In this document: piece by piece, positions 1 through 64,000 of the stretch
How positions within the stretch are numbered: position 1 is the stretch's first letter
Layout of the letters: each line of letters begins with the position of its first letter
Source of the DNA: a virus
Length of the DNA stretch: 64,000 nucleotides
Virus record (IMG/VR): IMGVR_UViG_3300027782_000040
Strand: one strand, 5' to 3'
Made by a program: the position numbers and the translations under genes
Notes under the pieces: model-generated
The model's input: the letters and a program-made list of their open reading frames with translations, nothing else
What the model was told of the DNA's origin: nothing
The model's database searches: none

Positions 1-1713
1 GTTTTAAAGGATACTGTTGATATTACAATAAAGAAACCATCCATTGATGTAATGAAAAGAATCATTATGAAAACATTATCAGAATGTTTTTATTTTAAGA
101 AATTAGAAGAAGATTCACCAGTGGCATTTAAATCTTTAACAGAAAAATTAAAATATTTTCATCCGGCTTTTCACTCTACAACGCCAGAAGGATTAAATGG
201 TAGATTAACATTCTTATTACAATGTTTAAGACCTGGAGATACCATACCAATTAAAGGTCTTTCAGATAACACAGATATTGGGGCAAGAAATACAACTTTC
301 GGACCACCACCAATTTGTGTATTAAGAATTGGTGATTTTTATCATTCAAAAATTATTATTAAAGATGTTAATATAACATACGAAGAAGGGGTTTGGGATT
401 TTAATCCTGAGGGCATAGGTGTACAACCTATGATTGCCAACGTTCAATTACAAATAACATTTATTGGTGGACAAGGATTAGATAGACCTGTTGAAAAATT
501 ACAAAATGCGTTATCATCAAATTTCTTTGCAAATACGGAAATGTATGATGAGAGGTCAATACCAACAGACGGTAGGATTGGTTATGAGAATAAAGAAAAA
601 TTCACAAAAGAATTTTTACAGACATTAAATAATTTTGATATTGCAAAAACCGCATCAGTTCCTACAGATACAAATAAACCAACACAAGGTGAATTTATTG
701 GAACGGGTATCGGTACTAAATTAGTATATACAACTATTGTTGATGATTTTTACACCAAATCTGTAAATTATACTAATATATATAAATCAGCATACGAACA
801 AATTTATAAATCATATGGACCTAAAGTAAGTGGTTTATTTTTCTCACCAAATTATAGAACAATATTTGAAGCAACAATAGCAGGTGGTTATTCACCATTA
901 CCAATGTTTGGACAATACTCAGGAACAACTGTATTATTAGATTATATGGATAACTTTAAAGAATCTATGTATAATTCCATATCGGCAAATTTAATGATGG
1001 ATTTACTTGGATTTAATTTAGGTGGAGGAGATATACAAGCCCAAGCTGAAAGTATAATAACACCTATTATTATAAAAATAGTAAATGATAAAATTGATGA
1101 ATTTAGTAATCTAACTCCGATAAAAGATTTAGAAAAGTCTAGAAATGAAATGGTCGGTTTAATCGACAAGTTAAATTATGTTGTTTCAGTTTCTGGAGAT
1201 ACAAAAATTTCAGGAACGACATTAATTAAATTAACATTTCCGACTGGTTTTAATACAATTGATTTCACATTAAATTATGATAATGTAATTGAATATTTAA
1301 GAACATTTAATAATAATAGAGATAATCTTTATGATTCGGGTTTTGACTTTAATACTTTGACAACAATAAATGTGGACGATTTAAAAGATATTTTAAAATT
1401 ATTTTTAGTTAATAGTAAATCAGAAATTATTAGACCATTAATTGATTCATTTAATGAAGACGACATGATGATAGGAATTATAGAAACTTTTTATGGTATT
1501 TTTGATACATTTGTTAGTCCTGACCCATTAATACTCATAAATTCTATAATTACATTAGAAACCGCACCACTAAAAAGAAACAGTAATTCAATTGAATATG
1601 AAACATCAGTAGATAGTCCATATACAATTGAAATAGAAGACCCTAATGATGATATATTCAAAATATTCTCACCAAAAAATAACCTTGGAGCAACTTTAAA
1701 TTTTTATAGATAA
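1..1713 (+). CDS. Virion structural protein, 5'-truncated by the window (probable tail-tube initiator/baseplate component)
   Basis: The frame is open from base 1 (VLKDTVDITIKKPSIDVM...). The segment FGPPPICVLRIGDFYHSKIII resembles tube-initiator folds. It lies directly upstream of a gp53/LysM-like gene and a hub gene. Confidence 0.55.
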   Translation, partial: VLKDTVDITIKKPSIDVMKRIIMKTLSECFYFKKLEEDSPVAFKSLTEKLKYFHPAFHSTTPEGLNGRLTFLLQCLRPGDTIPIKGLSDNTDIGARNTTFGPPPICVLRIGDFYHSKIIIKDVNITYEEGVWDFNPEGIGVQPMIANVQLQITFIGGQGLDRPVEKLQNALSSNFFANTEMYDERSIPTDGRIGYENKEKFTKEFLQTLNNFDIAKTASVPTDTNKPTQGEFIGTGIGTKLVYTTIVDDFYTKSVNYTNIYKSAYEQIYKSYGPKVSGLFFSPNYRTIFEATIAGGYSPLPMFGQYSGTTVLLDYMDNFKESMYNSISANLMMDLLGFNLGGGDIQAQAESIITPIIIKIVNDKIDEFSNLTPIKDLEKSRNEMVGLIDKLNYVVSVSGDTKISGTTLIKLTFPTGFNTIDFTLNYDNVIEYLRTFNNNRDNLYDSGFDFNTLTTINVDDLKDILKLFLVNSKSEIIRPLIDSFNEDDMMIGIIETFYGIFDTFVSPDPLILINSIITLETAPLKRNSNSIEYETSVDSPYTIEIEDPNDDIFKIFSPKNNLGATLNFYR

Positions 1714-2039
1714 TGAGTAGAAACTATTACAATAGATACCAAGATTATATTACTGATGGAAAATTTAGAATTGTTCCAGGAATTGAGATACCAATCAAAC
1801 CAACAGACAAATATTTACAATATAAAAAAGGAAAACACAGAATGGACATTTTATCACAAGAATATTATGGTTCACCTATGTTTGGATGGTTAATATTGTT
1901 AGCCAACCCATCGGTTGGTAGTATTGAATTTGAAATACCTGATAATTCTTATATAAGGGTACCATTTCCTTTATTAACCTCTTTACAAGATTATAAAAAC
2001 GGTGTAGAATTGTATAACTTATATTATGGCGAACAATAA
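1713..2039 (+). CDS. LysM-like baseplate wedge protein (T4 gp53-like)
   Basis: RMDILSQEYYGSPMFGWLILLANP...IRVP matches the gp53/LysM-like pattern; TAATG coupling. Confidence 0.75.
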   Translation: MSRNYYNRYQDYITDGKFRIVPGIEIPIKPTDKYLQYKKGKHRMDILSQEYYGSPMFGWLILLANPSVGSIEFEIPDNSYIRVPFPLLTSLQDYKNGVELYNLYYGEQ

Positions 2040-5000
2040 TTTAAATGGTAGTGAAAATATATTAGTTAAAGTTGATGAAAATAATTTAATATATATTGAC
2101 CCAAACAGTATAGTTAACGGAGATACCGTTGAACCTAGAGGTGTGAGTCCAGAAAATTACGTCATGTATGTTAATTTAGAGGCGGACTTAGTCCCAAGAT
2201 CTATTTTAACCGCACCAGGAGATCAAAAATTAAGTGGAAAATTACAATCAATTGCAAAGGGAACATTAAATTTTCTAAAAAATCAAAATGGACAAGATTA
2301 TGATACATCTTGGACTGAAGCATTTTCACAGGTTAAACAAGATAAAGATAGTGAAGGAAAAGAATTTAATTATCAAAACGATTCGTCAGGACAATCTTTT
2401 GGTATTGATAGTATTAACATTTCAATTAAGGGCGCAAACTTTATTCCACAAATTACAATAAATTTTATTGACGTTAGAGGTAAAACATTATTTGAATCAC
2501 CTCAAAATTCACCATATAAGGCATTTTTTCATTTACCATGGCCAATATTTTATTTAACAATAAAAGGTTATTACGGTAAGGCTATAAGATATCGTTTACA
2601 TATGACTAAGTTTACGTCTAAGTACAATGAATCAAATGGTAATTTTGATATAACTACAACATTTGTTGGATCAACATATGCTTATTTGAACGATATACCA
2701 TTAACAGGTATATTAAATGCACCATATATGTTTTACATTGAAAGTGATAGTAGATTAACTTTCAATCCACAAACAGGAACATACGAAAAGAGAATAAAAA
2801 AGTCATCAAAAGGATATTCAACACTTAAAACAGTATATGATGAATATAAAACTAAAGGTTTAATACCTAAAGATTTTCCAGTTAAAACACTTAGGGAAGT
2901 TATTACAATTGCTAAAAGTTTAGATAAAATTTTAGAAAGAACTATTTTTGACAAAGTTGTAGATTTTAAATTATTTAATGGAGTTAAAGAGTTTGAGAAA
3001 ATAATTATTGAATTTGAAACCTCAATAAATAATTGGTCAGATACAAATTTAACAAATCAAATTATAACTTTTACCGATAATCCAAAAGTGGATTACTTTA
3101 TACAAAAAGGAAACGAAAAGGAAAGAGGTTCTTTAATTAAAATAACTGGAGCAACAACAAATGAAAGTGGGTCATTAAAAATGTTAATAGCAAATTATAA
3201 AAAGGCATTAAACGACACTAAAATATCTTCATCTGACTTAATTAAAGATAAAGAAATTGATGCTAATTTTAAAAATGTGAAGATTGATATTAGAGAAATT
3301 GACCAATATTACAAACAAAGTGTATCTCAATATGTTGTTGCTAAAGAACTAATAATAGATGATATAAAAAAAATTCAAACATCCTTTGTTCAAGAAAGAG
3401 ACAAGTTACAAAAAAGTGTGGAAGAAAAAATGAATACCATCATAAAAAATAAAACTACAGGTATTGGATTTGACCCAACAATTAGAAATATTTTTGCAAT
3501 AATATTAGCAAACGCAGATGTATACATTAGATTATTGAAAGATGTTCATAAATCGGCTTTTGACGCTTCAGAAAAAAGAAAAAAATATTTTGCTGGTTTG
3601 ATAGATGAGGCACCTGGTGGTAACGACTACCAAATATATCCATGGCCAGAAGTTAAAAAACTAACGGGGACAGATAAAAGAAAAGTAATAGCTTATCCTG
3701 GAGATTCTGATTTATTAAAAAAACTAAAATCAGATGACAAAAATCTATGGCCCGAAGTTGATTTTGTGGAAAATTTTGTTGGGGTATCAACTAAAAGAAT
3801 TGATACATTGGCGGAAAAAGAAGGAGGAGTTGGAAATGTAAATTTTATTTTTGAATCAAATGATAAAAATGATAAGTACTTACCAACATCAAATTTATTA
3901 AGTTTGTCAGTTGGATCACCATATAGTAATAAATCACCGGCTAATATTTTTTATGAAATATATGAAAGAGCAAAAATGACAACATTGTTAGATAAGTTTG
4001 GTGATAATAACACGCTACATGAATTGGCGAATATTGAATTTGATAATATAAAATATTCATTTAATGAAGACTATGATTTAGTCAATTTAATTAAAGGATT
4101 ATCAACAGTAGATATATTAAAAAATAATCTTTCACTATATTCACCTGTTGAGCGTTACCCATATTATAAAGACCAATTACCAACCGTATCGTATATTAAA
4201 GATTTATTAGAAAATTCATTTGAAATAAAACAATCTTATGGTGATGAATTTAAAACAGATAAATCAAGTTCATTTGGTAGATTAAGTGCCGTATTAGAGA
4301 ATTATAAAGTTGAAGATTATAGAAAAAACATTTATCCATTTAATTCTACCGAGTATTTAACTTATTTAAATAAAACATCTTTTGAAAGCAGTTTGGAGTT
4401 CACAAAATTATTTCAGATTAATACAAAATCAGGATTTATTCGTACACCGATTGAACCCAAATCTTGGGTTAAAAGTGATTATACTACAAATTTATTTAGT
4501 CAAAAATTAGAAATAGGTGATTCAAAAATTAACATACTTAATACTCCATATTTTCATAAACAATTATTTAACGATAACTTCACAAAATCAGCTGGAAAAT
4601 ATGTCGGTTCGGCATATTTGTTATTAAACTCATTACCATTTAAAGATTTAGAAGATACATTAACATTTAGTGTCCCAAGTAGTTCGGTTAATATGGCATC
4701 TATGTTTAAAGAAGTCGGGTCAACACATTATGTCCCATATCATTTGATGTTGAAATGGGGGTCTATTTACCATAGATATAAAAAATATATTATAGATGGT
4801 ATTGATATATTAACTGGATTTACAACATCAAACGTTAGTACCACCACAACATCAATTAATGGTTCGTTGTTTTTTAGCGGTTCAACATATACGGGGACAA
4901 CGTATAACACCTTTACTATAAGTGGCACAAATATTAACTACTCAACTGAAATTGGAATTCATCCGTATTATGAAAATATATTTCATGAGGTTATTAATGA

Positions 5001-7791
5001 TAATCCTTTTTATGACTATACTTTAGGAAATACATCATTTTCGGCGATAACCGCCGATGGAACGTATGTTAGTAGAAATAGACTGGTAAATGAAATAAAT
5101 TATCGGACGACTTATATTGACAACTCTAAAATTTATTCAGGTAGTACGTATTATACGTTATTACCATGTGACGGAGCAAACGCAAAAACTAATTTAAATA
5201 CATATGATGATTATTTAAAAGGAGAACAATCCAATTTTAGAGTGATTTGGTCAGATGAACAAATTACAGATGTTTTCTCAGGTAAAACATTTAATACACC
5301 TAAACAATATGTGAGAAGTTCATCGAATAATAATTATTCAATTAGTAATAACAATAAAAAAGTTATAGATTTAATTGCAACATTTAGTCCTGATATTTTA
5401 AGTACATTTGAATCATTTTTTATTGAGTTTGCTTCAGAAAGATTAAATGTGGAGGTAGAAAGAAAAATATTACCTAATTATACCGAACCCGCACCGTCAG
5501 AAAATAGACATTATATAAGATATGATAATTTTCAAAATCTTTTAAAATCTATTGTTACAGTTGATAAAACTAAAATAGACTCAACTGATTTATATACCTC
5601 AATTCAAAAAGAACAAGAGAATAATCTAAAAACAATTACAGAAAATATATTAAATTCAGATAATTTAATTAAGATTACATTAGGGAACCCTAAAGAAATT
5701 AATCCACATGTTTGGGACGGATTTACAAAATTTTCAATCGGTAATACTTTTACATATGATGAATATAATGAATTACAATATGCCGATAATTTAAAATATA
5801 TTACATTATATATAGGAGAGGTCCCACTGAATAGTGATAATTATTATAAACAATTTTTTACGGTAAATAATATAGAATTATCTGAAGAAAATATTTTACA
5901 ATTTAGACCTTTAGTATTGATATTTGCTGGATGGTTAAAAAGTAAAGGTTTATCATACACCCCATCAAAGAGTGATTTCCAATCATATATTGCGACAAAT
6001 GTTCTCTCAACGGCAGAAGATAGATTAGTAAAATATTTGACACAAATTTTAAGGAAAATAAATTCTAATGAATTCATATCCGACATATCGTCTAATAATA
6101 AAATAACCCCAACAAGTGGGTATAATGACGCTTTATTAAAAGTTGAATTGTATAACCATTTTAAGTCATTTAACGATAAATGGGTAGCAGGAAATTCAAT
6201 CGGACAACGAGGACTATTAGAAGAATTTTTATTTTTAGATAAGGCAAATAAAGATATTGGAAGTTTAGCATATCTTAGTTTAGATAAGTTAATAGCTTTA
6301 GAAGACCCAAAAAATGATAACGCAGACTTATATAGTGTTATTAGTATGTTACTATCAGGTACGGGATTTGATATGAGAGCTTTACCGGCATATGTTAATT
6401 TTTATGGAACTAACTTTACAAATAAATCTAAAGTAACTTCATCAAAACAAGTTGCTAAAAATATATTTGGAACATTTTTAGAAGTAGACTATCAGGAATC
6501 TTCACCAAAAATAGTTGTTCAATATACGGGACCAACATCTAAACATTTAGAGTTATCCGATATTAGTAAAGATTATAAATTTAAAAATGATAGTGGTAAT
6601 TTATTTAATGGACAAGGTGGACCTTTAACTATAACAATACCCGATGTATTTGCCACAGGAGACTTAGCTAAATCAAATAAAGTGGTTGCTTTTGAAGTTA
6701 GCGTCGGAGATCAAAATCAAGGAATATTCAAAGGAGTTAGACTTGACCAAACTTCAATTAGAAATACAAGTGAATCATTTTCAGTTATTGAAAATATGGG
6801 ACGTTCTGAAAGTGGAGCGGGAACATATAACGTAGATATTGGTTTATTTGACATCTATAGACAAGCATCATATAGTTGCGAAGTTTCGTGTATGGGAAAT
6901 GTTATGATTCAACCGACAATGTTCTTTTATTTAAAAAACATACCAATGTTCAGAGGTTCATATTGGATAACGGAAGTTTCACATAACATCCAAGGAAATA
7001 AAATTAATACAACATTTAAAGGGTCTAGAATTCCGTACGCGTCATTACCTGATCCTAAGGATTCCTTCTTCTCAAGTTATAGAGTTTATTTTGATAAAAT
7101 AACAAATGATGCGGTGGCTAAAGTAAAACAAGCGTCAGAATTGGGAACAACAAACGAAATACCTTACGAAGGGTTTGATGGACGTTCATCAACAATTGAC
7201 ATGGGACCAAAAGAGAAACATAAAGATGTAAAACCCGTAGGAGATATTGGAGTTACTAATTATGGAATACCATATAATGGTTACGAAGGTGAAAAGTATA
7301 TACAACTTGTAAGTAAACCAGGTATAGAAGGAAAATGGTTAAGAGCAAGAGCAATAGAGATGGGTGGTAGTAAAAATGATTTATCAGACGATACACAGAT
7401 GCAATTATTAATAGATGCGGATAAATGGGGAGATAAAGATGGTAATTTTTTAACAATAGATAAATCTGTATTAACGTGGAAATTAGTTAAAGGAGCTTCA
7501 AGTAAAAGATATTTTTACGCAACCAAATTTTTACACAAAACAGTCGCAAACGAAAACCATATAATATCAACAAAAACAGTATTTAAAAACCCTAATAGTG
7601 GAAAAACGGTAACCGTACCCCCAATTGGTCAATCACCAATGACACTTAATAATTTAACTGGACCAATTAGTGTTGGTCCGGCAGAAGATGGTTATGGTAT
7701 TACATTATCTAAAAAATTAATGATTGATTTAGGGTTAAAAGACGGAGACGAGATATTTTTTAGAGACGATTACGACGTTATATACAAATAA
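2026..7791 (+). CDS. Large baseplate hub protein (gp27/VgrG-like) with a degenerate C-terminal RlpA-like double-psi beta-barrel
   Basis: 1921 aa. Hub motif SCEVSCMGNVMIQPTMFFYLKNIPMFRGSYWITEVSHNI; C-terminal NPNSGKTVTV...GP...GITLSKKLMIDLGLKDGD. Confidence 0.65.
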   Translation: MANNNLNGSENILVKVDENNLIYIDPNSIVNGDTVEPRGVSPENYVMYVNLEADLVPRSILTAPGDQKLSGKLQSIAKGTLNFLKNQNGQDYDTSWTEAFSQVKQDKDSEGKEFNYQNDSSGQSFGIDSINISIKGANFIPQITINFIDVRGKTLFESPQNSPYKAFFHLPWPIFYLTIKGYYGKAIRYRLHMTKFTSKYNESNGNFDITTTFVGSTYAYLNDIPLTGILNAPYMFYIESDSRLTFNPQTGTYEKRIKKSSKGYSTLKTVYDEYKTKGLIPKDFPVKTLREVITIAKSLDKILERTIFDKVVDFKLFNGVKEFEKIIIEFETSINNWSDTNLTNQIITFTDNPKVDYFIQKGNEKERGSLIKITGATTNESGSLKMLIANYKKALNDTKISSSDLIKDKEIDANFKNVKIDIREIDQYYKQSVSQYVVAKELIIDDIKKIQTSFVQERDKLQKSVEEKMNTIIKNKTTGIGFDPTIRNIFAIILANADVYIRLLKDVHKSAFDASEKRKKYFAGLIDEAPGGNDYQIYPWPEVKKLTGTDKRKVIAYPGDSDLLKKLKSDDKNLWPEVDFVENFVGVSTKRIDTLAEKEGGVGNVNFIFESNDKNDKYLPTSNLLSLSVGSPYSNKSPANIFYEIYERAKMTTLLDKFGDNNTLHELANIEFDNIKYSFNEDYDLVNLIKGLSTVDILKNNLSLYSPVERYPYYKDQLPTVSYIKDLLENSFEIKQSYGDEFKTDKSSSFGRLSAVLENYKVEDYRKNIYPFNSTEYLTYLNKTSFESSLEFTKLFQINTKSGFIRTPIEPKSWVKSDYTTNLFSQKLEIGDSKINILNTPYFHKQLFNDNFTKSAGKYVGSAYLLLNSLPFKDLEDTLTFSVPSSSVNMASMFKEVGSTHYVPYHLMLKWGSIYHRYKKYIIDGIDILTGFTTSNVSTTTTSINGSLFFSGSTYTGTTYNTFTISGTNINYSTEIGIHPYYENIFHEVINDNPFYDYTLGNTSFSAITADGTYVSRNRLVNEINYRTTYIDNSKIYSGSTYYTLLPCDGANAKTNLNTYDDYLKGEQSNFRVIWSDEQITDVFSGKTFNTPKQYVRSSSNNNYSISNNNKKVIDLIATFSPDILSTFESFFIEFASERLNVEVERKILPNYTEPAPSENRHYIRYDNFQNLLKSIVTVDKTKIDSTDLYTSIQKEQENNLKTITENILNSDNLIKITLGNPKEINPHVWDGFTKFSIGNTFTYDEYNELQYADNLKYITLYIGEVPLNSDNYYKQFFTVNNIELSEENILQFRPLVLIFAGWLKSKGLSYTPSKSDFQSYIATNVLSTAEDRLVKYLTQILRKINSNEFISDISSNNKITPTSGYNDALLKVELYNHFKSFNDKWVAGNSIGQRGLLEEFLFLDKANKDIGSLAYLSLDKLIALEDPKNDNADLYSVISMLLSGTGFDMRALPAYVNFYGTNFTNKSKVTSSKQVAKNIFGTFLEVDYQESSPKIVVQYTGPTSKHLELSDISKDYKFKNDSGNLFNGQGGPLTITIPDVFATGDLAKSNKVVAFEVSVGDQNQGIFKGVRLDQTSIRNTSESFSVIENMGRSESGAGTYNVDIGLFDIYRQASYSCEVSCMGNVMIQPTMFFYLKNIPMFRGSYWITEVSHNIQGNKINTTFKGSRIPYASLPDPKDSFFSSYRVYFDKITNDAVAKVKQASELGTTNEIPYEGFDGRSSTIDMGPKEKHKDVKPVGDIGVTNYGIPYNGYEGEKYIQLVSKPGIEGKWLRARAIEMGGSKNDLSDDTQMQLLIDADKWGDKDGNFLTIDKSVLTWKLVKGASSKRYFYATKFLHKTVANENHIISTKTVFKNPNSGKTVTVPPIGQSPMTLNNLTGPISVGPAEDGYGITLSKKLMIDLGLKDGDEIFFRDDYDVIYK

Positions 7792-7814
7792 TTGAATAAT
7801 AACAATATTTAGGA

Positions 7815-7822
7815 TATTTATA
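7815..7822 (+). promoter_or_regulatory. Putative late promoter TATTTAT(A/T); representative of 13 copies
   Basis: The same octamer occurs upstream of starts at 7815, 16633, 18972, 27296, 37306, 38102, 38690, 42089, 46917, 53985, 55960, 58097 and 60042. Confidence 0.65.
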
Positions 7823-7839
7823 TTAATAAAAGAAATATT

Positions 7840-8043
7840 ATGGAAAATAATAAATTAAATAACACAGTAAATCAATTCTTAAACCCTAAACAGGTTAAAA
7901 GTATGTCCCAAGACGGAATGGAAAGAGAAGAATGTGATTTGATGACTGGTGAATGTTATACAATCAGAGAAAAAGACGGAATAGTAGAAAGAATAAATAA
8001 AAAATACGTTACAAACGACGGTAGACAATTATTACAAGATTAA
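7840..8043 (+). CDS. Hypothetical protein (67 aa)
   Basis: Clean ORF after a TATTTATA motif; contains CDLMTGEC. Confidence 0.75.
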   Translation: MENNKLNNTVNQFLNPKQVKSMSQDGMEREECDLMTGECYTIREKDGIVERINKKYVTNDGRQLLQD

Positions 8044-8047
8044 AGCC

Positions 8048-8689
8048 ATGTTAGAGAAAAAATTACAAGAAGAATTAAATCGTTATAATGCCATTAATAA
8101 ATATGGTAAAACGATGATAATCGAGCAAGATGCACCTACAGATCCGGCTCCTGAATTACCACCAGCAGGTCCTACAGATCCAGCGGCGGCACCTACAGAT
8201 GATGCAACAGTACCTATGGACGCTGCAGCACCATTAGATGCGGCTGCACCTGCACCTGAAATGGACAGTACAGAAGAAATTGATATCACAGATTTAGTTG
8301 GCATGACTAAAAGTATAAAGAGAGATTTAGAGAATAAACAACAAGACCACGGTACTATTGTTAGTAAAATGGATGACGTATTTACTAAATTAGGTGACTT
8401 AGAACAAAAACTTGCTCAAATGGATCAAGTGATGGCTAAAATTGACCAATTAGGTGTTGAGGTTCAACAAATGAAACCTGAAACTCCTGTTGAGAAATTA
8501 GAAATGCGTTCATTAGATTCGTACCCATTTAATGAAAAACCGTCTGAATTTTTTGACCACAAACAAGGTGAAATGAGAGCTAGTGGAAAAAATGAATACA
8601 TTTTAACTAAAGATGATGTTGAAAATTATAACCCAACAATAAAGGCATCGTTTAACCCAGAAGAAGAGAAAGATGAATATAGCTACTAA
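8048..8689 (+). CDS. Hypothetical acidic, Pro/Ala-rich coiled-coil protein (probable head-associated)
   Basis: 213 aa; N-terminal LQEELNRYNAINKY, then a low-complexity linker and a heptad region. Confidence 0.6.
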   Translation: MLEKKLQEELNRYNAINKYGKTMIIEQDAPTDPAPELPPAGPTDPAAAPTDDATVPMDAAAPLDAAAPAPEMDSTEEIDITDLVGMTKSIKRDLENKQQDHGTIVSKMDDVFTKLGDLEQKLAQMDQVMAKIDQLGVEVQQMKPETPVEKLEMRSLDSYPFNEKPSEFFDHKQGEMRASGKNEYILTKDDVENYNPTIKASFNPEEEKDEYSY

Positions 8690-9044
8690 AGTAAAGTTCC
8701 TTTTGGAGGTTCAAGTACAATTCAGGATTAATCATTGGCAAACTAAAGAGTTCTCAAGACATAATGCATTTGGTGGAATATATGATGCATTAGGAGATTT
8801 AATTGACAGGTTTGTTGAAGAGTCAATGGGAAAATATGGTAGATTCGTTTTAGATGATGAAAGTAAAACAATCAATTTACAGAACTTAGCGGAACTCGAC
8901 CTTAAAGGAATGTTAAAAACAACTAAAGACGCTTTAATTCAATTTACAGAAGAATTTGAATCTACAGATACTAATCTTATGAACATAAGAGATGAAATCT
9001 TAGGTGAAGTAAATAAACTACAATATCTATTAACATTAGAATAA
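8673..9044 (+). CDS. Dps/ferritin-like protein (DUF5856-like)
   Basis: HWQT...HNAFGGIYDAL...DRFVE and RDEILGEVNKLQYLL match the Dps-like four-helix bundle signature. Confidence 0.75.
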   Translation: MNIATKVKFLLEVQVQFRINHWQTKEFSRHNAFGGIYDALGDLIDRFVEESMGKYGRFVLDDESKTINLQNLAELDLKGMLKTTKDALIQFTEEFESTDTNLMNIRDEILGEVNKLQYLLTLE

Positions 9045-9064
9045 AAATTAAAAAATATTAAAAA

Positions 9065-9292
9065 ATGCAATCAGGATCAGCAGCTAGAACAGCGTCAAAT
9101 ACATCAACAGGGTCGTTAGCTTATATTGATGGTTTAATATCAGGGGCAACATCTCAAGGACTATATCAAATTACCTTAGACCCAAGATACGTGAATGACG
9201 CGATAGTAACCACATTAACAAATTATGGTTATAAAATTCAGACTAAGAACAATTTTATGGGTACCAATAACGATTATGTGATTAGTTGGTAA
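9065..9292 (+). CDS. Hypothetical protein (75 aa)
   Basis: ORF with A-rich leader, followed by a terminator. Confidence 0.7.
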   Translation: MQSGSAARTASNTSTGSLAYIDGLISGATSQGLYQITLDPRYVNDAIVTTLTNYGYKIQTKNNFMGTNNDYVISW

Positions 9293-9317
9293 CAAAAAAA
9301 TACTTTAAAAATAATTC

Positions 9318-9346
9318 AACCCAGATTTCACAGTCTGGGTTTTTTT
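9318..9346 (+). terminator. Intrinsic terminator
   Basis: Stem aacccagat/gtctgggtt with loop ttcaca, then a T-run; separates the late block from the SSB operon. Confidence 0.85.
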
Positions 9347-9393
9347 ATGTATATTATATCATAAATGATTATTAAAATTTAAATCAAAATCAC

Positions 9394-10236
9394 ATGTCTA
9401 CATTTGACGCAGTACTTGCACAGTACGAGAAAAACAAAAACGCCACAAGTGGCAACAGCAACAAAATGTCCTCAGAGGACAGAATGAAACGTTATTTCAC
9501 AACCGTATTACCTAAGGGTTCTAAGGGTGAAGAAAGACGTATTCGTATTTTACCTACAAAAGACGGTTCTTCTCCGTTTGTAGAGGTTTACTTCCACGAA
9601 ATTCAAGTGGATGGAAAATGGGTTAAATTATATGACCCAAAACAAGAAGGAAAACGTTCACCATTAAATGAGGTTAATGAAGCTTTAATGGGTACAGGTG
9701 TTGAGGCTGATAGAGAAGCTGCACGTCAATATCGTTCTCGTAAATTCTATATCGTTAAAGTTATAGATAGAGACCACGAATCAGACGGAGTTAAATTTTG
9801 GAGATTTAAACACAACCATAAAGGTGATGGTGTTATCGACAAAGTATTCCCAATCTTCCGTAATAAGGGCGATGTTACCAATGCGGAAACAGGTCGTGAT
9901 TTAATCTTGTCTTTAACCTTAACAAAGGCGGGTACAGGAAAAGAATACACTGTTATTAATTCAGTATTAAATGATGACCCAAGTCCATTACATACTGACG
10001 CTGACGTTGCAAAAACGTGGTTAGAAGATGAATTAACTTGGTCTGATGTTTACTCTAAAAAGGGTGAAGATTATTTGGAAATGGTTGCAAGAGGTGAGGT
10101 TCCACGTTGGGACACAGCAAGTAGCAAATGGGTTTCTAATTTGACAACAGAAGAAACTATCGGAGCACCGAAATCTTCTACACCTGTGGTTGACCCACAA
10201 GATGATGCGGATGTAGATTCAGATCTTCCGTTCTAA
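9394..10236 (+). CDS. Single-stranded DNA-binding protein (T4 gp32-like)
   Basis: RIRILP...F...FHEI, FYIVKVIDR, GRDLIL; acidic C-terminus DADVDSDLPF. Confidence 0.85.
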   Translation: MSTFDAVLAQYEKNKNATSGNSNKMSSEDRMKRYFTTVLPKGSKGEERRIRILPTKDGSSPFVEVYFHEIQVDGKWVKLYDPKQEGKRSPLNEVNEALMGTGVEADREAARQYRSRKFYIVKVIDRDHESDGVKFWRFKHNHKGDGVIDKVFPIFRNKGDVTNAETGRDLILSLTLTKAGTGKEYTVINSVLNDDPSPLHTDADVAKTWLEDELTWSDVYSKKGEDYLEMVARGEVPRWDTASSKWVSNLTTEETIGAPKSSTPVVDPQDDADVDSDLPF

Positions 10237-10245
10237 TTATTTAAC

Positions 10246-10273
10246 GGGGTGGTGAAATATCCACCCTATTTTT
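10246..10273 (+). terminator. Hairpin / probable weak terminator after ssb
   Basis: Stem ggggtgg/ccaccct followed by attttt. Confidence 0.6.
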
Positions 10274-10285
10274 AAAAACAAAAAC

Positions 10286-11266
10286 ATGGCAGGTATTAAA
10301 AAAACAGATTTTTCGGCAATCAAAAAGAAATTCTCAAAAGAGGCAGAATATAAACCAGACCGTTTCTTCGATTTGGGTGATGCTTTCTTGGATGCTTGTG
10401 GTATTCCAGGTCCTGCAATGGGACACATCAATATGTTATTAGGACATAGTGATACGGGTAAAACTACGGCATTAGTAAAGGCGGCTGTGGATGCACAAAA
10501 GAAAGGAGTTGTTCCTGTATTTGTCATCACAGAACAAAAATGGAGTTGGGACCACGCCGAATTGATGGGGTTTAATAAAGACGGAGACTACCTTTTTAAT
10601 AGTGATTTTGAGTATATTGAACAAATTACAGAATATATAAATGAACTATTAGATGCACAAGAAAAAGGAGATTTACCTCACGATTTATTAATTCTTTGGG
10701 ATTCGGTTGGTTCAGTTCCATGTAAGATGACTTATGATGGTAAAGGTGGTAAACAACACAATGCGTCAGTATTAGCTGACAAAATTGGAATGGGTATCAA
10801 TCAACGTATCTCAGGTTCAAGAAGGACAGATAAACCTTATACAAACACATTAATCATTGTTAACCAACCTTGGGTAGAATTACCTGATAATCCTTTTGGA
10901 CAACCAAAGATTAAAGCAAAAGGTGGTGAAGCGATTTGGTTAAACTCAAGTATTGTATTCTTATTTGGTAATCAAAAAGGTGCGGGTACAACTAAAATCT
11001 CCATCACTAAAGATAAGAGAAAAGTTAAAATAGCAACAAGAACAAAAATCTCAATTATGAAAAACCACATCAATGGTTTAGGATATGAGGATGGACGTAT
11101 CTTGGTTACATCACACGGATTTATGCCAGGTAGAGAAGATGTTGAAGAGAAGAAATCTATCGAGGAATATAAAAAAGAAAGTGGTGATTACATCAGTAAG
11201 ATGTTAGGTGTTAATGTTACAGACATCGTAGATGTAGAAGTTGTAACAGAAGAAAGTGATCTATAA
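10286..11266 (+). CDS. recA: RecA/UvsX-family recombinase
   Basis: Walker A GHSDTGKT, Walker B ILWDSV, IVNQ, KGGEAI, KNHI. Confidence 0.9.
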   Translation: MAGIKKTDFSAIKKKFSKEAEYKPDRFFDLGDAFLDACGIPGPAMGHINMLLGHSDTGKTTALVKAAVDAQKKGVVPVFVITEQKWSWDHAELMGFNKDGDYLFNSDFEYIEQITEYINELLDAQEKGDLPHDLLILWDSVGSVPCKMTYDGKGGKQHNASVLADKIGMGINQRISGSRRTDKPYTNTLIIVNQPWVELPDNPFGQPKIKAKGGEAIWLNSSIVFLFGNQKGAGTTKISITKDKRKVKIATRTKISIMKNHINGLGYEDGRILVTSHGFMPGREDVEEKKSIEEYKKESGDYISKMLGVNVTDIVDVEVVTEESDL

Positions 11267-11276
11267 ATTATTTTAA

Positions 11277-12281
11277 ATGTCGGTTTTACTTGTTGATGGA
11301 GACAATCTACTCACAATTGGTTTCTACGGTGTCAAAAATGCTTTTCATAAAGGACAACATGTTGGGGGAATATATCATTTCCTTAATACTCTTAGGAGAG
11401 CGTTTGAGTACTACCATTTAGATAAGATTGTAGTATTTTGGGACGGTCATGAAGGTTCACAAAACCGAAAGAAAATATACATTCATTACAAGGAAAACCG
11501 ACGTTCAAGATTAAGGTCGGAAGAAGAATTACAATCTTATCTCTCTCAAAGAGATAGAGTTAAACAATATCTTGAGGAATTATATGTAAGACAGGGTGAA
11601 TATGAATTTTGTGAGACAGACGATAACATTGCTTATTACACACAAAACTCACCAAATGAAAATAAAATAATTTATTCTTCGGATGGAGACCTTACCCAAT
11701 TGGTTTCAGAAAACACACAAATTTACAATCCGTCTCACGGAAAGTTATACAAACAAAATGATACGATAGTTTATGACAAAGAAGACATCTTAATTGAAAA
11801 CGTTAGGTTGGTTAAGATGATATGTGGTGATTCGTCAGACAACATTGCAGGAATTAAAGGAATGGGTGTTAAAAGATTTCTATCTTTTTTCCCTGAACTT
11901 AGAACCGAATCAATCTCCGTTCAACAAGTTAAAGAAAGGAGTGAACTTCTTTTTGAACAAGACAAACACAACAAATTAATTACAAATTTACTAACAGGTG
12001 TTACTAAACACGGAGTATTTGGGGAAGAGTTCTTTGACGTAAACAATCGTATCGTGAGTTTGGATGAACCTTTTTTAAGTGATGAGGCAAAAGAAAACAT
12101 TGACCTTCTAATAAATGAGTCATTAGACCAAGAAGGAAGATCTTATAAAAACGCGATGAAAATGATGATGGACGATGGACTGTTTAATATGTTACCAAAA
12201 TCAGATGACGCATGGACAAAATTTTTAAATCCATTCTTACGTTTAACAAGAAAAGAAAAAAATAAAAACAAAAACAATTAA
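11277..12281 (+). CDS. 5'-3' flap exonuclease (T4 RNase H / Pol I N-terminal-like)
   Basis: LLVDGDN, FWDG, YKENR, ETDDNIA, SSDGDLTQL, GDSSDNIAGIKGMG. Confidence 0.92.
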   Translation: MSVLLVDGDNLLTIGFYGVKNAFHKGQHVGGIYHFLNTLRRAFEYYHLDKIVVFWDGHEGSQNRKKIYIHYKENRRSRLRSEEELQSYLSQRDRVKQYLEELYVRQGEYEFCETDDNIAYYTQNSPNENKIIYSSDGDLTQLVSENTQIYNPSHGKLYKQNDTIVYDKEDILIENVRLVKMICGDSSDNIAGIKGMGVKRFLSFFPELRTESISVQQVKERSELLFEQDKHNKLITNLLTGVTKHGVFGEEFFDVNNRIVSLDEPFLSDEAKENIDLLINESLDQEGRSYKNAMKMMMDDGLFNMLPKSDDAWTKFLNPFLRLTRKEKNKNKNN

Positions 12282-12292
12282 AGTAAAAACCA

Positions 12293-12751
12293 ATGAGTAG
12301 AGATTACCAAAACCAAGACAACATTACGAAATTTGAATTTCTTTTGTCTTTAGAAGGACACATTGTGTGTCAAAGATTTTTTAATGTGAGAGACCACGTT
12401 GACCAAGCAAGATGTTCAATGGACCTTCACTACTATATAAAAAATATTTGTGAAGATATTTCACACGATTTGAAAATAAAAAGTTCCAACTACCTATGTG
12501 AGAATCAAAACTATATCCTCAATATGGACTCTGTGGAAAGTGATGAAACCAAAGAAAAAGAACATTTTTTAATGGAAATTAAGTTGGGTGACGATGTATT
12601 TATTCAAAGGATATTCCCCGCATATTATTACCATCCAAAAGTAAGATATACGGTAGACATTCGTCCGAGATTGAAAACAATTTTGTCAGATTTAACTGAC
12701 ATTTTATCAACCGAAGAATTAGAGACGAAATATCTACAACACGAGCTATAA
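12293..12751 (+). CDS. Hypothetical protein in the replication operon
   Basis: 152 aa ORF between the exonuclease and the helicase. Confidence 0.75.
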   Translation: MSRDYQNQDNITKFEFLLSLEGHIVCQRFFNVRDHVDQARCSMDLHYYIKNICEDISHDLKIKSSNYLCENQNYILNMDSVESDETKEKEHFLMEIKLGDDVFIQRIFPAYYYHPKVRYTVDIRPRLKTILSDLTDILSTEELETKYLQHEL

Positions 12752-12776
12752 TTTAAAACATATATAAAAACAAAAC

Positions 12777-14162
12777 ATGGAAGAAAGGAATTTTGGGTAT
12801 TTGGGATTTTCGTTTCAACAATCCCTAATAAAAGCGATTATTGAAGATAAGAAATATGGTGAGACCATTATTGATGTATTAGAAAGTAAATTTTTTGATA
12901 ACAGTTCATTTAAATTTATAATGGAAAATACGAAGGAATTATATAAGGCATATAATAAAATTCCCGATTACAACACATTAGCGCAGAAAATTATGGCTGA
13001 AGGTGGTAACAAAGATTCTTCCAAAGTTCACGTAGATACATTAGAGGCGATTAAAAATAATGAATCACAAATTGAATATGTAAAAGATACTGCACTTAAT
13101 TTCTGTAAACAACAAAACCTGAAAAGAGAGTTAAAAAACGTACAGAGTATTATTGAAAGTGGTGAATTTGAAGCATATAATAAGATTGAAGAAATTATTC
13201 AAAAAGCATTACAAGTTGGTATTTCTAATGATGAAACAACTGATGTATTCCACGATATTGATGCGGCGTTAGAACAGGACTTTAGACACCCATTACCGAC
13301 AGGTATTGTTGGGATTGACAACTTACTTAAAGGTGGGTTGGGGATAGGAGAATTAGGGGTTGTATTAGCACCTACTGGTACTGGTAAAACTACTTTACTT
13401 ACCAAGTTTGCAAATACTGCGTATAACTTAGGATATAACGTCGTTCAAATATTTTTTGAAGACAATCCAGGTAATATCAAAAGAAAACATTATACTATTT
13501 GGTCAGAAATTGCACCAGACCAACAACCAGAATTTAAAGACATGGTTAAAGAAAAAGTTGAAGAGGCTCAAACAAGATCAAAAGGAAGTTTGAAATTATT
13601 GAAATTAGCGAGTGATAATGTAACTGTTTCTGAAATTAAAAATAAAATCAGAAAAATGAATTCAGATGGAATTAAAGTGGATTTATTAGTATTAGATTAT
13701 GTTGATTGTATTTCATCTGACAAATCAACAAATGGTGAAGAATGGAAAGGAGAAGGTTCGGTTATGAGAAGTTTAGAATCTATGACAGGTGAATTTGAAA
13801 TGGCAATATGGACGGCAACACAAGGTAACCGTGAATCTATTTCAAGTGAAGTTGTAACTGGTGACCAAATGGGAGGTTCAATTAAGAAAGCTCAAATTGC
13901 TCACGTTATATTATCTATTGGTAAAACATTAGAACAAAAGGAACATAATTTGGCAACACTTACATTATTGAAATCACGTATTGGTAAAGATGGTGTTGTA
14001 TTTCAAAATTGTAAATTTAATAATGAATTTTTAATTATTGATACGGAATCACAAAATACCTTATTAGGTCATGAACAAGATGAGGTACTAAAAAGAGCTA
14101 ATAGAGTTGCCGAAGTTTACAAAAAGGCACAAGAGAAGAAGACACAAATAATAAGTAAATAA
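12777..14162 (+). CDS. DnaB-family replicative helicase (gp41-like)
   Basis: APTGTGKT, LVLDYVD, WTATQGNR, LKSRIG. Confidence 0.92.
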   Translation: MEERNFGYLGFSFQQSLIKAIIEDKKYGETIIDVLESKFFDNSSFKFIMENTKELYKAYNKIPDYNTLAQKIMAEGGNKDSSKVHVDTLEAIKNNESQIEYVKDTALNFCKQQNLKRELKNVQSIIESGEFEAYNKIEEIIQKALQVGISNDETTDVFHDIDAALEQDFRHPLPTGIVGIDNLLKGGLGIGELGVVLAPTGTGKTTLLTKFANTAYNLGYNVVQIFFEDNPGNIKRKHYTIWSEIAPDQQPEFKDMVKEKVEEAQTRSKGSLKLLKLASDNVTVSEIKNKIRKMNSDGIKVDLLVLDYVDCISSDKSTNGEEWKGEGSVMRSLESMTGEFEMAIWTATQGNRESISSEVVTGDQMGGSIKKAQIAHVILSIGKTLEQKEHNLATLTLLKSRIGKDGVVFQNCKFNNEFLIIDTESQNTLLGHEQDEVLKRANRVAEVYKKAQEKKTQIISK

Positions 14163-14179
14163 AAAAACAAAGTTTAGAA

Positions 14180-16450
14180 ATGCAGAAAGGTAAAAAATTT
14201 CTGAGTGACTTGAAGTTACACTCGGACTATTTCAAATGGTTGGAAGATAAAGGAAGATATGAAACATGGGAAGATGCTTGTGAAAATATCATAGATGGAC
14301 ACAGAAAAAAATATGTGAACTATAAAAAAACGGTGGAACCGTATTTAGAGTCGGCATTAGAAAGTATGAAAGATCAGGCGGTATTAGCATCACAAAGAAA
14401 TTTACAATATAGATATGAACAAATAATGAAACACAATACGAGAATGTTTAACTGTACATCAGGACACATTGCTCGTAATAGAGTATTCCAAGAGATATTT
14501 TATCTTGCCTTATCTGGTTGTGGGTTCGGCGGAGGACTATCAATTCCATTTGTTAATAATTTAAGTAAAATTCAAAAAAGAACTTTAGGTACTAAAACAT
14601 ATGTAATTGAAGATAGTATTGAAGGATGGGCAAATTCGTTAGGAGTTATTATGTCGTCATATTTTGTTGATGAACAACCTTTCCCTGAATTTGCTGGATA
14701 TGAAGTAAAATTTGATTATTCACAAATCAGAGAAAAGGGCGCATTTATTAGTGGTGGATTTAAAGCACCTGGCCCTGAAGGATTAAAACAATCTTTAGAA
14801 AAAATTGAACAATTACTTGAAAAATGGTTAACTAATGAAGGAAATAAAATCAGACCAATTTTAGCGTTTGATATTATTTGTCATTCAGCTGACGCTGTAT
14901 TATCAGGTGGGGTTAGACGTTCAGCGTTGAATATGATTGTTGACCCTAACGATACTGAAATGATTCATGCAAAGACAGGTAATTGGAGAATGGAAAACCC
15001 ACAAAGAGGTCGTAGTAATAACTCAGTTTTGTTATTAAGAAGTGAAGTTCAAAAAGAACAATTTAATTACTTGGTACAACTTAATGATGGGGCTAATGAC
15101 ATTGGATTTGTATTTGCAAACAGTTGGTTTGATATGTTCAATCCATGTTTTGAAATCTTAAAAATACCAGTATTAGATACTGTGGATTTTTCTAAAATCA
15201 AATATGATGATGTTGAAGAATATGTTAAAAACAATAAAGAAAAATTTGGTATTCAAGGTTGTAACTTAACAGAAATTAATGCGGAGAAGGCAACTACTAA
15301 AGATAAATTTTTAAAGGCATGTAAAGATGCATCTATCTTAGGTACACTACAAGCGGGATATACAAGTTTCCCTTATTTAGGTGAAACAAGTAGAAAGATT
15401 TTTGAAAGAGAAGCGTTGTTAGGTGTTAGTATTACAGGTTGGATGAACAATCCAAAATTGTTCAACGCAGAATTATTAGAAGAAGGTGCTCAAATGGTAA
15501 AAGACACAAATAAAGAAGTTGCTGCGGTAATTGGTATTAACCAAGCAGCAAGAACTACTTGTGTTAAACCTTCAGGTAATGCGTCAGTCGTATTAGGAAC
15601 TGCTTCAGGTATTCATCCTGAACACTCTGAAAAGTATTTCCGTATTATGCAATTGAATAAAGAAAGTAACACAGCAAATTGGTTAGTTGATAATATGGGA
15701 TTCTTATTAGAAGAAAGTGTATGGTCATCAACTAAATCAGATTACGTTGTTTTTGTTCCTGTTGAAAATCCAAAAGTTGGTTTATTCAAAAAGGACATGA
15801 AAGGAATTAAACATCTTGAATTAATTAAGTTAGTTCAACAACATTGGGTAAATGCCGGAACTAATCACGAATTATGTGCTTACAAAGGAGTTAATCATAA
15901 TACATCTTGTACCGTTATTATAGATGACAAAGACGCAATTGTTGATTACATTTGGGAAGAAAGAGATTTCTTCACAGCGGTAAGTTTTATGTCTGATTAC
16001 GGAGATAAAGATTTTAATCAAGCACCATTCACTTCGGTATTGAATTTGGAAGACATTATTGAACAATATGGTAAAGGTTCAATTTTAGCTTCAGGATTAA
16101 TTATTGATGGATTACATTACTTCAATCAAAACTTATGGTTGGCTTGTGATACGTTATTAGATAGAAGTATTCAATTAACAGGGACTAGAGAACAAGTTCT
16201 ATTAAAAGAATATTGGTTGTCAAGAGCGAAGAAATTTGCTAAAAACTACTTTAAGAATGATATGAAGAAAATGGTTTATTGTTTAAAAGACGTTCATTTA
16301 TTTTATAAGTGGGAAACCGTTACCCGTCAATTCAAAGAAGTTAATTTTGGTGAAATCTTAAATAAACCTCAATATAAAGATATTAGTGACTTTGCAGCTC
16401 AAGCCTGTAGTGGAACTGATGGTTCTTGCGATATAACAAGAATTAATTAA
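14180..16450 (+). CDS. nrdJ: Ribonucleotide reductase, probably class II (AdoCbl-dependent)
   Basis: MFNC, GGVRRSA, NPCFEI, GCNLTEIN, TTCVKPSG, C-terminal ACSGTDGSC; no nrdB nearby. The class assignment is inference. Confidence 0.8.
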   Translation: MQKGKKFLSDLKLHSDYFKWLEDKGRYETWEDACENIIDGHRKKYVNYKKTVEPYLESALESMKDQAVLASQRNLQYRYEQIMKHNTRMFNCTSGHIARNRVFQEIFYLALSGCGFGGGLSIPFVNNLSKIQKRTLGTKTYVIEDSIEGWANSLGVIMSSYFVDEQPFPEFAGYEVKFDYSQIREKGAFISGGFKAPGPEGLKQSLEKIEQLLEKWLTNEGNKIRPILAFDIICHSADAVLSGGVRRSALNMIVDPNDTEMIHAKTGNWRMENPQRGRSNNSVLLLRSEVQKEQFNYLVQLNDGANDIGFVFANSWFDMFNPCFEILKIPVLDTVDFSKIKYDDVEEYVKNNKEKFGIQGCNLTEINAEKATTKDKFLKACKDASILGTLQAGYTSFPYLGETSRKIFEREALLGVSITGWMNNPKLFNAELLEEGAQMVKDTNKEVAAVIGINQAARTTCVKPSGNASVVLGTASGIHPEHSEKYFRIMQLNKESNTANWLVDNMGFLLEESVWSSTKSDYVVFVPVENPKVGLFKKDMKGIKHLELIKLVQQHWVNAGTNHELCAYKGVNHNTSCTVIIDDKDAIVDYIWEERDFFTAVSFMSDYGDKDFNQAPFTSVLNLEDIIEQYGKGSILASGLIIDGLHYFNQNLWLACDTLLDRSIQLTGTREQVLLKEYWLSRAKKFAKNYFKNDMKKMVYCLKDVHLFYKWETVTRQFKEVNFGEILNKPQYKDISDFAAQACSGTDGSCDITRIN

Positions 16451-16614
16451 TGGTAGAAGGGGTAGATTATTACATAGATGAGAAGTCAGGGCTTATGGTT
16501 CTGACTTCTCTTTTTTTATTAAAGAGAGGGTACTGTTGTGGTAACGGATGTTCAGGATGCCCTTACTTACCCCCATATCAAAAGGGAAACACAAAAATAA
16601 AAGAAGATACATAA
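16450..16614 (+). CDS. Small Cys-rich protein, DUF5522-like (54 aa; absent from the ORF track)
   Basis: Manual translation MVEGVDYYIDEKSGLMVLTSLFLLKRGYCCGNGCSGCPYLPP...; TAATG-coupled to the RNR gene. Confidence 0.8.
   Translation: MVEGVDYYIDEKSGLMVLTSLFLLKRGYCCGNGCSGCPYLPPYQKGNTKIKEDT
16480..16517 (+). terminator. Intrinsic terminator embedded in the DUF5522-like ORF
   Basis: Perfect 10-bp stem gagaagtcag/ctgacttctc (extendable by G-U pairs) plus T7. Confidence 0.75.
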
Positions 16615-16644
16615 CCATTTTCGTATTGTTTATATTTATTGAAT

Positions 16645-17097
16645 ATGGCAGCAACCTATGGAATAGATTTCCCATTTAGGGATAGTTTAGAAGGAAAGTT
16701 TTTAAAGATGACTGGTACTCCCGAAAGAGAGATTAGAGCGGATTTAATACACCTCCTATTGACAAAGAAGGGTAGTAGATATTTTCTACCTGATTTTGGT
16801 ACTAGATTGTATCAATACATCTTTGACCAAAACGACGCTGTTACATTTGGATTAATTGAAAGTGAAATTCGTGATTCTGTAAAAAAATATATCCCTAATT
16901 TGGATTTAACCTCAATAGTAGTGGTTTCAGCAGAAGACGACCCAGACCAAATTAATTCACTACAAGAAAATGAAGATAATAGACTTTTTAGGGTTTCTAG
17001 TCATTCTGAAAAACCACATACGGCTGTAGTTAAAATTGAATATACAGTAAATAACGGAGCATTTACGTCTTCGGATTTTATAATACTAAACATTTAA
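16645..17097 (+). CDS. Baseplate wedge subunit, gp25-like
   Basis: GIDFPF, LLLTKKGSRYFLPDFGTRLYQYIFD. Confidence 0.9.
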   Translation: MAATYGIDFPFRDSLEGKFLKMTGTPEREIRADLIHLLLTKKGSRYFLPDFGTRLYQYIFDQNDAVTFGLIESEIRDSVKKYIPNLDLTSIVVVSAEDDPDQINSLQENEDNRLFRVSSHSEKPHTAVVKIEYTVNNGAFTSSDFIILNI

Positions 17098-17098
17098 G

Positions 17099-18931
17099 AT
17101 GAGTAAAAAAATATCATACGCAACAAGAGATTTTGCGGGTTTAAGGGAAGAGTTAGTAAATCTAACCACACAATATTATCCTGACTTGGTTAAGAACACC
17201 AACGACGCATCAATATTTTCAGTATTATTAGATTTAAATGCTGCGGTTGCAGATAACCTACACTTTCATATAGATAGAGTTTGGCAAGAAACAATGTTAG
17301 ATTTTGCTCAACAAAGACAATCGTTATTTCATATTGCGAAAACTTATGGTATGAAAATACCATGTAAAAGACCTTCAGTTGCGTTATGTGACTTTTCAAT
17401 GAATGTTCCGGTTAGAGGTGATAAAGAAGATGAAAGATATTTGGGAATTATGAGATCAGGAACACAAGTATCGGGAGGAGGACAAATTTTTGAAACAGTA
17501 GAGGATGTAGATTTTTCAAATCCATTTAATAGTAAAGGTGAACCAAATAGATTAAAAATACCAAATTTTAATGCTAATAATCAATTAGTGTCTTATACAA
17601 TCACAAAAAGAGAGGCGGTAGTTAATGGAGTTACAAGAATATATAGGAGAGTAATTACATCATTAGACCAAAAGCCATTTTTAAAATTATATTTACCTGA
17701 ACAAGATGTGTTAGGTGTTAGTAGTATCATACATAAAGATGGTACTAACTTTGGTGCAAATCCTACCTCAAATGAATTTAGTGATTTAACAAATAAATGG
17801 TATGAAGTTAAAAGTTTGGTACAGGATAAAGTTTTTGTTCCAGACCCAACCGCAGTATCGGATAAAAATAATTTTAAGGCGGGAACCAATAAAACCGTTA
17901 CAAATAAATTCATAACTGAATACACACCAGAAGGATATTTTTCAGTTACATTCGGTTCAGGTAATGTTGACCCATTAGATAATTTAGATAGTCATATGAA
18001 TGGTACAATGAAAGTTAACCTTTCAACCTATCTTAATAATATGTCATTGGGTGCAATACCAAAATCAAGTACAACCTTATTCATAAAATACAGAGTTGGT
18101 GGAGGTAAAGATTCCAATTTAGGTGTGAATGTTATCACGAGTATTGATAATATGGAATTGGACGTTAACGGACCTATATCTTCTATTAACACACAAGTGA
18201 CTCAATCTATGAGAGTTACAAATATAACACCTGCTGTCGGTGGTGCGGACCAACCAACAATTGAAGAATTAAGAAACATGATTTCTTTTAACTTTGCCGC
18301 ACAAAATAGAGCGGTAACATTGAACGATTATAAATCAATAATTGAGTTGATGCCAGCAACATTCGGAGCACCAGCAAAAGTGAATGTCATTGAAGAAGAT
18401 AATAAGGTAAAAATTAAAATTTTATCTTATGACGATAATGGTAATTTATCTGATACAGTTTCAAATACATTAAAAAGTAATATAATTGAATATCTTTCTG
18501 AATATAGAATGATAAATGACTATATTGACATTGCAAGTGGGGAAGTTATTGACTTATCATTGGAAATGGATATTGTCATCGATAAAAACGAAAACCCGAC
18601 AGATGTCATTAAAACAGCAATTAACGATACCATAGATTTCTTTGATAATTCTAAAAGAAAAATGGGTGACCCATTATTTGTTGGAGATTTAATTAGACAT
18701 ATTGGTCAAATACCTGGTGTAGTGAATGTAATCGATATCAGGGCATATAATAAGATTGGTGGGTTATATTCATCATCGGAAACTGCAATGGCATATAAAG
18801 ACACTTTAACCAAGGAAATTTTACAGTCAGATATGACCATTTTTATGAAGTCTAACCAAATATTCCAAATAAGGTTCCCTAATAGTGATATTAGAGTTAG
18901 AACTAAAACATTAGGAACGACTACATATTAA
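17099..18931 (+). CDS. Baseplate wedge subunit, gp6/baseplate-J-like
   Basis: RDFAGLR, VTFGSG, YRVGGG, GGAD, AQNRAVTLNDY. Confidence 0.88.
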   Translation: MSKKISYATRDFAGLREELVNLTTQYYPDLVKNTNDASIFSVLLDLNAAVADNLHFHIDRVWQETMLDFAQQRQSLFHIAKTYGMKIPCKRPSVALCDFSMNVPVRGDKEDERYLGIMRSGTQVSGGGQIFETVEDVDFSNPFNSKGEPNRLKIPNFNANNQLVSYTITKREAVVNGVTRIYRRVITSLDQKPFLKLYLPEQDVLGVSSIIHKDGTNFGANPTSNEFSDLTNKWYEVKSLVQDKVFVPDPTAVSDKNNFKAGTNKTVTNKFITEYTPEGYFSVTFGSGNVDPLDNLDSHMNGTMKVNLSTYLNNMSLGAIPKSSTTLFIKYRVGGGKDSNLGVNVITSIDNMELDVNGPISSINTQVTQSMRVTNITPAVGGADQPTIEELRNMISFNFAAQNRAVTLNDYKSIIELMPATFGAPAKVNVIEEDNKVKIKILSYDDNGNLSDTVSNTLKSNIIEYLSEYRMINDYIDIASGEVIDLSLEMDIVIDKNENPTDVIKTAINDTIDFFDNSKRKMGDPLFVGDLIRHIGQIPGVVNVIDIRAYNKIGGLYSSSETAMAYKDTLTKEILQSDMTIFMKSNQIFQIRFPNSDIRVRTKTLGTTTY

Positions 18932-18985
18932 AATGTTTTTTGTTTATAATAGTAGAAAATCTCCTTTTTTCTATTTATTAAAAGA

Positions 18986-21900
18986 ATGATACAGAAGCAT
19001 AGAATATCCACAAACATTGGGAAGGACCAAATAGTCAATCTTGAATTAAAACAAGATTTTGATTTTTTGGAAGTTCTATCATTAAGATTCACTCAAAAGG
19101 ATGTTTATTCATCAATGTGTTCGGATTACGGTGTGGTATGTGGTAGAATTACTGTTAACAATGGTTTAGGTGTACCAAACGCCAGAGTATCGTTATTTGT
19201 TCCACAATTACAAATTCATTCAAATGATCCAGTTATATCTGCGTTATATCCATATACAGAAATTGGGGACAAAGACAGTAACAATTATAGATACAATTTG
19301 TTACCATCAAGAAAACAACATGGCGGACATGAACCAACCGGTACATTTTTTGACCAAGAAGATATTTTAACAAGAGAAGAAGTTTTAGAAGTGTATGAAA
19401 CTTATTATTCGTATACAGTTAAAACTAATAGTTCTGGTGATTTTATGATTTGGGGGGTTCCATTAGGACAACAAACAATTCACGTTGATGTTGATTTATC
19501 TGATATTGGTTGTTTCTCTTTAAGACCTGATGATTTTATTAGACAAGGTGCTGGTTTAGACCAATTTAAAACATCATACGCTTTTAAAGCATCAGAAGAT
19601 TTAAATTCGTTACCACAAATTGTTTCATTTGATAAAACGATTGAAGTTTATCCTTTTTGGGGTAATAATGATTTTTGTGAAATTGGTTTAACAAGAACTG
19701 ATTTTGATTTATCCGATAAAGGTGTAAGAATTGAACCAAAAGCAATTTTATTAGGTTCAATATTTTCTGACCAAGGGAATAGTACTGTAAATAAAAATTG
19801 TACTTTAAGAGATGGAATGGGTAATAAATGTAACTTAATAACCGAACCAGCAACGGTTGAAATATTAAGATTTACAAATAAAAAAGACGAAAATAATAGA
19901 CCAATATTGGAACTTATGGAAACAAGTGAAGATATTGATGATAGTGGTTCGTTTATGATTTCAGTTCCAATGAATATGGAATATGTTTACACAAACGAAT
20001 TTGGTGAGAACGAAATTACAAACGACCCAAATAAAGGGGTACCAACATCCGCATGTTATAGATTTAGAGTATCAACAAAAAATGAATCATTAGGTAGGGT
20101 TAGAACTGTAGCTTCTTATTTAATTCCAAATATTAGGGAATATGCAACAACGGAATCAGAAATTGATAAATCATATACTTGGTCAACAAATTGGAATGAT
20201 TATCCGACGGGGGCAACAAACAATAACATCCTTTTTAATAATGTTAATGGGTCATATTACCCACAAGATTATTTTTATAGATTTAATTATAATAAAATTT
20301 ATAGTGTATCGTCATTTTTTGGATCTTATAGTGAAGGTAATTTAGGGATTACACAAATAGCACCAAAGGAGGAAGACGATTGTCAAAACAATTCACTCAC
20401 ACCTCCAATTAATCATGCGACACAAACAGTTACCTTCGCAATTTTATTGGCTATAATATTGAACACATTCGAAAGAATAAGTTATTACACAATCATTGCG
20501 GCTATACAGGTTTTAATTGTTCCATTTCAAGCATTATATAATTGGCACATATACATACGTGCTTTAAAAGTAACATTGATAGATTATTATCCATTTAGGG
20601 CGGGTGGTATTATTGATGTTGATACTAAAGTTATTGAACCATTACAAAGATTCGGTACTGTTCGTTTAGGTATTGCAATATATCCTGAATGTGAAACATG
20701 TGACAACTTAGATTATATAAATGATTTGCCAACAACAACGACAGATCCAGAATTAACGTTTCTTAAAGTTGCAACAGGAACAGGTGTTACGGATACATCT
20801 TTATACGCCACATGTGGGGTTGAGATTTTTGACGAATCAAGTGTTAGGATATTTTTATCAATTCCAACTACTGGAACCACATGTGCATCCGTATCACCTA
20901 TCTTCACAACGACAGGTACCACTATAACTAATATTATTGATAATCCAGGTAGATACATTATAAAATTTAACGATACAGGAGAATATGGAAATCTTAGTGT
21001 TTATGGGTATGACATATCGGGATCAGGAACAACAGCATATTATTACGATGATACAACGGGTTTAAGTTATACAGGTCAAACATTACCGACAGGAAGTATA
21101 GGATATGAAATATTTGATTCACTATCATTTTTAATTGGAGGTTCAAATACTTCAGGATTAAATAGTGAATTAGAAGGAGGATGTCAACAATATGTTACCG
21201 TGTATAAAGAATCAATTGTTTATGGAACATATTGTGCTAGTAACGCATCTACACCATATAGTGGATTAACATCGGCAAATATAAAATTAGGTACTGTTTG
21301 TACCACAGGTATAACCGTTGGTCAAGTTATTGCTGGTGTTAATAGTAATCCTTGTGGTACATGTGGCACACACAGTGGATTTTCTGAATTTAGATATGGA
21401 TTATTTACAATTATACCGGCGGCGGCAATTGCCAATTGGGGAGATAATTTTGATGCAATTACCGAATACGCAAGAAGAAAACTTGTTGCTAAAGTGTTCT
21501 GTGGTGGTATAGCAAATTATAAATTTATTGACAATTGGTTGACCGGTTCATTATATATGTTTCCATTTAAAGCAAAAGTTAGATGGGATAATGAGGAAAC
21601 ATTAGATTTAAATGTTAGAAGAACAAAATATTGTCCAGATTTAGTTTATTTTAAAGCAGGTACGGTGGAAAATCCTGATAAAAGATTTTATTATAGATCT
21701 ACATATTTTAATGGTACAACATTTAGTAGAAGTAGTAGAGAAAGTTTAGGTCACCCAACAACAATTGTTGATTTAGGACCAAGAGATGAATTTATAAAAG
21801 AAATATGTGTGGACCCACAATTAGACCCAAACTGTTCGGTTGTTAGAGATATTGGACCAACATCCTATCAAAATTTTAAAGAGATGTTAGGGTTATATAT

Positions 21901-22801
21901 TAATTATAAATTAGATTATTTAGCAACAGACCAAAATACAACAGGTGATTACAATTCATTTTTTGAAAACAATGGATACGGTGTACCTGGAACGGTAATG
22001 AATGGGGACATTCTTCAACTAATTTCAATAAATAATGAAGTTGGCATTGAAGAATTTGATTTACAAAATAGAAATTACGCAGCATATAATCCACAAGTGT
22101 TGGATGTTGAACAATATCCTGGATTATTGGATGGAGGACCACTACCAATAAATCTCGTATTAGATGATGGTGAAGGATATAGAGTTAGGGCATGTTTAAA
22201 TGAACCCGGAAGATTGACTGAATCATCACAAAAAGTTCCATTTTACTTGTGGGAAAAAGGTGGTACAGGTTTTGGTTCGAGTGTTAATCAACATTGGGAC
22301 TATACTACACCAATCTCAACTGCAAATGGTAATTTACAACCATTACAAGGTATGACCTATAATTACAAATACAGTGGAGATACGACACACAAATATTTGT
22401 TATTACCAATGACAAAACAATATAGTGGTGATACGTTTACATATACAGGTGTAACATATAATGATGTGTATGCGGATATTGAAACAACAGGAGCAACACA
22501 TACAACTTATAATAATCAAGAAGAAGGATTCACAGTACTCGAAATTGCCACAGGCACATTAGATAATCCATTAACGGGAACACTATGGATTAGAACGGGA
22601 GAAACAAGTAATTGGGCATCAAAGGCATGGACAAACGACCTTGATTTTATGGTAAAACCAACATCAACAAATTACGATGGTACAAAACAAATACTATCAA
22701 CACCATTTCTGTTTTATTTTGGATTAAGACCAGGTAAAACCGCAATAGATAAACTAATAGAAAAATACGGACCAAAAGGTGCGTTCCCGTCTGCTGAATA
22801 A
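18986..22801 (+). CDS. Large baseplate-associated structural protein with an N-terminal beta-sandwich and an internal hydrophobic segment
   Basis: 1271 aa in the baseplate operon; GVPNARVSLF...TNSSGDFMIWGVPLG; S/T/G-rich middle. Confidence 0.65.
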   Translation: MIQKHRISTNIGKDQIVNLELKQDFDFLEVLSLRFTQKDVYSSMCSDYGVVCGRITVNNGLGVPNARVSLFVPQLQIHSNDPVISALYPYTEIGDKDSNNYRYNLLPSRKQHGGHEPTGTFFDQEDILTREEVLEVYETYYSYTVKTNSSGDFMIWGVPLGQQTIHVDVDLSDIGCFSLRPDDFIRQGAGLDQFKTSYAFKASEDLNSLPQIVSFDKTIEVYPFWGNNDFCEIGLTRTDFDLSDKGVRIEPKAILLGSIFSDQGNSTVNKNCTLRDGMGNKCNLITEPATVEILRFTNKKDENNRPILELMETSEDIDDSGSFMISVPMNMEYVYTNEFGENEITNDPNKGVPTSACYRFRVSTKNESLGRVRTVASYLIPNIREYATTESEIDKSYTWSTNWNDYPTGATNNNILFNNVNGSYYPQDYFYRFNYNKIYSVSSFFGSYSEGNLGITQIAPKEEDDCQNNSLTPPINHATQTVTFAILLAIILNTFERISYYTIIAAIQVLIVPFQALYNWHIYIRALKVTLIDYYPFRAGGIIDVDTKVIEPLQRFGTVRLGIAIYPECETCDNLDYINDLPTTTTDPELTFLKVATGTGVTDTSLYATCGVEIFDESSVRIFLSIPTTGTTCASVSPIFTTTGTTITNIIDNPGRYIIKFNDTGEYGNLSVYGYDISGSGTTAYYYDDTTGLSYTGQTLPTGSIGYEIFDSLSFLIGGSNTSGLNSELEGGCQQYVTVYKESIVYGTYCASNASTPYSGLTSANIKLGTVCTTGITVGQVIAGVNSNPCGTCGTHSGFSEFRYGLFTIIPAAAIANWGDNFDAITEYARRKLVAKVFCGGIANYKFIDNWLTGSLYMFPFKAKVRWDNEETLDLNVRRTKYCPDLVYFKAGTVENPDKRFYYRSTYFNGTTFSRSSRESLGHPTTIVDLGPRDEFIKEICVDPQLDPNCSVVRDIGPTSYQNFKEMLGLYINYKLDYLATDQNTTGDYNSFFENNGYGVPGTVMNGDILQLISINNEVGIEEFDLQNRNYAAYNPQVLDVEQYPGLLDGGPLPINLVLDDGEGYRVRACLNEPGRLTESSQKVPFYLWEKGGTGFGSSVNQHWDYTTPISTANGNLQPLQGMTYNYKYSGDTTHKYLLLPMTKQYSGDTFTYTGVTYNDVYADIETTGATHTTYNNQEEGFTVLEIATGTLDNPLTGTLWIRTGETSNWASKAWTNDLDFMVKPTSTNYDGTKQILSTPFLFYFGLRPGKTAIDKLIEKYGPKGAFPSAE

Positions 22802-24582
22802 TGGAAAAGAAACAAATCATATTACCAAGTAAAAAGTTCGCAAAGGCGGATGACCAAGAATTAGAATTAAAACTAAATCTTGATAATAGTGATACACTTA
22901 TGCGAATAGGTGAAAGGGATATAATATTAGATATAGATGAACAATATTATAAAGAACGTAATGAAAGTATAAATTATAAGATATACGGAAAATTAAAAAT
23001 GATTTTTAGAAATTTATATTCCGGTAGTACAGGTTCATATGAACCTTTAACGAAGAGTCTTTATTTAAATGGTGATGGTAGTGATAATAATTTCAATGGA
23101 TTTTTACCATATGATGAATTTGCATTTTTAAGAAGGGACGTTTATAGGGAAGTAAATTTACCAGTAACTGGAAATACAATAGGGACCTTTACACCAAATA
23201 TAGTAAAATCAGGATCAACGGCACACACAACTATAACACCAATATCGGCACCATATCAAAATTGGAATTTATATTTAAGTTATGTGTATAGTGGTGATAG
23301 TAATTTTAATATGGTTTATACGTTAACAGGTGTAACAGGTAGTACGAAAGTTAGTTTTACCGCTAAAGATGGTATACCATTTAGGGTTGTAAATTATAAC
23401 ACATACTATGAATTGACATCACCAGTTGAACATGGAATGAACGAAGGAGAACACGTGGTTTTATCAGGTGGAACGTTAACAGGATTATCAAACCCAACTG
23501 GTTCAACATTTTATATTAATTCAGTTGGTAATGAAACATTTGACTCTGGAAAATATGTTATTAATATTTTAAAGTCACAAATAAAAACAGGAACAACACT
23601 CAATACAATTATGTTAGGTAAAAGATGTAAAGATTTTACCAATATCGTTCCCTCAACATCTAAATATTACGTTCACAAACATAAAACATTAACTAACACA
23701 GGTGGATATATAATGGATTCACTTGGATTTGAAAGTCCAGTGTTTGAAGATGAGAAAAAATTGTTACTTGAAAATAGTGCAGGAATAAATGATGTTGTGG
23801 TTGAAAGAAATAGAATGGAATCTGTTTTATACGATTTTAAAGAACCATTTAAATTAAGCGGATTAACAAATAATTTAGGATTTAGTCCAACAAATGTTTT
23901 TGTTACTGCAATTTTTAGAAATGGAAATGGATATTTTAATTATCCACCAAAGGTTGGATATAAATTTAATTTCCACGATACGTGGATTGATGAACATTTT
24001 AGTGGAACTACGTCAAACGAAACAAGTTTAACAAGTTCTGGATTTACAAAAAGTGGAGTTACATTTTTAAGTGGTCAAACATTACCAATCGGTTCAATAT
24101 TAAATGGTGCCTTTGTTGAGTATAATCCAAAAGAAATGACCGAAAGAATTGTTAGTGAAGCATTTCATAAAATCACAAATCCCACAAATATATTTGACCA
24201 TAATCAAGATATGAATGTAGATGGTTTTAGTGGTGCCACATCTGGAAATACAATGGGATTAATATACCAACCACATTATAGAATTAAATTAAGAGAATTA
24301 TCACCATATACTGAAACGGCAAATACTAATGATATTTTCAACTTACCTGAAAATGCAAAGTATGACCCATATGATAAAGTTTGGAGATGGAGAGATATAT
24401 ATGACCATGGTTATGTTGATTCCGATGGATTCGGAACAGATTTTCCTTTTATGAATGGAAATCATTATGTTAAAGCAAACATTAATTTCTATTTAAGAAA
24501 TGAAAGATATTATAAAAATAAATCAAATGGAATAATGAATTTCATGGATGTAAATAATAAAAATAGTAATTCAGATTGTTAA
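22801..24582 (+). CDS. Structural protein (baseplate region)
   Basis: 593 aa; TAATG-coupled; [ST]GxT-rich. Confidence 0.6.
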   Translation: MEKKQIILPSKKFAKADDQELELKLNLDNSDTLMRIGERDIILDIDEQYYKERNESINYKIYGKLKMIFRNLYSGSTGSYEPLTKSLYLNGDGSDNNFNGFLPYDEFAFLRRDVYREVNLPVTGNTIGTFTPNIVKSGSTAHTTITPISAPYQNWNLYLSYVYSGDSNFNMVYTLTGVTGSTKVSFTAKDGIPFRVVNYNTYYELTSPVEHGMNEGEHVVLSGGTLTGLSNPTGSTFYINSVGNETFDSGKYVINILKSQIKTGTTLNTIMLGKRCKDFTNIVPSTSKYYVHKHKTLTNTGGYIMDSLGFESPVFEDEKKLLLENSAGINDVVVERNRMESVLYDFKEPFKLSGLTNNLGFSPTNVFVTAIFRNGNGYFNYPPKVGYKFNFHDTWIDEHFSGTTSNETSLTSSGFTKSGVTFLSGQTLPIGSILNGAFVEYNPKEMTERIVSEAFHKITNPTNIFDHNQDMNVDGFSGATSGNTMGLIYQPHYRIKLRELSPYTETANTNDIFNLPENAKYDPYDKVWRWRDIYDHGYVDSDGFGTDFPFMNGNHYVKANINFYLRNERYYKNKSNGIMNFMDVNNKNSNSDC

Positions 24583-24583
24583 C

Positions 24584-26395
24584 ATGAAAATATTAAGAAA
24601 AGATACTGATTTAAATATATTATTGAATACTGAAACTGATTTTCAAACAAATCTCGGTTGGGAAGAAAACTTGAAAGAATTTGAAACTGAAATATTAAGT
24701 GATATTATTAACCCAATTGAAAATTATGAAACGGTTAGATATATTCATAAACCATATACGTCTAGTGGAGTAACACAAACCGATATTTGGTTTTATTTTT
24801 ATTTTCAAAGCGGTGGAACATATGTTCAAGATTATACCCCACAAGGTATAAGTTCACAAGAAAATGAACATATGTTAAAACAGGCGACTGAGAGTTTTTT
24901 TAGATTAGAGTTTTTTAAAACACCAGGAACTGTATCAAGTAATATATTAACATGTGAACCACCAACAAGACAAAATAGAAAATTAATATTTGCAAAAAAT
25001 TTGTCATTACCGTTAGGTGAGAAAATGTTTTATAATCCACTTAATGGTTATATACATTTACCTGTTTTTAGAGGATCAAATTATAGTAATAAAGAAAATA
25101 TGTATTTCTTTTGGTTCCAAGATGAAAGTGTTTTAACTGAAACTAATTTAAGTGGTACAACAACAGGTAACACCTTCTTTATGACAGCAAAGTTTTATAA
25201 TGCAAAAGAAGGTACAATTTTAGATTTTACAAATGATTGTTACAGTACGGGTCACACTATTACTGAACAAAATGATATGTACTATCAAGTTGATATTAAT
25301 AAAACAGATTATTCGTATCAAGTTTATTATTACAATGGTGTAGTAAAATGTGAAGAAGTTGGTTTTACAAACAAACCAATAATGTTTTTTGAAAGAGGAG
25401 GTGGAACGGCACCAACTAACATAGTATATCACACATGTTCAAATGTAACACCTACACCGACACCAACTGCAACCCGTGTAGCAACACCAACACCAACTCC
25501 AACTCCAACACAAACTCAAACACCAAGTGGATCATCATCGGGACCAACTTATTATAGTGATGTTGTTGGTCGGAGCGCATCGTCAGTAAGTGATGCTTGT
25601 AGTCAAGTAAGTACAATTGGGGTTACGGGAAGTGGAACCTTATTCTGTAATTCGGCAACATTTACATCTACGGACGGATATTCAATGGGTACTGGAAATT
25701 ATTATTTATCAAACGGTTCAAAATATGTACAAGTATCACATACTATTTATACGAATCTATTTACTGTCATCGGTGGTGGTTGTACAACATGTCCTGGCGT
25801 AACAATATACGATTGGTACACACTTGAAAATTGTTGGGACCAAACTACTGGTTATACAACAGGTCTTACAGTAGGAACATATGCTGTAAATAATAGAGTA
25901 ACAACATTTTTAGATATTGGTACAATATGGAAAGTAATTGCAATTAGCTCAAGTAATCCGGCACCATTAATAAATAAAATATCTGTCGCACCAAGTTTAG
26001 ATTATTTTAGTGCAATACAAAATGGTTGTCCACCAATATTTGAATATTTTTTAAGTGATCCATATACAGGTACCACATTATTCTGTTCATCACCTGGTAA
26101 ATCAACTGGAACATTAATAAAAACGTTTTCACCTACAATATCAGAAATTTTAAATTATCCAGTTTATAATTCAAGTAAAGTTTTATTTGAAGGTGCGGGT
26201 AATGATTATAATTATTTTATTTCCACCTCTGCTGGTGTAAATTCATATACAAACGGTAGCACACCTTTAAGTAACAATAGAATATTAATAAAAATTGACG
26301 GTACAATAACAAACAACGGTGCAGGAACCCCTGGTTACGTTTTAGATGTATATTCAACACCTTGTAGTGGAGGTGGCGGAGGAGGAAACTTATAA
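24584..26395 (+). CDS. Structural protein with a PT linker and a variable Cys-containing C-terminal region
   Basis: 603 aa; [21 protein letters not shown] linker. Confidence 0.6.
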   Translation: MKILRKDTDLNILLNTETDFQTNLGWEENLKEFETEILSDIINPIENYETVRYIHKPYTSSGVTQTDIWFYFYFQSGGTYVQDYTPQGISSQENEHMLKQATESFFRLEFFKTPGTVSSNILTCEPPTRQNRKLIFAKNLSLPLGEKMFYNPLNGYIHLPVFRGSNYSNKENMYFFWFQDESVLTETNLSGTTTGNTFFMTAKFYNAKEGTILDFTNDCYSTGHTITEQNDMYYQVDINKTDYSYQVYYYNGVVKCEEVGFTNKPIMFFERGGGTAPTNIVYHTCSNVTPTPTPTATRVATPTPTPTPTQTQTPSGSSSGPTYYSDVVGRSASSVSDACSQVSTIGVTGSGTLFCNSATFTSTDGYSMGTGNYYLSNGSKYVQVSHTIYTNLFTVIGGGCTTCPGVTIYDWYTLENCWDQTTGYTTGLTVGTYAVNNRVTTFLDIGTIWKVIAISSSNPAPLINKISVAPSLDYFSAIQNGCPPIFEYFLSDPYTGTTLFCSSPGKSTGTLIKTFSPTISEILNYPVYNSSKVLFEGAGNDYNYFISTSAGVNSYTNGSTPLSNNRILIKIDGTITNNGAGTPGYVLDVYSTPCSGGGGGGNL

Positions 26396-26404
26396 AAAAT
26401 AATA

Positions 26405-27280
26405 ATGAAAAGAATTAACCATACCATTAAAAGAAAAAAAATACCTGAAGTGAAATTAGTTTCATTAACAGGTAAGACATGGTACGATTCAAATAATAAC
26501 CCAACACCATGGACGGGTGACACTGAATTTTTAGTTACAGGTTTTACACCCGACACAGGTTATGTTGTTTATAACGTAACCGGTGGAACTGTAGATGGTG
26601 GTTATTATTATAAATGGAATACACCAACAGAAGACACATGGAATTTAATTGTTGGTACAGGTACGACAGAACAAGAAATAGAAACCCATGTTAATAGCCA
26701 AATACATGAAGATTTTCAACTACCATTATTTTTAGAAGCAACGGCTGATGAAATGGGAGATATGGTTGATTTTGATAAAAATATTGGACATAATGAAATT
26801 AGTGCAAACTTCGCATATGAAAGTGTTTGTACTGAAACTGGTAGTACAATAACAATTAACAACACAACAACATATCAATTAGTTAATATAATTTTGGCTA
26901 ATGATACGAATCCAGACGGAACAACGAATGTAACGAGTGTTAGAAGATTGGCTACAGAAATATCCGAACAAAATGTTTTAGACGAATTAGAAGATTTTTT
27001 AGTGGTTGATGGACAAGATTTTTCAATATCGGGATCATCATTTACGGTACATTGGGGAGACGAAACAACATCACCAATTGGAATTAATGGTAGTGTAACA
27101 AAATCATTTGATGTTGCCGAAGAAAAAACAATTAGAATAGTTTTTGAGTCACCATATTTAACAAATCAAGTGGTTAAAGTTGTTAATTGTGGTGAAACTG
27201 CAGTGAGTTACATGAGAATTAATACCGAAAACAATGACCCTATTCAAAGTGAAAATAATAATTACATAAATGTCGATTAG
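26405..27280 (+). CDS. Structural protein with a PKD-like domain
   Basis: 291 aa; FTVHWGD PKD-type motif; C-terminal INTENNDPIQSENNNYI. Confidence 0.55.
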   Translation: MKRINHTIKRKKIPEVKLVSLTGKTWYDSNNNPTPWTGDTEFLVTGFTPDTGYVVYNVTGGTVDGGYYYKWNTPTEDTWNLIVGTGTTEQEIETHVNSQIHEDFQLPLFLEATADEMGDMVDFDKNIGHNEISANFAYESVCTETGSTITINNTTTYQLVNIILANDTNPDGTTNVTSVRRLATEISEQNVLDELEDFLVVDGQDFSISGSSFTVHWGDETTSPIGINGSVTKSFDVAEEKTIRIVFESPYLTNQVVKVVNCGETAVSYMRINTENNDPIQSENNNYINVD

Positions 27281-27318
27281 AATCAAAAACTAATATATTT
27301 ATTAGTTAATCAATAGCT

Positions 27319-29664
27319 ATGGCAGGACTAGATAAAAAAATTAGTGAATTACTCGAATTTTCGGGAGATACCTCAGGTTCATGGTTAATTGTAAATAATA
27401 GTAGTGAAACGGCAACATCTAAAATTAGAAGGGAAGCTTTTCTAAGTGGATTTAGCGGTGGAAGTAATGGTACATCAGGTTCTTCAGGTTCTAATGGAAC
27501 TAGTGGAACAAATGGAACTTCCGGAACAAATGGTACATCGGGAACTAATGGTTCATCTGGAACTAGTGGTTCGTCAGGTTCATCTGGAACTAGTGGTTCA
27601 TCAGGAACTAGTGGTAGTTCAGGTTCTTCAGGAACAAGTGGAAGTTCTGGAACTAGTGGTTCGTCAGGTTCATCTGGAACTAGTGGTTCATCAGGAACTA
27701 GTGGTTCATCAGGAACTAGTGGTTCTAACGGAACAGACGGAACTTCTGGTTCTAATGGTACTGATGGTAGTTCTGGAACAAGTGGATCTAATGGTACAGA
27801 CGGCACATCGGGAAGCAATGGTACGGATGGAACGAGTGGTTCTAATGGTACCGATGGTTCTTCAGGAAGTAACGGTACTAACGGTTCTTCTGGAACATCA
27901 GGAGATTCATTATTTGCCGAAACAGGTTCATATTGGTATACAAAAAATAATATACAAATAGATGGTACGTTAACAGCTAAAGAATATTATGTTACATTAA
28001 TATCTTCTTCAGTAATGTTTGTATCAGGGTCAAATAACTTTGGTAACACATTAGATGACAATCATAATTTTACAGGCTCAGTTAATATATCAGGTTCATT
28101 AACAATAAACGGAACATCATATACCGCGGCAACTTCAGGAACTAGCGGTAGTAATGGAACCGATGGTTCTTCTGGTTCATCAGGTTCATCAGGTTCAAAC
28201 GGTACAGACGGTTCATCAGGTACTAGTGGTAGTAATGGAACAGACGGGTCTTCAGGAACTAGTGGAAGTAATGGTACTGACGGTTCATCAGGTTCCAATG
28301 GTACAGACGGAACTTCAGGTACATCAGGTTCTAATGGTACTGATGGTTCATCAGGTACTAGTGGAAGCAATGGTACAGATGGTTCTTCAGGAACTAGTGG
28401 AAGCAATGGTACAGATGGTTCTTCAGGAACTAGTGGAAGCAATGGTACAGATGGTTCTTCAGGAACTAGTGGTTCTAATGGTACAGACGGAAGTTCAGGT
28501 ACATCAGGTTCTAATGGTACAGATGGTAGTTCTGGTACTAGTGGTTCTAACGGTACAGACGGAAGTTCAGGTTCTTCAGGTAGTAATGGAACAGACGGTT
28601 CTTCAGGTACTAGTGGAAGTAATGGAACAGATGGTAGCTCAGGTTCTTCAGGTTCTAATGGTACTGACGGGTCTTCTGGTTCTTCAGGTTCAAATGGTAC
28701 AGATGGTTCTTCAGGTAGTAATGGTACAGACGGAAGTTCCGGAACATCAGGTTCTAATGGTACCGATGGGTCTTCAGGAACTAGTGGTTCTAATGGTACA
28801 GATGGTTCTTCAGGTACTAGTGGTTCTAATGGTACAGATGGTTCTTCAGGTACTAGTGGAAGCAATGGAACAGATGGGACTAGTGGTTCTAATGGTACAT
28901 CAGGTGATTCATTATTTGTGTCGGGTGCTGGATTTTATTATACAACAAATAATTTACAAATTACAGGTTCAGTAAAAATTAAAGGTACAATTACGGCTGA
29001 AGAATATAATGTTACATTAGTATCTTCTTCTGTTTTATATTCATCAGGATCAACAAAATTTGGTGACACATCTGATGACACACATCAATTTACTGGTTCA
29101 GTATTAGTTGAAGGAAAAGTTAATGCTAGTTCATTAACGGGTTCAATTAATTTTAATAATTTAACAAATGTTCCTTCATTAGTATCGGGTTCATCACAAG
29201 TATCATTCGGTGGTATAACAGGTGTTCCGTCAGGTATTGTATCTAGTTCATTACAAATAAAAAATTATGGAGATTTTGCTACAACCGGTTCAAATACATT
29301 TAAAGGAAATCAAATAATTTCAGGGTCATTAACTGTTACAGGTAGTGTAAGTGCCGCGGCGTATTATGAAGTATCGGATATTAGATATAAAGATATTATT
29401 TCAGTTAATCCAAATGTAGATTTATCAACATTAGATGTGATTCAATTTACACTTAAAGGTGATAGTCAAGTAAGATATGGTTATTCGGCTCAAAGTGTTA
29501 AAGAAGCTTGTTCTGACTTAGTCGTTGGTGATTTACCAATGAGTGTCAATTATAACGATGTCCATACTCTCAAAATACACCAATTGGAAAATAAAATAAA
29601 ACAATTAGAAAATAAATTAGAGTCATTGTATGTCATTATCATGGACAGGGATAACCAAAAATAA
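27319..29664 (+). CDS. Tail fibre with Gly-X-Y repeats and a C-terminal peptidase S74 intramolecular chaperone
   Basis: Two long G-X-Y tracts; C-terminal SDIRYK...GYSAQ...VNY plus coiled coil. Confidence 0.85.
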   Translation: MAGLDKKISELLEFSGDTSGSWLIVNNSSETATSKIRREAFLSGFSGGSNGTSGSSGSNGTSGTNGTSGTNGTSGTNGSSGTSGSSGSSGTSGSSGTSGSSGSSGTSGSSGTSGSSGSSGTSGSSGTSGSSGTSGSNGTDGTSGSNGTDGSSGTSGSNGTDGTSGSNGTDGTSGSNGTDGSSGSNGTNGSSGTSGDSLFAETGSYWYTKNNIQIDGTLTAKEYYVTLISSSVMFVSGSNNFGNTLDDNHNFTGSVNISGSLTINGTSYTAATSGTSGSNGTDGSSGSSGSSGSNGTDGSSGTSGSNGTDGSSGTSGSNGTDGSSGSNGTDGTSGTSGSNGTDGSSGTSGSNGTDGSSGTSGSNGTDGSSGTSGSNGTDGSSGTSGSNGTDGSSGTSGSNGTDGSSGTSGSNGTDGSSGSSGSNGTDGSSGTSGSNGTDGSSGSSGSNGTDGSSGSSGSNGTDGSSGSNGTDGSSGTSGSNGTDGSSGTSGSNGTDGSSGTSGSNGTDGSSGTSGSNGTDGTSGSNGTSGDSLFVSGAGFYYTTNNLQITGSVKIKGTITAEEYNVTLVSSSVLYSSGSTKFGDTSDDTHQFTGSVLVEGKVNASSLTGSINFNNLTNVPSLVSGSSQVSFGGITGVPSGIVSSSLQIKNYGDFATTGSNTFKGNQIISGSLTVTGSVSAAAYYEVSDIRYKDIISVNPNVDLSTLDVIQFTLKGDSQVRYGYSAQSVKEACSDLVVGDLPMSVNYNDVHTLKIHQLENKIKQLENKLESLYVIIMDRDNQK
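27460..27903 (+). repeat. Gly-X-Y coding repeat, block 1 (about 49 triplets)
   Basis: GSN/GTS/GSS/GTD/GTN triplets with synonymous codon variation. Confidence 0.95.
28138..28905 (+). repeat. Gly-X-Y coding repeat, block 2 (about 85 triplets)
   Basis: Mostly the 12-aa unit GTSGSNGTDGSS. Confidence 0.95.
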
Positions 29665-30949
29665 AATATTAACTGATAGTGATATTAATAGAGCCGCTGA
29701 AGATGGTTTTTTAACATCAAAAACAACGATTCCAACAACAGATAAAGGAGTTACAAAAGAACGTGCACTACAATATATTAATATTAACCCCCTACATGTT
29801 TCATATACTGGAAAATCGTCCAATCAATTAATTACTAAAGAAGATATTAAAAAACCTTGTGATGAATGTACATCATATAACATCGTTATTAATCAGAGTG
29901 ATTTAAACGATATATCAGGTAACACCGATAATAAGATTTATTTATATTATTATCCTTGTGGAACTTATAGTGGAGTTACACCATATATAACTTTTTCATA
30001 TCCAGGAACATTTACAGATTATATTTGTGCTCAAAGTTGTGCCGTTACAGAACCATATTTATTTTCAAGTTTTGATGAAGGTAAAATATTAACAGATTCA
30101 AGTTATGTTGAATTAGCAGGAAATTGTGCAACATCAACATTTAGAAGCGTTTCTTGTAGTGGTACCACAGTTTATAATGTTGCATCTGAAGGATTTAATT
30201 ACCCACCTACACAATTTGATTTAGGACAAACTTATGGTAATGTAGATATTACAATTAGTATTAGTGGAAATACAAATTCAAACAACGAAATATTCATCGG
30301 TAATAGAGCTGAGAGTTATGGTACAACATATGCATTCGGTACAGGTAATCAAAGTATATCAGATACAGTAGGTTTTATTAGTAATACAACTAAAACAACA
30401 TTAGACGTTGTGGTTTATTCAACTACAACAGGTAATACATTTACACCATTTAATGTGGTATTTACTGCGTCATGTCCTGCAAGTGATGACACTTGTTCAA
30501 TTGCAACAACAGGTGGTACATATTATAGTGGGACAACAATTAACGTAACAGCAATAGGAAATATTAAATACGAAACAACAACTGGAATGGTATTTAAAAA
30601 CATAACATCAACTGGAACGTACACAATAAACGATTGTATATTAATCAATTCAATATCACCAGGTTATCCACTAATTAGTGTTGCAGCATATAATAATGTT
30701 GTTACGGGAAGTAGTTGTAGTTCGGTTACAGTAGATACGTCAGGTTCAGAATCATCATCAACAGGAACAACAGGAAACTGTAGAACCATAACATTTAATG
30801 CAAATCAAGGATTTAGTGCCACCACATATTGGATAGATTGTGACGGCATTATACGAACAAGATTTGTCGATAGAGGAACCATATTCACAACCACAGGACA
30901 AGATGGTAGTGCGTCGGGATTACCATTAACATATGGGGCATTTTTATAA
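29630..30949 (+). CDS. Putative fibre-tip / receptor-binding accessory protein
   Basis: 439 aa overlapping the end of the fibre gene; Cys/Thr-rich beta-type sequence. Confidence 0.55.
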   Translation: MSLSWTGITKNKILTDSDINRAAEDGFLTSKTTIPTTDKGVTKERALQYININPLHVSYTGKSSNQLITKEDIKKPCDECTSYNIVINQSDLNDISGNTDNKIYLYYYPCGTYSGVTPYITFSYPGTFTDYICAQSCAVTEPYLFSSFDEGKILTDSSYVELAGNCATSTFRSVSCSGTTVYNVASEGFNYPPTQFDLGQTYGNVDITISISGNTNSNNEIFIGNRAESYGTTYAFGTGNQSISDTVGFISNTTKTTLDVVVYSTTTGNTFTPFNVVFTASCPASDDTCSIATTGGTYYSGTTINVTAIGNIKYETTTGMVFKNITSTGTYTINDCILINSISPGYPLISVAAYNNVVTGSSCSSVTVDTSGSESSSTGTTGNCRTITFNANQGFSATTYWIDCDGIIRTRFVDRGTIFTTTGQDGSASGLPLTYGAFL

Positions 30950-30960
30950 AATAAAATAAC

Positions 30961-31257
30961 ATGAGTACAACATATACAACCATACCTATAAAACAAATAA
31001 GTAACAATTTTGGAACTGTTAATAAAGTTATTTGGTTTGATGTTACAAATATTCAAGGTACGTTTGGGGTTAATTTATTTATCACACCAAATCAATCTAC
31101 AGATATGAATATTGTAATATTTAATAAAGGGAGTAATGAAGAAATGTATAGAAAAACATATAATAAATCATCTGATAGTTCAGTTATAACTGATACTGTT
31201 AAATTAAGACATGTTCCTGGTCAAAAATCGGCAACTTACGGAATTAAAAGTTTATAA
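30961..31257 (+). CDS. Hypothetical protein (98 aa)
   Basis: ORF within the fibre cassette. Confidence 0.65.
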
Positions 31258-31259
31258 AA

Positions 31260-34200
31260 ATGAGTATAACCGGAGGTACATTCAGTGTTGATTGTTTAAT
31301 AAGTGATGTCTCATCATCAACAAACGATTGTGGAGTTCAAAAAACTTTAACATGGTCTAATGCTGGTACCAAATCAAATATACAAAGTTATTTCTTCAAT
31401 TATAATCAATTAAATAACAAAATTCCGGTTTATGTTTTCATAAAACCAAAAGTCAAAAAGTTATTTAAATTTACATTCACACCAGGTTCAAATAACGGTT
31501 CAAATATTACTATTAATATTAATCAAAAAATAAACGGTGTTTATACGTTAGTAGATGTTGAAAATTTAAATACGCTATCTACTGAGACTTCAAAATATAT
31601 TACACTTTATTTTGATGAAAATAAAAATGATGACATTTCACTAACTTTAGATATCATTACATCAGGTGGAACGAGCGGACAAATGTATTGTGAAATTGAT
31701 TGTGACCCTGCAATAATAAGTGCTGAATTTTGTACTGGATTTACGAACTCAAATTATTATTGTACAACATGCCCAACAGTTGTAAAATTATATAGAGCTA
31801 AAACACCTAATTTACCACCAATAAATGGTATTTTGAATATTAATTCTGGATTTAGTAATTTCTCACCTTTCACAACAGGACCTTGGTATTTGGATAATGG
31901 ATTAACAATTGAAGCACCTTCAGGTGTAACATATTCTTATGCTTCTGGAGATATTGCAAAAAGATCAATATACACATATAATCCATCTACACATTCTTTT
32001 ATATTACAATCAAGTTGTTTAGGAAGTAATTCAAATTGCGGGGGAGATGTTATTTTAACACATAATTTAAGTGGATATACATATTCTCATCCATACATAC
32101 CAACTAAAAGCGAATTACCAAGTAATGGTTTAAAATACTCAATACAAGATTTAATTATAACTTTAGATAGTTCAAATAAAATTGTACCTATAACAATTTC
32201 AATAACGGGACAATGTAAAGATGCTTGTTTTACTATTTCTGATGGTGTTAATAATAGTCACGCTGGTAATGTAAGTTATACAGATAATTATTCAGCAACT
32301 CCACCATATTTTGTTAAAGTAACTGATTACACATCTTTAAAAGTTCAAATGACAAATATTGGTACACGTGGAATAACCGCGGTAACAAACAGTGGTCAAA
32401 TAAGAATAAGGGTTGCAATTGGACAATCAAAATCATATAATGGTTCTTCTGTTGTAACTAAAATTTCAGTTGGTTGTGGAACTACAATTTTTGGGTATGA
32501 TATGGGAGTACATCCATATTCAGCGTACGATTCATATAATAGTCCAACCGCGGTAACTAAATTATGGTCATATAATAATATTAGTACATGGTCAGGTTCA
32601 ACAGATAATTACTCAACCAAAGGTACATGCGTTTATAATGATGTTTTATTAACAAATTTAGCATTACCATATTATTATGCCGATAACATTAGAACATCTA
32701 ACACAAACAAAGTTTATGAAATAGGTAATATATTACAAAGAAACTTTGGAACACATACAGATTATAAAATAACTAAAAAAGCATTTGGACCTAGAAAAAC
32801 ATCACCAATAGTTTCAGGACCTAAAGATTTTACAAACCTTAAAAATAGAGGTGATGAAGTTTTAATATCGGGAGAAAATTTAATACCTACATCAATTGAA
32901 CCAACAATGAACGGTATTGGTTTAGTACGTAAAATATTATCAACATCAGATTATTATCAACCTTCAGTTTACAAATATTATTTAGGTTATACCTCAGGAT
33001 TTACTGAGTCTAATTCTAATGATACATTCTTCACTACTTGGAATTTTTCAAATTCTACAGCTAAACCATTAACTGGATATCAACATATGTTAATGAAATT
33101 ATCTGCAAGTTACATAGGTGGTACAAACGTACCAGATTTAATTAATTTATTAAAAGATGATAAAAGAGTTGAAGCTGGTTTTATGGGTGCTGCCGTATCA
33201 AGTTTACTTCTTGCTTGTGCAGGTTATCTTCCTGTGGCAGAGGGATTGTCACTTTTTGCATCATTTTTTTTAACTGTACCTGGATTATTGGTACTCGCTT
33301 TTGCTTATTTAGCGGTAAAGTTTATTGTGGATGCATTAAAAACACAAAATATAACAATTAAAGAAAAGTTCACATATTTTTACACTAGATATGCAACAAC
33401 ACCATATCTAACAACTGGAACAACAATTTATAAAACAAGTACTTTAACAACATGGAGTACGGGTATATATAATGACGGTGCATATTTTTACAATATTCCA
33501 TCAAATTCAAATAATGGTAAACCAACTACAAAAACATTATCATATTCTACAAATGATGGTATAAGAACAAATTCATTTGATGTTATTAATACAAGTAAAA
33601 TAAATTATATTACAGATTTTCATAGTTTATTTTTTTTAAGTTATGTTTCAGGTTATCCTGTTAAATTTAATACAAACCCAACATTATATTCAAGTAATTC
33701 ATTATCAATAACTGTATCGGCGGAAACTTCAAATATCGGTGATTTAAACAACCCAATACCTGTTGTGTATTCTTTACCTTCGGGACATTCTGTTTCAACA
33801 ATTTCACAAGAAGATGCGGATAGTAAGGCCGCAGGTTTTCTTTCTTCATTAACAGGTAATACAATTAGTTTATCATCATATGAAGAAAAACCAGGAATTG
33901 TTGACGTACAATTAAATTTCACACACGAAATTAAAAATGAAAACATACCAAATGTTTTTATTTTGAATTATGATAATTCGGATGAAAATGGAATTACAAT
34001 TGGTAAAAAATTATATTATGATTATAATGGTAAGTCCACAGTATTAAATGGTTATTATTCATTGGTAGGTACTTCACCATATAGAACCATATATAAAACA
34101 GTAAATGGTGTTGTTACAGATATACTTACATGGCAAAACAGTAATGAAAATTATGTCACATCGGTAACAACTGGAACAGGTGCAACTATAAATACACTTT

Positions 34201-37200
34201 TAGATTATACAAGTGAATGGTATATAGGTTCTACGAATCATGAATTAATAAATTTGAATTATACTAATAATCAAGATAGTTTAATAACAAATTGGAATAC
34301 AAATACATTTTACTCTGGAACAACAACAGGTGTCACAGTTAATAAAGGTTTTACAAATTCATTGGCAGCACCCACCGAACTTTATTTTTATGACGATAAT
34401 TTAACGGGTTTAACTTATAATGTGGCAGATGATGGAAAATATAAAGCAATTTATCCATTTAATAGTTTAATTTTCACATATCGTAATCCTTTTACGATTT
34501 TAATTAATGCGGAAGAAATTAGTGACCTCGATAATGATGATAACGGTATTAATTTTTATTTAACCGATATTAGTGGTAACACTGTACCATCATATGTTGG
34601 TGTTACTTTTAATGTTAATATTTTTACAGGGTCAACGAGTTTACTTTCATCTGAAAGAATAACAATTGATTCAGATGAAACGAATCAGTTTTTATATTTA
34701 AATATTCCTCAAACAGGAGGCACACTAACGTCATACAACATAACAAGTTATGAATCTGAAAACCCATTTGATAAAATAACTTTTATTCAAAGTGGATTTA
34801 CACAAAGTACAGGTGTAACTACTTGTCCGTATTATACGGGAACAACATATATTGTCGATTCATATGGTTATGTACAATACAATAGATTTAATACGATTAA
34901 TAATGGTTTTATAACTGAAGTTATTTATGTCTCTGAGGCTATATATGAAATTACAGACCCAATTCAATATCAATCATTAGTTCCTGTTGTAGATACTGAA
35001 ACGTATTATCCACCCGCAAATATTAGAATTTTAGAAACAGGAGTTTGTTATGTCGTACCAACTCCAACTCCAACCCCAACAATAAGTTTAACCCCAACAC
35101 AAACAGGAACACCAACTCCTACACCAACAGTAAACTGTTCATTCGGTGTTAGCATTGTAATATTAACTCCAACCCCTACTCCAACAGGAACAGGAACCCC
35201 AACACCTACTCCGACAATAACTTTAACACCAACAGGAACAGGAACACCAACTCCTACACCAACAGTAAACTGTTCATTCGGTGTTAGTGTTGTTGTATTA
35301 AGTCCAACACCTACTCCTACACCAACTGGTACCCCAACTCCTACACCAACAATAAGTTTAACACCTACAATAAGTTTAACACCAACAGGAACTCCAACAG
35401 GTACTCCAACAGGGACACCAACAGGAACGCCAACTCCTACACCAACTCCTACACCAACAATAAACTGTTCGTTCGGAGTGAGTATAGTGGTATTAAGCCC
35501 AACCCCAACCCCTACTCCAACAGGTACTCCAACAGGAACACCAACACCAACACCAACAATTAGTGTTACACCGACAATTAGTGTTACTCCAACTATTAGT
35601 GTTACACCAACTGGAACACCAACTGGTACACCAACTGGTACACCAACTGGTACACCAACTGGAACACCAACTCCAACACCAACAGTAAATTGTTCATTCG
35701 GCGTTAGTGTGGTCGTATTATCACCAACCCCAACCCCTACACCAACAGGAACACCAACCCCTACACCAACAATTAGTTTAACGCCGACAATAAGTTTAAC
35801 CCCAACAATTAGCTTAACGCCAACAATTAGTTTAACTCCAACAATAAGTTTAACACCAACAATAAGTTTAACACCAACAAGAACTCAGACACCTACACCA
35901 ACAGGAACACCAACTGGTACCCCAACACCAACGCCGACAGTCAATTGTTCGTTCGGTGTCAGCATTGTTGTATTAAGTCCAACCCCAACACCAACAGGAA
36001 CACCAACAAAAACTCCAACACCAACTCCAACACCAACTGGTACACCAACAGGAACACCAACTGGTACACCAACAGGAACACCAACCCCTACACCAACAAT
36101 TAGTTTAACGCCGACAATAAGTTTAACCCCAACAATTAGTTTAACTCCAACAATAAGTTTAACACCAACAATAAGTTTAACACCAACAATAAGTTTAACA
36201 CCAACAAGAACTCAGACACCTACACCGACACCAACTACATCGTTACCGGCATTAACGGTATCGGTAAGTTCAAGTACATTACAATCATGCTATAATGTTA
36301 GTGATGCATCATTTACATTAAGTGCGAGTGGTGGTAATGGTGCGTCATATGAATATTCCAAAGATGGTACAACATACCAAGCAAGTGCAACATTTAGTTC
36401 ATTAGCGGGTGGTACATATAATGGTTATGTTAGAAATACAAATAGAACTGGAACTGTTGCATCAGTTTCAGTTGGAAGTTTAGTAAGAACAGCACCAAAT
36501 GCAACAATAACGGTTACAAATGTAAGTTGTAATGGTGGAGCTGACGGACAAATTGCAGTAACATCTGGTACGGGTGGAACAGGTAGTGGATATAGTGGAT
36601 CAACAGATGACGTTACATATTTTGCATTACCAAAAATATTCTACACATTAACTCAAGGTTCTTATGATGTATATATTAAAGATAGTAATGGTTGTAAACA
36701 ATCTTACGCACAAACAATCACACAACCAACAGCACAAGTATGTAATATTTCAGTATATAGTTATGATACCGGAACAGGAGATGGTCAAATCGCTGTGGTA
36801 GTTTCAGGAGGAACAGGACTTAAAACTCTTAAATTGTATCAAGATACATCTACACCATATAGCGACTACTCAACTGATACATTAATACAAAGTGGCACTT
36901 CTGTCGCTAATAATACAACATATTATTTTACAAATGTACCTTGTGCAGCAACTAGTCTTTGGGTTCAATGTACGGACGCAAATAATTGTGTAATACATTC
37001 TAATACGTCGGTTAAAACTTGTGGATATTTCCAAACGTTTCCAGGAACATTTAAACTTGGTAATAACTTAACGTGTACACCACAATCGCCATTTAGTAGA
37101 ATTTACTTAGGTTCAATTGACTATAGTAATTTTGTTGCAAATGGTGGTATGTTAAGTACTGGAATGGTATTATATACCGATGGTAGTGGTACCATTTATA

Positions 37201-37286
37201 CATTTAACACAATTTATGATTCTACCTCTACAAATATATACAATGTATCGTCAGGTGTTGTTGGAGGAGTTAAATCACTTTGTTAA
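31260..37286 (+). CDS. Giant adhesin-like structural protein with a hydrophobic hairpin, a DUF5977-like motif, a mucin-like PT tract and SprB-like repeats
   Basis: 2008 aa; [12 protein letters not shown]; PT repeats; [15 protein letters not shown]...DSNGC...ITQP. Confidence 0.7.
35057..36240 (+). repeat. Pro-Thr mucin-like coding repeat punctuated by five (V/I)NCSFGVS(I/V)V(V/I)L units
   Basis: Units TP, TGTP and TISLTP; Cys units start at 35130, 35265, 35460, 35685 and 35940. Confidence 0.95.
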
Positions 37287-37337
37287 AAAATAAAAAAAAT
37301 GACGATATTTATAATAAAAGAAATTAAAATTTAAAAA

Positions 37338-38045
37338 ATGCCAGCAGGACCAATAATCGGAACATCTCAAGTTAGTTTACAATTAACAGGGGGATCATCA
37401 GTACCAAATAACTTTACTGTCGATATATATTCATGGGACGTTGCAACCGACGTCGCAGTTTATAATAGAACTATCATTACGGGTTTAACAAGAACAGCAA
37501 CATCGGCGGTAAATGGAGGTTCATTAGCCGTATCACCATATTATGGGATTACAGGCATAACAGGTTTAGATAACTATGTTAAATTAACCAGTACAACTTC
37601 ATGTAGTACAACTACAACACAAGATATCACAAGTGCAGCATTAACGGTATACACCCCCAATTCAGGAACATTAACTGAAGATTATCCATCAGGGGCGGAA
37701 GATAGCTTTGCCACCACTGGTATGGGTGCCGGCACTTTATCTCCCGGCTCACATCAAGTTGCACAACTCACAACATTATCTTATTTAGACGCGGCCGATT
37801 TTACTTTGAGTTATTTAAGTGGAACCACCGTTTCCACTGGTTTAGTAGTTGGAGGTGCATATACATATGGACCATTTAGTAGTTTTTCTGTAACAAAATC
37901 GGGTAAAGTATTTTCATTATTTGGGTCGGCAAATACAAGTTTAAGTGCACTAAATAGTAGTATACATGGTGTTATGAGGTTAACATACAATCCTTCAGGA
38001 TATTATGTTAATTTTAATTATTATTATGTACCAACTTCACTTTAA
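37338..38045 (+). CDS. Hypothetical S/T/G-rich structural protein
   Basis: 235 aa with its own TATTTATA motif. Confidence 0.6.
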   Translation: MPAGPIIGTSQVSLQLTGGSSVPNNFTVDIYSWDVATDVAVYNRTIITGLTRTATSAVNGGSLAVSPYYGITGITGLDNYVKLTSTTSCSTTTTQDITSAALTVYTPNSGTLTEDYPSGAEDSFATTGMGAGTLSPGSHQVAQLTTLSYLDAADFTLSYLSGTTVSTGLVVGGAYTYGPFSSFSVTKSGKVFSLFGSANTSLSALNSSIHGVMRLTYNPSGYYVNFNYYYVPTSL

Positions 38046-38125
38046 TCTATCCCTTTATTTACATTAAATTAATCTTTATATTACCTAAAACCTAATAAAG
38101 ATATTTATAGGTGTAAATAATTTAT

Positions 38126-38683
38126 ATGTCAGATTTATTTGGAAGTATGTCTTTTTATGTTCCGTCTTACCCAATGTCGGGTGAAACACAATCTGTAGTA
38201 ATACAAAATTATTTAAACGATTATGAATATACCCCAACAACGGGATATACCACAACAGGTTTTACTTATTTAGGTATTGGAGGTAGTAAGTTATCCGAAT
38301 TAAAAAAATACGGAGCAACAGGATATACACAAACATTAACAAGTGGATCAATAACAGGAGGAACAACTTGGACGGGTTATACATTTAATTATACACATAA
38401 TACCACTGGTTCCACAAGTTTACAATATAGAGATTATTCTGACGGGTACACCATGATTACAGGTAGCACTACAGGGTTTACCAAGGAGGAAGTGATTAAC
38501 TATACCCTGACAAGAAACGAGCATTTTTTGGGGTTTGTAGAACAACCAACCGTTTATTCTGACATTTTTGTGGAACGAGGTAAATTGGGAGTTATGGAAA
38601 GGAACTTCAGGTTAAGTGAAATTGATAGTATGGGTGAATTGAGTATATATGGAAATGGGTATTTTAAAGTTAGAAAACAATAA
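38126..38683 (+). CDS. Structural protein (possibly the separated C-terminal half of 26405..27280)
   Basis: 185 aa; conserved-looking C-terminus SDIFVERGK...RLSEIDSMGEL..YGNGYF. Confidence 0.6.
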   Translation: MSDLFGSMSFYVPSYPMSGETQSVVIQNYLNDYEYTPTTGYTTTGFTYLGIGGSKLSELKKYGATGYTQTLTSGSITGGTTWTGYTFNYTHNTTGSTSLQYRDYSDGYTMITGSTTGFTKEEVINYTLTRNEHFLGFVEQPTVYSDIFVERGKLGVMERNFRLSEIDSMGELSIYGNGYFKVRKQ

Positions 38684-38708
38684 GATTTATATTTATTAAT
38701 AAAAGAAA

Positions 38709-39617
38709 ATGGCAGTAGGATCATATGGTATTGTAAGACCCGCAGACGTATCACCAGCAGACGTAGAGATATTATATCATTACGTTTCGGGTAGAACTGC
38801 GAACGTTACACCAACATTAACAAAATTAGATTCCACAGCAATATTAACACCGGTATTTCATAATGAAAATACAGGTGGTGTTGCAAATAAAGAAATTTTA
38901 GGTGGTTTATATAATCTGAAATTACAAGCGGGTCAATTCTCTGATTTGGGAATTTACACATTACATTTACGTCCTAAACAAGTTAGAACAAATATTATGG
39001 ATTGTGGAGTTTTAGCGTCACTTCCATCAGTTAGAGGTTTAGTCATTGACATTGGTAATGTACCGGTTGACGACCAAGGAAAATTCACACCACAAGGATT
39101 AGTTGGATATAGAATTGAATATATTAATAAGACCAATTACCAAAAAGTTCCAAACTTTTATAGATTGGTAACTTCATCTTTTTATTGTGTACCAACTACT
39201 GCAAATTTATCAAACTCAACAGATAAGGCGATTAGGTATCAATATACCGATTCCCAATCTAACTTTATATTTTTAACAGTAACACCAAGTTCATCACCAT
39301 CAAGTAGACCAAATGTGGTTCCATTTATCGGTGAACCAGGTCAAACTATTATTTTAACAAATACATTCTTCAACCCAACAACGGTTGAAATTGAAATGGT
39401 TGAACATGACGCATCAACATTGGCACACGCACTTTACGGTGACCAAACTAAGGCAATTGCTCCAGGTATTTACACTATCTACGATAAGGATAAGAATATC
39501 TATAAACAATACAATCTTTATGAAATTAAAGACCAATTTAACGAGACATTATATGAAGTTCGTGAAGAAAGAACAAGTATTGATGAAACATTAAATTTAG
39601 ATAACATAACAGGATAA
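38709..39617 (+). CDS. Conserved-looking structural protein (baseplate region)
   Basis: 302 aa; GLYNLKL...GIYT pattern; late motif upstream. Confidence 0.6.
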   Translation: MAVGSYGIVRPADVSPADVEILYHYVSGRTANVTPTLTKLDSTAILTPVFHNENTGGVANKEILGGLYNLKLQAGQFSDLGIYTLHLRPKQVRTNIMDCGVLASLPSVRGLVIDIGNVPVDDQGKFTPQGLVGYRIEYINKTNYQKVPNFYRLVTSSFYCVPTTANLSNSTDKAIRYQYTDSQSNFIFLTVTPSSSPSSRPNVVPFIGEPGQTIILTNTFFNPTTVEIEMVEHDASTLAHALYGDQTKAIAPGIYTIYDKDKNIYKQYNLYEIKDQFNETLYEVREERTSIDETLNLDNITG

Positions 39618-42079
39618 TGGCTAAAGTAAGATATAAAGTTCCAAGTGAAGCTGCTAGTGGTGTAGAAACATTTAGTGATAAATTAGTCGGCACACAGATT
39701 ACTGATGGTACTAGTCAACTGACTAATACGAACTTTGATATTAATAGAGTCATTCCTGAAAAAGATAGTAAGGATTTTAAATCACAACCTTTTTCTGATT
39801 TCTTAACATTGAAAGATTTAAAGGAAGAATTAAGTGCCGCAACCACACAAAATGGTAGAGCAAAGAAAAAAGAAAAAATTAAATTTAAAGGTGGAATTAA
39901 TGATGCTGGTAAATCTTTATATGGTTCATTAAAACAAAGATTACAAGTATCAATATCAGATATTATTACAAACTTTCCTGCCGCAATATTAGTTGATAAA
40001 GATAGTCCCATTAAAAGTGTTGACGTCACATTATCAGGAATAACATATAGTGAAAGCGCAAAGACAACTGATTTTTATATTCAGAAATCAATTTTATTTA
40101 ATCCGTTTGATATTACACTTATTAAACCATTAAGTAATACTTTACCGACAACTGATAACACAATAAGAAATTTTTATTCTTCATATACAAAATATGTTTT
40201 AGTTTATAATAATCTAACATATGATATTGTTTCATATACCGAACCTAACGCATTAAATTTAATTAAATTAAAAGTTAAAGGAAAACCATTCACAGGTTCA
40301 ACAATAAACGATAGTGTTTTAATAAGACCAAATGATGGAATTACCGAAGAATTTTTTAGTGGGTTAGATGAATTAGAAACTCTTTTATTAAATAGAGAAA
40401 CTAATCCAAAATATCAAGCAAGTTTTAAAGTACCGAAAGATAGTTTAGATGAAACTAAAACTGAAATCGTTAATGTATATGTTAATTGGCCAACAACAAA
40501 AGATGGTTGGAATTTACAAATTGTTGGTATTGATTATGCAGATTACATTAGTCAATTAAGTAGTTTAGGTGATGAGATTGATGATTACAAATCTAATTTA
40601 ATTATAAGATTTTTAACCGCACCACAATTATTTGAGTTTGATACGGATGACCAAAAAGCACAATCAATATTTCAATTATACGGTCAGTCATTTGATAGAG
40701 TAAAAAAATATATAGACAATATTGCTTACATGCGTAATGTAAGTTATGATGGAATAAATAATGTTCCCGATGTGTTATTGAAAAATCTTTCACAAACACT
40801 AGGACTTACAACTACAAATCTATTTGATGAAAAAACATTAGAGGATACATTATACACTAGACAAAATAGTGTATTTGATGGTTTATTAGTTGGTAAGACA
40901 TTAATAGAGGCGGAGTATGAATTTTATAGAAGATTATTAGTTAACCTTACTCATCTATATAAATCTAAAGGAACTAGAGTATCTATAGAATTTTTCTTAA
41001 AATTCTTAGGTGCACCTGAACCAATGATTAAAATTGAGGAACACGTATACAATGTAACAAAATTACCAAACAATCCTAATTTAGAAACCGATTTATATGA
41101 TGTAATTCAAGGAACAAAAGTTGATACTGTTATTACAGGAACAACTGCAGTTACGGGAAGTATTTTTACATATTATAGTGGAGGAACAACAGGATTAACA
41201 AGTGGATATACGTTTGCAACTGGTTCAGTTACAAGTTCATCAACATTAAGTAGAGATGAATATCCAATTGATGAAAATGGATTACCAAGAAAAACAACAA
41301 ATTTATCTTCAGACATATTTTTCCAAAAAGGTTCAGGATGGAATGATTTAACTTTAGAACATAGGTCTAGTACAATTATTGATACGGATTTATCTAGTGG
41401 ATCATTTGTCAATGGAGTTTTTCAATTAACAGGTAGAACTAAAACCATTAAAACAAAATCAAAAGATTATACATACGGAGAAGAATATTTTGATAATTTT
41501 AGAACACTACCAGGATTAGACTATGGGTTTAACATTAAAGGTTCAATAGATAATAAAAAGGCATCTGTTGTTACTGACGATGACTCATCTAAATTAATTC
41601 TTAATAGAAAAAATATTAACATATATCTATCACCGTCACAAACTATTGATTATGACGTCTATAGAAGATCAAGAAATAATAGTAAAACATTTGGTAATTT
41701 AACACCTCAAACAGGAGTAACATTTGAAGAGTTTTTAATATCCTCTTTAAGTAAAGTAATAACAAATTCAAATAGTATTAAATTTAGTAAATCATACAGT
41801 GGATTAACAAATGTTTTTTATGATTATTCCACTAACACCGGATTCACCCCATATAACTTCACATCGGTTAATGAGTTTATAAACAAAATGAGTCCGTCAT
41901 GGTTAAAAGTTGTAGAACAATTTGTTCCATCAACTACATTATGGACAGGTGGAAACTTAATTGGAAATAACATTTTTAATAGGTCAAAATACGATTATAG
42001 AAAACCAAGATATGGTATACCTATTACAGGTAGCACAACTTATGATAGTGTAACATTTAATTGTGAAGAAATAGAATAA
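39617..42079 (+). CDS. Baseplate wedge protein (gp7 / P2 gpI-like)
   Basis: VPDVLLKNLSQTLG and LYKSKGTRVSIEFFLKFLG. Confidence 0.7.
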   Translation: MAKVRYKVPSEAASGVETFSDKLVGTQITDGTSQLTNTNFDINRVIPEKDSKDFKSQPFSDFLTLKDLKEELSAATTQNGRAKKKEKIKFKGGINDAGKSLYGSLKQRLQVSISDIITNFPAAILVDKDSPIKSVDVTLSGITYSESAKTTDFYIQKSILFNPFDITLIKPLSNTLPTTDNTIRNFYSSYTKYVLVYNNLTYDIVSYTEPNALNLIKLKVKGKPFTGSTINDSVLIRPNDGITEEFFSGLDELETLLLNRETNPKYQASFKVPKDSLDETKTEIVNVYVNWPTTKDGWNLQIVGIDYADYISQLSSLGDEIDDYKSNLIIRFLTAPQLFEFDTDDQKAQSIFQLYGQSFDRVKKYIDNIAYMRNVSYDGINNVPDVLLKNLSQTLGLTTTNLFDEKTLEDTLYTRQNSVFDGLLVGKTLIEAEYEFYRRLLVNLTHLYKSKGTRVSIEFFLKFLGAPEPMIKIEEHVYNVTKLPNNPNLETDLYDVIQGTKVDTVITGTTAVTGSIFTYYSGGTTGLTSGYTFATGSVTSSSTLSRDEYPIDENGLPRKTTNLSSDIFFQKGSGWNDLTLEHRSSTIIDTDLSSGSFVNGVFQLTGRTKTIKTKSKDYTYGEEYFDNFRTLPGLDYGFNIKGSIDNKKASVVTDDDSSKLILNRKNINIYLSPSQTIDYDVYRRSRNNSKTFGNLTPQTGVTFEEFLISSLSKVITNSNSIKFSKSYSGLTNVFYDYSTNTGFTPYNFTSVNEFINKMSPSWLKVVEQFVPSTTLWTGGNLIGNNIFNRSKYDYRKPRYGIPITGSTTYDSVTFNCEEIE

Positions 42080-42100
42080 TAATATAAATATTTATAACAT

Positions 42101-43618
42101 ATGAGCTTTTTAAATACAGGATATTCAGCAACGGTCGCAGCAAGATTAACACAAAAGGGTAGAAACTCTATTGCAAAAGGTAATTTTGTGGTAAGTTACT
42201 TTGCTGTGGGGGATTCTGAATACAATTATAATACAGGAACAACTCAAAATATATTATCACCATTTGACAAAGATAGTCATGTAAAATACCCAATTTGGTA
42301 TACAAGTGGAAGTACATTTTTTGGAATACCGGTAGATAGTTCAAATACCACAATATGTAGGAATTTGGTCACAGCAAATAGTGATTGGACATTAAGTACG
42401 GTTTGGGATAAAAATCCGATTGGATTATCAAATATATATACATCTAATGCGTATGTTGGGGTTAAAAATTTATTAGGTTATTCATCATCTTCAGGACAAA
42501 CATATAATACAGGAACAACAATATATGACACTACTGGAACTCCGGTAATCATTTCACCTGAAGAACAAAAAGCAATTGCAATATTACATTATACACAGAG
42601 CGGAACCACTGGAGACCCTTATAGGTTCTTTAAATATGATGATTACATCTGTATTGATAATACATCGGGTCAAACATCGTTTAATGTGACATTGACCTCA
42701 ATTATGTATCACAGATTAACGGGAGCAACATCGGGAGCAACATTTACTATGGGAACCGTTGATAAAAAAATGGTATCTAATTACAACTCAAGATATGAAT
42801 TACCATATAGAGATTTAGTAGATTATGCTGGTAATACGGTTGGTAAAATATTTCACAATCAAAAACTTGTAGTATTTGATGATGAGGAAATTGTTGCAGC
42901 ATTAGACACAGGATCAACGAGAAATTATACATTAACAGCACCAAAAGTGGATACTTTAGTAACAACTAATTACCCAATTACTGGATTAACAACAACAGGT
43001 AAAACTATGTGGGTTACGTATAAATTTAGTGGAGGTACAGTATCTGATGATTTACCTTGTAATTATTTTATGAAAGTTACAGGGTCAACAAATGATGAAA
43101 ATGTTACTGTTAAATTTAGTAGTGGTGGATTTAAACATTTAAATAATGGTTATACTGCAACTCAATTTCATATATTACATCAATTAACAGATAACGGAGT
43201 TCAACCAACACCAAATAATTGGAAAATTAGGGATTACACAAGTGACTTAAGCGCAATCAATGATTTAAAAACCGGATTTACATTTACAATCAACCAAACC
43301 AAAATCACCGAAGCCATTGCAGTAGGAAATTATTCATCTTCATTATCAGGTTTTGGTGTAGATAGAGCGTTGTCTGGTGGAACTATTACAGGCACGGTTG
43401 CATTGGTAAGGTCAAGTGATATTGAAGAAATGGTCTTTAATTTAAATCTACCCGATGGTAAATTCACAACATCCCAAAACCCAACATTTACAGGTACATC
43501 TAAAATAACAGAAGTGGCTTTACTTAATTCTAATAAAGAAACATTAGCAATGGGTAAATTATCGTCACCAGTAACAAGAAGTGGTAGTCAGGTAATCCAA
43601 GTTAAAATTGATTTCTAA
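42101..43618 (+). CDS. Baseplate / tail-fibre attachment protein
   Basis: ARLTQKGR...FAVGDSE at the N-terminus; ITEVALLN...AMGKLSSPV at the C-terminus. Confidence 0.65.
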   Translation: MSFLNTGYSATVAARLTQKGRNSIAKGNFVVSYFAVGDSEYNYNTGTTQNILSPFDKDSHVKYPIWYTSGSTFFGIPVDSSNTTICRNLVTANSDWTLSTVWDKNPIGLSNIYTSNAYVGVKNLLGYSSSSGQTYNTGTTIYDTTGTPVIISPEEQKAIAILHYTQSGTTGDPYRFFKYDDYICIDNTSGQTSFNVTLTSIMYHRLTGATSGATFTMGTVDKKMVSNYNSRYELPYRDLVDYAGNTVGKIFHNQKLVVFDDEEIVAALDTGSTRNYTLTAPKVDTLVTTNYPITGLTTTGKTMWVTYKFSGGTVSDDLPCNYFMKVTGSTNDENVTVKFSSGGFKHLNNGYTATQFHILHQLTDNGVQPTPNNWKIRDYTSDLSAINDLKTGFTFTINQTKITEAIAVGNYSSSLSGFGVDRALSGGTITGTVALVRSSDIEEMVFNLNLPDGKFTTSQNPTFTGTSKITEVALLNSNKETLAMGKLSSPVTRSGSQVIQVKIDF

Positions 43619-43621
43619 CGA

Positions 43622-43650
43622 TTTACATTTATTTTAAATTACATTATATT
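43622..43650 (+). promoter_or_regulatory. Sigma70-like early/middle promoter TTTACA-N17-TATATT
   Basis: 17-bp spacer, just upstream of the ruvC-like gene. Similar TATATT/TATAAT/TATCTT boxes occur at 9350, 44309, 44413, 48558, 53247, 55116, 61444, 61933 and 63918. Confidence 0.6.
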
Positions 43651-43656
43651 AGAATT

Positions 43657-44268
43657 ATGAGTATAGATGTAAAATTTAAGAATAAGCCAAAGATACTGGG
43701 ACTTGATATTAGTACAAAAACCATAGGGTTTGCTTTGTTTGATATTTCAGGTTCTAAATTATTGGAACTAACACATTTTTCCCCAAAAATTAAACCACAA
43801 CCTGAAGATAAGTTGGAAGAACTTATGATGAAGGCCAATACATTTCAAAGACATTTGGAAGGATATAAAGATATGGGTATTACTCGTGTCATCATTGAGG
43901 AACCTTTATTAAACTCAAATAACGTTTATACAGTAGGTACATTATTGAGATATAATACAATGATATGTAAATTGATTTATGATATTTTTGAAATTGTTCC
44001 AACATTCATCTCAACATATAACGCAAGAAAATATGCGTTTCCTGATTTAGTAGGTCCAAATGAAAAGGGACGTAATGTATTATTTGGTGGATATCCAAAA
44101 GATATCGATAAGAAACAAGTTATTTGGGATCATGTTAATGATGTATGTCCTGATGTTCAATGGTTGTACGATAAGAATGGTAAATTGAAAAAAGAAAATT
44201 TTGATATGAGCGACGCTGCGACCGCAGTTATTGGTCATTTCAATATGATAAAACAATTGGATAAATAA
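43657..44268 (+). CDS. RuvC-like Holliday junction resolvase
   Basis: ILGLDISTKTIG, IIEEP, DMSDA. Confidence 0.85.
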   Translation: MSIDVKFKNKPKILGLDISTKTIGFALFDISGSKLLELTHFSPKIKPQPEDKLEELMMKANTFQRHLEGYKDMGITRVIIEEPLLNSNNVYTVGTLLRYNTMICKLIYDIFEIVPTFISTYNARKYAFPDLVGPNEKGRNVLFGGYPKDIDKKQVIWDHVNDVCPDVQWLYDKNGKLKKENFDMSDAATAVIGHFNMIKQLDK

Positions 44269-44321
44269 TATTTGGCAACTGATATTTTATATTACGATTT
44301 ATCAATGATATATTTAATAAT

Positions 44322-44397
44322 AGGACGGGACAAGGGTTAAAAGCCTTGTTTGGTTGGTAGGAGGTTAGCGGTGGTGTGCTGGCCTCCATTTTTTTTT
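44322..44397 (+). ncRNA. Candidate small structured RNA (two hairpins, the second a terminator)
   Basis: G-rich island in AT-rich intergenic DNA; stems acaagg/ccttgt and ggaggttagcg/tgctggcctcc plus T9; TATATT box at 44309. Confidence 0.5.
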
Positions 44398-44425
44398 ATA
44401 AGATTTTTTTGTTATAATATACAAC

Positions 44426-45367
44426 ATGAACACCCAAGAAGTAGATTATTCCGCAGTATTTGAAATTTTGGAAGATATATTTGGTGACTATAAGAATCAT
44501 AATGATTATAGATATCAAGTCTCTTTTGACTGTCCTGTGTGTTCTCACGAAATCAAAGGGTTAGAAAAAGGTGATGGTAAAGGAAACTTGGAAATCAATT
44601 ACAAATATGGTGTTTATAAGTGTTGGGTATGTGCCGAATCTCACGAAACACACGGTTCAATATATAAGTTAATTAAGAAGTTTGGTAACCCTAAACAACT
44701 TAAAAAATATATTTTATTAAAACCAGAAGAAGATGAGGATGGTAATAAAAAAGAATACAAACCAGTTAAATTACCAAAAGAATTTATTCCATTTAAAGAT
44801 GCAAGTTTTGGAATGAAATTAACACCAGGATATAAGCAGGCATACAATTACATTAAAAGTAGGAATATTACCGATTTGATGTTGCAACTTTATAATATTG
44901 GATTTTGTGCAACAGGTGTATATGAAAATAGAATTATCATTCCTTCATATGATGAAAATAGAAGGTTGAATTACTTTATTGCTCGTTCTTTTTTAAACAA
45001 AACGAGAAGAAAGTATATGAACCCCGTAGTACAAAAGGAAATCATTATTTTCAATGAAAGTTTAATTAATTGGGACGAACCTGTTTATATAGTTGAAGGT
45101 GCGTTCGATAGTATTTTCATTCCAAACGCAATCCCAATGTTGGGAAAGTTTATGGGTGAACATTTATTTAAAAAACTATATGATAATGCAAAAAAAATAA
45201 TTATAGTACTTGACCCCGATGCGTGGAACGACCAAGAGAGATTGTATCATAGATTGAATTGTGGGAAACTAATGGGAAAAGTGTGGAGTATTAAATTAGA
45301 AGGGGATAAAGACATTGCCGATTTACAAGGAAACTTAAGTGAATATAAAATGAAACAAATAGAGTAA
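44426..45367 (+). CDS. DNA primase (Zn finger + TOPRIM)
   Basis: CPVC...CWVC, IVEGAFDS, LDPDA. Confidence 0.9.
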   Translation: MNTQEVDYSAVFEILEDIFGDYKNHNDYRYQVSFDCPVCSHEIKGLEKGDGKGNLEINYKYGVYKCWVCAESHETHGSIYKLIKKFGNPKQLKKYILLKPEEDEDGNKKEYKPVKLPKEFIPFKDASFGMKLTPGYKQAYNYIKSRNITDLMLQLYNIGFCATGVYENRIIIPSYDENRRLNYFIARSFLNKTRRKYMNPVVQKEIIIFNESLINWDEPVYIVEGAFDSIFIPNAIPMLGKFMGEHLFKKLYDNAKKIIIVLDPDAWNDQERLYHRLNCGKLMGKVWSIKLEGDKDIADLQGNLSEYKMKQIE

Positions 45368-45368
45368 C

Positions 45369-46238
45369 ATGAATTTAAAAGACATCTCATTAGAGATAAA
45401 CGATTTATTAGAAAAGAGAAGACAAGAATTAGAATTAACATTCATAGAAGAAGAACACATTTACTATATGAAAGATGTTGATGGTGAAATTAAAAAGAAC
45501 TTTCCATCCGTATCTAAAGTAGTTAAGAAATTTCACAAACCATTTGATGCTGATGGTATGGCACTTAAAATGGCAAAAGGAGACCCTGAAGGACAATCAC
45601 AATTACTTGCCGAATGGAAAGAGGCTGGCGACTTATCAACCAATATGGGAAGTAGAGTTCACTTTGAATTGGAGAAAGATTTAATTGGTCGTTTTGGTAA
45701 TTACAAAGAAGTTAGACAACCGATATTTGAGATTAATGAAGAACAACAACGCAAAAGTGATGCAATGATTAAAGCGGGAAAAGATTTTCTTGATTTAATG
45801 TTAGAACGAGGAGGGGTATTATTAGATACAGAAATTGTATTAGGTGATCCCAAAGAGCAGTATACGGGGCAACCTGATAAGTGTTGGTTAATGCAAAATA
45901 AAACAAAAGACGATTTTGGATTTGTAATAACTGATTGGAAGAGTAATAAGCCAAAGAACTTTGAGGTACATCACTATACTGGTAGATTGTATCCACCATT
46001 TAATAATTTTCATGATAATGCCTTAGGCCATTATTATTTACAATTACCATTATATGGTAGATTGTTACGTAAGATGCTAGAAGGGACAAAATATTCCGAT
46101 ACTAAATTATTAGGTGGAGTTATAGTTCTTTTAAAAGAAGACGGAACATTTACCGAATATAAAGTTCCACCACAAATAACAAATGCAATCCTTACAATGG
46201 ATTTATCAAAATATATTTCAAGATGGTCAAAAAAATAA
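45369..46238 (+). CDS. PD-(D/E)XK exonuclease (RecB-family)
   Basis: GSRVH, TE, GQPDK, ITDWKS, YYLQLPLY. Confidence 0.82.
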   Translation: MNLKDISLEINDLLEKRRQELELTFIEEEHIYYMKDVDGEIKKNFPSVSKVVKKFHKPFDADGMALKMAKGDPEGQSQLLAEWKEAGDLSTNMGSRVHFELEKDLIGRFGNYKEVRQPIFEINEEQQRKSDAMIKAGKDFLDLMLERGGVLLDTEIVLGDPKEQYTGQPDKCWLMQNKTKDDFGFVITDWKSNKPKNFEVHHYTGRLYPPFNNFHDNALGHYYLQLPLYGRLLRKMLEGTKYSDTKLLGGVIVLLKEDGTFTEYKVPPQITNAILTMDLSKYISRWSKK

Positions 46239-46903
46239 TACACATTGCCGACTTACATATTCGTACAATTCAAATGCATGATTTGTATAGAGAACAATTT
46301 GAAACATTAATTGATGAGATACGAGAACATAATATTGTGTGGCATCAAGAAGGTATTGAATATGAAGAAATTCGTATCGTTGTTGCAGGGGACCTGGCGC
46401 ATCAGAAAATAAATATTTCTAATGAACAGTTATTATTAACAAGTTGGTTTTTAAAAGAATTATCGAAATATGGTAAAGTTGTTATCATTCCCGGCAATCA
46501 CGATTTCTTAGAAAATAATACACAAAGAATGGATAGTATAACACCTGTGGTTCAATTATTAGACGACCCAACTATTCAATATTACAAAGATAGTGGTGAA
46601 TATATGGATGATAATATTCAATGGATTGTTTATTCATTATATCAACATAACGCACGACCTGAGTTTACTAAAGACGAATCTAAATTAACGATAGGATTAT
46701 TCCACGGACCTATTCAAGGATTTTCAACTGATTTAGGTTTTACATTTGACGACGCATATGATAAAAGTAATTTTTATGGTTGTGATATTGTCCTATGTGG
46801 AGATATACATAAAAGAGCAATTGTAAATTTGGAGACGGAAATTGAAGTTGATGAAAAAGATGTTGAAAATTATTTAAAAAATGGTTGGGAAAAAGTGATT
46901 TAG
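46223..46903 (+). CDS. sbcD: Mre11/SbcD nuclease, N-terminal fragment
   Basis: HIADLH, AGDLAH, PGNHD, FHGP, GDIHKR; then a non-canonical tail and a stop. Confidence 0.88.
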   Translation: MVKKIIHIADLHIRTIQMHDLYREQFETLIDEIREHNIVWHQEGIEYEEIRIVVAGDLAHQKINISNEQLLLTSWFLKELSKYGKVVIIPGNHDFLENNTQRMDSITPVVQLLDDPTIQYYKDSGEYMDDNIQWIVYSLYQHNARPEFTKDESKLTIGLFHGPIQGFSTDLGFTFDDAYDKSNFYGCDIVLCGDIHKRAIVNLETEIEVDEKDVENYLKNGWEKVI

Positions 46904-46907
46904 TCTT

Positions 46908-46937
46908 TTTTGGTGATATTTATATATATCACTAAAA
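46908..46937 (+). promoter_or_regulatory. 12-bp hairpin overlapping the late motif upstream of the endonuclease
   Basis: ttttggtgatat / atatcactaaaa with one G-U pair; contains TATTTATA at 46917. Confidence 0.7.
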
Positions 46938-46947
46938 TATTATAAAT

Positions 46948-47802
46948 ATGGAAAAAAATTGTGAAAGATGTGGAAATAAATTTAATGGAAAAAAAAATCA
47001 AAAATTTTGTTCTAAAAAATGTATTCACGTAAAAATTGAACAAATAGTAAAGGTGTGTGAATTAGATGAATGTGATAATACATTTTTAATTTATCCAAAT
47101 GCTAAAATACCAAAAAGATTATGTTCAAGAAAATGTCAAGTTAAATGGCAAAAAATAAATATGGTGGGTGAAAGTAATCCAAATTATGGAAATAGGAAAC
47201 CTGGTATGTTTAAACATACCGAAGAAACTAAAAAAATATTAAAAGAAAAAATTAAAGAAAGTTGGAAAAAAGAAAGTAGAATAAAAAAACATTTAGATTT
47301 TTTTGAAAGACATAGACTTGAAGATGGATCAATGGATTGGCATACAAATGAATTTAGGGAAAAAATTAGTAAATCAAATATAAAAAGGTTAGAAAATAAT
47401 GAAACATCTTTTGCGTATAAAAATTGCACAAAAGGTTTTTTATTAAATACAAAAACAAATAATGAGGAGTTCTATCATTCGTCTTGGGAAATGAATAAGA
47501 TGATAGAATTAAATGAAAATAAAGATGTATTTTTTTGGACGAAAAAACATGGAATACAAATAAAATATAATCATAAAAATTTAAATAAAATTTATTTACC
47601 CGATTTTTATGTTGAATATATTAACGGAGTTAAAAAAATAGAAGAAATAAAAGGATATGTCGAAGATGAAGAGCAATTAAAGTTAAAAATAATTGCAGTT
47701 AAAGAATATTGTAAAATCAATAATATACAATTTGTTATTGATTATGTTGAAAATAAAGAAAAATATAAACATTTAATAGAATGGGAAAAAAAATTAAATT
47801 AG
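46948..47802 (+). mobile_element. Free-standing homing endonuclease (Zn ribbons + NUMOD3 + TnsA-like PD-(D/E)XK domain) inserted in sbcD
   Basis: CERC...FCSKKC, C...C...LCSRKC, NPNYG...KHTEETKK, YHSSWE...YLPDF...EEIKG. Confidence 0.82.
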
Positions 47803-48011
47803 TAAAAAAAATACCAATAATACAAATTGGTAGCCTCATTCAACAAAACTTTGGTGAGACAGTTAAACATCATGGGTATGGTATTTATGATGTGGAAACA
47901 AATGAATATACATTTCATGATTTGGATAACGAACAGCCGTTTCTTCATTTCTCAATAAACGATATAAAAGACATTGAAGATGGAAAAGAAACACACGTTA
48001 ATCTTGGATAA
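47781..48011 (+). CDS. sbcD: Mre11/SbcD nuclease, second fragment
   Basis: IIQIGSLIQQNFGE...HGYGIYD is the segment that follows GDIH in intact SbcD/Mre11. Confidence 0.85.
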   Translation: MGKKIKLVKKIPIIQIGSLIQQNFGETVKHHGYGIYDVETNEYTFHDLDNEQPFLHFSINDIKDIEDGKETHVNLG

Positions 48012-48519
48012 GGAGTTCACTCAATTTTGTGAATTAAATAATATAACAGATATTGATAAACAAGCTCAAGAAACCTTTAATAGAGGATTTTCTTTATTAA
48101 AATACGGTGAGATACCAAATGGTAATAAAATTAGAGAAATCGTTGAAGTACCCAAAGAGACAATCAAAGAAGTTATTGTTGAAAAGATAGTTGAACGTAT
48201 TGTTGAGGTTCCCGTTGAAGTCATTAGGGAAGTAATTAAAGAAATAACAATAGAGGTACCTGTGGAGGTCATTAAAGAGGTCATCGTTGAAAAGAAAGGT
48301 AAGAGTAAAACCGTAACTAAAGAGGTGATTAAAGAGGTTCCGGTTGAGAAAATTGTGGAAGTTGTTAGGGAGGTGCTTAACAATGATGAGATAGATAGAT
48401 TAATGAAAGAGAATGAAAAACTTAAGACAGATTTAGATAACATTACAAATTCACTATCCAAGTTAGGGAAGGGTAGATTAATGAAGAATAGTAATATGAA
48501 TTCATTATACGACGAATAA
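47980..48519 (+). CDS. Protein with EKIVEVPVEVIKE (alveolin/IMCp-like) repeats and a coiled coil
   Basis: Alternating E/K-V/I repeats with VPV units over about 80 aa. Confidence 0.75.
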   Translation: MEKKHTLILDKEFTQFCELNNITDIDKQAQETFNRGFSLLKYGEIPNGNKIREIVEVPKETIKEVIVEKIVERIVEVPVEVIREVIKEITIEVPVEVIKEVIVEKKGKSKTVTKEVIKEVPVEKIVEVVREVLNNDEIDRLMKENEKLKTDLDNITNSLSKLGKGRLMKNSNMNSLYDE

Positions 48520-48578
48520 TTTTCGGCAACTTACTTTTTTTTACGGAATCTTTTCTCTATATTTTAAATAATAAATTA

Positions 48579-48884
48579 ATGATTATGATGAATTTTATTA
48601 TGTGGTTGTTCATTTCCTATGGGATATCAAACATTATGGTTTTTGGTAGTATATTCAACACACCAAGAGAATGGATTACAAGAAAATCAGAATGGTTTGG
48701 AAAACTGGTGAATTGTATGATGTGCCTACCCTTTTATGTAGGCATTGGTATGTCCCTTGTTTTTGGGGGATTAACAAATAAATATTTTCCATGTCCTTGG
48801 TATATGTGTTTATTCTTTGATGCTGTTTTAACCAGTGGTTTAGTCTATTCATTTAATGTCTTGGTTGAGAAATTAGAAAAATAG
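48579..48884 (+). CDS. Membrane protein, DUF1360-like
   Basis: Three hydrophobic segments; SIF..PR and LVNCMMCLPFYVG. Confidence 0.7.
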   Translation: MIMMNFIMWLFISYGISNIMVFGSIFNTPREWITRKSEWFGKLVNCMMCLPFYVGIGMSLVFGGLTNKYFPCPWYMCLFFDAVLTSGLVYSFNVLVEKLEK

Positions 48885-48893
48885 AATTAAGTA

Positions 48894-49583
48894 ATGAATA
48901 GTAATTTACCAATATTCCATCCATTTAATTTATTAAAAAGAATGAACAATTTTTTTAATGAAGTTGTTAATCCACTTTCACCTGAATTTATTGTTGGAGA
49001 TTTTAAAGACGGAAGAAAAGAATCAGAAAAACAAGAAAATCCAATACGTGTGTTTCTAATGGATTTAAATTCAGAGGCAAGTAAGTATGGATTTAAATTT
49101 AAAAATAGATTAGATGAAAATAATGAAAGAAGTACCGAAGATATTATCATTGAAGATTTATTATCGATTGAACATACGGAGCATTTAGGTAATATTAAAT
49201 CACATATGTCCAAAAATGCAAGTAATATTGGTAAAGATGGAATAATTGGTTATGCATTAACGGGAGACGACAAATCTTATAAAACCGCACAAATAACTGA
49301 ATTGTTTCTCAACAAAGTAAAAAATAATGATAATAAAATAAATTATGGGTTTTATTATTATATATCTTATAAAAAAGATAAAAAAACATTTTTAGTACAC
49401 GAATTATCATATATGTCACAAGATGATATTATAATTAACCCAACAAATTTTTTACAATCTAAAATGGAATATGAATCAGTTTATAGAACAAGTGAAGAAA
49501 GGTTTTATTTTTTGTGGGAAAATTATAAAATGTATGTTAGAAAAAATGTAATTAAATTTGACGGTATGGACCCATACCTATAA
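48894..49583 (+). CDS. Putative Type II restriction endonuclease
   Basis: Immediately upstream of an N6-MTase; RSTEDIII...GNIKS may be a D...(N)xK PD-(D/E)XK variant. Mostly inferred from context. Confidence 0.45.
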   Translation: MNSNLPIFHPFNLLKRMNNFFNEVVNPLSPEFIVGDFKDGRKESEKQENPIRVFLMDLNSEASKYGFKFKNRLDENNERSTEDIIIEDLLSIEHTEHLGNIKSHMSKNASNIGKDGIIGYALTGDDKSYKTAQITELFLNKVKNNDNKINYGFYYYISYKKDKKTFLVHELSYMSQDDIIINPTNFLQSKMEYESVYRTSEERFYFLWENYKMYVRKNVIKFDGMDPYL

Positions 49584-49589
49584 TATATC

Positions 49590-50897
49590 ATGAGTGAAAA
49601 AATATTGACGGAAGAAGAAATAAACAAATTAAATAAAGATAAATACGGACAGTTCTTTTCAAAGAATCCTGTAATAAGGAACGTAATACAATCTCTCATC
49701 TCAAACAAAGGTACAATTATGGAACCTTCAGTTGGGGAAGGAGATTTAATTTTTGGGTTAGAGAGTAAAGAACCTGTCTTAATAGACTTTAAACCTAAGG
49801 TTACGGAAATCAATAGTATTCCCGTAATTGAAATGGACTTCTTTAGTTATCCAGTAGAAAATAAATTTAACACAATTATTGGTAACCCACCATTTGTAAA
49901 ATATAAATTTCTTGACGATAGTGTTGTAGAAAATATAAAACACTATGAATTTAATAAAAAGACTAATCCAAATGGATATAACAAGAAATCAAATCTATAT
50001 TATTTTTTTATTCATAAGTGTATTGAACAATTAGAAGATAATGGAGAATTAATTTTTATTACACCAAAAGAGTTCATGTATAATGTGGGAGCGATTACTT
50101 TGAGAAATTTCATGTTTCAAAATGGTACAATAACTCATTTTATAGATTGCGGAGAGAAAAAGTTATTTACTGATGCATCTGTACCATCTCTTTGTATCTT
50201 TAGATTTCAAAAGGGTACATTCTTAAGAGAAACTAAATTTTGGGAAACAATCGAATCATATGTAAATAAGGATGAATGTGTTATTAAACCAATGAAGATA
50301 TCAAATGACCAATTTTGTTTTTGTGATGAAGACGATACTAACACACTATCAGATTTTTTTGATGTTAAAGTAGGTGTAGTATCAGGATTAGATGGTTTCT
50401 ATTCAACTGATAGGGTAGAAGATGGTGTTTATATACATAAATTTAGAACTAATAGTGGTTATCAGAATTATTATTTTTTTGACCAAATAAATGATATTAA
50501 TTTAGTACCGGAGGATATTAGATTGTTATTCTTATTAAATAAGGATAAATTAAAAAATAGAAAAATTAAAAAATATACGGATAATGATTGGTGGAAATAT
50601 GGTGCAGTTAGAAACTTAGAAAATATGTTAAGTGACAAAAATAGAATCTATGTCGCACCAAAAACAAGATTAGCAAATCCATTTTTTATGGGACAATCAA
50701 ATGAACTTTACTCTGGTTCGTTGTTGGGTATATTTCCTAAAAAAGATAATATTGATTTGGAAAAATCTATTATGTTTTTTAATTCTGATATTTTTAAAAA
50801 CAGATTAAAACAATTTTTTATAATGATTGAAGATAAATTTAATTTTACACCTTCAGTACTTGGAAAAATACCACTAAATTTAAACGAAATAATTTAA
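49590..50897 (+). CDS. Gamma-class DNA adenine methyltransferase with a TaqI-like C-terminal target recognition domain
   Basis: GQFFS, MEPSVGEGD (motif I), IGNPPF (motif IV), NLYYFFI, GELIFITP. Confidence 0.9.
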   Translation: MSEKILTEEEINKLNKDKYGQFFSKNPVIRNVIQSLISNKGTIMEPSVGEGDLIFGLESKEPVLIDFKPKVTEINSIPVIEMDFFSYPVENKFNTIIGNPPFVKYKFLDDSVVENIKHYEFNKKTNPNGYNKKSNLYYFFIHKCIEQLEDNGELIFITPKEFMYNVGAITLRNFMFQNGTITHFIDCGEKKLFTDASVPSLCIFRFQKGTFLRETKFWETIESYVNKDECVIKPMKISNDQFCFCDEDDTNTLSDFFDVKVGVVSGLDGFYSTDRVEDGVYIHKFRTNSGYQNYYFFDQINDINLVPEDIRLLFLLNKDKLKNRKIKKYTDNDWWKYGAVRNLENMLSDKNRIYVAPKTRLANPFFMGQSNELYSGSLLGIFPKKDNIDLEKSIMFFNSDIFKNRLKQFFIMIEDKFNFTPSVLGKIPLNLNEII

Positions 50898-53230
50898 TGA
50901 ATCCGTTTATAAAAGTAACGTGGGAAGATGTCCCCGAAAATTTCACCCCTGAAAAAATCAGAAGAGTAAAATCTTATTTTGAGAAAAAATATAATGCTAA
51001 GACAGTTCAAGTAATCACTAAAACATTAACGAGTGTTAATCAAACACGATTAGAATCTTTGGAAGCGTCAGATAATATCTTAGACCACCAATATCAAAAG
51101 AAACTAATGAAAGATTTCATTAAGGATAATGAAATTGATATTAAATGGGAATTGGTTGATAGGTTAGATAATAAAGTTAATATTCAAATAGATAAATTAA
51201 ATGAAAACAAAGTTAGATATAATAAATGGTATATTAGGAAAGTGGAGTTTTCTAATTTTTTATCATTCGGAGATAATAACGTTATTGATTTTACTGGGTT
51301 GGACGGTATTACGGTAATTGAATCCACACCAAAGAACTTCGGCGGTAAATCTACATCTTCAGTAGATCTTTTAATGTTCTTATTTTTTAATACAACAACA
51401 AAGACAAAAACTAACGGTGAAATCTTTAATAGATTTACCGATAAGAATGATGTAAGTGTTCGTGGTGAAATCACTATTGATGGTGATGACTACGTCATTG
51501 AAAGAAAGACATCTCGTAAGATGGGTAAGTCTGGTGAGTACACCGTTAAAAATGAATTAGAGTTTTATAAAAAAACTGAAGATGGAGAAATCGTAAATTT
51601 ATCGGGTGAACAAAGAAGAGAAACGGAAGCATTTATATCTTCAGCAATTGGAACAGAAGAAGATTTCTTATCAACCATATTAACAACTGGTTATAATTTA
51701 GAAGAACTGATTGAATCCAAACCAACCGCTCGTGGACAAATCTTAACAAAGTTCATGGGGTTGGAAAACTTAAAAATTAAAGAAGAACTTGCAAAAGAAA
51801 TTTATAACGATTGGGGTAAGAAATTGGTATCCAACACATATAACAAAGTTAGTTTAGAATCTGATAATGAAACATACAAAGAAAGTATTACCAATTCAGA
51901 AAATGAGATTGTAAAATTAACAAAAGAATTAGGTAAGTTTGAAAAGGATTTAGACAAGTTAGAAAAGAAAAGAGATGATGTATTTTTAAAAAGAAATAAT
52001 GATGTTGATAAAGAATTACTGAATACAAATCCAACTTTATTACAAAGAGAAGTTACTTTTTTATTAACTCAAAAAAATGTAAGTCAAACAAACGCCGACG
52101 GAGTTAGTGTTGTTGAACCATCACAATTCTATGATGAAGATCAACACAAAGAGTTAAAAGGTGAAATGGCAAATCTTCAAGGAATTGATGTTGTATCCAA
52201 ATATGAAAAAACTCAAAGAGAAAAATTAATTAAACAATTTGAAGAAGGAACAGTTTGTCCTACTTGTAATCGTGCGTTAGATGAAGTAGATCATACGGAC
52301 GAGATTGAAAAGATTAAAAAAGAAATTGAAGATATCATTAAGGAGATGGAATTAAATCAAAATCAATTTGATTTATTAAAAGAACAATCTGAAGGATTTG
52401 ATAAATTAAAAACCGAATTTGAAGCTTACGAAAGAAACAAACTTCGTAAGGAAAGATATCAATTAGAGATTGAACAAAAACAATTGGAGATTGATAGTAA
52501 ACAAAAAAGATTAGATAATTACGAAAGTAATAAAAAGAAACTTGAGGATAACCAAAAGATTGATGCTGAAGTGATTGCACTTAAAACTAAAATAGAAACA
52601 GCAAACGGAGATATTAGACAGACAAACACTAACATTGAAAAACATACCAATAACATTTCAAATATGAATGGTAAGGTTGGTATCAATGAGGAGTTAATTA
52701 AAAAGATTACGGCGGAGGAAGAATTAGCTGCCGTGTTTAAAATATACTTAACCGTTTATGGTAAAAACGGAATATCTAAAATCATTCTTAAAAATATGAT
52801 TCCATTAATCAATCAGGAATTGTATCGTTTGTTAGTTGATAGTTGTCATTTCATTTTAGAGATGAATATAAACGATAAGAACGAGGTTGAATTTATTATG
52901 ATAGATACTGAAACTCGTATTGTTAAGCCTCTTAATGCGGGGTCTGGTTATGAAAGAACCATATCCTCATTGGCACTTCGTAGTGTATTAACTAAAATAT
53001 CATCATTACCTAAACCTAACATCGTAGTTATGGACGAGGTGTTTGGTAAGATTGCTGACGAGAACTTGGAAATGGTCGGTGAGTTCTTTAAAAAGATTAA
53101 AAATTATTTTGACCATATACTTGTCATATCACACAATTCTTTAATACGTAATTGGTCTGATAATATCGTTATGATTAAGAAAGAAGAAAATGTTTCATCC
53201 ATAGATTTTATCACAACAAAAATTTCTTAG
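50897..53230 (+). CDS. sbcC: Rad50/SbcC SMC-like ATPase with an N-terminal extension of about 108 aa
   Basis: FSNFLSFG, NFGGKST, CPTC zinc hook, GSGYE signature, VMDEVFG, ISH. Confidence 0.92.
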   Translation: MNPFIKVTWEDVPENFTPEKIRRVKSYFEKKYNAKTVQVITKTLTSVNQTRLESLEASDNILDHQYQKKLMKDFIKDNEIDIKWELVDRLDNKVNIQIDKLNENKVRYNKWYIRKVEFSNFLSFGDNNVIDFTGLDGITVIESTPKNFGGKSTSSVDLLMFLFFNTTTKTKTNGEIFNRFTDKNDVSVRGEITIDGDDYVIERKTSRKMGKSGEYTVKNELEFYKKTEDGEIVNLSGEQRRETEAFISSAIGTEEDFLSTILTTGYNLEELIESKPTARGQILTKFMGLENLKIKEELAKEIYNDWGKKLVSNTYNKVSLESDNETYKESITNSENEIVKLTKELGKFEKDLDKLEKKRDDVFLKRNNDVDKELLNTNPTLLQREVTFLLTQKNVSQTNADGVSVVEPSQFYDEDQHKELKGEMANLQGIDVVSKYEKTQREKLIKQFEEGTVCPTCNRALDEVDHTDEIEKIKKEIEDIIKEMELNQNQFDLLKEQSEGFDKLKTEFEAYERNKLRKERYQLEIEQKQLEIDSKQKRLDNYESNKKKLEDNQKIDAEVIALKTKIETANGDIRQTNTNIEKHTNNISNMNGKVGINEELIKKITAEEELAAVFKIYLTVYGKNGISKIILKNMIPLINQELYRLLVDSCHFILEMNINDKNEVEFIMIDTETRIVKPLNAGSGYERTISSLALRSVLTKISSLPKPNIVVMDEVFGKIADENLEMVGEFFKKIKNYFDHILVISHNSLIRNWSDNIVMIKKEENVSSIDFITTKIS

Positions 53231-53246
53231 TTTCAAATATCTTAAT

Positions 53247-53254
53247 TATATTTG
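53247..53254 (+). promoter_or_regulatory. Bacteroidota-type -7 promoter element TAnnTTTG
   Basis: TATATTTG ends 23 nt before the clpP start. Confidence 0.55.
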
Positions 53255-53277
53255 TCTTATAAACTAAATTTACTTTT

Positions 53278-53955
53278 ATGACACCAAAAGATTACCAACA
53301 ATTTGGACTTTACGCTAAAGACAAAGGGATAAGCTCCTTAGATTTACATTATCACAATCAAAAAATTCAAGATAGTTTAACTCCATATATTTTGGAGGAG
53401 AGACAAATGAATGTTACAATAATGGATGTGTTCTCAAGATTGATGATGGAACGTATCATTTGGGTTGCTGGTGGTGTAGATGACCATATGTCAACTATTT
53501 GTCAAGCACAATTAATGTTCTTGGATAGTTTAGATCATAATGACATTACAATGCACATCGATAGTCCAGGTGGAAGTGTAAAATCAGGTTTATCAATTGT
53601 GGATGTTATGGACTATATCACATCTGACATTAGAACCATCAATACAGGTATGGCGGCGTCAATGGGTTCGGTCCTATTAGGGGCAGGTACCAAAGGTAAA
53701 AGAGGGTCATTGAGGTTCTCTCAAACCATGTTACACCAATCATCAGGCGGTGCTGGTGGTAATATTCAAGATGCGAGAATTACTTTTCAAGAATGGGAAA
53801 AAGTAAACAATATCCTATTTGAATTATTAGGTGAATATTGTGGAAAAACCGCTGAACAGGTTAAAAACGACGCTTCAAGGGATTTGTGGTTAAATGCGGA
53901 AGATGCACTTACCTATGGAATTATTGATGAAATAGTAAAAAAGAAGAAAAAATAA
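53278..53955 (+). CDS. clpP: ATP-dependent Clp protease proteolytic subunit
   Basis: DVFSRLMMERII, HIDSPGGSV, GMAASMG, MLHQ, RDLWL...YGIID. Confidence 0.95.
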   Translation: MTPKDYQQFGLYAKDKGISSLDLHYHNQKIQDSLTPYILEERQMNVTIMDVFSRLMMERIIWVAGGVDDHMSTICQAQLMFLDSLDHNDITMHIDSPGGSVKSGLSIVDVMDYITSDIRTINTGMAASMGSVLLGAGTKGKRGSLRFSQTMLHQSSGGAGGNIQDARITFQEWEKVNNILFELLGEYCGKTAEQVKNDASRDLWLNAEDALTYGIIDEIVKKKKK

Positions 53956-53957
53956 TC

Positions 53958-53982
53958 AAAGGGGGATAAAACCCCCTTTCTT
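53958..53982 (+). terminator. Intrinsic terminator after clpP
   Basis: Stem aaaggggg/cccccttt. Confidence 0.75.
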
Positions 53983-54008
53983 CATATTTATAATAAAACA
54001 TAGAATAG

Positions 54009-54650
54009 ATGAAAAAATTATTAAACTTAAAAAACATTGCAATAGCATTATTAATTGTAATTGTAGTTTTCCAACAATGCGGTGGAAACAAAAAAGGAAC
54101 GGGCGAAATTGTGAAAATAGATGGTAAAAAATATGAACTTATTAAACATGAAATTGATACAGTTGAAGTGGTTAAGACAAAGGTAGTAACTAAAAAAGGT
54201 GAAGACATTTATCACGAAACAATTAAGGAAGTAACCATTCCTGCAATTGTAGATACTCAAGCTTTATTACACGATTATTTTGCAAAGAATATCTATAAAG
54301 ATACATTACAATTACCAGATAGTTTGGGAACCGTATCTTTAATTGATACCATCACTCAAAACAAAATTTTAGGTAGAACGTTTAATGCAAGTGTTAAACA
54401 AAGAACTATTAAAGAAACTACAATTGTAAAAGAATTACCAAAGACTAAAGTATTTTATGGTTTTGAAGGTGGTTTTAACAAAGTGGATGTGGTATCTCAT
54501 TTAGGATTTGGAGTTTTAATTAATACAAAACAAGATAAAATATTCCATTTAGGAATTGGTGCAGCAAATAGAGTAACAGACGGAACCAACGGTGTATTAG
54601 CACCTTATATTGGAGGTGGTGTGTATTGGAAATTGAAACTTAAAAAATAA
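54009..54650 (+). CDS. Exported/lipoprotein, candidate spanin-like
   Basis: Basic-hydrophobic signal ending FQQC; C-terminal Gly/aromatic amphipathic strands ending GGGVYWKLKL. Confidence 0.5.
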   Translation: MKKLLNLKNIAIALLIVIVVFQQCGGNKKGTGEIVKIDGKKYELIKHEIDTVEVVKTKVVTKKGEDIYHETIKEVTIPAIVDTQALLHDYFAKNIYKDTLQLPDSLGTVSLIDTITQNKILGRTFNASVKQRTIKETTIVKELPKTKVFYGFEGGFNKVDVVSHLGFGVLINTKQDKIFHLGIGAANRVTDGTNGVLAPYIGGGVYWKLKLKK

Positions 54651-54657
54651 CCCATAA

Positions 54658-55104
54658 ATGAATACATATGTATTATTTATTTTTGGTATGTTTGATGACC
54701 ACGAAGATGTTGAGTATTTTTGTACCGATGTTATAGGTGAAAGTAAAGTTATCAAATCAATTAGATTCATTATAGAAAATTCAGAGAATATAATAGTAAT
54801 ATTTGATTCTGAAATGGAACCAACAGAGGTTGACCAAGAATTATATACAATATTAATTGACGAACATATTAAATTTTATTTCTTATTCAAAAGAGAAGAT
54901 ATGGTCACGGCTCACTTACCCCAACAAATTAAAGATTTAATTTTTACCCCGACTATTGATAATACGATAATTAGGGTTGATTATGAAAAAAACAAAAAAA
55001 GGGAAACTTTAGATTTGGACAGATTACTTGAAAAAATAGAAGAATCTGGAATTGAGAGCCTTACAGTAGAAGAAAAAAACTTCCTTGACAATTTTGAAAA
55101 TTAA
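54658..55104 (+). CDS. Hypothetical protein with a C-terminal DUF6576-like motif
   Basis: LDRLLEKIEESGIESLTVEEKNFL. Confidence 0.65.
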   Translation: MNTYVLFIFGMFDDHEDVEYFCTDVIGESKVIKSIRFIIENSENIIVIFDSEMEPTEVDQELYTILIDEHIKFYFLFKREDMVTAHLPQQIKDLIFTPTIDNTIIRVDYEKNKKRETLDLDRLLEKIEESGIESLTVEEKNFLDNFEN

Positions 55105-55152
55105 GATATATTTCTTATCTTAGTACTATCCATCCACTTAAACTTACACCAC

Positions 55153-55968
55153 ATGAAAAAATCTATTTTAGTTAATCCAGACGAGATTCAATTGTACATT
55201 AAAGATTTACGAAAAATTCCTGTAATGTCACATCAAAGACAGGAAGAAGTTTTTGAATTATTAAACAATAAAAAAACTGATAAAGAAACAAAAGAAAAAC
55301 TTTATAATGAATTGGTTGTTGGTAATTTAAGATTTGTAATATCCGTAGCTAAAATGTTCCAAAATCAAGGAATGGATTTATTGGATATTATTTCAGAAGG
55401 CAATATTGGTTTGATAAAGGCAGCGGAAAGATTTGACCCGACGACTGGTTTGAAATTTATTTCATATGCGGTGTGGTGGGTCAGACAATCAATAATGGCA
55501 TCCTTAAATGAAAACTGTAGAACAATTCGTATACCATCAAATTTGGTACAGGATGCTCAAAAACAAAAGAAAGTTGAAATAAGTGAAGAAGATAATTTCT
55601 TTATAAATAATGTTGAAGATGAAACACCAATCGGTGTTAATCTCCCATACTGTATTGGTTTATATAAAGAAATCAACGAGGACGGAGACCAATTAATTGA
55701 TGTTATACCTAATAGAGAAGCGGAAAGCCCCGATGCAATTCTTAATTCACCAGAAGAAATAAAGAAAAAAGTTTCAGCAATGTTAAGTGTGTTGGATGAG
55801 AGAGAAAAGATAATTATTGAAAAATACTATGGGTTAACGGGTATAGAATCTAACTTGGAGGACTTAGGTGAGGAGTTTGGTTGTACTAAAGAACGTATAA
55901 GACAACTAAGAGATAAGGCCATTAAGAAGCTCAGAAACGAGAGTTTTGGTTTATTAAACTATTTATAA
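55153..55968 (+). CDS. Sigma70-family (RpoD/SigA-like) RNA polymerase sigma factor
   Basis: NLRFVISVAK, EGNIGLIKAAERFD, KFISYAVWWVRQSI; region 4 TKERIRQL. Confidence 0.95.
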   Translation: MKKSILVNPDEIQLYIKDLRKIPVMSHQRQEEVFELLNNKKTDKETKEKLYNELVVGNLRFVISVAKMFQNQGMDLLDIISEGNIGLIKAAERFDPTTGLKFISYAVWWVRQSIMASLNENCRTIRIPSNLVQDAQKQKKVEISEEDNFFINNVEDETPIGVNLPYCIGLYKEINEDGDQLIDVIPNREAESPDAILNSPEEIKKKVSAMLSVLDEREKIIIEKYYGLTGIESNLEDLGEEFGCTKERIRQLRDKAIKKLRNESFGLLNYL

Positions 55969-55980
55969 AAATATAACATT

Positions 55981-56274
55981 ATGAAAAAGTTAATTGAATT
56001 AATAAAAACATATAAACTACAGATACTGATTTTTTTAACAGTCATCTTCTTTTTTAAGTCTTGTAGTAACTCAAGTAAAGTGTCTAAATTAGAAAAAATT
56101 GAAAAACAAAACGTCTTTATGATTGATAGTCTTAAAACTGCACATAAAAATGAGAAAATTGCAATTCATGGTTTTTATGATAATTGGATCACACAAAAAG
56201 ACAGAGGACCACAATTAATGGAGCTACATCTAATCGTTAAGGAAAATCTAAAAAAAGAACAAGAATCTAAATGA
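55981..56274 (+). CDS. Putative lipoprotein / membrane-anchored protein
   Basis: Hydrophobic segment ending FFFKSC. Confidence 0.6.
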   Translation: MKKLIELIKTYKLQILIFLTVIFFFKSCSNSSKVSKLEKIEKQNVFMIDSLKTAHKNEKIAIHGFYDNWITQKDRGPQLMELHLIVKENLKKEQESK

Positions 56275-57350
56275 AACATTGGTTAAACCAAAATTTTAAA
56301 ACATTAATCATTGCGGCATTTTTGATTCCAATCATTACTGTGGCGATTGTTTCTATTTCACACGTAACAAAATGGTATGGTATATCCAATCCAATAAGTT
56401 GGGCAGTTTATTTATCAATTGGAATTGAGATTGCTGCATTATCGGCATTAGCGGCTATTTCTGCAAACATGGGTAAGAAAGTTTATTTTCCATTTGCGGT
56501 TGTAACATTAATTCAATTCATTGGTAACATATTTTTTGCGTATACATATATCGACATCAACGGACAATCATTTAAAGATTGGGTTGATTTGGTATCACCA
56601 TTAACAGAATTAATGGGAGTAGACCCAACTGACTTAGTAGGTAATAAAAGATTCTTAGCATTTTTTGCTGGAGGTATGTTACCAATCATTTCATTATCCT
56701 TTCTTCATATGTTAGTTAAATTTACTGAAGAAGATAGATTAAAAGAAGATGAGGAAACACCACCATCTAATCCTGAAGATTTAAAAAACTTTGTTGATGA
56801 AACCACAAGATTACATTTAACTGAAAACGATTTAATGAAGTTAGAAGAAACTTTATTAAATCCACCAAAACCAAATGACAATTTAAAATCTGCTGCCGAA
56901 TATTATAAAATGAAGACAGATATTGAACGTGAAAAACGTGGAGAACTATTAGCGGAGATGATGAAGAACGACCAAGAATTAGGTTTATATGACGATACAT
57001 CAGATTGGGATGTTACTTTAATGGATGGTTTAGAAGATGAAGAACCATTCTTTACTGAAGAAGAAACGGAGAAAATTTTACAAGAAGAACCAACTGAAGA
57101 AGAAATTCAAAGAAATTTTTCCACTATAGAACCTAAAACGGAGAATATTTTACAAGAAGAACCAACAACAACCGCAAATAATAAAATATTCACAACAATT
57201 GAACAACATAAAAAGAATGGTTATAAAGTAAGTCAAATTCCTGAAGATGACGAAAGAATGAACATTATAGGTCAGAATGGAAATGAAGGGTTACATTACG
57301 ACAATGAAGAAGATACATCATTAGAAAAAAATGATGAAAAAAAAAATTAA
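56271..57350 (+). CDS. Multi-pass membrane protein (about 4 TM) with an acidic tail, possibly extended by slippage to 57589
   Basis: Hydrophobic N-terminal 150 aa; ends GAA AAA AAA AAT TAA. Confidence 0.75.
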   Translation: MKHWLNQNFKTLIIAAFLIPIITVAIVSISHVTKWYGISNPISWAVYLSIGIEIAALSALAAISANMGKKVYFPFAVVTLIQFIGNIFFAYTYIDINGQSFKDWVDLVSPLTELMGVDPTDLVGNKRFLAFFAGGMLPIISLSFLHMLVKFTEEDRLKEDEETPPSNPEDLKNFVDETTRLHLTENDLMKLEETLLNPPKPNDNLKSAAEYYKMKTDIEREKRGELLAEMMKNDQELGLYDDTSDWDVTLMDGLEDEEPFFTEEETEKILQEEPTEEEIQRNFSTIEPKTENILQEEPTTTANNKIFTTIEQHKKNGYKVSQIPEDDERMNIIGQNGNEGLHYDNEEDTSLEKNDEKKN

Positions 57351-57551
57351 TAGACCCCCAAATTCCAATAACGGAAAAAAACGTCCTAACGTTAGAATCT
57401 CAAGATTCTGATAATTTATATTGGGAAAAAGATGATGTAAATCCAAACCAAGTACTATATGATTTGGAAAATAATAAGGTTATAATATCTAATGATGATA
57501 TAACCCTTAACTCACCACTAACTGATTTAGGCCCTAAATTCATTAAGAAAA

Positions 57552-58175
57552 ATGTTAGTAATACACGAAATAGAAAAAATAGATTATAATAGTTTAATTA
57601 TTAATAAAAGAAAATCTAAAAAAACTCAAATATTCCTATACGATACACAAAGAAGATTTGACGACTTTGTTAATAAAATTGAACATCGTAATAATGGTAA
57701 GTTTGATGACATCCCACATTTTATAGTTACAAAATTAGGTAGTATATATCAATTGTTTGACACTGACCATAGTTCTAATACGTTTAATGACTCACAGAAC
57801 GACAAGAGGATGATTAAAATAGCAATTGAGAACTTGGGTTGGTTGAATAAGAATACCATCACTGGTGTCCTTAATAATTGGATTGGAGACCCATATAGGT
57901 CAGAACCTCATATACGTAACTGGAGGAACTACTATTTTTGGGATAAGTATACTGAAATCCAAATGAATTCACTATCTGAACTATGTGATTCCCTATGTGA
58001 TAAACACGAAATACCAAAACAAACTGTACCGTCCCAAGGATATTTGGAAAACATATCTAATTTCAAGGGAATAGTATGTAAATCCAACTTTTCAAGTATT
58101 TATACAGATATAAACCCTTCTTTTAATTTTGGGGTCTTTTTTAATTATGCAAATGAAAATGAAAACAGATTATGA
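57552..58175 (+). CDS. N-acetylmuramoyl-L-alanine amidase (Amidase_2)-like protein, degenerate active site
   Basis: PHFIV...G.IYQL, IAIEN, YTEIQMNSL..L, TDINP; the Zn-ligand His positions appear substituted. Confidence 0.75.
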   Translation: MLVIHEIEKIDYNSLIINKRKSKKTQIFLYDTQRRFDDFVNKIEHRNNGKFDDIPHFIVTKLGSIYQLFDTDHSSNTFNDSQNDKRMIKIAIENLGWLNKNTITGVLNNWIGDPYRSEPHIRNWRNYYFWDKYTEIQMNSLSELCDSLCDKHEIPKQTVPSQGYLENISNFKGIVCKSNFSSIYTDINPSFNFGVFFNYANENENRL

Positions 58176-58674
58176 TGTAACCAAGAATATGTTAAAGACC
58201 ATTAGGTCTATAACAGAAACTAAAGTATTAAAACAATCAATTAATGAGGTGGCCGAATTTGAATCAACATTATCTGACAATACTGACCAAGAACAAAAAA
58301 ATGATGTTACAGTAATCAACAATGTTGATGTTAAGTTATTATCTACAGATCAAGCTGACATGACATTGAGTGAAACACAAAAAACTACAATTTCAGGTTT
58401 AATTGATAATTTCAAACAACAAGTTTCACAAATTGCAGAATTTGACCCAGGGATGACCATTAACCAAGACCAAATCAGATTGGATGGTTATTTACCAGAT
58501 GAAGATATTAACTTTGTTTTTATCGCTGGAACCGAAAGTGGTGTTTATATTAATGCTGATATGTTGAAACTTGAACAAAATGTTGCGACAGCGTTAGAAA
58601 AATTGGCGAAATTTGATGAAACATTCAAAACATCAATTGAACCATTAATAAATCAAAGAGATAATAACATATAA
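58147..58674 (+). CDS. Hypothetical protein (start uncertain, 58147-58159)
   Basis: ORF downstream of TATTTATA at 58097. Confidence 0.65.
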   Translation: MQMKMKTDYDVTKNMLKTIRSITETKVLKQSINEVAEFESTLSDNTDQEQKNDVTVINNVDVKLLSTDQADMTLSETQKTTISGLIDNFKQQVSQIAEFDPGMTINQDQIRLDGYLPDEDINFVFIAGTESGVYINADMLKLEQNVATALEKLAKFDETFKTSIEPLINQRDNNI

Positions 58675-58913
58675 TGGCATTAACAGACCAAGATAAAAAA
58701 GAAATAGAAAGAATCACCAAAAGGGAGATTAAAGATTTTATGGACTCAACCCAAGCCACAAGAATTGTTGTTAAAATGATTCAAGATGAGTTAGGAACCA
58801 AAAAAATAGATGATAAAATCGTTGACCTTTCAACTAAAGTGGTTGTTGAACTTTTCAAGACCTTATGGCAGAGAAAGGGATTCTGGGAAAGTGCATTAAA
58901 AAGTGTAAGATAA
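58674..58913 (+). CDS. Hypothetical protein (79 aa)
   Basis: TAATG-coupled on both sides. Confidence 0.75.
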   Translation: MALTDQDKKEIERITKREIKDFMDSTQATRIVVKMIQDELGTKKIDDKIVDLSTKVVVELFKTLWQRKGFWESALKSVR

Positions 58914-60052
58914 TGAAAATATTAAAAATTGGAAATTCTTTAATATTTGGTGTTGAACATTATAACATGAATGATGTTAAAAAAGTTTTCAATTACGTAA
59001 AAAAATATTATAAACCAGAAGATAGGGTAGTTTTTATGGGTGAAGGCGGGGATGACAATAATGTTTACGAAAAAGGTGGTGAACAAGAGGAAATAAAAAA
59101 TAAATTAGAAAACTATTTTACTAATTTTATAAATGATTCTTGGGACGGTAAAGAAACAAACGTATTAAATCCAAATTCTAACCTTTTCAAAGAAATAAGT
59201 TCAAGAACTGAACTATCACGTGACAAAACTATGGCTGCGGTTTATGTGATTATTGTGGGACAAACAAGAATACCGGAGGAAATGATTAGTTTATTAACAA
59301 AAGAGGGGGAAAATTGGATAAGAAGTTTTGATATAAAAAATCCTAAAAACCCAAGTAACGAAGATATGGATTTGATGTACGATTTATGTTTTCCTCAAGA
59401 TACTAATAATTCTGAAACTGAAATGTCAAAAATAACGGATATTTTCAATGAGGTAAGAGATGAGAATTTATTGAAAAAAATAAAAAACTATCATAAAAAT
59501 GGTTACACGGTAATAGCCACCGTAGGGGAAGGACATATAGATTTATTAAAAAATACAAAATTGAAGAAAGTGGAAGCTAAAGAAACTGATTGTGGTTCTT
59601 CTGGTTCATTCGAAGGACCTCTATTTGGTAAATCGGACGTTATTAAGAGACCTATCTCTAAAATCCCTAACATGGACCTCAAAGAGGAGGCCGAACTCAA
59701 AGAAGTGACCGCAGGTGACGCAGGACAGTATGATGTTCCTTTATTTGGTAAATCACCCAAAGGCCGTAGAAACCCATTAAAAATAGATGGACCTAAAAGT
59801 ATCTACAAAGGTAGATCGGTAACAGATAAGAACTTTCCTAAATGGGGAGGTCCTGATAGTGTTTTTGTAAAAGTAAAAGAGAAGTGTAAGAAATTCCCTT
59901 ATTGTGACCAAGGTAATACAGGAGCAATAGAATTCATACACGAAGACGATGAATTACAAGAATCTATTAAGGAAATATCAAAAAAATACGGAATTCTACA
60001 TAAAGATGTGGAAAATATCGTATTAAATGAGATTAACAAGATATTTATTTAA
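58913..60052 (+). CDS. Fusion of a TraB/PrgY-like domain and a probable virion domain
   Basis: IFGVEH, FMGEG, RDENL, TVGEGH; then KCKKFPYCDQG. Confidence 0.5.
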   Translation: MKILKIGNSLIFGVEHYNMNDVKKVFNYVKKYYKPEDRVVFMGEGGDDNNVYEKGGEQEEIKNKLENYFTNFINDSWDGKETNVLNPNSNLFKEISSRTELSRDKTMAAVYVIIVGQTRIPEEMISLLTKEGENWIRSFDIKNPKNPSNEDMDLMYDLCFPQDTNNSETEMSKITDIFNEVRDENLLKKIKNYHKNGYTVIATVGEGHIDLLKNTKLKKVEAKETDCGSSGSFEGPLFGKSDVIKRPISKIPNMDLKEEAELKEVTAGDAGQYDVPLFGKSPKGRRNPLKIDGPKSIYKGRSVTDKNFPKWGGPDSVFVKVKEKCKKFPYCDQGNTGAIEFIHEDDELQESIKEISKKYGILHKDVENIVLNEINKIFI

Positions 60053-60054
60053 TT

Positions 60055-61416
60055 ATGAAAGTAAGCGAATTAACAACAATTATCGAAAACATCGTTTCTA
60101 ACGAAATTAGAAAGACAATTATGGAAGAGAATAATGGTAAGAAAGAAGTTTATCACATAAAATGTGAAGGTATACCTTTAGCAACATTTGAATCTGAAGA
60201 AGAGGCGAACGATGCATTACCTGATTATAAGGCTAAACATAAAGATGGTGAACTAATCATCGAAAAAGGAGTTTATGAAAGTCATGATGATATGATGAAT
60301 AAACTTGATGAGATGAACGACCAATTAGAAGAAACAGAAAATATGGAAAATACAGAAAAACAACCAATGGAAGGAAACGCTTTTAGTGGAGCATTAGCAG
60401 CAGCTAAATTAAAAGGTGAAAAAGAATTTAAAGTTGGTAAAAAAGAATATGATGTAAAAGAGGAAGAAGAGTGTGACGAGTGTGGTAGTTCTTCTATGGA
60501 AGAAGAGGAAAAAGGTGATGACGATTTTGAAAATATGTTAAGGGGTAGAAGAAAACACAGTTATGTAGATAAAGGTGAAGAAACACCTGACGAAATGGCT
60601 GAAGAAAAGAAATCTTGTGAAAAATGTGGTAAAGAAATATGTGAGTGTGGTGTTGGGTATATGGAAGAGGAGGATATGACAGAAAACAAACAAATGTGTA
60701 ATGAGTGTGGTGGTAAGATGAACGAAGAAGGTATGTGTAATGAATGTGGGTCAAAGATGTACGAATCAAAAAAGAAGACAGTACGTTTAACTGAATCTGA
60801 ATTAACTAAATTGATCGCTAAAATGGTTAGTGAATCAATTCCTGGTTTAGATGCTGCTAAGAAATCACATAATGAAAGTGGTAAAGAGAACCAAGAATAT
60901 TTGGCGTCTGTTGATAAGAAAATGAAAGATTATTTATCTTTTGATGGTAACGACAACCCTGAATTTCCTAAAGCTATCGGTAAGGGTGAAAAAGTTGCAA
61001 GAAAAAATACACCAGAACAAGAAGAAGAAATTGCAAAAAACTATGCAGGGTTAGAAAATTTAGAATATGATATTGAACCATCAGAACAATTTAAGAAAAG
61101 ATTGAAGATGGCTATTGAAGGAGATACGTTGATGGGTAATGGTAAAGTAACTGAACCTGCAAGTATTAAACCATCAAACGGTGCGGAGAAAGGAAAAGAA
61201 GCAAAAGAAAAAGAAGGTAATCACATTCAAACTCCTGAAACCGCTAAAAAGATAGAAAAACAAGTTAAAGATAGAGAAGAAGATAAAAAGAATAGAGTGT
61301 TATATTCTAAAGAAAAGGTTCCAGTTAGTGAATCAAAAGTAAATTTTTCAAGTGTTCTTGACAACGAAATCAAGAAAATGAAGAATATTTCAGAATACAA
61401 TAAAAAAACTCAATAA
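60055..61416 (+). CDS. Acidic probable head/scaffold-associated protein with CxxCG repeats
   Basis: Very E/K-rich; RLTESELTKLIAKMVSE; several C(xx)ECG units. Confidence 0.55.
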   Translation: MKVSELTTIIENIVSNEIRKTIMEENNGKKEVYHIKCEGIPLATFESEEEANDALPDYKAKHKDGELIIEKGVYESHDDMMNKLDEMNDQLEETENMENTEKQPMEGNAFSGALAAAKLKGEKEFKVGKKEYDVKEEEECDECGSSSMEEEEKGDDDFENMLRGRRKHSYVDKGEETPDEMAEEKKSCEKCGKEICECGVGYMEEEDMTENKQMCNECGGKMNEEGMCNECGSKMYESKKKTVRLTESELTKLIAKMVSESIPGLDAAKKSHNESGKENQEYLASVDKKMKDYLSFDGNDNPEFPKAIGKGEKVARKNTPEQEEEIAKNYAGLENLEYDIEPSEQFKKRLKMAIEGDTLMGNGKVTEPASIKPSNGAEKGKEAKEKEGNHIQTPETAKKIEKQVKDREEDKKNRVLYSKEKVPVSESKVNFSSVLDNEIKKMKNISEYNKKTQ

Positions 61417-61465
61417 TTTCTTTTTTTTAAATTCTTTAATCTTTATATTATAATATAATAAGGTT

Positions 61466-61921
61466 ATGGAAAATAAAGAAGGATATTTAGAGTTTGTACA
61501 TTCCGAAAGTTACAAGAATCAAATTGATGTTTGGTACAGAGCTTACAACATAAGTCGTGAGAAGACAGAACTTTTCTATGACTTTCTTATGTCATTATAT
61601 AATCTTTTACAAGAGACGTATTTAGGACCTGAAGTGTTTGAATTAGAGGAGGACCAAAAAAACCATTTTACATGGTGTTGGGATAAAACCATTGAAAATT
61701 TTAATAAAGAAAAGATATTTTTTAAAGAAAGGGGTAATTGTTATGAATACTGTTGGAACTTCTTTTTAGAGGCATATTATTTTGCACAACTAGATGATAA
61801 TCAAATAAAAATAACACAATATTTCTTTAAATTATTTAATTTTAAACATAGAAAGACCAGGTCCGAATTGGATATGTTGACCGAAATTTACAAATTGTTT
61901 GAACAAAACTTGAAAAAGTAG
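61466..61921 (+). CDS. Hypothetical protein
   Basis: 151 aa aromatic-rich ORF after a TATATT box. Confidence 0.75.
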   Translation: MENKEGYLEFVHSESYKNQIDVWYRAYNISREKTELFYDFLMSLYNLLQETYLGPEVFELEEDQKNHFTWCWDKTIENFNKEKIFFKERGNCYEYCWNFFLEAYYFAQLDDNQIKITQYFFKLFNFKHRKTRSELDMLTEIYKLFEQNLKK

Positions 61922-61961
61922 ATATTTTTCCGTATATTCGTATTAAAAACCGAATAATATT

Positions 61962-62153
61962 ATGGAAACCTTAAATAAAATAAAGGACCTAGTAGAGAAA
62001 ATGTCAGTAGATACACAAAAGGTTTATGATAAAGGAAACCGAAGTGCATCAATCAGAGCTAGGAAATACGCTCAAGAAATTAAATTACTAATTGCCATTT
62101 ATCGCAAGGACATCCTTGAAGAAATTAAAAAATACGACAATGTATCAAATTAA
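61962..62153 (+). CDS. Histone H1-like Hc1-family protein
   Basis: KGNRSASIRARKYAQEIK...YRK; TTGAAA-N17-TATATT upstream. Confidence 0.75.
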   Translation: METLNKIKDLVEKMSVDTQKVYDKGNRSASIRARKYAQEIKLLIAIYRKDILEEIKKYDNVSN

Positions 62154-62316
62154 AGTATTTTTATTTGTAATCAGTATATTATTTTCAATAAGATTAATCG
62201 CTGAATTTACAATTAAATTATTCCAAGATAATCCAGAACCTTTAGTATTATCAAAAACTGAACAGGTATTGGTATATCTTGCTGCTTCATATATAATAAC
62301 ATTCATATTAACATAA
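62140..62316 (+). CDS. Small two-TM membrane protein
   Basis: MYQIKVFLFVISILFSI...VLVYLAASYIITFILT. Confidence 0.7.
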   Translation: MYQIKVFLFVISILFSIRLIAEFTIKLFQDNPEPLVLSKTEQVLVYLAASYIITFILT

Positions 62317-62320
62317 TACC

Positions 62321-62776
62321 GTGTTTGAATCAATAAAATCAATAAGACCATATTTCCATTCATTAAGAGAAATTGAAAATAATGTTAGTTTAGATATTAA
62401 ATTACCATTGAATTGGAAATATGAAGAAATTTTAAAACCATATCGTTCGGTTGTAGTTAAAATTCAAGATAAAAATGAAAAATTTACATTAATGTCATTA
62501 ATTTCAAATGCAACACAAGAAGGATATGATGTTGTTTTTGCTTGTGCATTAGAAATATTTAAAGTAAATAAAGATGAAGAAGAGAAACAAAAACTTTTTC
62601 AATCGAAAGTAAAAAAATTACAAGAACTATTTAAGAATGAGTCATTAGATAAATTAAAAGGTTTAAATTTATTAGACAATTATGGACAAGAGAATACAAC
62701 AGGGATTGGAGATTCTGAGGAAGGAGATAGAGAAGGACTCGTTGGAGATAGAGACGAGCAAGAAGAGAATGATTGA
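62321..62776 (+). CDS. Hypothetical protein (GTG start)
   Basis: 151 aa ORF in a tightly packed operon. Confidence 0.7.
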   Translation: MFESIKSIRPYFHSLREIENNVSLDIKLPLNWKYEEILKPYRSVVVKIQDKNEKFTLMSLISNATQEGYDVVFACALEIFKVNKDEEEKQKLFQSKVKKLQELFKNESLDKLKGLNLLDNYGQENTTGIGDSEEGDREGLVGDRDEQEEND

Positions 62777-62885
62777 TGAAATCAAATCACTGGATAAAAA
62801 TAAAATGTTTCAGCCGAAACCAAAAAAGAAAGTATCTATAATAGATAAGATATTAAAGATATTAGGACATGGAAAAAAAAGGTGA
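62682..62885 (+). CDS. Hypothetical protein (67 aa)
   Basis: Overlaps both neighbours and fills the gap between them. Confidence 0.6.
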   Translation: MDKRIQQGLEILRKEIEKDSLEIETSKKRMIDEIKSLDKNKMFQPKPKKKVSIIDKILKILGHGKKR

Positions 62886-63102
62886 GTTATTAAATCAATT
62901 AGCTATTATATCGGATTTATTGGAAAAGGTAAATGCCGAGACTAAATCAACAACAATTGTTTTTGAATTATCAAATATGGAGTTTGATAGAGTGTTTCAG
63001 AGTATACAAAAAAAATATGGAAGTAAATTGGAGAACCCTAAAGGTAAGTTTAATATTACGATAGGGTTAATTGATATTGTATTTAATACGAATAATGTCT
63101 AA
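62869..63102 (+). CDS. Hypothetical protein (77 aa)
   Basis: Last + strand ORF before the convergent pair. Confidence 0.7.
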   Translation: MEKKGELLNQLAIISDLLEKVNAETKSTTIVFELSNMEFDRVFQSIQKKYGSKLENPKGKFNITIGLIDIVFNTNNV

Positions 63103-63724
63103 AAAGTTCTTCTTTTTTAAATCCTTTAGATTCTAATAGTTTATATAATAAACTTCTTTGATGTGTGGTTATATCTTTAACAAAAAAGAAATTACCCTTT
63201 TTTCTATTCACCAAATCCTTTTTTACAATTTCAAATAACCTATTCGCGTCATTTATATTCTTATTTCCAAATAACTTAATGTCATCATCAACTTGTACGA
63301 ATAATTTATTATTTAAAGTGAAAATTTGTGCTATTTCCGTTATAGGTAATATTTGTTCCATCATTATATGATACCTAATTCTTTTCTTTATTTGGAAATC
63401 ATATATTTGTTCTTCCTGCCAATACGGGATTATCTCTTTTATTCGAAATTTATCGTCTTCAATTAATGCTGGTTGATTCCTACCCAAACTATCCCTAACA
63501 TATGTTGCAGTTGCCCAACGGTTATTTGGGAAGATAAGAGCCAATTCAAAAACTAATTCGTTTTTTTTCCTCTTACCTCCTTGTTGTTTAAGAAAGGGTG
63601 GAACTTGTTGTGTTTTAAACTCCCTCCAATATTCGTAGGCGGTAGTTCTTTTCATACTCCTATGTAATATTTTAACCCTTTTTTGATTACAGAAAAGTAC
63701 TATAAAATATTTCCCGTTTTTCAT
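63083..63724 (-). CDS. Hypothetical basic protein (likely start MKNGKY at 63724)
   Basis: Long minus-strand ORF; ATGA overlap with the upstream small ORF. Confidence 0.75.
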   Translation of the reverse strand: MKNGKYFIVLFCNQKRVKILHRSMKRTTAYEYWREFKTQQVPPFLKQQGGKRKKNELVFELALIFPNNRWATATYVRDSLGRNQPALIEDDKFRIKEIIPYWQEEQIYDFQIKKRIRYHIMMEQILPITEIAQIFTLNNKLFVQVDDDIKLFGNKNINDANRLFEIVKKDLVNRKKGNFFFVKDITTHQRSLLYKLLESKGFKKEELFRHYSY

Positions 63725-63873
63725 AAAAATTTTATTATTAAAGAATAAAGACCATAACCACCTAAGATGAACCATATAATTGAAAATATAACAATTCCCT
63801 TAGGCACAAAATCCCCAGATTTAATCATCTCGTCTTTAATATTTTGTTTCTTTTTACAACTTGAACATGCCAT
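63721..63873 (-). CDS. Small membrane protein with N-terminal CxxC (50 aa; absent from the ORF track)
   Basis: Manual translation MACSSCKKKQNIKDEMIKSGDFVPKGIVIFSIIWFILGGYGLYSLIIKFL. Confidence 0.7.
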   Translation of the reverse strand: MACSSCKKKQNIKDEMIKSGDFVPKGIVIFSIIWFILGGYGLYSLIIKFL

Positions 63874-63944
63874 ATTAAAATATATACTTTTAATTTCTCT
63901 TTATCAATTTTTTTTGTTATATTTTTTAATATAATAAATGATAA

Positions 63945-64000
63945 ATGATTAGTTACATCGGAGGTAAAGCTCGTATAGGTAAATGGATAGTACCACAAAT
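63945..64000 (+). CDS. Dam/D12-family DNA adenine methyltransferase, 5' end only
   Basis: MISYIGGKARIGKWIVPQ matches the YxGGK N-terminal motif. Confidence 0.7.
   Translation, partial: MISYIGGKARIGKWIVPQ

Follow-up and report, generated by a model that had tools for sequence, protein, structure and literature searches.

The tail-apparatus proteins encoded in the 64,000-nucleotide viral stretch analysed here (IMG/VR record IMGVR_UViG_3300027782_000040, hereafter the window) are enriched in the four-residue motif [ST]-G-x-T, with 124 occurrences in 14 virion ORFs (9841 residues) against 21.4 +/- 4.6 expected from whole-protein shuffles. Our preferred, if still tentative, explanation is that this is a surface motif selected for its density and most likely read by a modifying enzyme; as a candidate role suggested by the sequences, [ST]-G-x-T is possibly a site of sugar attachment. 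The signal acts at the protein level. It is concentrated on the fibres, on the periphery of the baseplate and on the outer domains of the sheath, while the capsid is only weakly involved, i.e. it is not virion-wide. It is carried by a group of uncultured myoviruses with genomes of roughly 335-350 kb, which are distant relatives of Flavobacterium phage immuto.

Shuffling within 12-residue blocks, at the same composition, gave an expectation of 31.3 +/- 5.2 (maximum 46) for these 14 ORFs. The enrichment thus survives both global and local composition-matched shuffling, by which a composition artefact is ruled out. The collagen-like ORF of the window was excluded from the virion set, and 32 non-virion ORFs contained 3 occurrences where shuffling predicted 3.3. 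An earlier reading of the window, made from the sequence alone (the sequence-only reading), had counted by hand how many [ST]G dipeptides are part of the motif, and all of its counts were reproduced: 9/10 at 38126-38683, 15/20 at 22801-24582, 15/23 at 42101-43618 and 6/8 at 26405-27280. The further clusters that it had listed were recovered as well, with 8, 13, 9, 9, 22 and 11 motifs in the ORFs starting at 2026, 18986, 24584, 29630, 31260 and 39617, respectively. So was the absence of the motif from two controls, the ribonucleotide reductase (14180-16450, phrog_367; none of 11 [ST]G), which served as an enzyme control, and the gp6-like inner baseplate wedge (17099-18931, phrog_219 and phrog_6; none of 4), an internal control that is 95-99% identical in the closest relatives and 74-82% identical in more distant ones.

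All ORFs described here lie on the + strand. The C-terminal part of a long tail protein (1-1713) is mildly enriched, with 3 motifs versus 0.5 expected; its orthologue contains 6 (1.6 expected) in the relative G002, where it is 1586 residues long, and none in G007, the sister clade considered below. A 1921-residue orphan tail/baseplate protein without a PHROG match (2026-7791) has 8 versus 1.4, and its G007 orthologue a single one. Two baseplate proteins, of 1271 residues (18986-22801; 13 versus 1.8, all beyond residue 400) and 593 residues (22801-24582; 15 versus 0.7), lie next to each other, the second being the densest carrier of all. In G002, the C-terminal part of the 1271-residue protein differs and only 2 motifs are found. 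The pattern [ST]GQTLP.GSI is common to both baseplate proteins, a case of local similarity between proteins. Orphan virion proteins of 603 residues (24584-26395; 9 versus 1.7), 291 residues (26405-27280; 6 versus 0.5), 439 residues (29630-30949; 9 versus 1.8) and 235 residues (37338-38045; 3 versus 1.2, a weak enrichment) are also carriers; in the 291-residue protein all motifs fall within residues 1-150, at positions 73-100% conserved as compared with 41-87% elsewhere in the protein.

The 2008-residue fibre-type protein (31260-37286; 22 versus 8.0) contains 17.7% Thr which, together with the excess of TPT and PTP in the block (the top patterns in an unbiased scan of the 14 virion ORFs), points to Thr-Pro linkers. 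In the 185-residue protein (38126-38683), the N-terminal part is variable and laden with motifs, in which x is often aromatic, whereas the C-terminal ~55 residues are conserved and motif-free. Among its 375 homologues, columns T39-G40-T42, G84-Y85 and T109-G113-T115 hardly vary, and extra TGYT or TGFT comes with insertions; an AF2 model of this protein (pLDDT 54) was too poor for use. A conserved 302-residue protein of the virion block (38709-39617; 1 versus 0.3), 46-98% identical across clades, was used as the anchor for clade comparisons. It is followed by an 820-residue fibre-type protein (39617-42079; 11 versus 1.1) and by a fast-evolving distal fibre-type protein of 505 residues (42101-43618; 15 versus 1.4), which is just 57% identical to its G002 counterpart while replication genes are 97-100% identical. 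PHROG and Pfam searches with the motif-rich ORFs returned no families. The Ser/Thr/Gly-rich collagen-like tail fibre (27319-29664; phrog_5073 and phrog_1806) is unenriched, only 2 of its 94 [ST]G being motifs (8.4 expected), as are the collagen-like fibres of G002, and an origin of the motif in collagen-type Gly-x-y sequences was rejected on these grounds.

Within the 14 virion ORFs the motif is narrowly defined. Ser and Thr are used equally at position 1, and AG.T, NG.T, DG.T and GG.T are near or below 1x, i.e. G.T is enriched solely where Ser or Thr precedes it. Ser shows no excess at position 4 ([ST]G.S, 16 versus 15 expected), Pro is excluded from the x position (2 versus 12) and the reversed motif shows no excess either (28 versus 21). 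Positions -2, -1 and +5 contain fewer charged residues than expected; Tyr, Leu, Ile and Trp are enriched at -1 and Phe and Tyr at +4, with hydrophobicity at these last two positions uncoupled (28 versus 30.9). The sequence-only reading had argued that this is not a DNA repeat, and we agree: the 124 matches are in frame, compared with at most 4 in any one of the other frames or strands, Ser within the motif is encoded by both the AGT/AGY and TCN codon families, and codon use equals the background. A repeat or motif at the DNA level is thereby excluded.

The same reading had described the motif as phage-wide, which is not what we find. In the complete relative G014 (335,630 bp, 400 ORFs), just 9 tail-module ORFs are enriched (96 versus 13), while the remaining 391 contain 107 occurrences versus 104 expected. 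The capsid protein has no more than 3 sites. What stands is the narrower proposal that the motif is limited to those parts of virion proteins that are exposed and variable, and has been enriched convergently among non-homologous ones. Enrichment is strongest in the distal fibres and, in distant clades, is confined to them. In the same ORFs of those distant clades, [ST]-A-x-T is also enriched (2.3-3.6x), which it is not in the clade of the window, and recognition of a "small residue" therefore fits better than a backbone angle available to Gly only. No avoidance of the motif was detected in non-virion proteins and phage enzymes (15 observed versus 18.5 expected); a promiscuous cytoplasmic enzyme acting on the bare four-residue word should have led to some avoidance in phage enzymes.

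The motif-rich genomes are G002, G013, G014 and G017. G007, a syntenic sister clade represented by sequences of at most 66 kb, shares their sheath, baseplate and fibre proteins but almost none of the motifs. Its sheath, 51% identical along its whole length, has 0 versus 11 in G002, a 575-residue protein has 1 versus 14, and the 920-residue orthologue of 39617-42079 has 0 versus 12; per-protein counts place its virion-block proteins at about 1x. No alternative motif is enriched in this clade (best z about 5). At aligned G007 positions, Gly is already present at 17 of 47 sites, with other flanks (DGLE, GGNV, NGDF). To judge from these orthologues, [ST]-G-x-T is dispensable for the folding of its carrier proteins, and the existence of the same proteins without it in sister phages argues that it is a selected surface tag. 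Comparison of the window with G014 (70 and 83 sites in orthologues, respectively, 26 of them at a common position) indicates that individual sites come and go among relatives while the density is maintained. Flavobacterium phage immuto shows no strong enrichment (just 1.7x). A tblastn search of INPHARED with two motif-rich proteins found no cultured relative, and IMG/VR yielded no relatives of the distant homologue P0251.

We also considered a structural repeat required by the fold (beta-helix, beta-solenoid or fibre). This was rejected, as orthologues of 27-51% identity have 0-1 sites. The spacing of motifs is irregular (3 to >500 residues) which, with the motif-free orthologues of the sister clade and the turnover of sites, bears out the view that this is not a beta-solenoid repeat. 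In an AF2 model of the 593-residue protein (pLDDT 83.6), the 15 sites are predicted to fall within strands or at their ends, in turns and loops, and at a helix end, 8 of them at strand/turn borders, and they appear to share no single structural context. Foldseek found nothing for this protein, and the one match from VIA was a small beta-barrel of generic type at residues 189-284 (Z about 7). The protein belongs to a family of more than 1000 members, and its G007 orthologue has 1 motif. Among homologues of 23-42% identity, site 74 alone is widely shared and site 263 occurs in 7 of 49; 13 of the 15 sites are clade-specific and lie in poorly conserved, indel-prone columns with more gaps (0.29 versus 0.12). 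The full-length homologues listed (25-55% identity) have 0-9 motifs, and those of at most 35% identity 0-5.

No glycosyltransferase was found in the window, in line with the sequence-only reading (all ORFs but a few small ones were searched). That reading had also suggested looking elsewhere in the genome, and in close relatives three conserved glycosyltransferases are encoded at the place that would correspond to the region upstream of the window: a 406-residue GT-B enzyme (phrog_7162), a 354-residue GT-B enzyme (8xsg-like) and a 259-residue GT2 enzyme. This block adjoins virion genes: ~3 kb separate it from the gene of a 713-residue virion protein, and 15 kb from that of the sheath. In G002 the three genes lie at 201971-203191, 206033-207097 and 207099-207878. 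One glycosyltransferase of the group resembles AmGGT (PDB 8xsg, E 4e-6), the Agt homologues of which lengthen peptide-linked glucose chains (PMC12159676). NCBIfam was uninformative on the three enzymes, and no GT41 or GT61 enzyme was found in five relatives. A second, larger glycosyltransferase cluster is shared by G002 and immuto, the latter being without strong motif enrichment. All three conserved enzymes also occur, apparently intact, in motif-free G007 (44-45% or 41-44% identity by two methods), with the DDE motif of the GT2 enzyme conserved. Thus, the co-variation of motif and enzyme that had been proposed as a check fails: because all three glycosyltransferases are equally present in the motif-free clade, motif and enzyme do not co-vary, and a reading in terms of glycosylation loses genomic support. 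Literature searches on the motif strings and on the glycosylation of phage sheaths returned nothing relevant.

On the explanation we favour, selection would act to keep a short linear motif at high density wherever the tail apparatus is exposed and variable. Turns and loops that were already there, frequently D-G, N-G or G-G turns, would be turned into [ST]-G-x-T, and sites would be gained and lost fast with their number maintained. As many unrelated proteins converge on one asymmetric four-residue word, a single trans-acting reader that recognises it across all of them would be the simplest mechanism. This reader may be an enzyme that modifies the motif hydroxyl before or during assembly, with a small residue at +1 and a strict Thr at +3 as the putative recognition elements, and the modification would be a glycan, O-glycosylation being the leading candidate. 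We regard it as possible rather than probable that the tails of this clade of giant phages of Bacteroidota type bear a coat, most likely of O-glycan type, at a previously undescribed sequon [ST]-G-x-T (x not Pro), rewritten on exposed loops like the glycan shields of animal viruses; the reader would then not be among the three conserved glycosyltransferases, or its specificity would have shifted in the motif-free sister clade.

As the main alternative, the motif might be intrinsic, i.e. an unmodified surface element made of a tight Gly turn, capped by hydroxyls and flanked by aromatic or aliphatic residues, that is selected for its own effect, and this too may be the case, although we would hesitate to call it probable. 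It could bind host or environmental polysaccharide weakly and multivalently, or could confer resistance to proteases or aggregation on exposed tail surfaces. Aromatic and hydroxyl residues are typical of carbohydrate-binding surfaces, and the residues preferred at -1 and +4, the aromatic x of the 185-residue protein, the 8 of 15 modelled sites at strand/turn borders and the prominence of distal fibres (the only enriched proteins in distant clades) all speak for such an element. No enzyme is required, which fits both the missing co-variation with glycosyltransferases and the missing avoidance in phage enzymes. However, it accounts poorly for the exclusion from position 1 of Asp and Asn, which usually cap turns and here are even replaced, and it leaves the absent Ser excess at position 4 unexplained; the heterogeneous local contexts in the 593-residue model, the replacement of Gly by Ala in distant clades and the small excess in other beta-rich virion proteins (1.7x in immuto, ~1x in G007) also count against it.

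That the word is under no selection at all, and arises as a by-product of Thr-rich surfaces, turn preferences and the shuffling of Thr-rich modules among fibre genes, we consider improbable. Thr does account for 9-18% of motif-rich proteins versus 5-8% of most G007 orthologues, T.T and T.T.T are likewise in excess in the virion proteins, Thr-Pro linkers are present, and local similarities between proteins exist, such as the one between the ORFs at 18986 and 22801. Yet the excess outlasts block shuffling (124 versus 31), the motif is asymmetric and cooperative in that G.T is in excess only behind Ser or Thr, the collagen-like fibres of these phages are unenriched although rich in Ser, Thr and Gly, and density is held in orthologues though most positions differ. 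A docking word, bound on many tail proteins by a phage decoration protein or an assembly chaperone, would account for the restriction to virion proteins and for the need of a common reader, and the sequence-only reading had mentioned a decoration protein; but a virion has hundreds of sites, their local structures are heterogeneous, positions turn over fast, a length of four residues is too short for specific protein docking and no candidate partner was seen, and we give it very little credence.

Modification at the motif, the reading we prefer, can be set against several known systems. Mycobacteriophage glycans sit on subunits of the capsid and of the tail tube and are not known to follow a defined four-residue sequon. 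Freeman et al. are said to have proven chemically, in 2023, that mycobacteriophage virions are O-glycosylated by phage-encoded glycosyltransferases. The phages studied here are similar in having cytoplasmic glycosyltransferases of their own (in relatives) and a signal limited to exposed virion proteins; they differ in that the putative carriers are the sheath, baseplate and fibres, and in that the enzymes do not co-vary with the motif. N-x-S/T, used by the host ER oligosaccharyltransferase, is the glycan-shield sequon of enveloped eukaryotic viruses. [ST]-G-x-T resembles it in being a short degenerate word with a middle position free except for Pro, on exposed variable surfaces, where sites turn over with density kept, but chemistry and machinery are different and a bacteriophage is under no antibody pressure; N-x-[ST] is itself unenriched in these virion proteins (143 versus 158 expected). 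General O-glycosylation in Bacteroidota, the likely host phylum, is likewise O-linked at a short sequon, of three residues (D-[ST]-[AILVMT]), but is periplasmic, where virions are not assembled, and its sequon is somewhat underrepresented in the virion proteins studied here (26 versus 43, z -2.8). The autotransporter heptosyltransferases TibC/AAH are cytoplasmic and act on Ser at beta-helix turns. Here, too, a putative cytoplasmic modification would fall on hydroxyl residues at short turns between beta-strands, but spacing is irregular, unlike that of regular beta-helix repeats. In Clostridioides difficile, SgtA attaches beta-O-GlcNAc to Thr in the Gly-Pro-Thr collagen triplets of BclA3, Thr in G-x-T triplets being a proven acceptor and Ser being accepted too (PMC7157674). 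A Thr two residues after Gly is thus the acceptor of a soluble, metal-dependent glycosyltransferase, which matches the G-x-T core described here; in contrast, the phage motif lies outside collagen repeats (2/94 in the collagen-like fibre), needs Ser or Thr before G-x-T and has no Ser excess at position 4, and no SgtA-type enzyme was identified.

Should [ST]-G-x-T prove to be a sequon, no acceptor word for the glycosylation of phage virions would have been defined before it, and the tail surfaces of this clade would be a bacterial-virus counterpart of an evolving glycan shield, which would bear on the encounters of tails with host polysaccharide, proteases and receptors. Even if unmodified, the motif offers a natural experiment, in which, of two syntenic clades with the same tail proteins, one has rewritten dozens of surface loops independently to a single four-residue word. 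Such rewriting points to a strong, still unnamed selective pressure on tail surfaces.

The word [ST]-G-x-T occurs 124 times in the 14 virion ORFs of the window (9841 aa), against 21.4 ± 4.6 expected from whole-protein shuffles and 31.3 ± 5.2 from shuffles within 12-residue blocks, ruling out a composition artefact; the 32 non-virion ORFs hold 3 against 3.3 expected. The enrichment over shuffled proteins and the virion/non-virion split proposed by the sequence-only reading are thus confirmed, and every one of its motif counts was reproduced exactly. It was also right that this is not a DNA repeat: all 124 matches lie in frame with at most 4 in any other frame, the Ser of the motif comes from AGY as well as TCN codons, and codon use equals background. 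A DNA signal is therefore ruled out, and the signal acts at the protein level.

The word is narrowly specified. Ser and Thr are interchangeable at position 1, position 4 is strictly Thr ([ST]G.S, 16 versus 15 expected), and G.T is enriched only after Ser/Thr. In the same 14 ORFs, no excess was found with A, N, D or G at position 1, with A, N, S, T or D at position 2, or for the reversed word. The flanks carry little information. At x, described earlier as free, Pro is nearly absent (2 versus 12 expected). Mild preferences are seen for Tyr, Leu, Ile, Trp or Thr at -1, Phe or Tyr at +4 and Asn at +5, and charged residues are scarcer around the motif. An unbiased scan of every gapped three-residue pattern puts TG.T and SG.T next below Thr-Pro linker patterns, with TPT and PTP the strongest three-residue excess in the block. 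T.T.T is also in excess (122 versus 22) in the virion block of the 2008-aa protein (31260-37286; 17.7% Thr). In the virion proteins at 18986-43618, the sequon of Bacteroidota O-glycosylation, D-[ST]-[AILVMT], is slightly under-represented (26 versus 43 expected, z -2.8).

The window, of low G+C (~31%), derives from a large myovirus. A replication/nucleotide-metabolism cassette (8048-16450: SSB, UvsX/RecA-type recombinase, exonuclease, DnaB-type helicase, RNR) sits between tail genes (2026-7791) and the gp6-like baseplate wedge (17099-18931), and gene order around it is kept in the IMG/VR relatives G002, G007 and G014. A co-directional run of large orphan virion proteins includes a collagen-like fibre, the only one of them with a PHROG/Pfam family; 3’ of this block lie a TnsA-like endonuclease domain protein (46948-47802), an Eco57I-type N6 DNA methylase (49590-50897) and a sigma-70-type factor (regions 2 and 4; 55153-55968). 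Among cultured phages, Flavobacterium phage immuto is the closest (recombinase 42% identical). Many relatives are present in IMG/VR, and the two protein families searched are large (375 and >1000 members). G014 (335,630 bp, estimated complete) and G017 (353,143 bp, with terminal repeats) indicate that these uncultured phages form a group with genomes of about 335-350 kb. In G002 (211,784 bp) the replication genes are 97-100% identical to those of the window, the motif-rich genes only 57-89%. IMG/VR classes this record (IMGVR_UViG_3300044633_003049, 211 kb) as a provirus; over its whole length it shows phage-like G+C (27-38%) and gene content, with no evident host flank seen.

The enrichment had been called phage-wide, which proved too broad. 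In G014, significant enrichment is limited to 9 of 400 ORFs (96 sites versus 13 expected). They lie at about 131-204 kb, eight of them in the 143-204 kb stretch of tail/baseplate genes; the remaining 391 ORFs hold 107 sites versus 104 expected. The capsid protein has only 3 versus 0.6. Carriers are the tail sheath (in G002, with 11 sites between residues 127 and 645 and none in the conserved C-terminal core), a phrog_8510 virion protein, peripheral baseplate proteins and fibres. Enrichment is absent from the gp6-like wedge, the adjoining 152-aa ORF (16639-17097), the conserved 302-aa protein (38709-39617), the terminase and an unannotated 609-aa ORF adjoining its gene, possibly the portal. Collagen-like fibres lack it despite high Ser, Thr and Gly; that of the window (27319-29664, 781 aa) has 21.8% Gly and 25.7% Ser, and the long ORFs overlapping it on both strands (e.g. 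28062-28865, minus; 28154-28975, plus) are probably no more than the repeat read in other frames. Many homologues of the 185-aa protein (38126-38683; P0007-P0020) are ~320 aa long with an extra N-terminal domain bearing a WGDG signature, so the window protein is a short version.

Our main new result is that the motif is not a fold requirement. Full-length homologues of the 593-aa baseplate protein (22801-24582), listed at 25-55% identity, have 0-9 motifs against its 15, and those at ≤35% identity have 0-5, many with zero. Site 74 is common to 20 of 49 distant homologues and site 263 to 7 of 49; the remaining 13 sites are clade-specific and fall in columns that are gap-prone (0.29 versus 0.12) and of low conservation (0.32 versus 0.46). 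Clade loci anchored on the 302-aa protein were compared by observed/expected ratio and form a gradient. In the window clade most ratios are 5-11 (range 2.8-11); loci at 59-61% identity give 2-4.7, more distant clades mostly 2-6 (range 1.2-7.8), and one sister clade (L135-L141) only 0.5-1.9.

A member of that sister clade, G007 (66,453 bp), is syntenic with G002 all the way from its glycosyltransferase block to its fibres and is essentially motif-free. Its sheath, 51% identical over the full length, has no site against 11 in G002; the long tail protein has 0 against 6, the 1900-aa protein 1 against 8, the 575-aa protein 1 against 14, the 318-aa protein 1 against 9 and the 920-aa protein 0 against 12. 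Most orthologues on the distant contigs L132 and L134 are likewise essentially motif-free. Gly is already there in 17 of 47 ungapped aligned G007 positions with other flanks (DGLE, GGNV, NGDF, AGQT); turns that were there already thus gained Ser/Thr and Thr as new flanks. Turnover is also seen among motif-rich relatives: window and G014 orthologues (39-59% identity) carry 70 and 83 sites, only 26 at a common position, and in closer relatives single sites come and go with enrichment kept in every one.

In a confident AF2 model of the 593-aa protein (pLDDT 83.6, pTM 0.81), 8 of the 15 sites fall at strand/turn borders, 2 within strands and 1 at a helix end, and the others lie in loops. Given these mixed contexts and the uncoupled hydrophobicity at -1 and +4, no one hairpin template fits. 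The excess is small in other beta-rich virion proteins: 1.7x in immuto and, by per-protein counts, ~1x in G007. A structural repeat is rejected on the motif-poor homologues and orthologues, site turnover and heterogeneous local structure.

As first reported, no glycosyltransferase was found among the window ORFs scanned. A look for clusters elsewhere in the genome had been proposed; the relative G002 has two, neither of which follows the motif. One block encodes a 406-aa GT-B (phrog_7162), dUTPase, PhoH, a 354-aa GT-B and a 259-aa GT2. The 354-aa enzyme resembles AmGGT (PDB 8xsg, E 4e-6), whose Agt homologues lengthen glucose chains on glycopeptides (PMC12159676), a suggestive likeness. All three enzymes occur in every sufficiently long relative, including G007, where they align full length (44-45% identity to G002 in genome searches, 41-44% by BLASTP) with the GT2 DDE motif kept; the proposed enzyme/motif co-variation therefore fails. 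No other enriched word was found in G007. The second cluster (G002 21,000-42,000; L037-L038) has at least 7 glycosyltransferase-like genes, one of them for a 998-aa protein that carries a GT1 domain; the segment at 21-35 kb is common to immuto (49-60 kb, 29-65% identity), which lacks the enrichment. No GT41 or GT61 enzyme was found in five relatives, and non-virion proteins show no motif avoidance (15 versus 18.5).

The reading put first, tentatively, is a modification sequon recognised by a putative enzyme, O-glycosylation being the leading candidate. In SgtA-BclA3, the Thr of Gly-x-Thr triplets is the proven acceptor of a soluble O-GlcNAc transferase (PMC7157674); Gly-x-Thr is also the core of the phage motif, which however lies outside collagen repeats and requires a preceding Ser/Thr. 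Only slightly less probable is a turn capped by hydroxyl residues and favoured for what it does itself, through a physical property or by binding a ligand. The word is asymmetric and cooperative, which favours a trans-acting reader over backbone geometry. So does the enrichment of [ST]-A-x-T (2.3-3.6x) in the same fibre ORFs of distant clades, absent from the window clade, which points to what may be a clade-drifting “small residue” rule at the Gly/Ala position. In those clades (L191-L213; 302-aa homologue 46-52% identical) the enriched ORFs all lie downstream of the 302-aa homologue, and few motifs occur in the 600-aa baseplate homologue. That the word is a neutral by-product of Thr-rich surfaces is unlikely, and that it is a docking word bound by a phage protein is highly improbable.

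The signal is real and strong, and specific to certain clades: it represents a short linear motif under selection on exposed tail surfaces. In these phages it sits on those parts of the tail apparatus that are exposed and evolve fast.

Follow-up and report, generated by a model that had tools for sequence, protein, structure and literature searches.

How can an SbcD/Mre11-like gene of a phage carry a free-standing endonuclease gene in its middle, and do the extra peptides at the break help to bring the two halves of the product back together? The question is raised by a 64,000-nt stretch of viral DNA (IMG/VR record IMGVR_UViG_3300027782_000040, referred to here as the window), in which fragment 1 (46223-46903, 226 aa), the endonuclease (46948-47802, 284 aa) and fragment 2 (47781-48011, 76 aa) are encoded as separate ORFs; the source of the split gene is a freshwater jumbo phage. 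From sequence comparison, structural models and analogy with known split genes, we consider it likely that an inserted cassette splits SbcD, that the two polypeptides assemble non-covalently without splicing, and that a C-terminal tail on fragment 1 and an N-terminal leader on fragment 2 aid the interface. The features of the locus are as follows.

46223..46831, plus strand: native part of fragment 1 (residues 1-203), an SbcD/Mre11-type metallophosphoesterase core
46832..46903, plus strand: acidic C-terminal tail of fragment 1 (E204-I226) and stop codon, predicted strand-helix-strand
46904..46947, plus strand: cassette control region, a hairpin with a 12-bp stem (46908-46937), then TATAAATA directly before the endonuclease start codon
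46948..47802, plus strand: free-standing homing endonuclease gene, with N-terminal Cys-rich ribbons, a NUMOD3-like stretch and a C-terminal TnsA-like PD-(D/E)xK domain
47781..47810, plus strand: basic N-terminal leader of fragment 2 (M1-K10), absent from uninterrupted alleles
47811..48011, plus strand: native part of fragment 2, the second hairpin strand followed by beta-strands of the nuclease core and cap
50897..53230, plus strand: Rad50/SbcC-like ATPase partner (777 aa; PHROG 77 SbcC-like, E 9e-48)
46300..47830, no strand assigned: recently transferred tract, running from the 3' part of fragment 1 through tail and endonuclease to the leader

By their motifs, profile matches and encoded partner, fragments 1 and 2 belong to the SbcD/Mre11 nuclease family. 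Fragment 1 matches Pfam Metallophos (E 4e-12), and PDB profile matches include SbcD 7dog (E 2.9e-12), Mre11 1ii7 and 3qg5, and E. coli SbcD 4lty and 6s6v. Phosphoesterase motifs I-V (D-x-H, G-D, G-N-H-D, H, G-D/H-x-H) are all present within the native part of fragment 1, which ends with the first strand of a beta-hairpin; D10, G56-D57, G91-N92-H93-D94, H161 and D194-I195-H196 are invariant in 27 split homologs, and at least 90% of them retain H12 and G193. Fragment 1 corresponds to positions 27-220 of PHROG 100 'SbcD-like' (E 1.5e-15) and fragment 2 to positions 227-281 (E 2.4e-4), and the two are therefore consecutive parts of one family, as the initial annotation had it in stating that sbcD resumes in a separate 76-aa ORF (47781-48011). 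The native part of fragment 2 carries a conserved motif, GS-x-IQQ-x-FGE, and is continuous with fragment 1 both in the 80 relatives and in fused proteins of distant phages. In these distant phages, SbcD and SbcC form one protein of about 1050-1200 aa, and the first ~110 residues of the Rad50-like protein in the window align with the region after the Mre11 part of the fused homologs; in a BLASTP comparison with the fused protein of LR756501, residues 6-272 match 273-539 and C-terminus matches C-terminus. The record nearest to the window, a 27%-complete fragment, holds one uninterrupted copy of sbcD, and a match to the endonuclease was not found in that fragment. A second copy of sbcD may exist elsewhere in the window's phage.

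The site of the break is defined by uninterrupted alleles. In all 80 of the closest IMG/VR relatives (70-93% identical), a single continuous ORF runs across the break; 78 of these are complete, at 264-274 aa, and the other two are cut by a contig end. Codon-level comparison indicates that the native strand runs five residues beyond GDIHKR, up to L203, and that the uninterrupted alleles have a 4-residue turn, PNGG, where the split gene has tail and leader. The break position is the turn of the beta-hairpin that follows nuclease motif V. The initial annotation had placed the break right after GDIHKR, in the short loop between the GDIH strand and the next strand; the interruption by a free-standing endonuclease gene holds, but the break lies slightly later, as the native strand reaches L203. 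By the same alignment, the tail E204-I226 (23 aa) and the leader M1-K10 (10 aa) are additions that replace the 4-residue beta-turn. The initial annotation located the extra acidic tail at 46832-46900 exactly, and both tails are extra relative to the 80 uninterrupted relatives, although a few uninterrupted homologs, discussed below, carry both.

The gene between the two fragments is, by sequence and predicted structure, a TnsA-like PD-(D/E)xK homing endonuclease on a restriction-endonuclease-like fold. It matches Pfam Tn7_TnsA-like_N (PF08722) at E 1.1e-4 with a score of 23.2, which is below the cut-off of 26.5, and its AlphaFold model (pLDDT 87.7) gives TnsA (1f1z/1t0f) as the top Foldseek match for the C-terminal domain (E about 1e-4, probability 1.0). 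In all, 54 homologs were found, and P218-D219, E233 and K235 are invariant in 39 homologs. The endonuclease protein alone as a query found no relative in IMG/VR, whereas a metagenome scan with its alignment was successful. A profile search of PDB sequences returned nothing meaningful, and Vsr and I-Bth0305I (EDxHD) are absent from these profile matches and from the listed Foldseek hits, a comparison made at the level of profile and structure searches. The likeness to TnsA, the endonuclease subunit of the Tn7 transposase, is between the N-terminal PD-(D/E)xK domain of that protein and the C-terminal domain of ours. By contrast, identity is about 16%, the Cys-rich and NUMOD3-like N-terminal DNA-binding parts are not the same, and the endonuclease here is free-standing in a phage, without transposon context. 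The control region has a predicted RNA fold of -14 kcal/mol (z -3.77), and most related endonuclease genes, to a protein identity as low as about 33%, are preceded by the motif GGTGATATTTATA; a hairpin-type control element of this sort was described by Dassa et al. (2009; PMC2677866).

The cassette bears marks of movement. The transferred tract, of about 1.5 kb, shares 97-100% nucleotide identity with phage L101, compared with 66-86%, mostly 70-80%, in the flanking genes. Relative to endonuclease-free relatives, the flanks are 95-100% identical, and identity drops to 61-70% at 46740-46830 and to 80-87% at 47820-47880. In an N-domain tree of 164 rows (32 split, 127 plain and five uninterrupted with an insertion), well-supported branches force at least 11 of the 21 changes that the split state requires. 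One metagenome run contains the endonuclease-free joint (depth 59) alongside an endonuclease-bearing contig (depth 11). Comparisons between phages show the cassette to move from genome to genome by homing or recombination, taking flanking host sequence along, and show the same site to be occupied in many diverged phages, in stand-alone SbcD genes as well as in fused SbcD-SbcC genes. On the basis of the tract identity to L101, the divergence beside the break and the tree, the tails are part of the mobile cassette, were imported with it and did not arise in this gene.

In the mechanism that we propose, a mobile cassette has inserted at the tip of the beta-hairpin after nuclease motif V of a phage SbcD/Mre11-like gene. 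It begins with DNA that encodes the tail and ends with a start codon and the DNA for the leader; between these lie, in order, a stop codon, a hairpin with a promoter-like element, and the TnsA-like endonuclease gene. The gene would then be expressed as two polypeptides that assemble non-covalently, with neither RNA nor protein splicing, and fragment 2 would give core beta-strands to the nuclease fold. The acidic tail (strand-helix-strand) and the basic leader (strand) would extend the broken hairpin into a small sheet-plus-helix interface unit, which would stabilise or correctly position the assembly and so make the insertion tolerable.

Structure prediction is broadly consistent with this mechanism. 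Co-folding of fragments 1 and 2 scored 0.87 (best control 0.00; the complex mark is attained for 58 of 80 complexes with solved structures, and for 2 of 110 mismatched pairs), a score that may reflect likeness to solved SbcD/Mre11 folds, given two halves of one domain, and that does not isolate the contribution of the tails. The runs agree in at least 93% of contacts, with partner pLDDT of at least 63. The predicted interface comprises tail residues 204-211, 214, 217-218 and 221-225, and fragment 2 residues 2-20, including leader residues 2-10; in the model, tail residues contact fragment 2, and those of the leader contact fragment 1. In this respect the co-folding agrees with the initial annotation, but the native inter-fragment interface is predicted to be large, and its core beta-strands, not the tails, provide the most confident contacts. 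Likewise, the proposed mini-domain formed in trans from tail and leader appears as a predicted strand-helix-strand plus strand unit at the interface, although not among the most confident contacts. The tails probably aid the re-association of the halves. In the split NrdA of phage Aeh1, however, the tails are dispensable for the heterodimer and needed for the dimer of heterodimers, a later step (Crona et al., 2011; PMC3045599). Given this precedent, the large native interface and the core-strand contacts, 're-zipping' by the tails is unproven.

A possible origin of the tail is suggested by its motif. The initial annotation had likened the mini-domain formed in trans to a V...YL..GW module of homing endonucleases, and GIY-YIG homing endonucleases do carry the tail motif at their C-termini: searched for as a pattern, it was found at eight loci, at least five of them at GIY-YIG endonuclease C-termini, compared with ~0.1 chance matches expected by our own estimate from the information content of the pattern. 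A tail HMM matched GIY-YIG C-termini at E 4e-7 to 2e-3 among 12,602 ORFs, a partly circular result as the GIY-YIG loci had been fetched by a motif-derived pattern. We tentatively suggest that the tail-leader pair might be a self-contained, portable heterodimerisation unit, an antidote of the endonuclease lineage that was perhaps recruited from the YL-x-x-GW motif, that would allow the cassette into an essential gene of many phages and that would persist in healed proteins. If so, the unit would stay behind as a permanent insertion, and the traffic of selfish elements would be a source of protein insertions.

The NrdA precedent, the size of the native interface and the close likeness of the tail to the repeated C-terminal motif of GIY-YIG homing endonucleases would also fit a role at a higher step of assembly, for instance when SbcD dimerises or docks to the Rad50-like partner or to DNA, with no zipper function; the tails might even keep a DNA-binding role from the homing-endonuclease repeat. 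We give this explanation perhaps one chance among several, as the model sets the tail on fragment 2 and the leader on fragment 1, and as the contiguous version of the two segments, found in the uninterrupted homolog P0148, is predicted to be one compact unit.

Such contiguous versions bear on the history of the tails. Four uninterrupted homologs (P0148, P0087, P0126 and P0197), and possibly P0059, have segments that resemble tail and leader with a short loop between them, and so both tails exist as a contiguous insertion in intact genes, an arrangement that the initial annotation had counted against its own proposal. The model of P0148, whose nearest IMG/VR relative is only 29% identical, places a strand (193-199), a helix (200-208), a strand (212-218), a loop and a further strand (225-232) between two native strands, with pLDDT of 72-78 for the inserted unit. 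It is possible that an ancestral uninterrupted SbcD already had a native insertion domain whose two halves are now tail and leader, that the endonuclease hit the loop of that domain and that co-conversion spread the result, in which case the tails would not be an adaptation to the split. The joined segments in the four homologs and their folding as one strand-helix-strand-strand unit in P0148 speak for this history. Nevertheless, we regard it as unlikely, since insertion-bearing forms are rare (5 of the 164 rows, against 32 split and 127 plain) and polyphyletic, with four changes on the tree, at least three of them forced. They also adjoin split forms, which fits secondary fusion: P0126 and P0197 group with the split P0107 at a support of 99, and P0148 groups with the split P0158 and P0160. 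Intermediates of decay exist as well, namely P0219, in which an endonuclease remnant is fused to the leader, and a joint left by a 625-nt deletion, which was found in two runs, though with a short side of 22 nt. By alignment and tree, the insertion-bearing uninterrupted homologs look like healed fractures, produced by in-frame fusion after loss of the endonuclease.

Returning to the proposal that tail and leader were brought by the cassette and serve the interface, their conservation should be considered. Both are present in every endonuclease-bearing or split allele recovered, down to ~35% host-gene identity, a co-occurrence that is partly linkage because the tails travel with the endonuclease. 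In 27 split sequences with 43% mean column identity, tail residues G221-W222 are as invariant as the catalytic residues, and in the split alleles recovered the stop codon always lies 2-8 residues past this GW. Among 41 homologs, the first leader residue, M1, never varies, and at least 90% of them retain K4, K6 and P12, although the conservation of the leader is perhaps partly due to overlap, because the leader start codon lies inside the 3' end of the endonuclease reading frame (22-nt overlap). The opposite charges are also kept: the last 23 residues of the 27 split fragment-1 proteins have a mean net charge of -4.4, and the first 10 residues of the 41 fragment-2 proteins one of +4.8, in agreement with the basic start originally noted for fragment 2. 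In addition, pN is lower than pS in five of five differing tail pairs, which is suggestive only, as there are very few sites in tails and leaders. Conservation, pN below pS and retained opposite charges argue that the tails are under selection and are not junk. Read-through into inserted DNA is expected of any insertion, and short open stretches can occur in AT-rich DNA, so the extra residues might in principle be neutral read-through and start-codon debris, in a gene that is a decaying pseudogene or that works regardless. We consider this very improbable in view of the invariant G221-W222, the strand-helix pattern kept down to about 35% identity, the fixed position of the stop, the intact catalytic motifs and the 63 leader-bearing fragment-2 clusters with intact ORFs among the 100 small proteins listed.

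Least credible of all is that splicing restores continuity, through a group I intron containing the endonuclease ORF or a very short split intein, even though both kinds of element are frequent sites of phage homing endonucleases and the Rad50-like gene of a related phage is interrupted by a split intein. Scanned against Rfam at E up to 10, positions 46000-48600 gave only matches at chance level and no Intron_gpI, although a group I core broken by an 855-nt ORF could escape such a scan; the non-ORF sequence amounts to only 44 nt, and intron sequence would not be expected to keep a start Met invariant, to retain a stop or to conserve tail and leader at the protein level. An intein would begin with Cys/Ser (or Ala), end in His-Asn, be followed by Cys/Ser/Thr at +1 and span roughly 130 residues or more. 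The 33 extra residues are far too few for the fold, split-intein blocks were not found, and across 27 and 41 homologs neither junction has a conserved nucleophile: there is no conserved Cys/Ser at the tail start, His-Asn at the leader end, or Cys/Ser/Thr at the first native residue. The initial annotation's statement that intein motifs and room for an intron are lacking is borne out. Translational bypass over about 900 nt was rejected, given the conserved stop of fragment 1 and the invariant start codon of fragment 2.

The split SbcD has the traits of genes in pieces, as far as sequence can tell: uninterrupted relatives, an endonuclease ORF with signs of mobility, and unique tails. The layout is genuine, but published descriptions of it date from 2009-2011, and it is neither a new principle nor a new category. 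Dassa et al. (2009; PMC2677866) reported an intein-less fractured SbcD-like gene, which, like ours, is divided into two ORFs by a free-standing endonuclease ORF, lacks a split intein, has 25 C-terminal and 9 N-terminal extra residues at the break that are absent from other SbcD proteins, and has an endonuclease 3' end that overlaps the downstream ORF; their loci share the freshwater origin and a hairpin with TATAAATA upstream of the endonuclease genes. The endonuclease was termed 'Vsr-like' there, whereas ours has a canonical PD...ExK and matches TnsA best. On the description given in that paper, the two cassettes are likely identical, and its account of the locus, a single one, makes no claim on the function or mobility of the extra residues. 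The split-intein fractured genes of the same study (gp41, DnaE, NrdA/J and others) resemble our locus in genomic layout, control elements and phage habitat, and their halves were proposed to associate by electrostatics between anti-parallel strands. They differ in that our locus has no intein, 33 extra residues and no splicing motifs, and the fragments here would stay separate.

The closest functional precedent is Aeh1 nrdA-a/mobE/nrdA-b (Friedrich et al., 2007; Crona et al., 2011), in which an essential gene of DNA metabolism is likewise split by a free-standing homing endonuclease without splicing, and in which unique C- and N-terminal tails of opposite charge arrived with the insertion. Crona et al. 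(2011, NAR 39:1381) showed experimentally that the split NrdA cannot do without these oppositely charged, mobile-element-derived tails, and proposed that such an antidote to fragmentation is general. The two systems differ in host enzyme, endonuclease family (HNH in Aeh1) and tail sequences, and the charge polarity is reversed, the C-tail being basic and the N-tail acidic in NrdA. What is already published is the principle that a homing endonuclease can offset the splitting of an essential gene with peptide tails of its own, through which the product is reassembled. In addition, the Aeh1 arrangement was described for that one phage, whereas here one tail-leader pair, moving with one endonuclease lineage, occurs in many diverged freshwater and marine phages, and it is this scale that our analysis adds, together with signs of recent transfer, coexisting invaded and uninvaded alleles, endonuclease decay and probable healed genes. 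For the question of whether tails of this kind serve generally as portable complementation tags, the SbcD cassette therefore offers better natural material than the lone Aeh1 example, and it might provide short tags for split-protein engineering. The related locus L123, a GOS record, has the same layout.

Codon alignment indicates that the SbcD-like gene in the window is fractured into two pieces by a middle ORF, and that the extra residues at the break are additions. All three ORFs lie on the same strand:

46223-46903, same strand as the other two ORFs: fragment 1, 226 aa
46832-46900: tail, 23 codons (E204-I226) then stop, in place of the PNGG turn of uninterrupted alleles (codon alignment)
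44 nt after the tail stop: spacer before the endonuclease gene
46908-46947: hairpin/control region upstream of the endonuclease gene, with counterparts upstream of endonuclease genes in related loci L102-L126
46948-47802, same strand as the other two ORFs: endonuclease, 284 aa
47781-47810: leader, 10 codons (M1-K10), in place of the PNGG turn (codon alignment)
47781-48011, same strand as the other two ORFs: fragment 2, 76 aa, its start codon 22 nt within the 3' end of the endonuclease ORF

Fragment 1 belongs to the calcineurin-like phosphoesterases (Pfam E 4e-12); its family profile matches solved SbcD/Mre11 structures (7dog, E 2.9e-12; also 1ii7, 3qg5, 4lty, and 6s6v), and fragments 1 and 2 match positions 27-220 and 227-281, respectively, of the "SbcD-like" profile PHROG 100. 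A Rad50/SbcC-like ATPase gene lies downstream (50897-53230). In an IMG/VR scan, a single continuous ORF spans both pieces in all 80 loci returned (70-93% identity to fragment 1, gene neighbours in common with the window), measuring 264-274 aa where complete. The native chain extends five residues beyond GDIHKR and ends at L203 in the codon alignment; in uninterrupted alleles the four-residue turn (PNGG) follows, and then a second strand leading to a conserved GS-x-IQQ-x-FGE motif. The ORFs, the codon alignment, and the 80 uninterrupted relatives confirm the split SbcD with added tails described in the initial annotation, coordinates included, but the break, which had been placed directly after GDIHKR, lies in the hairpin turn.

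No splicing signature was found in the sequence of the split locus, as had been claimed from the lack of intein motifs and of room for an intron: a permissive Rfam scan returned no intron, the junctions of the split homologs compared lack a conserved nucleophile or His-Asn, an intein would need more than the 33 extra residues, and non-coding DNA at the break amounts to only 44 nt. The tail and leader are kept at the protein level, with the stop codon and start Met also conserved.

In the Lake Gatun locus, a SbcD-like gene is split by a free-standing endonuclease without an intein, its halves carry additional residues at the break (25 C-terminal, 9 N-terminal), the endonuclease end overlaps the downstream ORF, and 5' hairpins occur with TATAAATA (Dassa et al., 2009, PMC2677866). 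The intein-less split, extra residues, ORF overlap, and hairpin with TATAAATA are common to that locus and the window. In the split NrdA of phage Aeh1, mobE-derived tails of opposite charge are essential, the heterodimer forms without them, and such tails were predicted to occur elsewhere (Crona et al., 2011, PMC3045599); oppositely charged tails likewise flank the split in the window. Given these precedents, the window locus is therefore a further, well-resolved case of a published kind. It is new in showing a single tail-leader pair that is both widespread and conserved, the linkage of this pair to endonucleases of a TnsA-like lineage, a recent-transfer signature, and probable healed alleles.

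The tail and leader are part of a mobile cassette. In a metagenome scan with the endonuclease alignment, together with IMG/VR locus L097, full-length endonuclease homologs down to about 33% identity all occupy the SbcD break site, and each one recovered has a tail before it and a leader after it, both of the type seen in the window. The host gene in L097 and L122 is the fused SbcD-SbcC form. The sole exception, present in two loci, is a partial nuclease-domain homolog that precedes an intact fused gene. A whole-library protein search returned at least 17 diverged short fragment-1 proteins (35-67% identical) ending in the common tail pattern. Among 27 fragment-1 proteins from split genes, which average 43% column identity, tail residues G221 and W222 are as invariant as the catalytic residues. 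Among 41 fragment-2 proteins, all begin the leader with M1, and at least 90% retain K4, K6, and P12; the leader is present in 63 of the 100 small proteins returned. Net charge is about -4.4 for the tail and about +4.8 for the leader.

The product of the middle ORF is a PD-(D/E)xK-type homing endonuclease. It has 54 homologs, and P218-D219, E233, and K235 are invariant in the 39 homologs compared. The C-terminal domain of its model (pLDDT 87.7) is closest to TnsA (E about 1e-4); Cys-rich ribbons occur in the N-terminal half, as does a weak NUMOD3-like stretch. The upstream hairpin (z -3.77) is followed by TATAAATA. The motif GGTGATATTTATA, usually inside a hairpin, precedes related endonuclease genes, is kept down to about 33% protein identity (33-60%), and may be a promoter or an element of translational control that travels in the cassette. 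In some cassettes, the endonuclease and fragment 2 are separated by an additional short ORF of 83-103 aa (L115:3819-4067, L117:3825-4133), so the cassette can carry passengers. In the two exceptional loci, the related-nuclease-domain protein (L124:408-1352, L125:2052-2996) lies between a primase gene and the intact fused SbcD-SbcC gene, an intergenic position comparable to the one mobE has in most T-even phages, from which intragenic invasion could have started.

The further interpretation, that charge-complementary tails may re-zip the halves, is partly supported. Complex prediction with our own alignments scored fragments 1 and 2 at 0.87, against 0.00 for the best control (contact agreement between runs at least 93%, partner pLDDT at least 63); in the benchmark, 58 of the 80 solved complexes attained that mark, as did 2 of the 110 mismatched pairs. 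Both tails enter the predicted interface (tail residues 204-211, 214, 217-218, and 221-225; leader residues 2-10), and the tail pattern, continuous and then with three-to-four-residue periodicity, fits a strand followed by a helix. The contacts predicted with most confidence, however, pair core strands native to the two fragments: residues 3-8 of fragment 1 meet residues 33-38 of fragment 2, and residues 189-192 meet 12-14. Binding of the halves may therefore not depend on the tails. The passing score may also stem from likeness to solved folds, the fragments being halves of such a fold.

The zipper proposal had been held incompatible with intact homologs containing both tails contiguously, and such homologs exist: the long uninterrupted proteins P0148, P0087, P0126, P0197, and perhaps P0059 have tail-like and leader-like segments separated by a loop of 4-8 residues. 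In the AlphaFold model of P0148, strand 193-199, helix 200-208, strand 212-218, a loop, and strand 225-232 succeed one another, with the insertion between two native strands (pLDDT 72-78 there), a model showing that tail end and leader start can adjoin inside one folded unit. The insertion might be an ancestral domain, a reading we consider the less probable. Few homologs bear the insertion, and these are polyphyletic and placed next to split forms on the tree; we therefore take healing, through an endonuclease loss that preserved the reading frame, to be the more probable origin.

The remarked likeness of the tail to a homing-endonuclease module is supported. A degenerate DNA pattern of the tail helix matched eight IMG/VR loci, at least five of which lie where GIY-YIG homing endonucleases have C-terminal repeats, with about 0.1 chance matches expected by our own estimate from information content; the tail HMM also scores these repeats, a partly circular check. 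This motif likeness is a lead on the origin of the tail rather than proof of homology. The GIY-YIG proteins have one to three repeats, each a strand and a helix ending YL-x-x-GW-x-x-GR, which closely resemble the fragment-1 tail and, in the following four loci, are not covered by any Pfam model:

L084:9132-9782, GIY-YIG gene with repeat
L086:9969-10370, GIY-YIG gene with repeat
L087:11635-12468, minus strand, GIY-YIG gene with repeat
L088:5842-6945, minus strand, GIY-YIG gene with repeat

Mobility of the cassette is supported by four observations. Firstly, between about 46300 and 47800 the window matches related phage locus L101 at 97-100% identity, whereas flanking genes are only 70-80% identical. 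Secondly, against endonuclease-free relatives, identity is 95-100% in the flanks, 61-70% in the 90 nt before the break, and 80-87% in the 60 nt after it, a drop that reads as a co-conversion signature. Thirdly, an N-terminal-domain tree built without the tail columns requires 21 changes to account for the split state, and strongly supported branches force at least 11 of these; the window allele nests among uninterrupted alleles. Fourthly, contigs of one independent run contain an endonuclease-free joint (depth 59) alongside the invaded form (depth 11). In two other independent freshwater runs (X6, X13), contigs join 46905 to 47531 at a depth above that of the full form, so that 625 nt at the 5' end of the cassette (control region and first ~195 endonuclease codons) are missing but tail and leader are retained; this joint, whose short side is 22 nt, may represent a decayed endonuclease. 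In the protein P0219, what remains of an endonuclease is fused to the leader. Together, the joints, P0219, and the signs of transfer make invasion, polymorphism, and decay all visible.

In a related phage, the Rad50-like gene (L095:6196-8616) is itself split, with the break in the P-loop; the first ORF ends with a Cys-initiated N-intein-like segment directly after GGK, and the intein-like part of the next ORF ends His-Asn, followed by Thr, residues that mark it as a putative split-intein fractured gene in the same module as SbcD. The first ~110 residues of the window's Rad50-like protein (50897-51225) align with residues 273-385 of fused SbcD-SbcC, pointing to a second, older separation of the module in this clade. 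Between the module parts, two small genes (47974-48884; 181 aa repeat-rich and 101 aa membrane) are conserved in all 80 relatives. Directly before the Rad50-like gene, 48894-50897 holds a 229-aa ORF and an Eco57I-type N6 DNA methyltransferase (Pfam E 1.6e-19); relatives have different or no genes there, which makes it a variable insertion hot spot.
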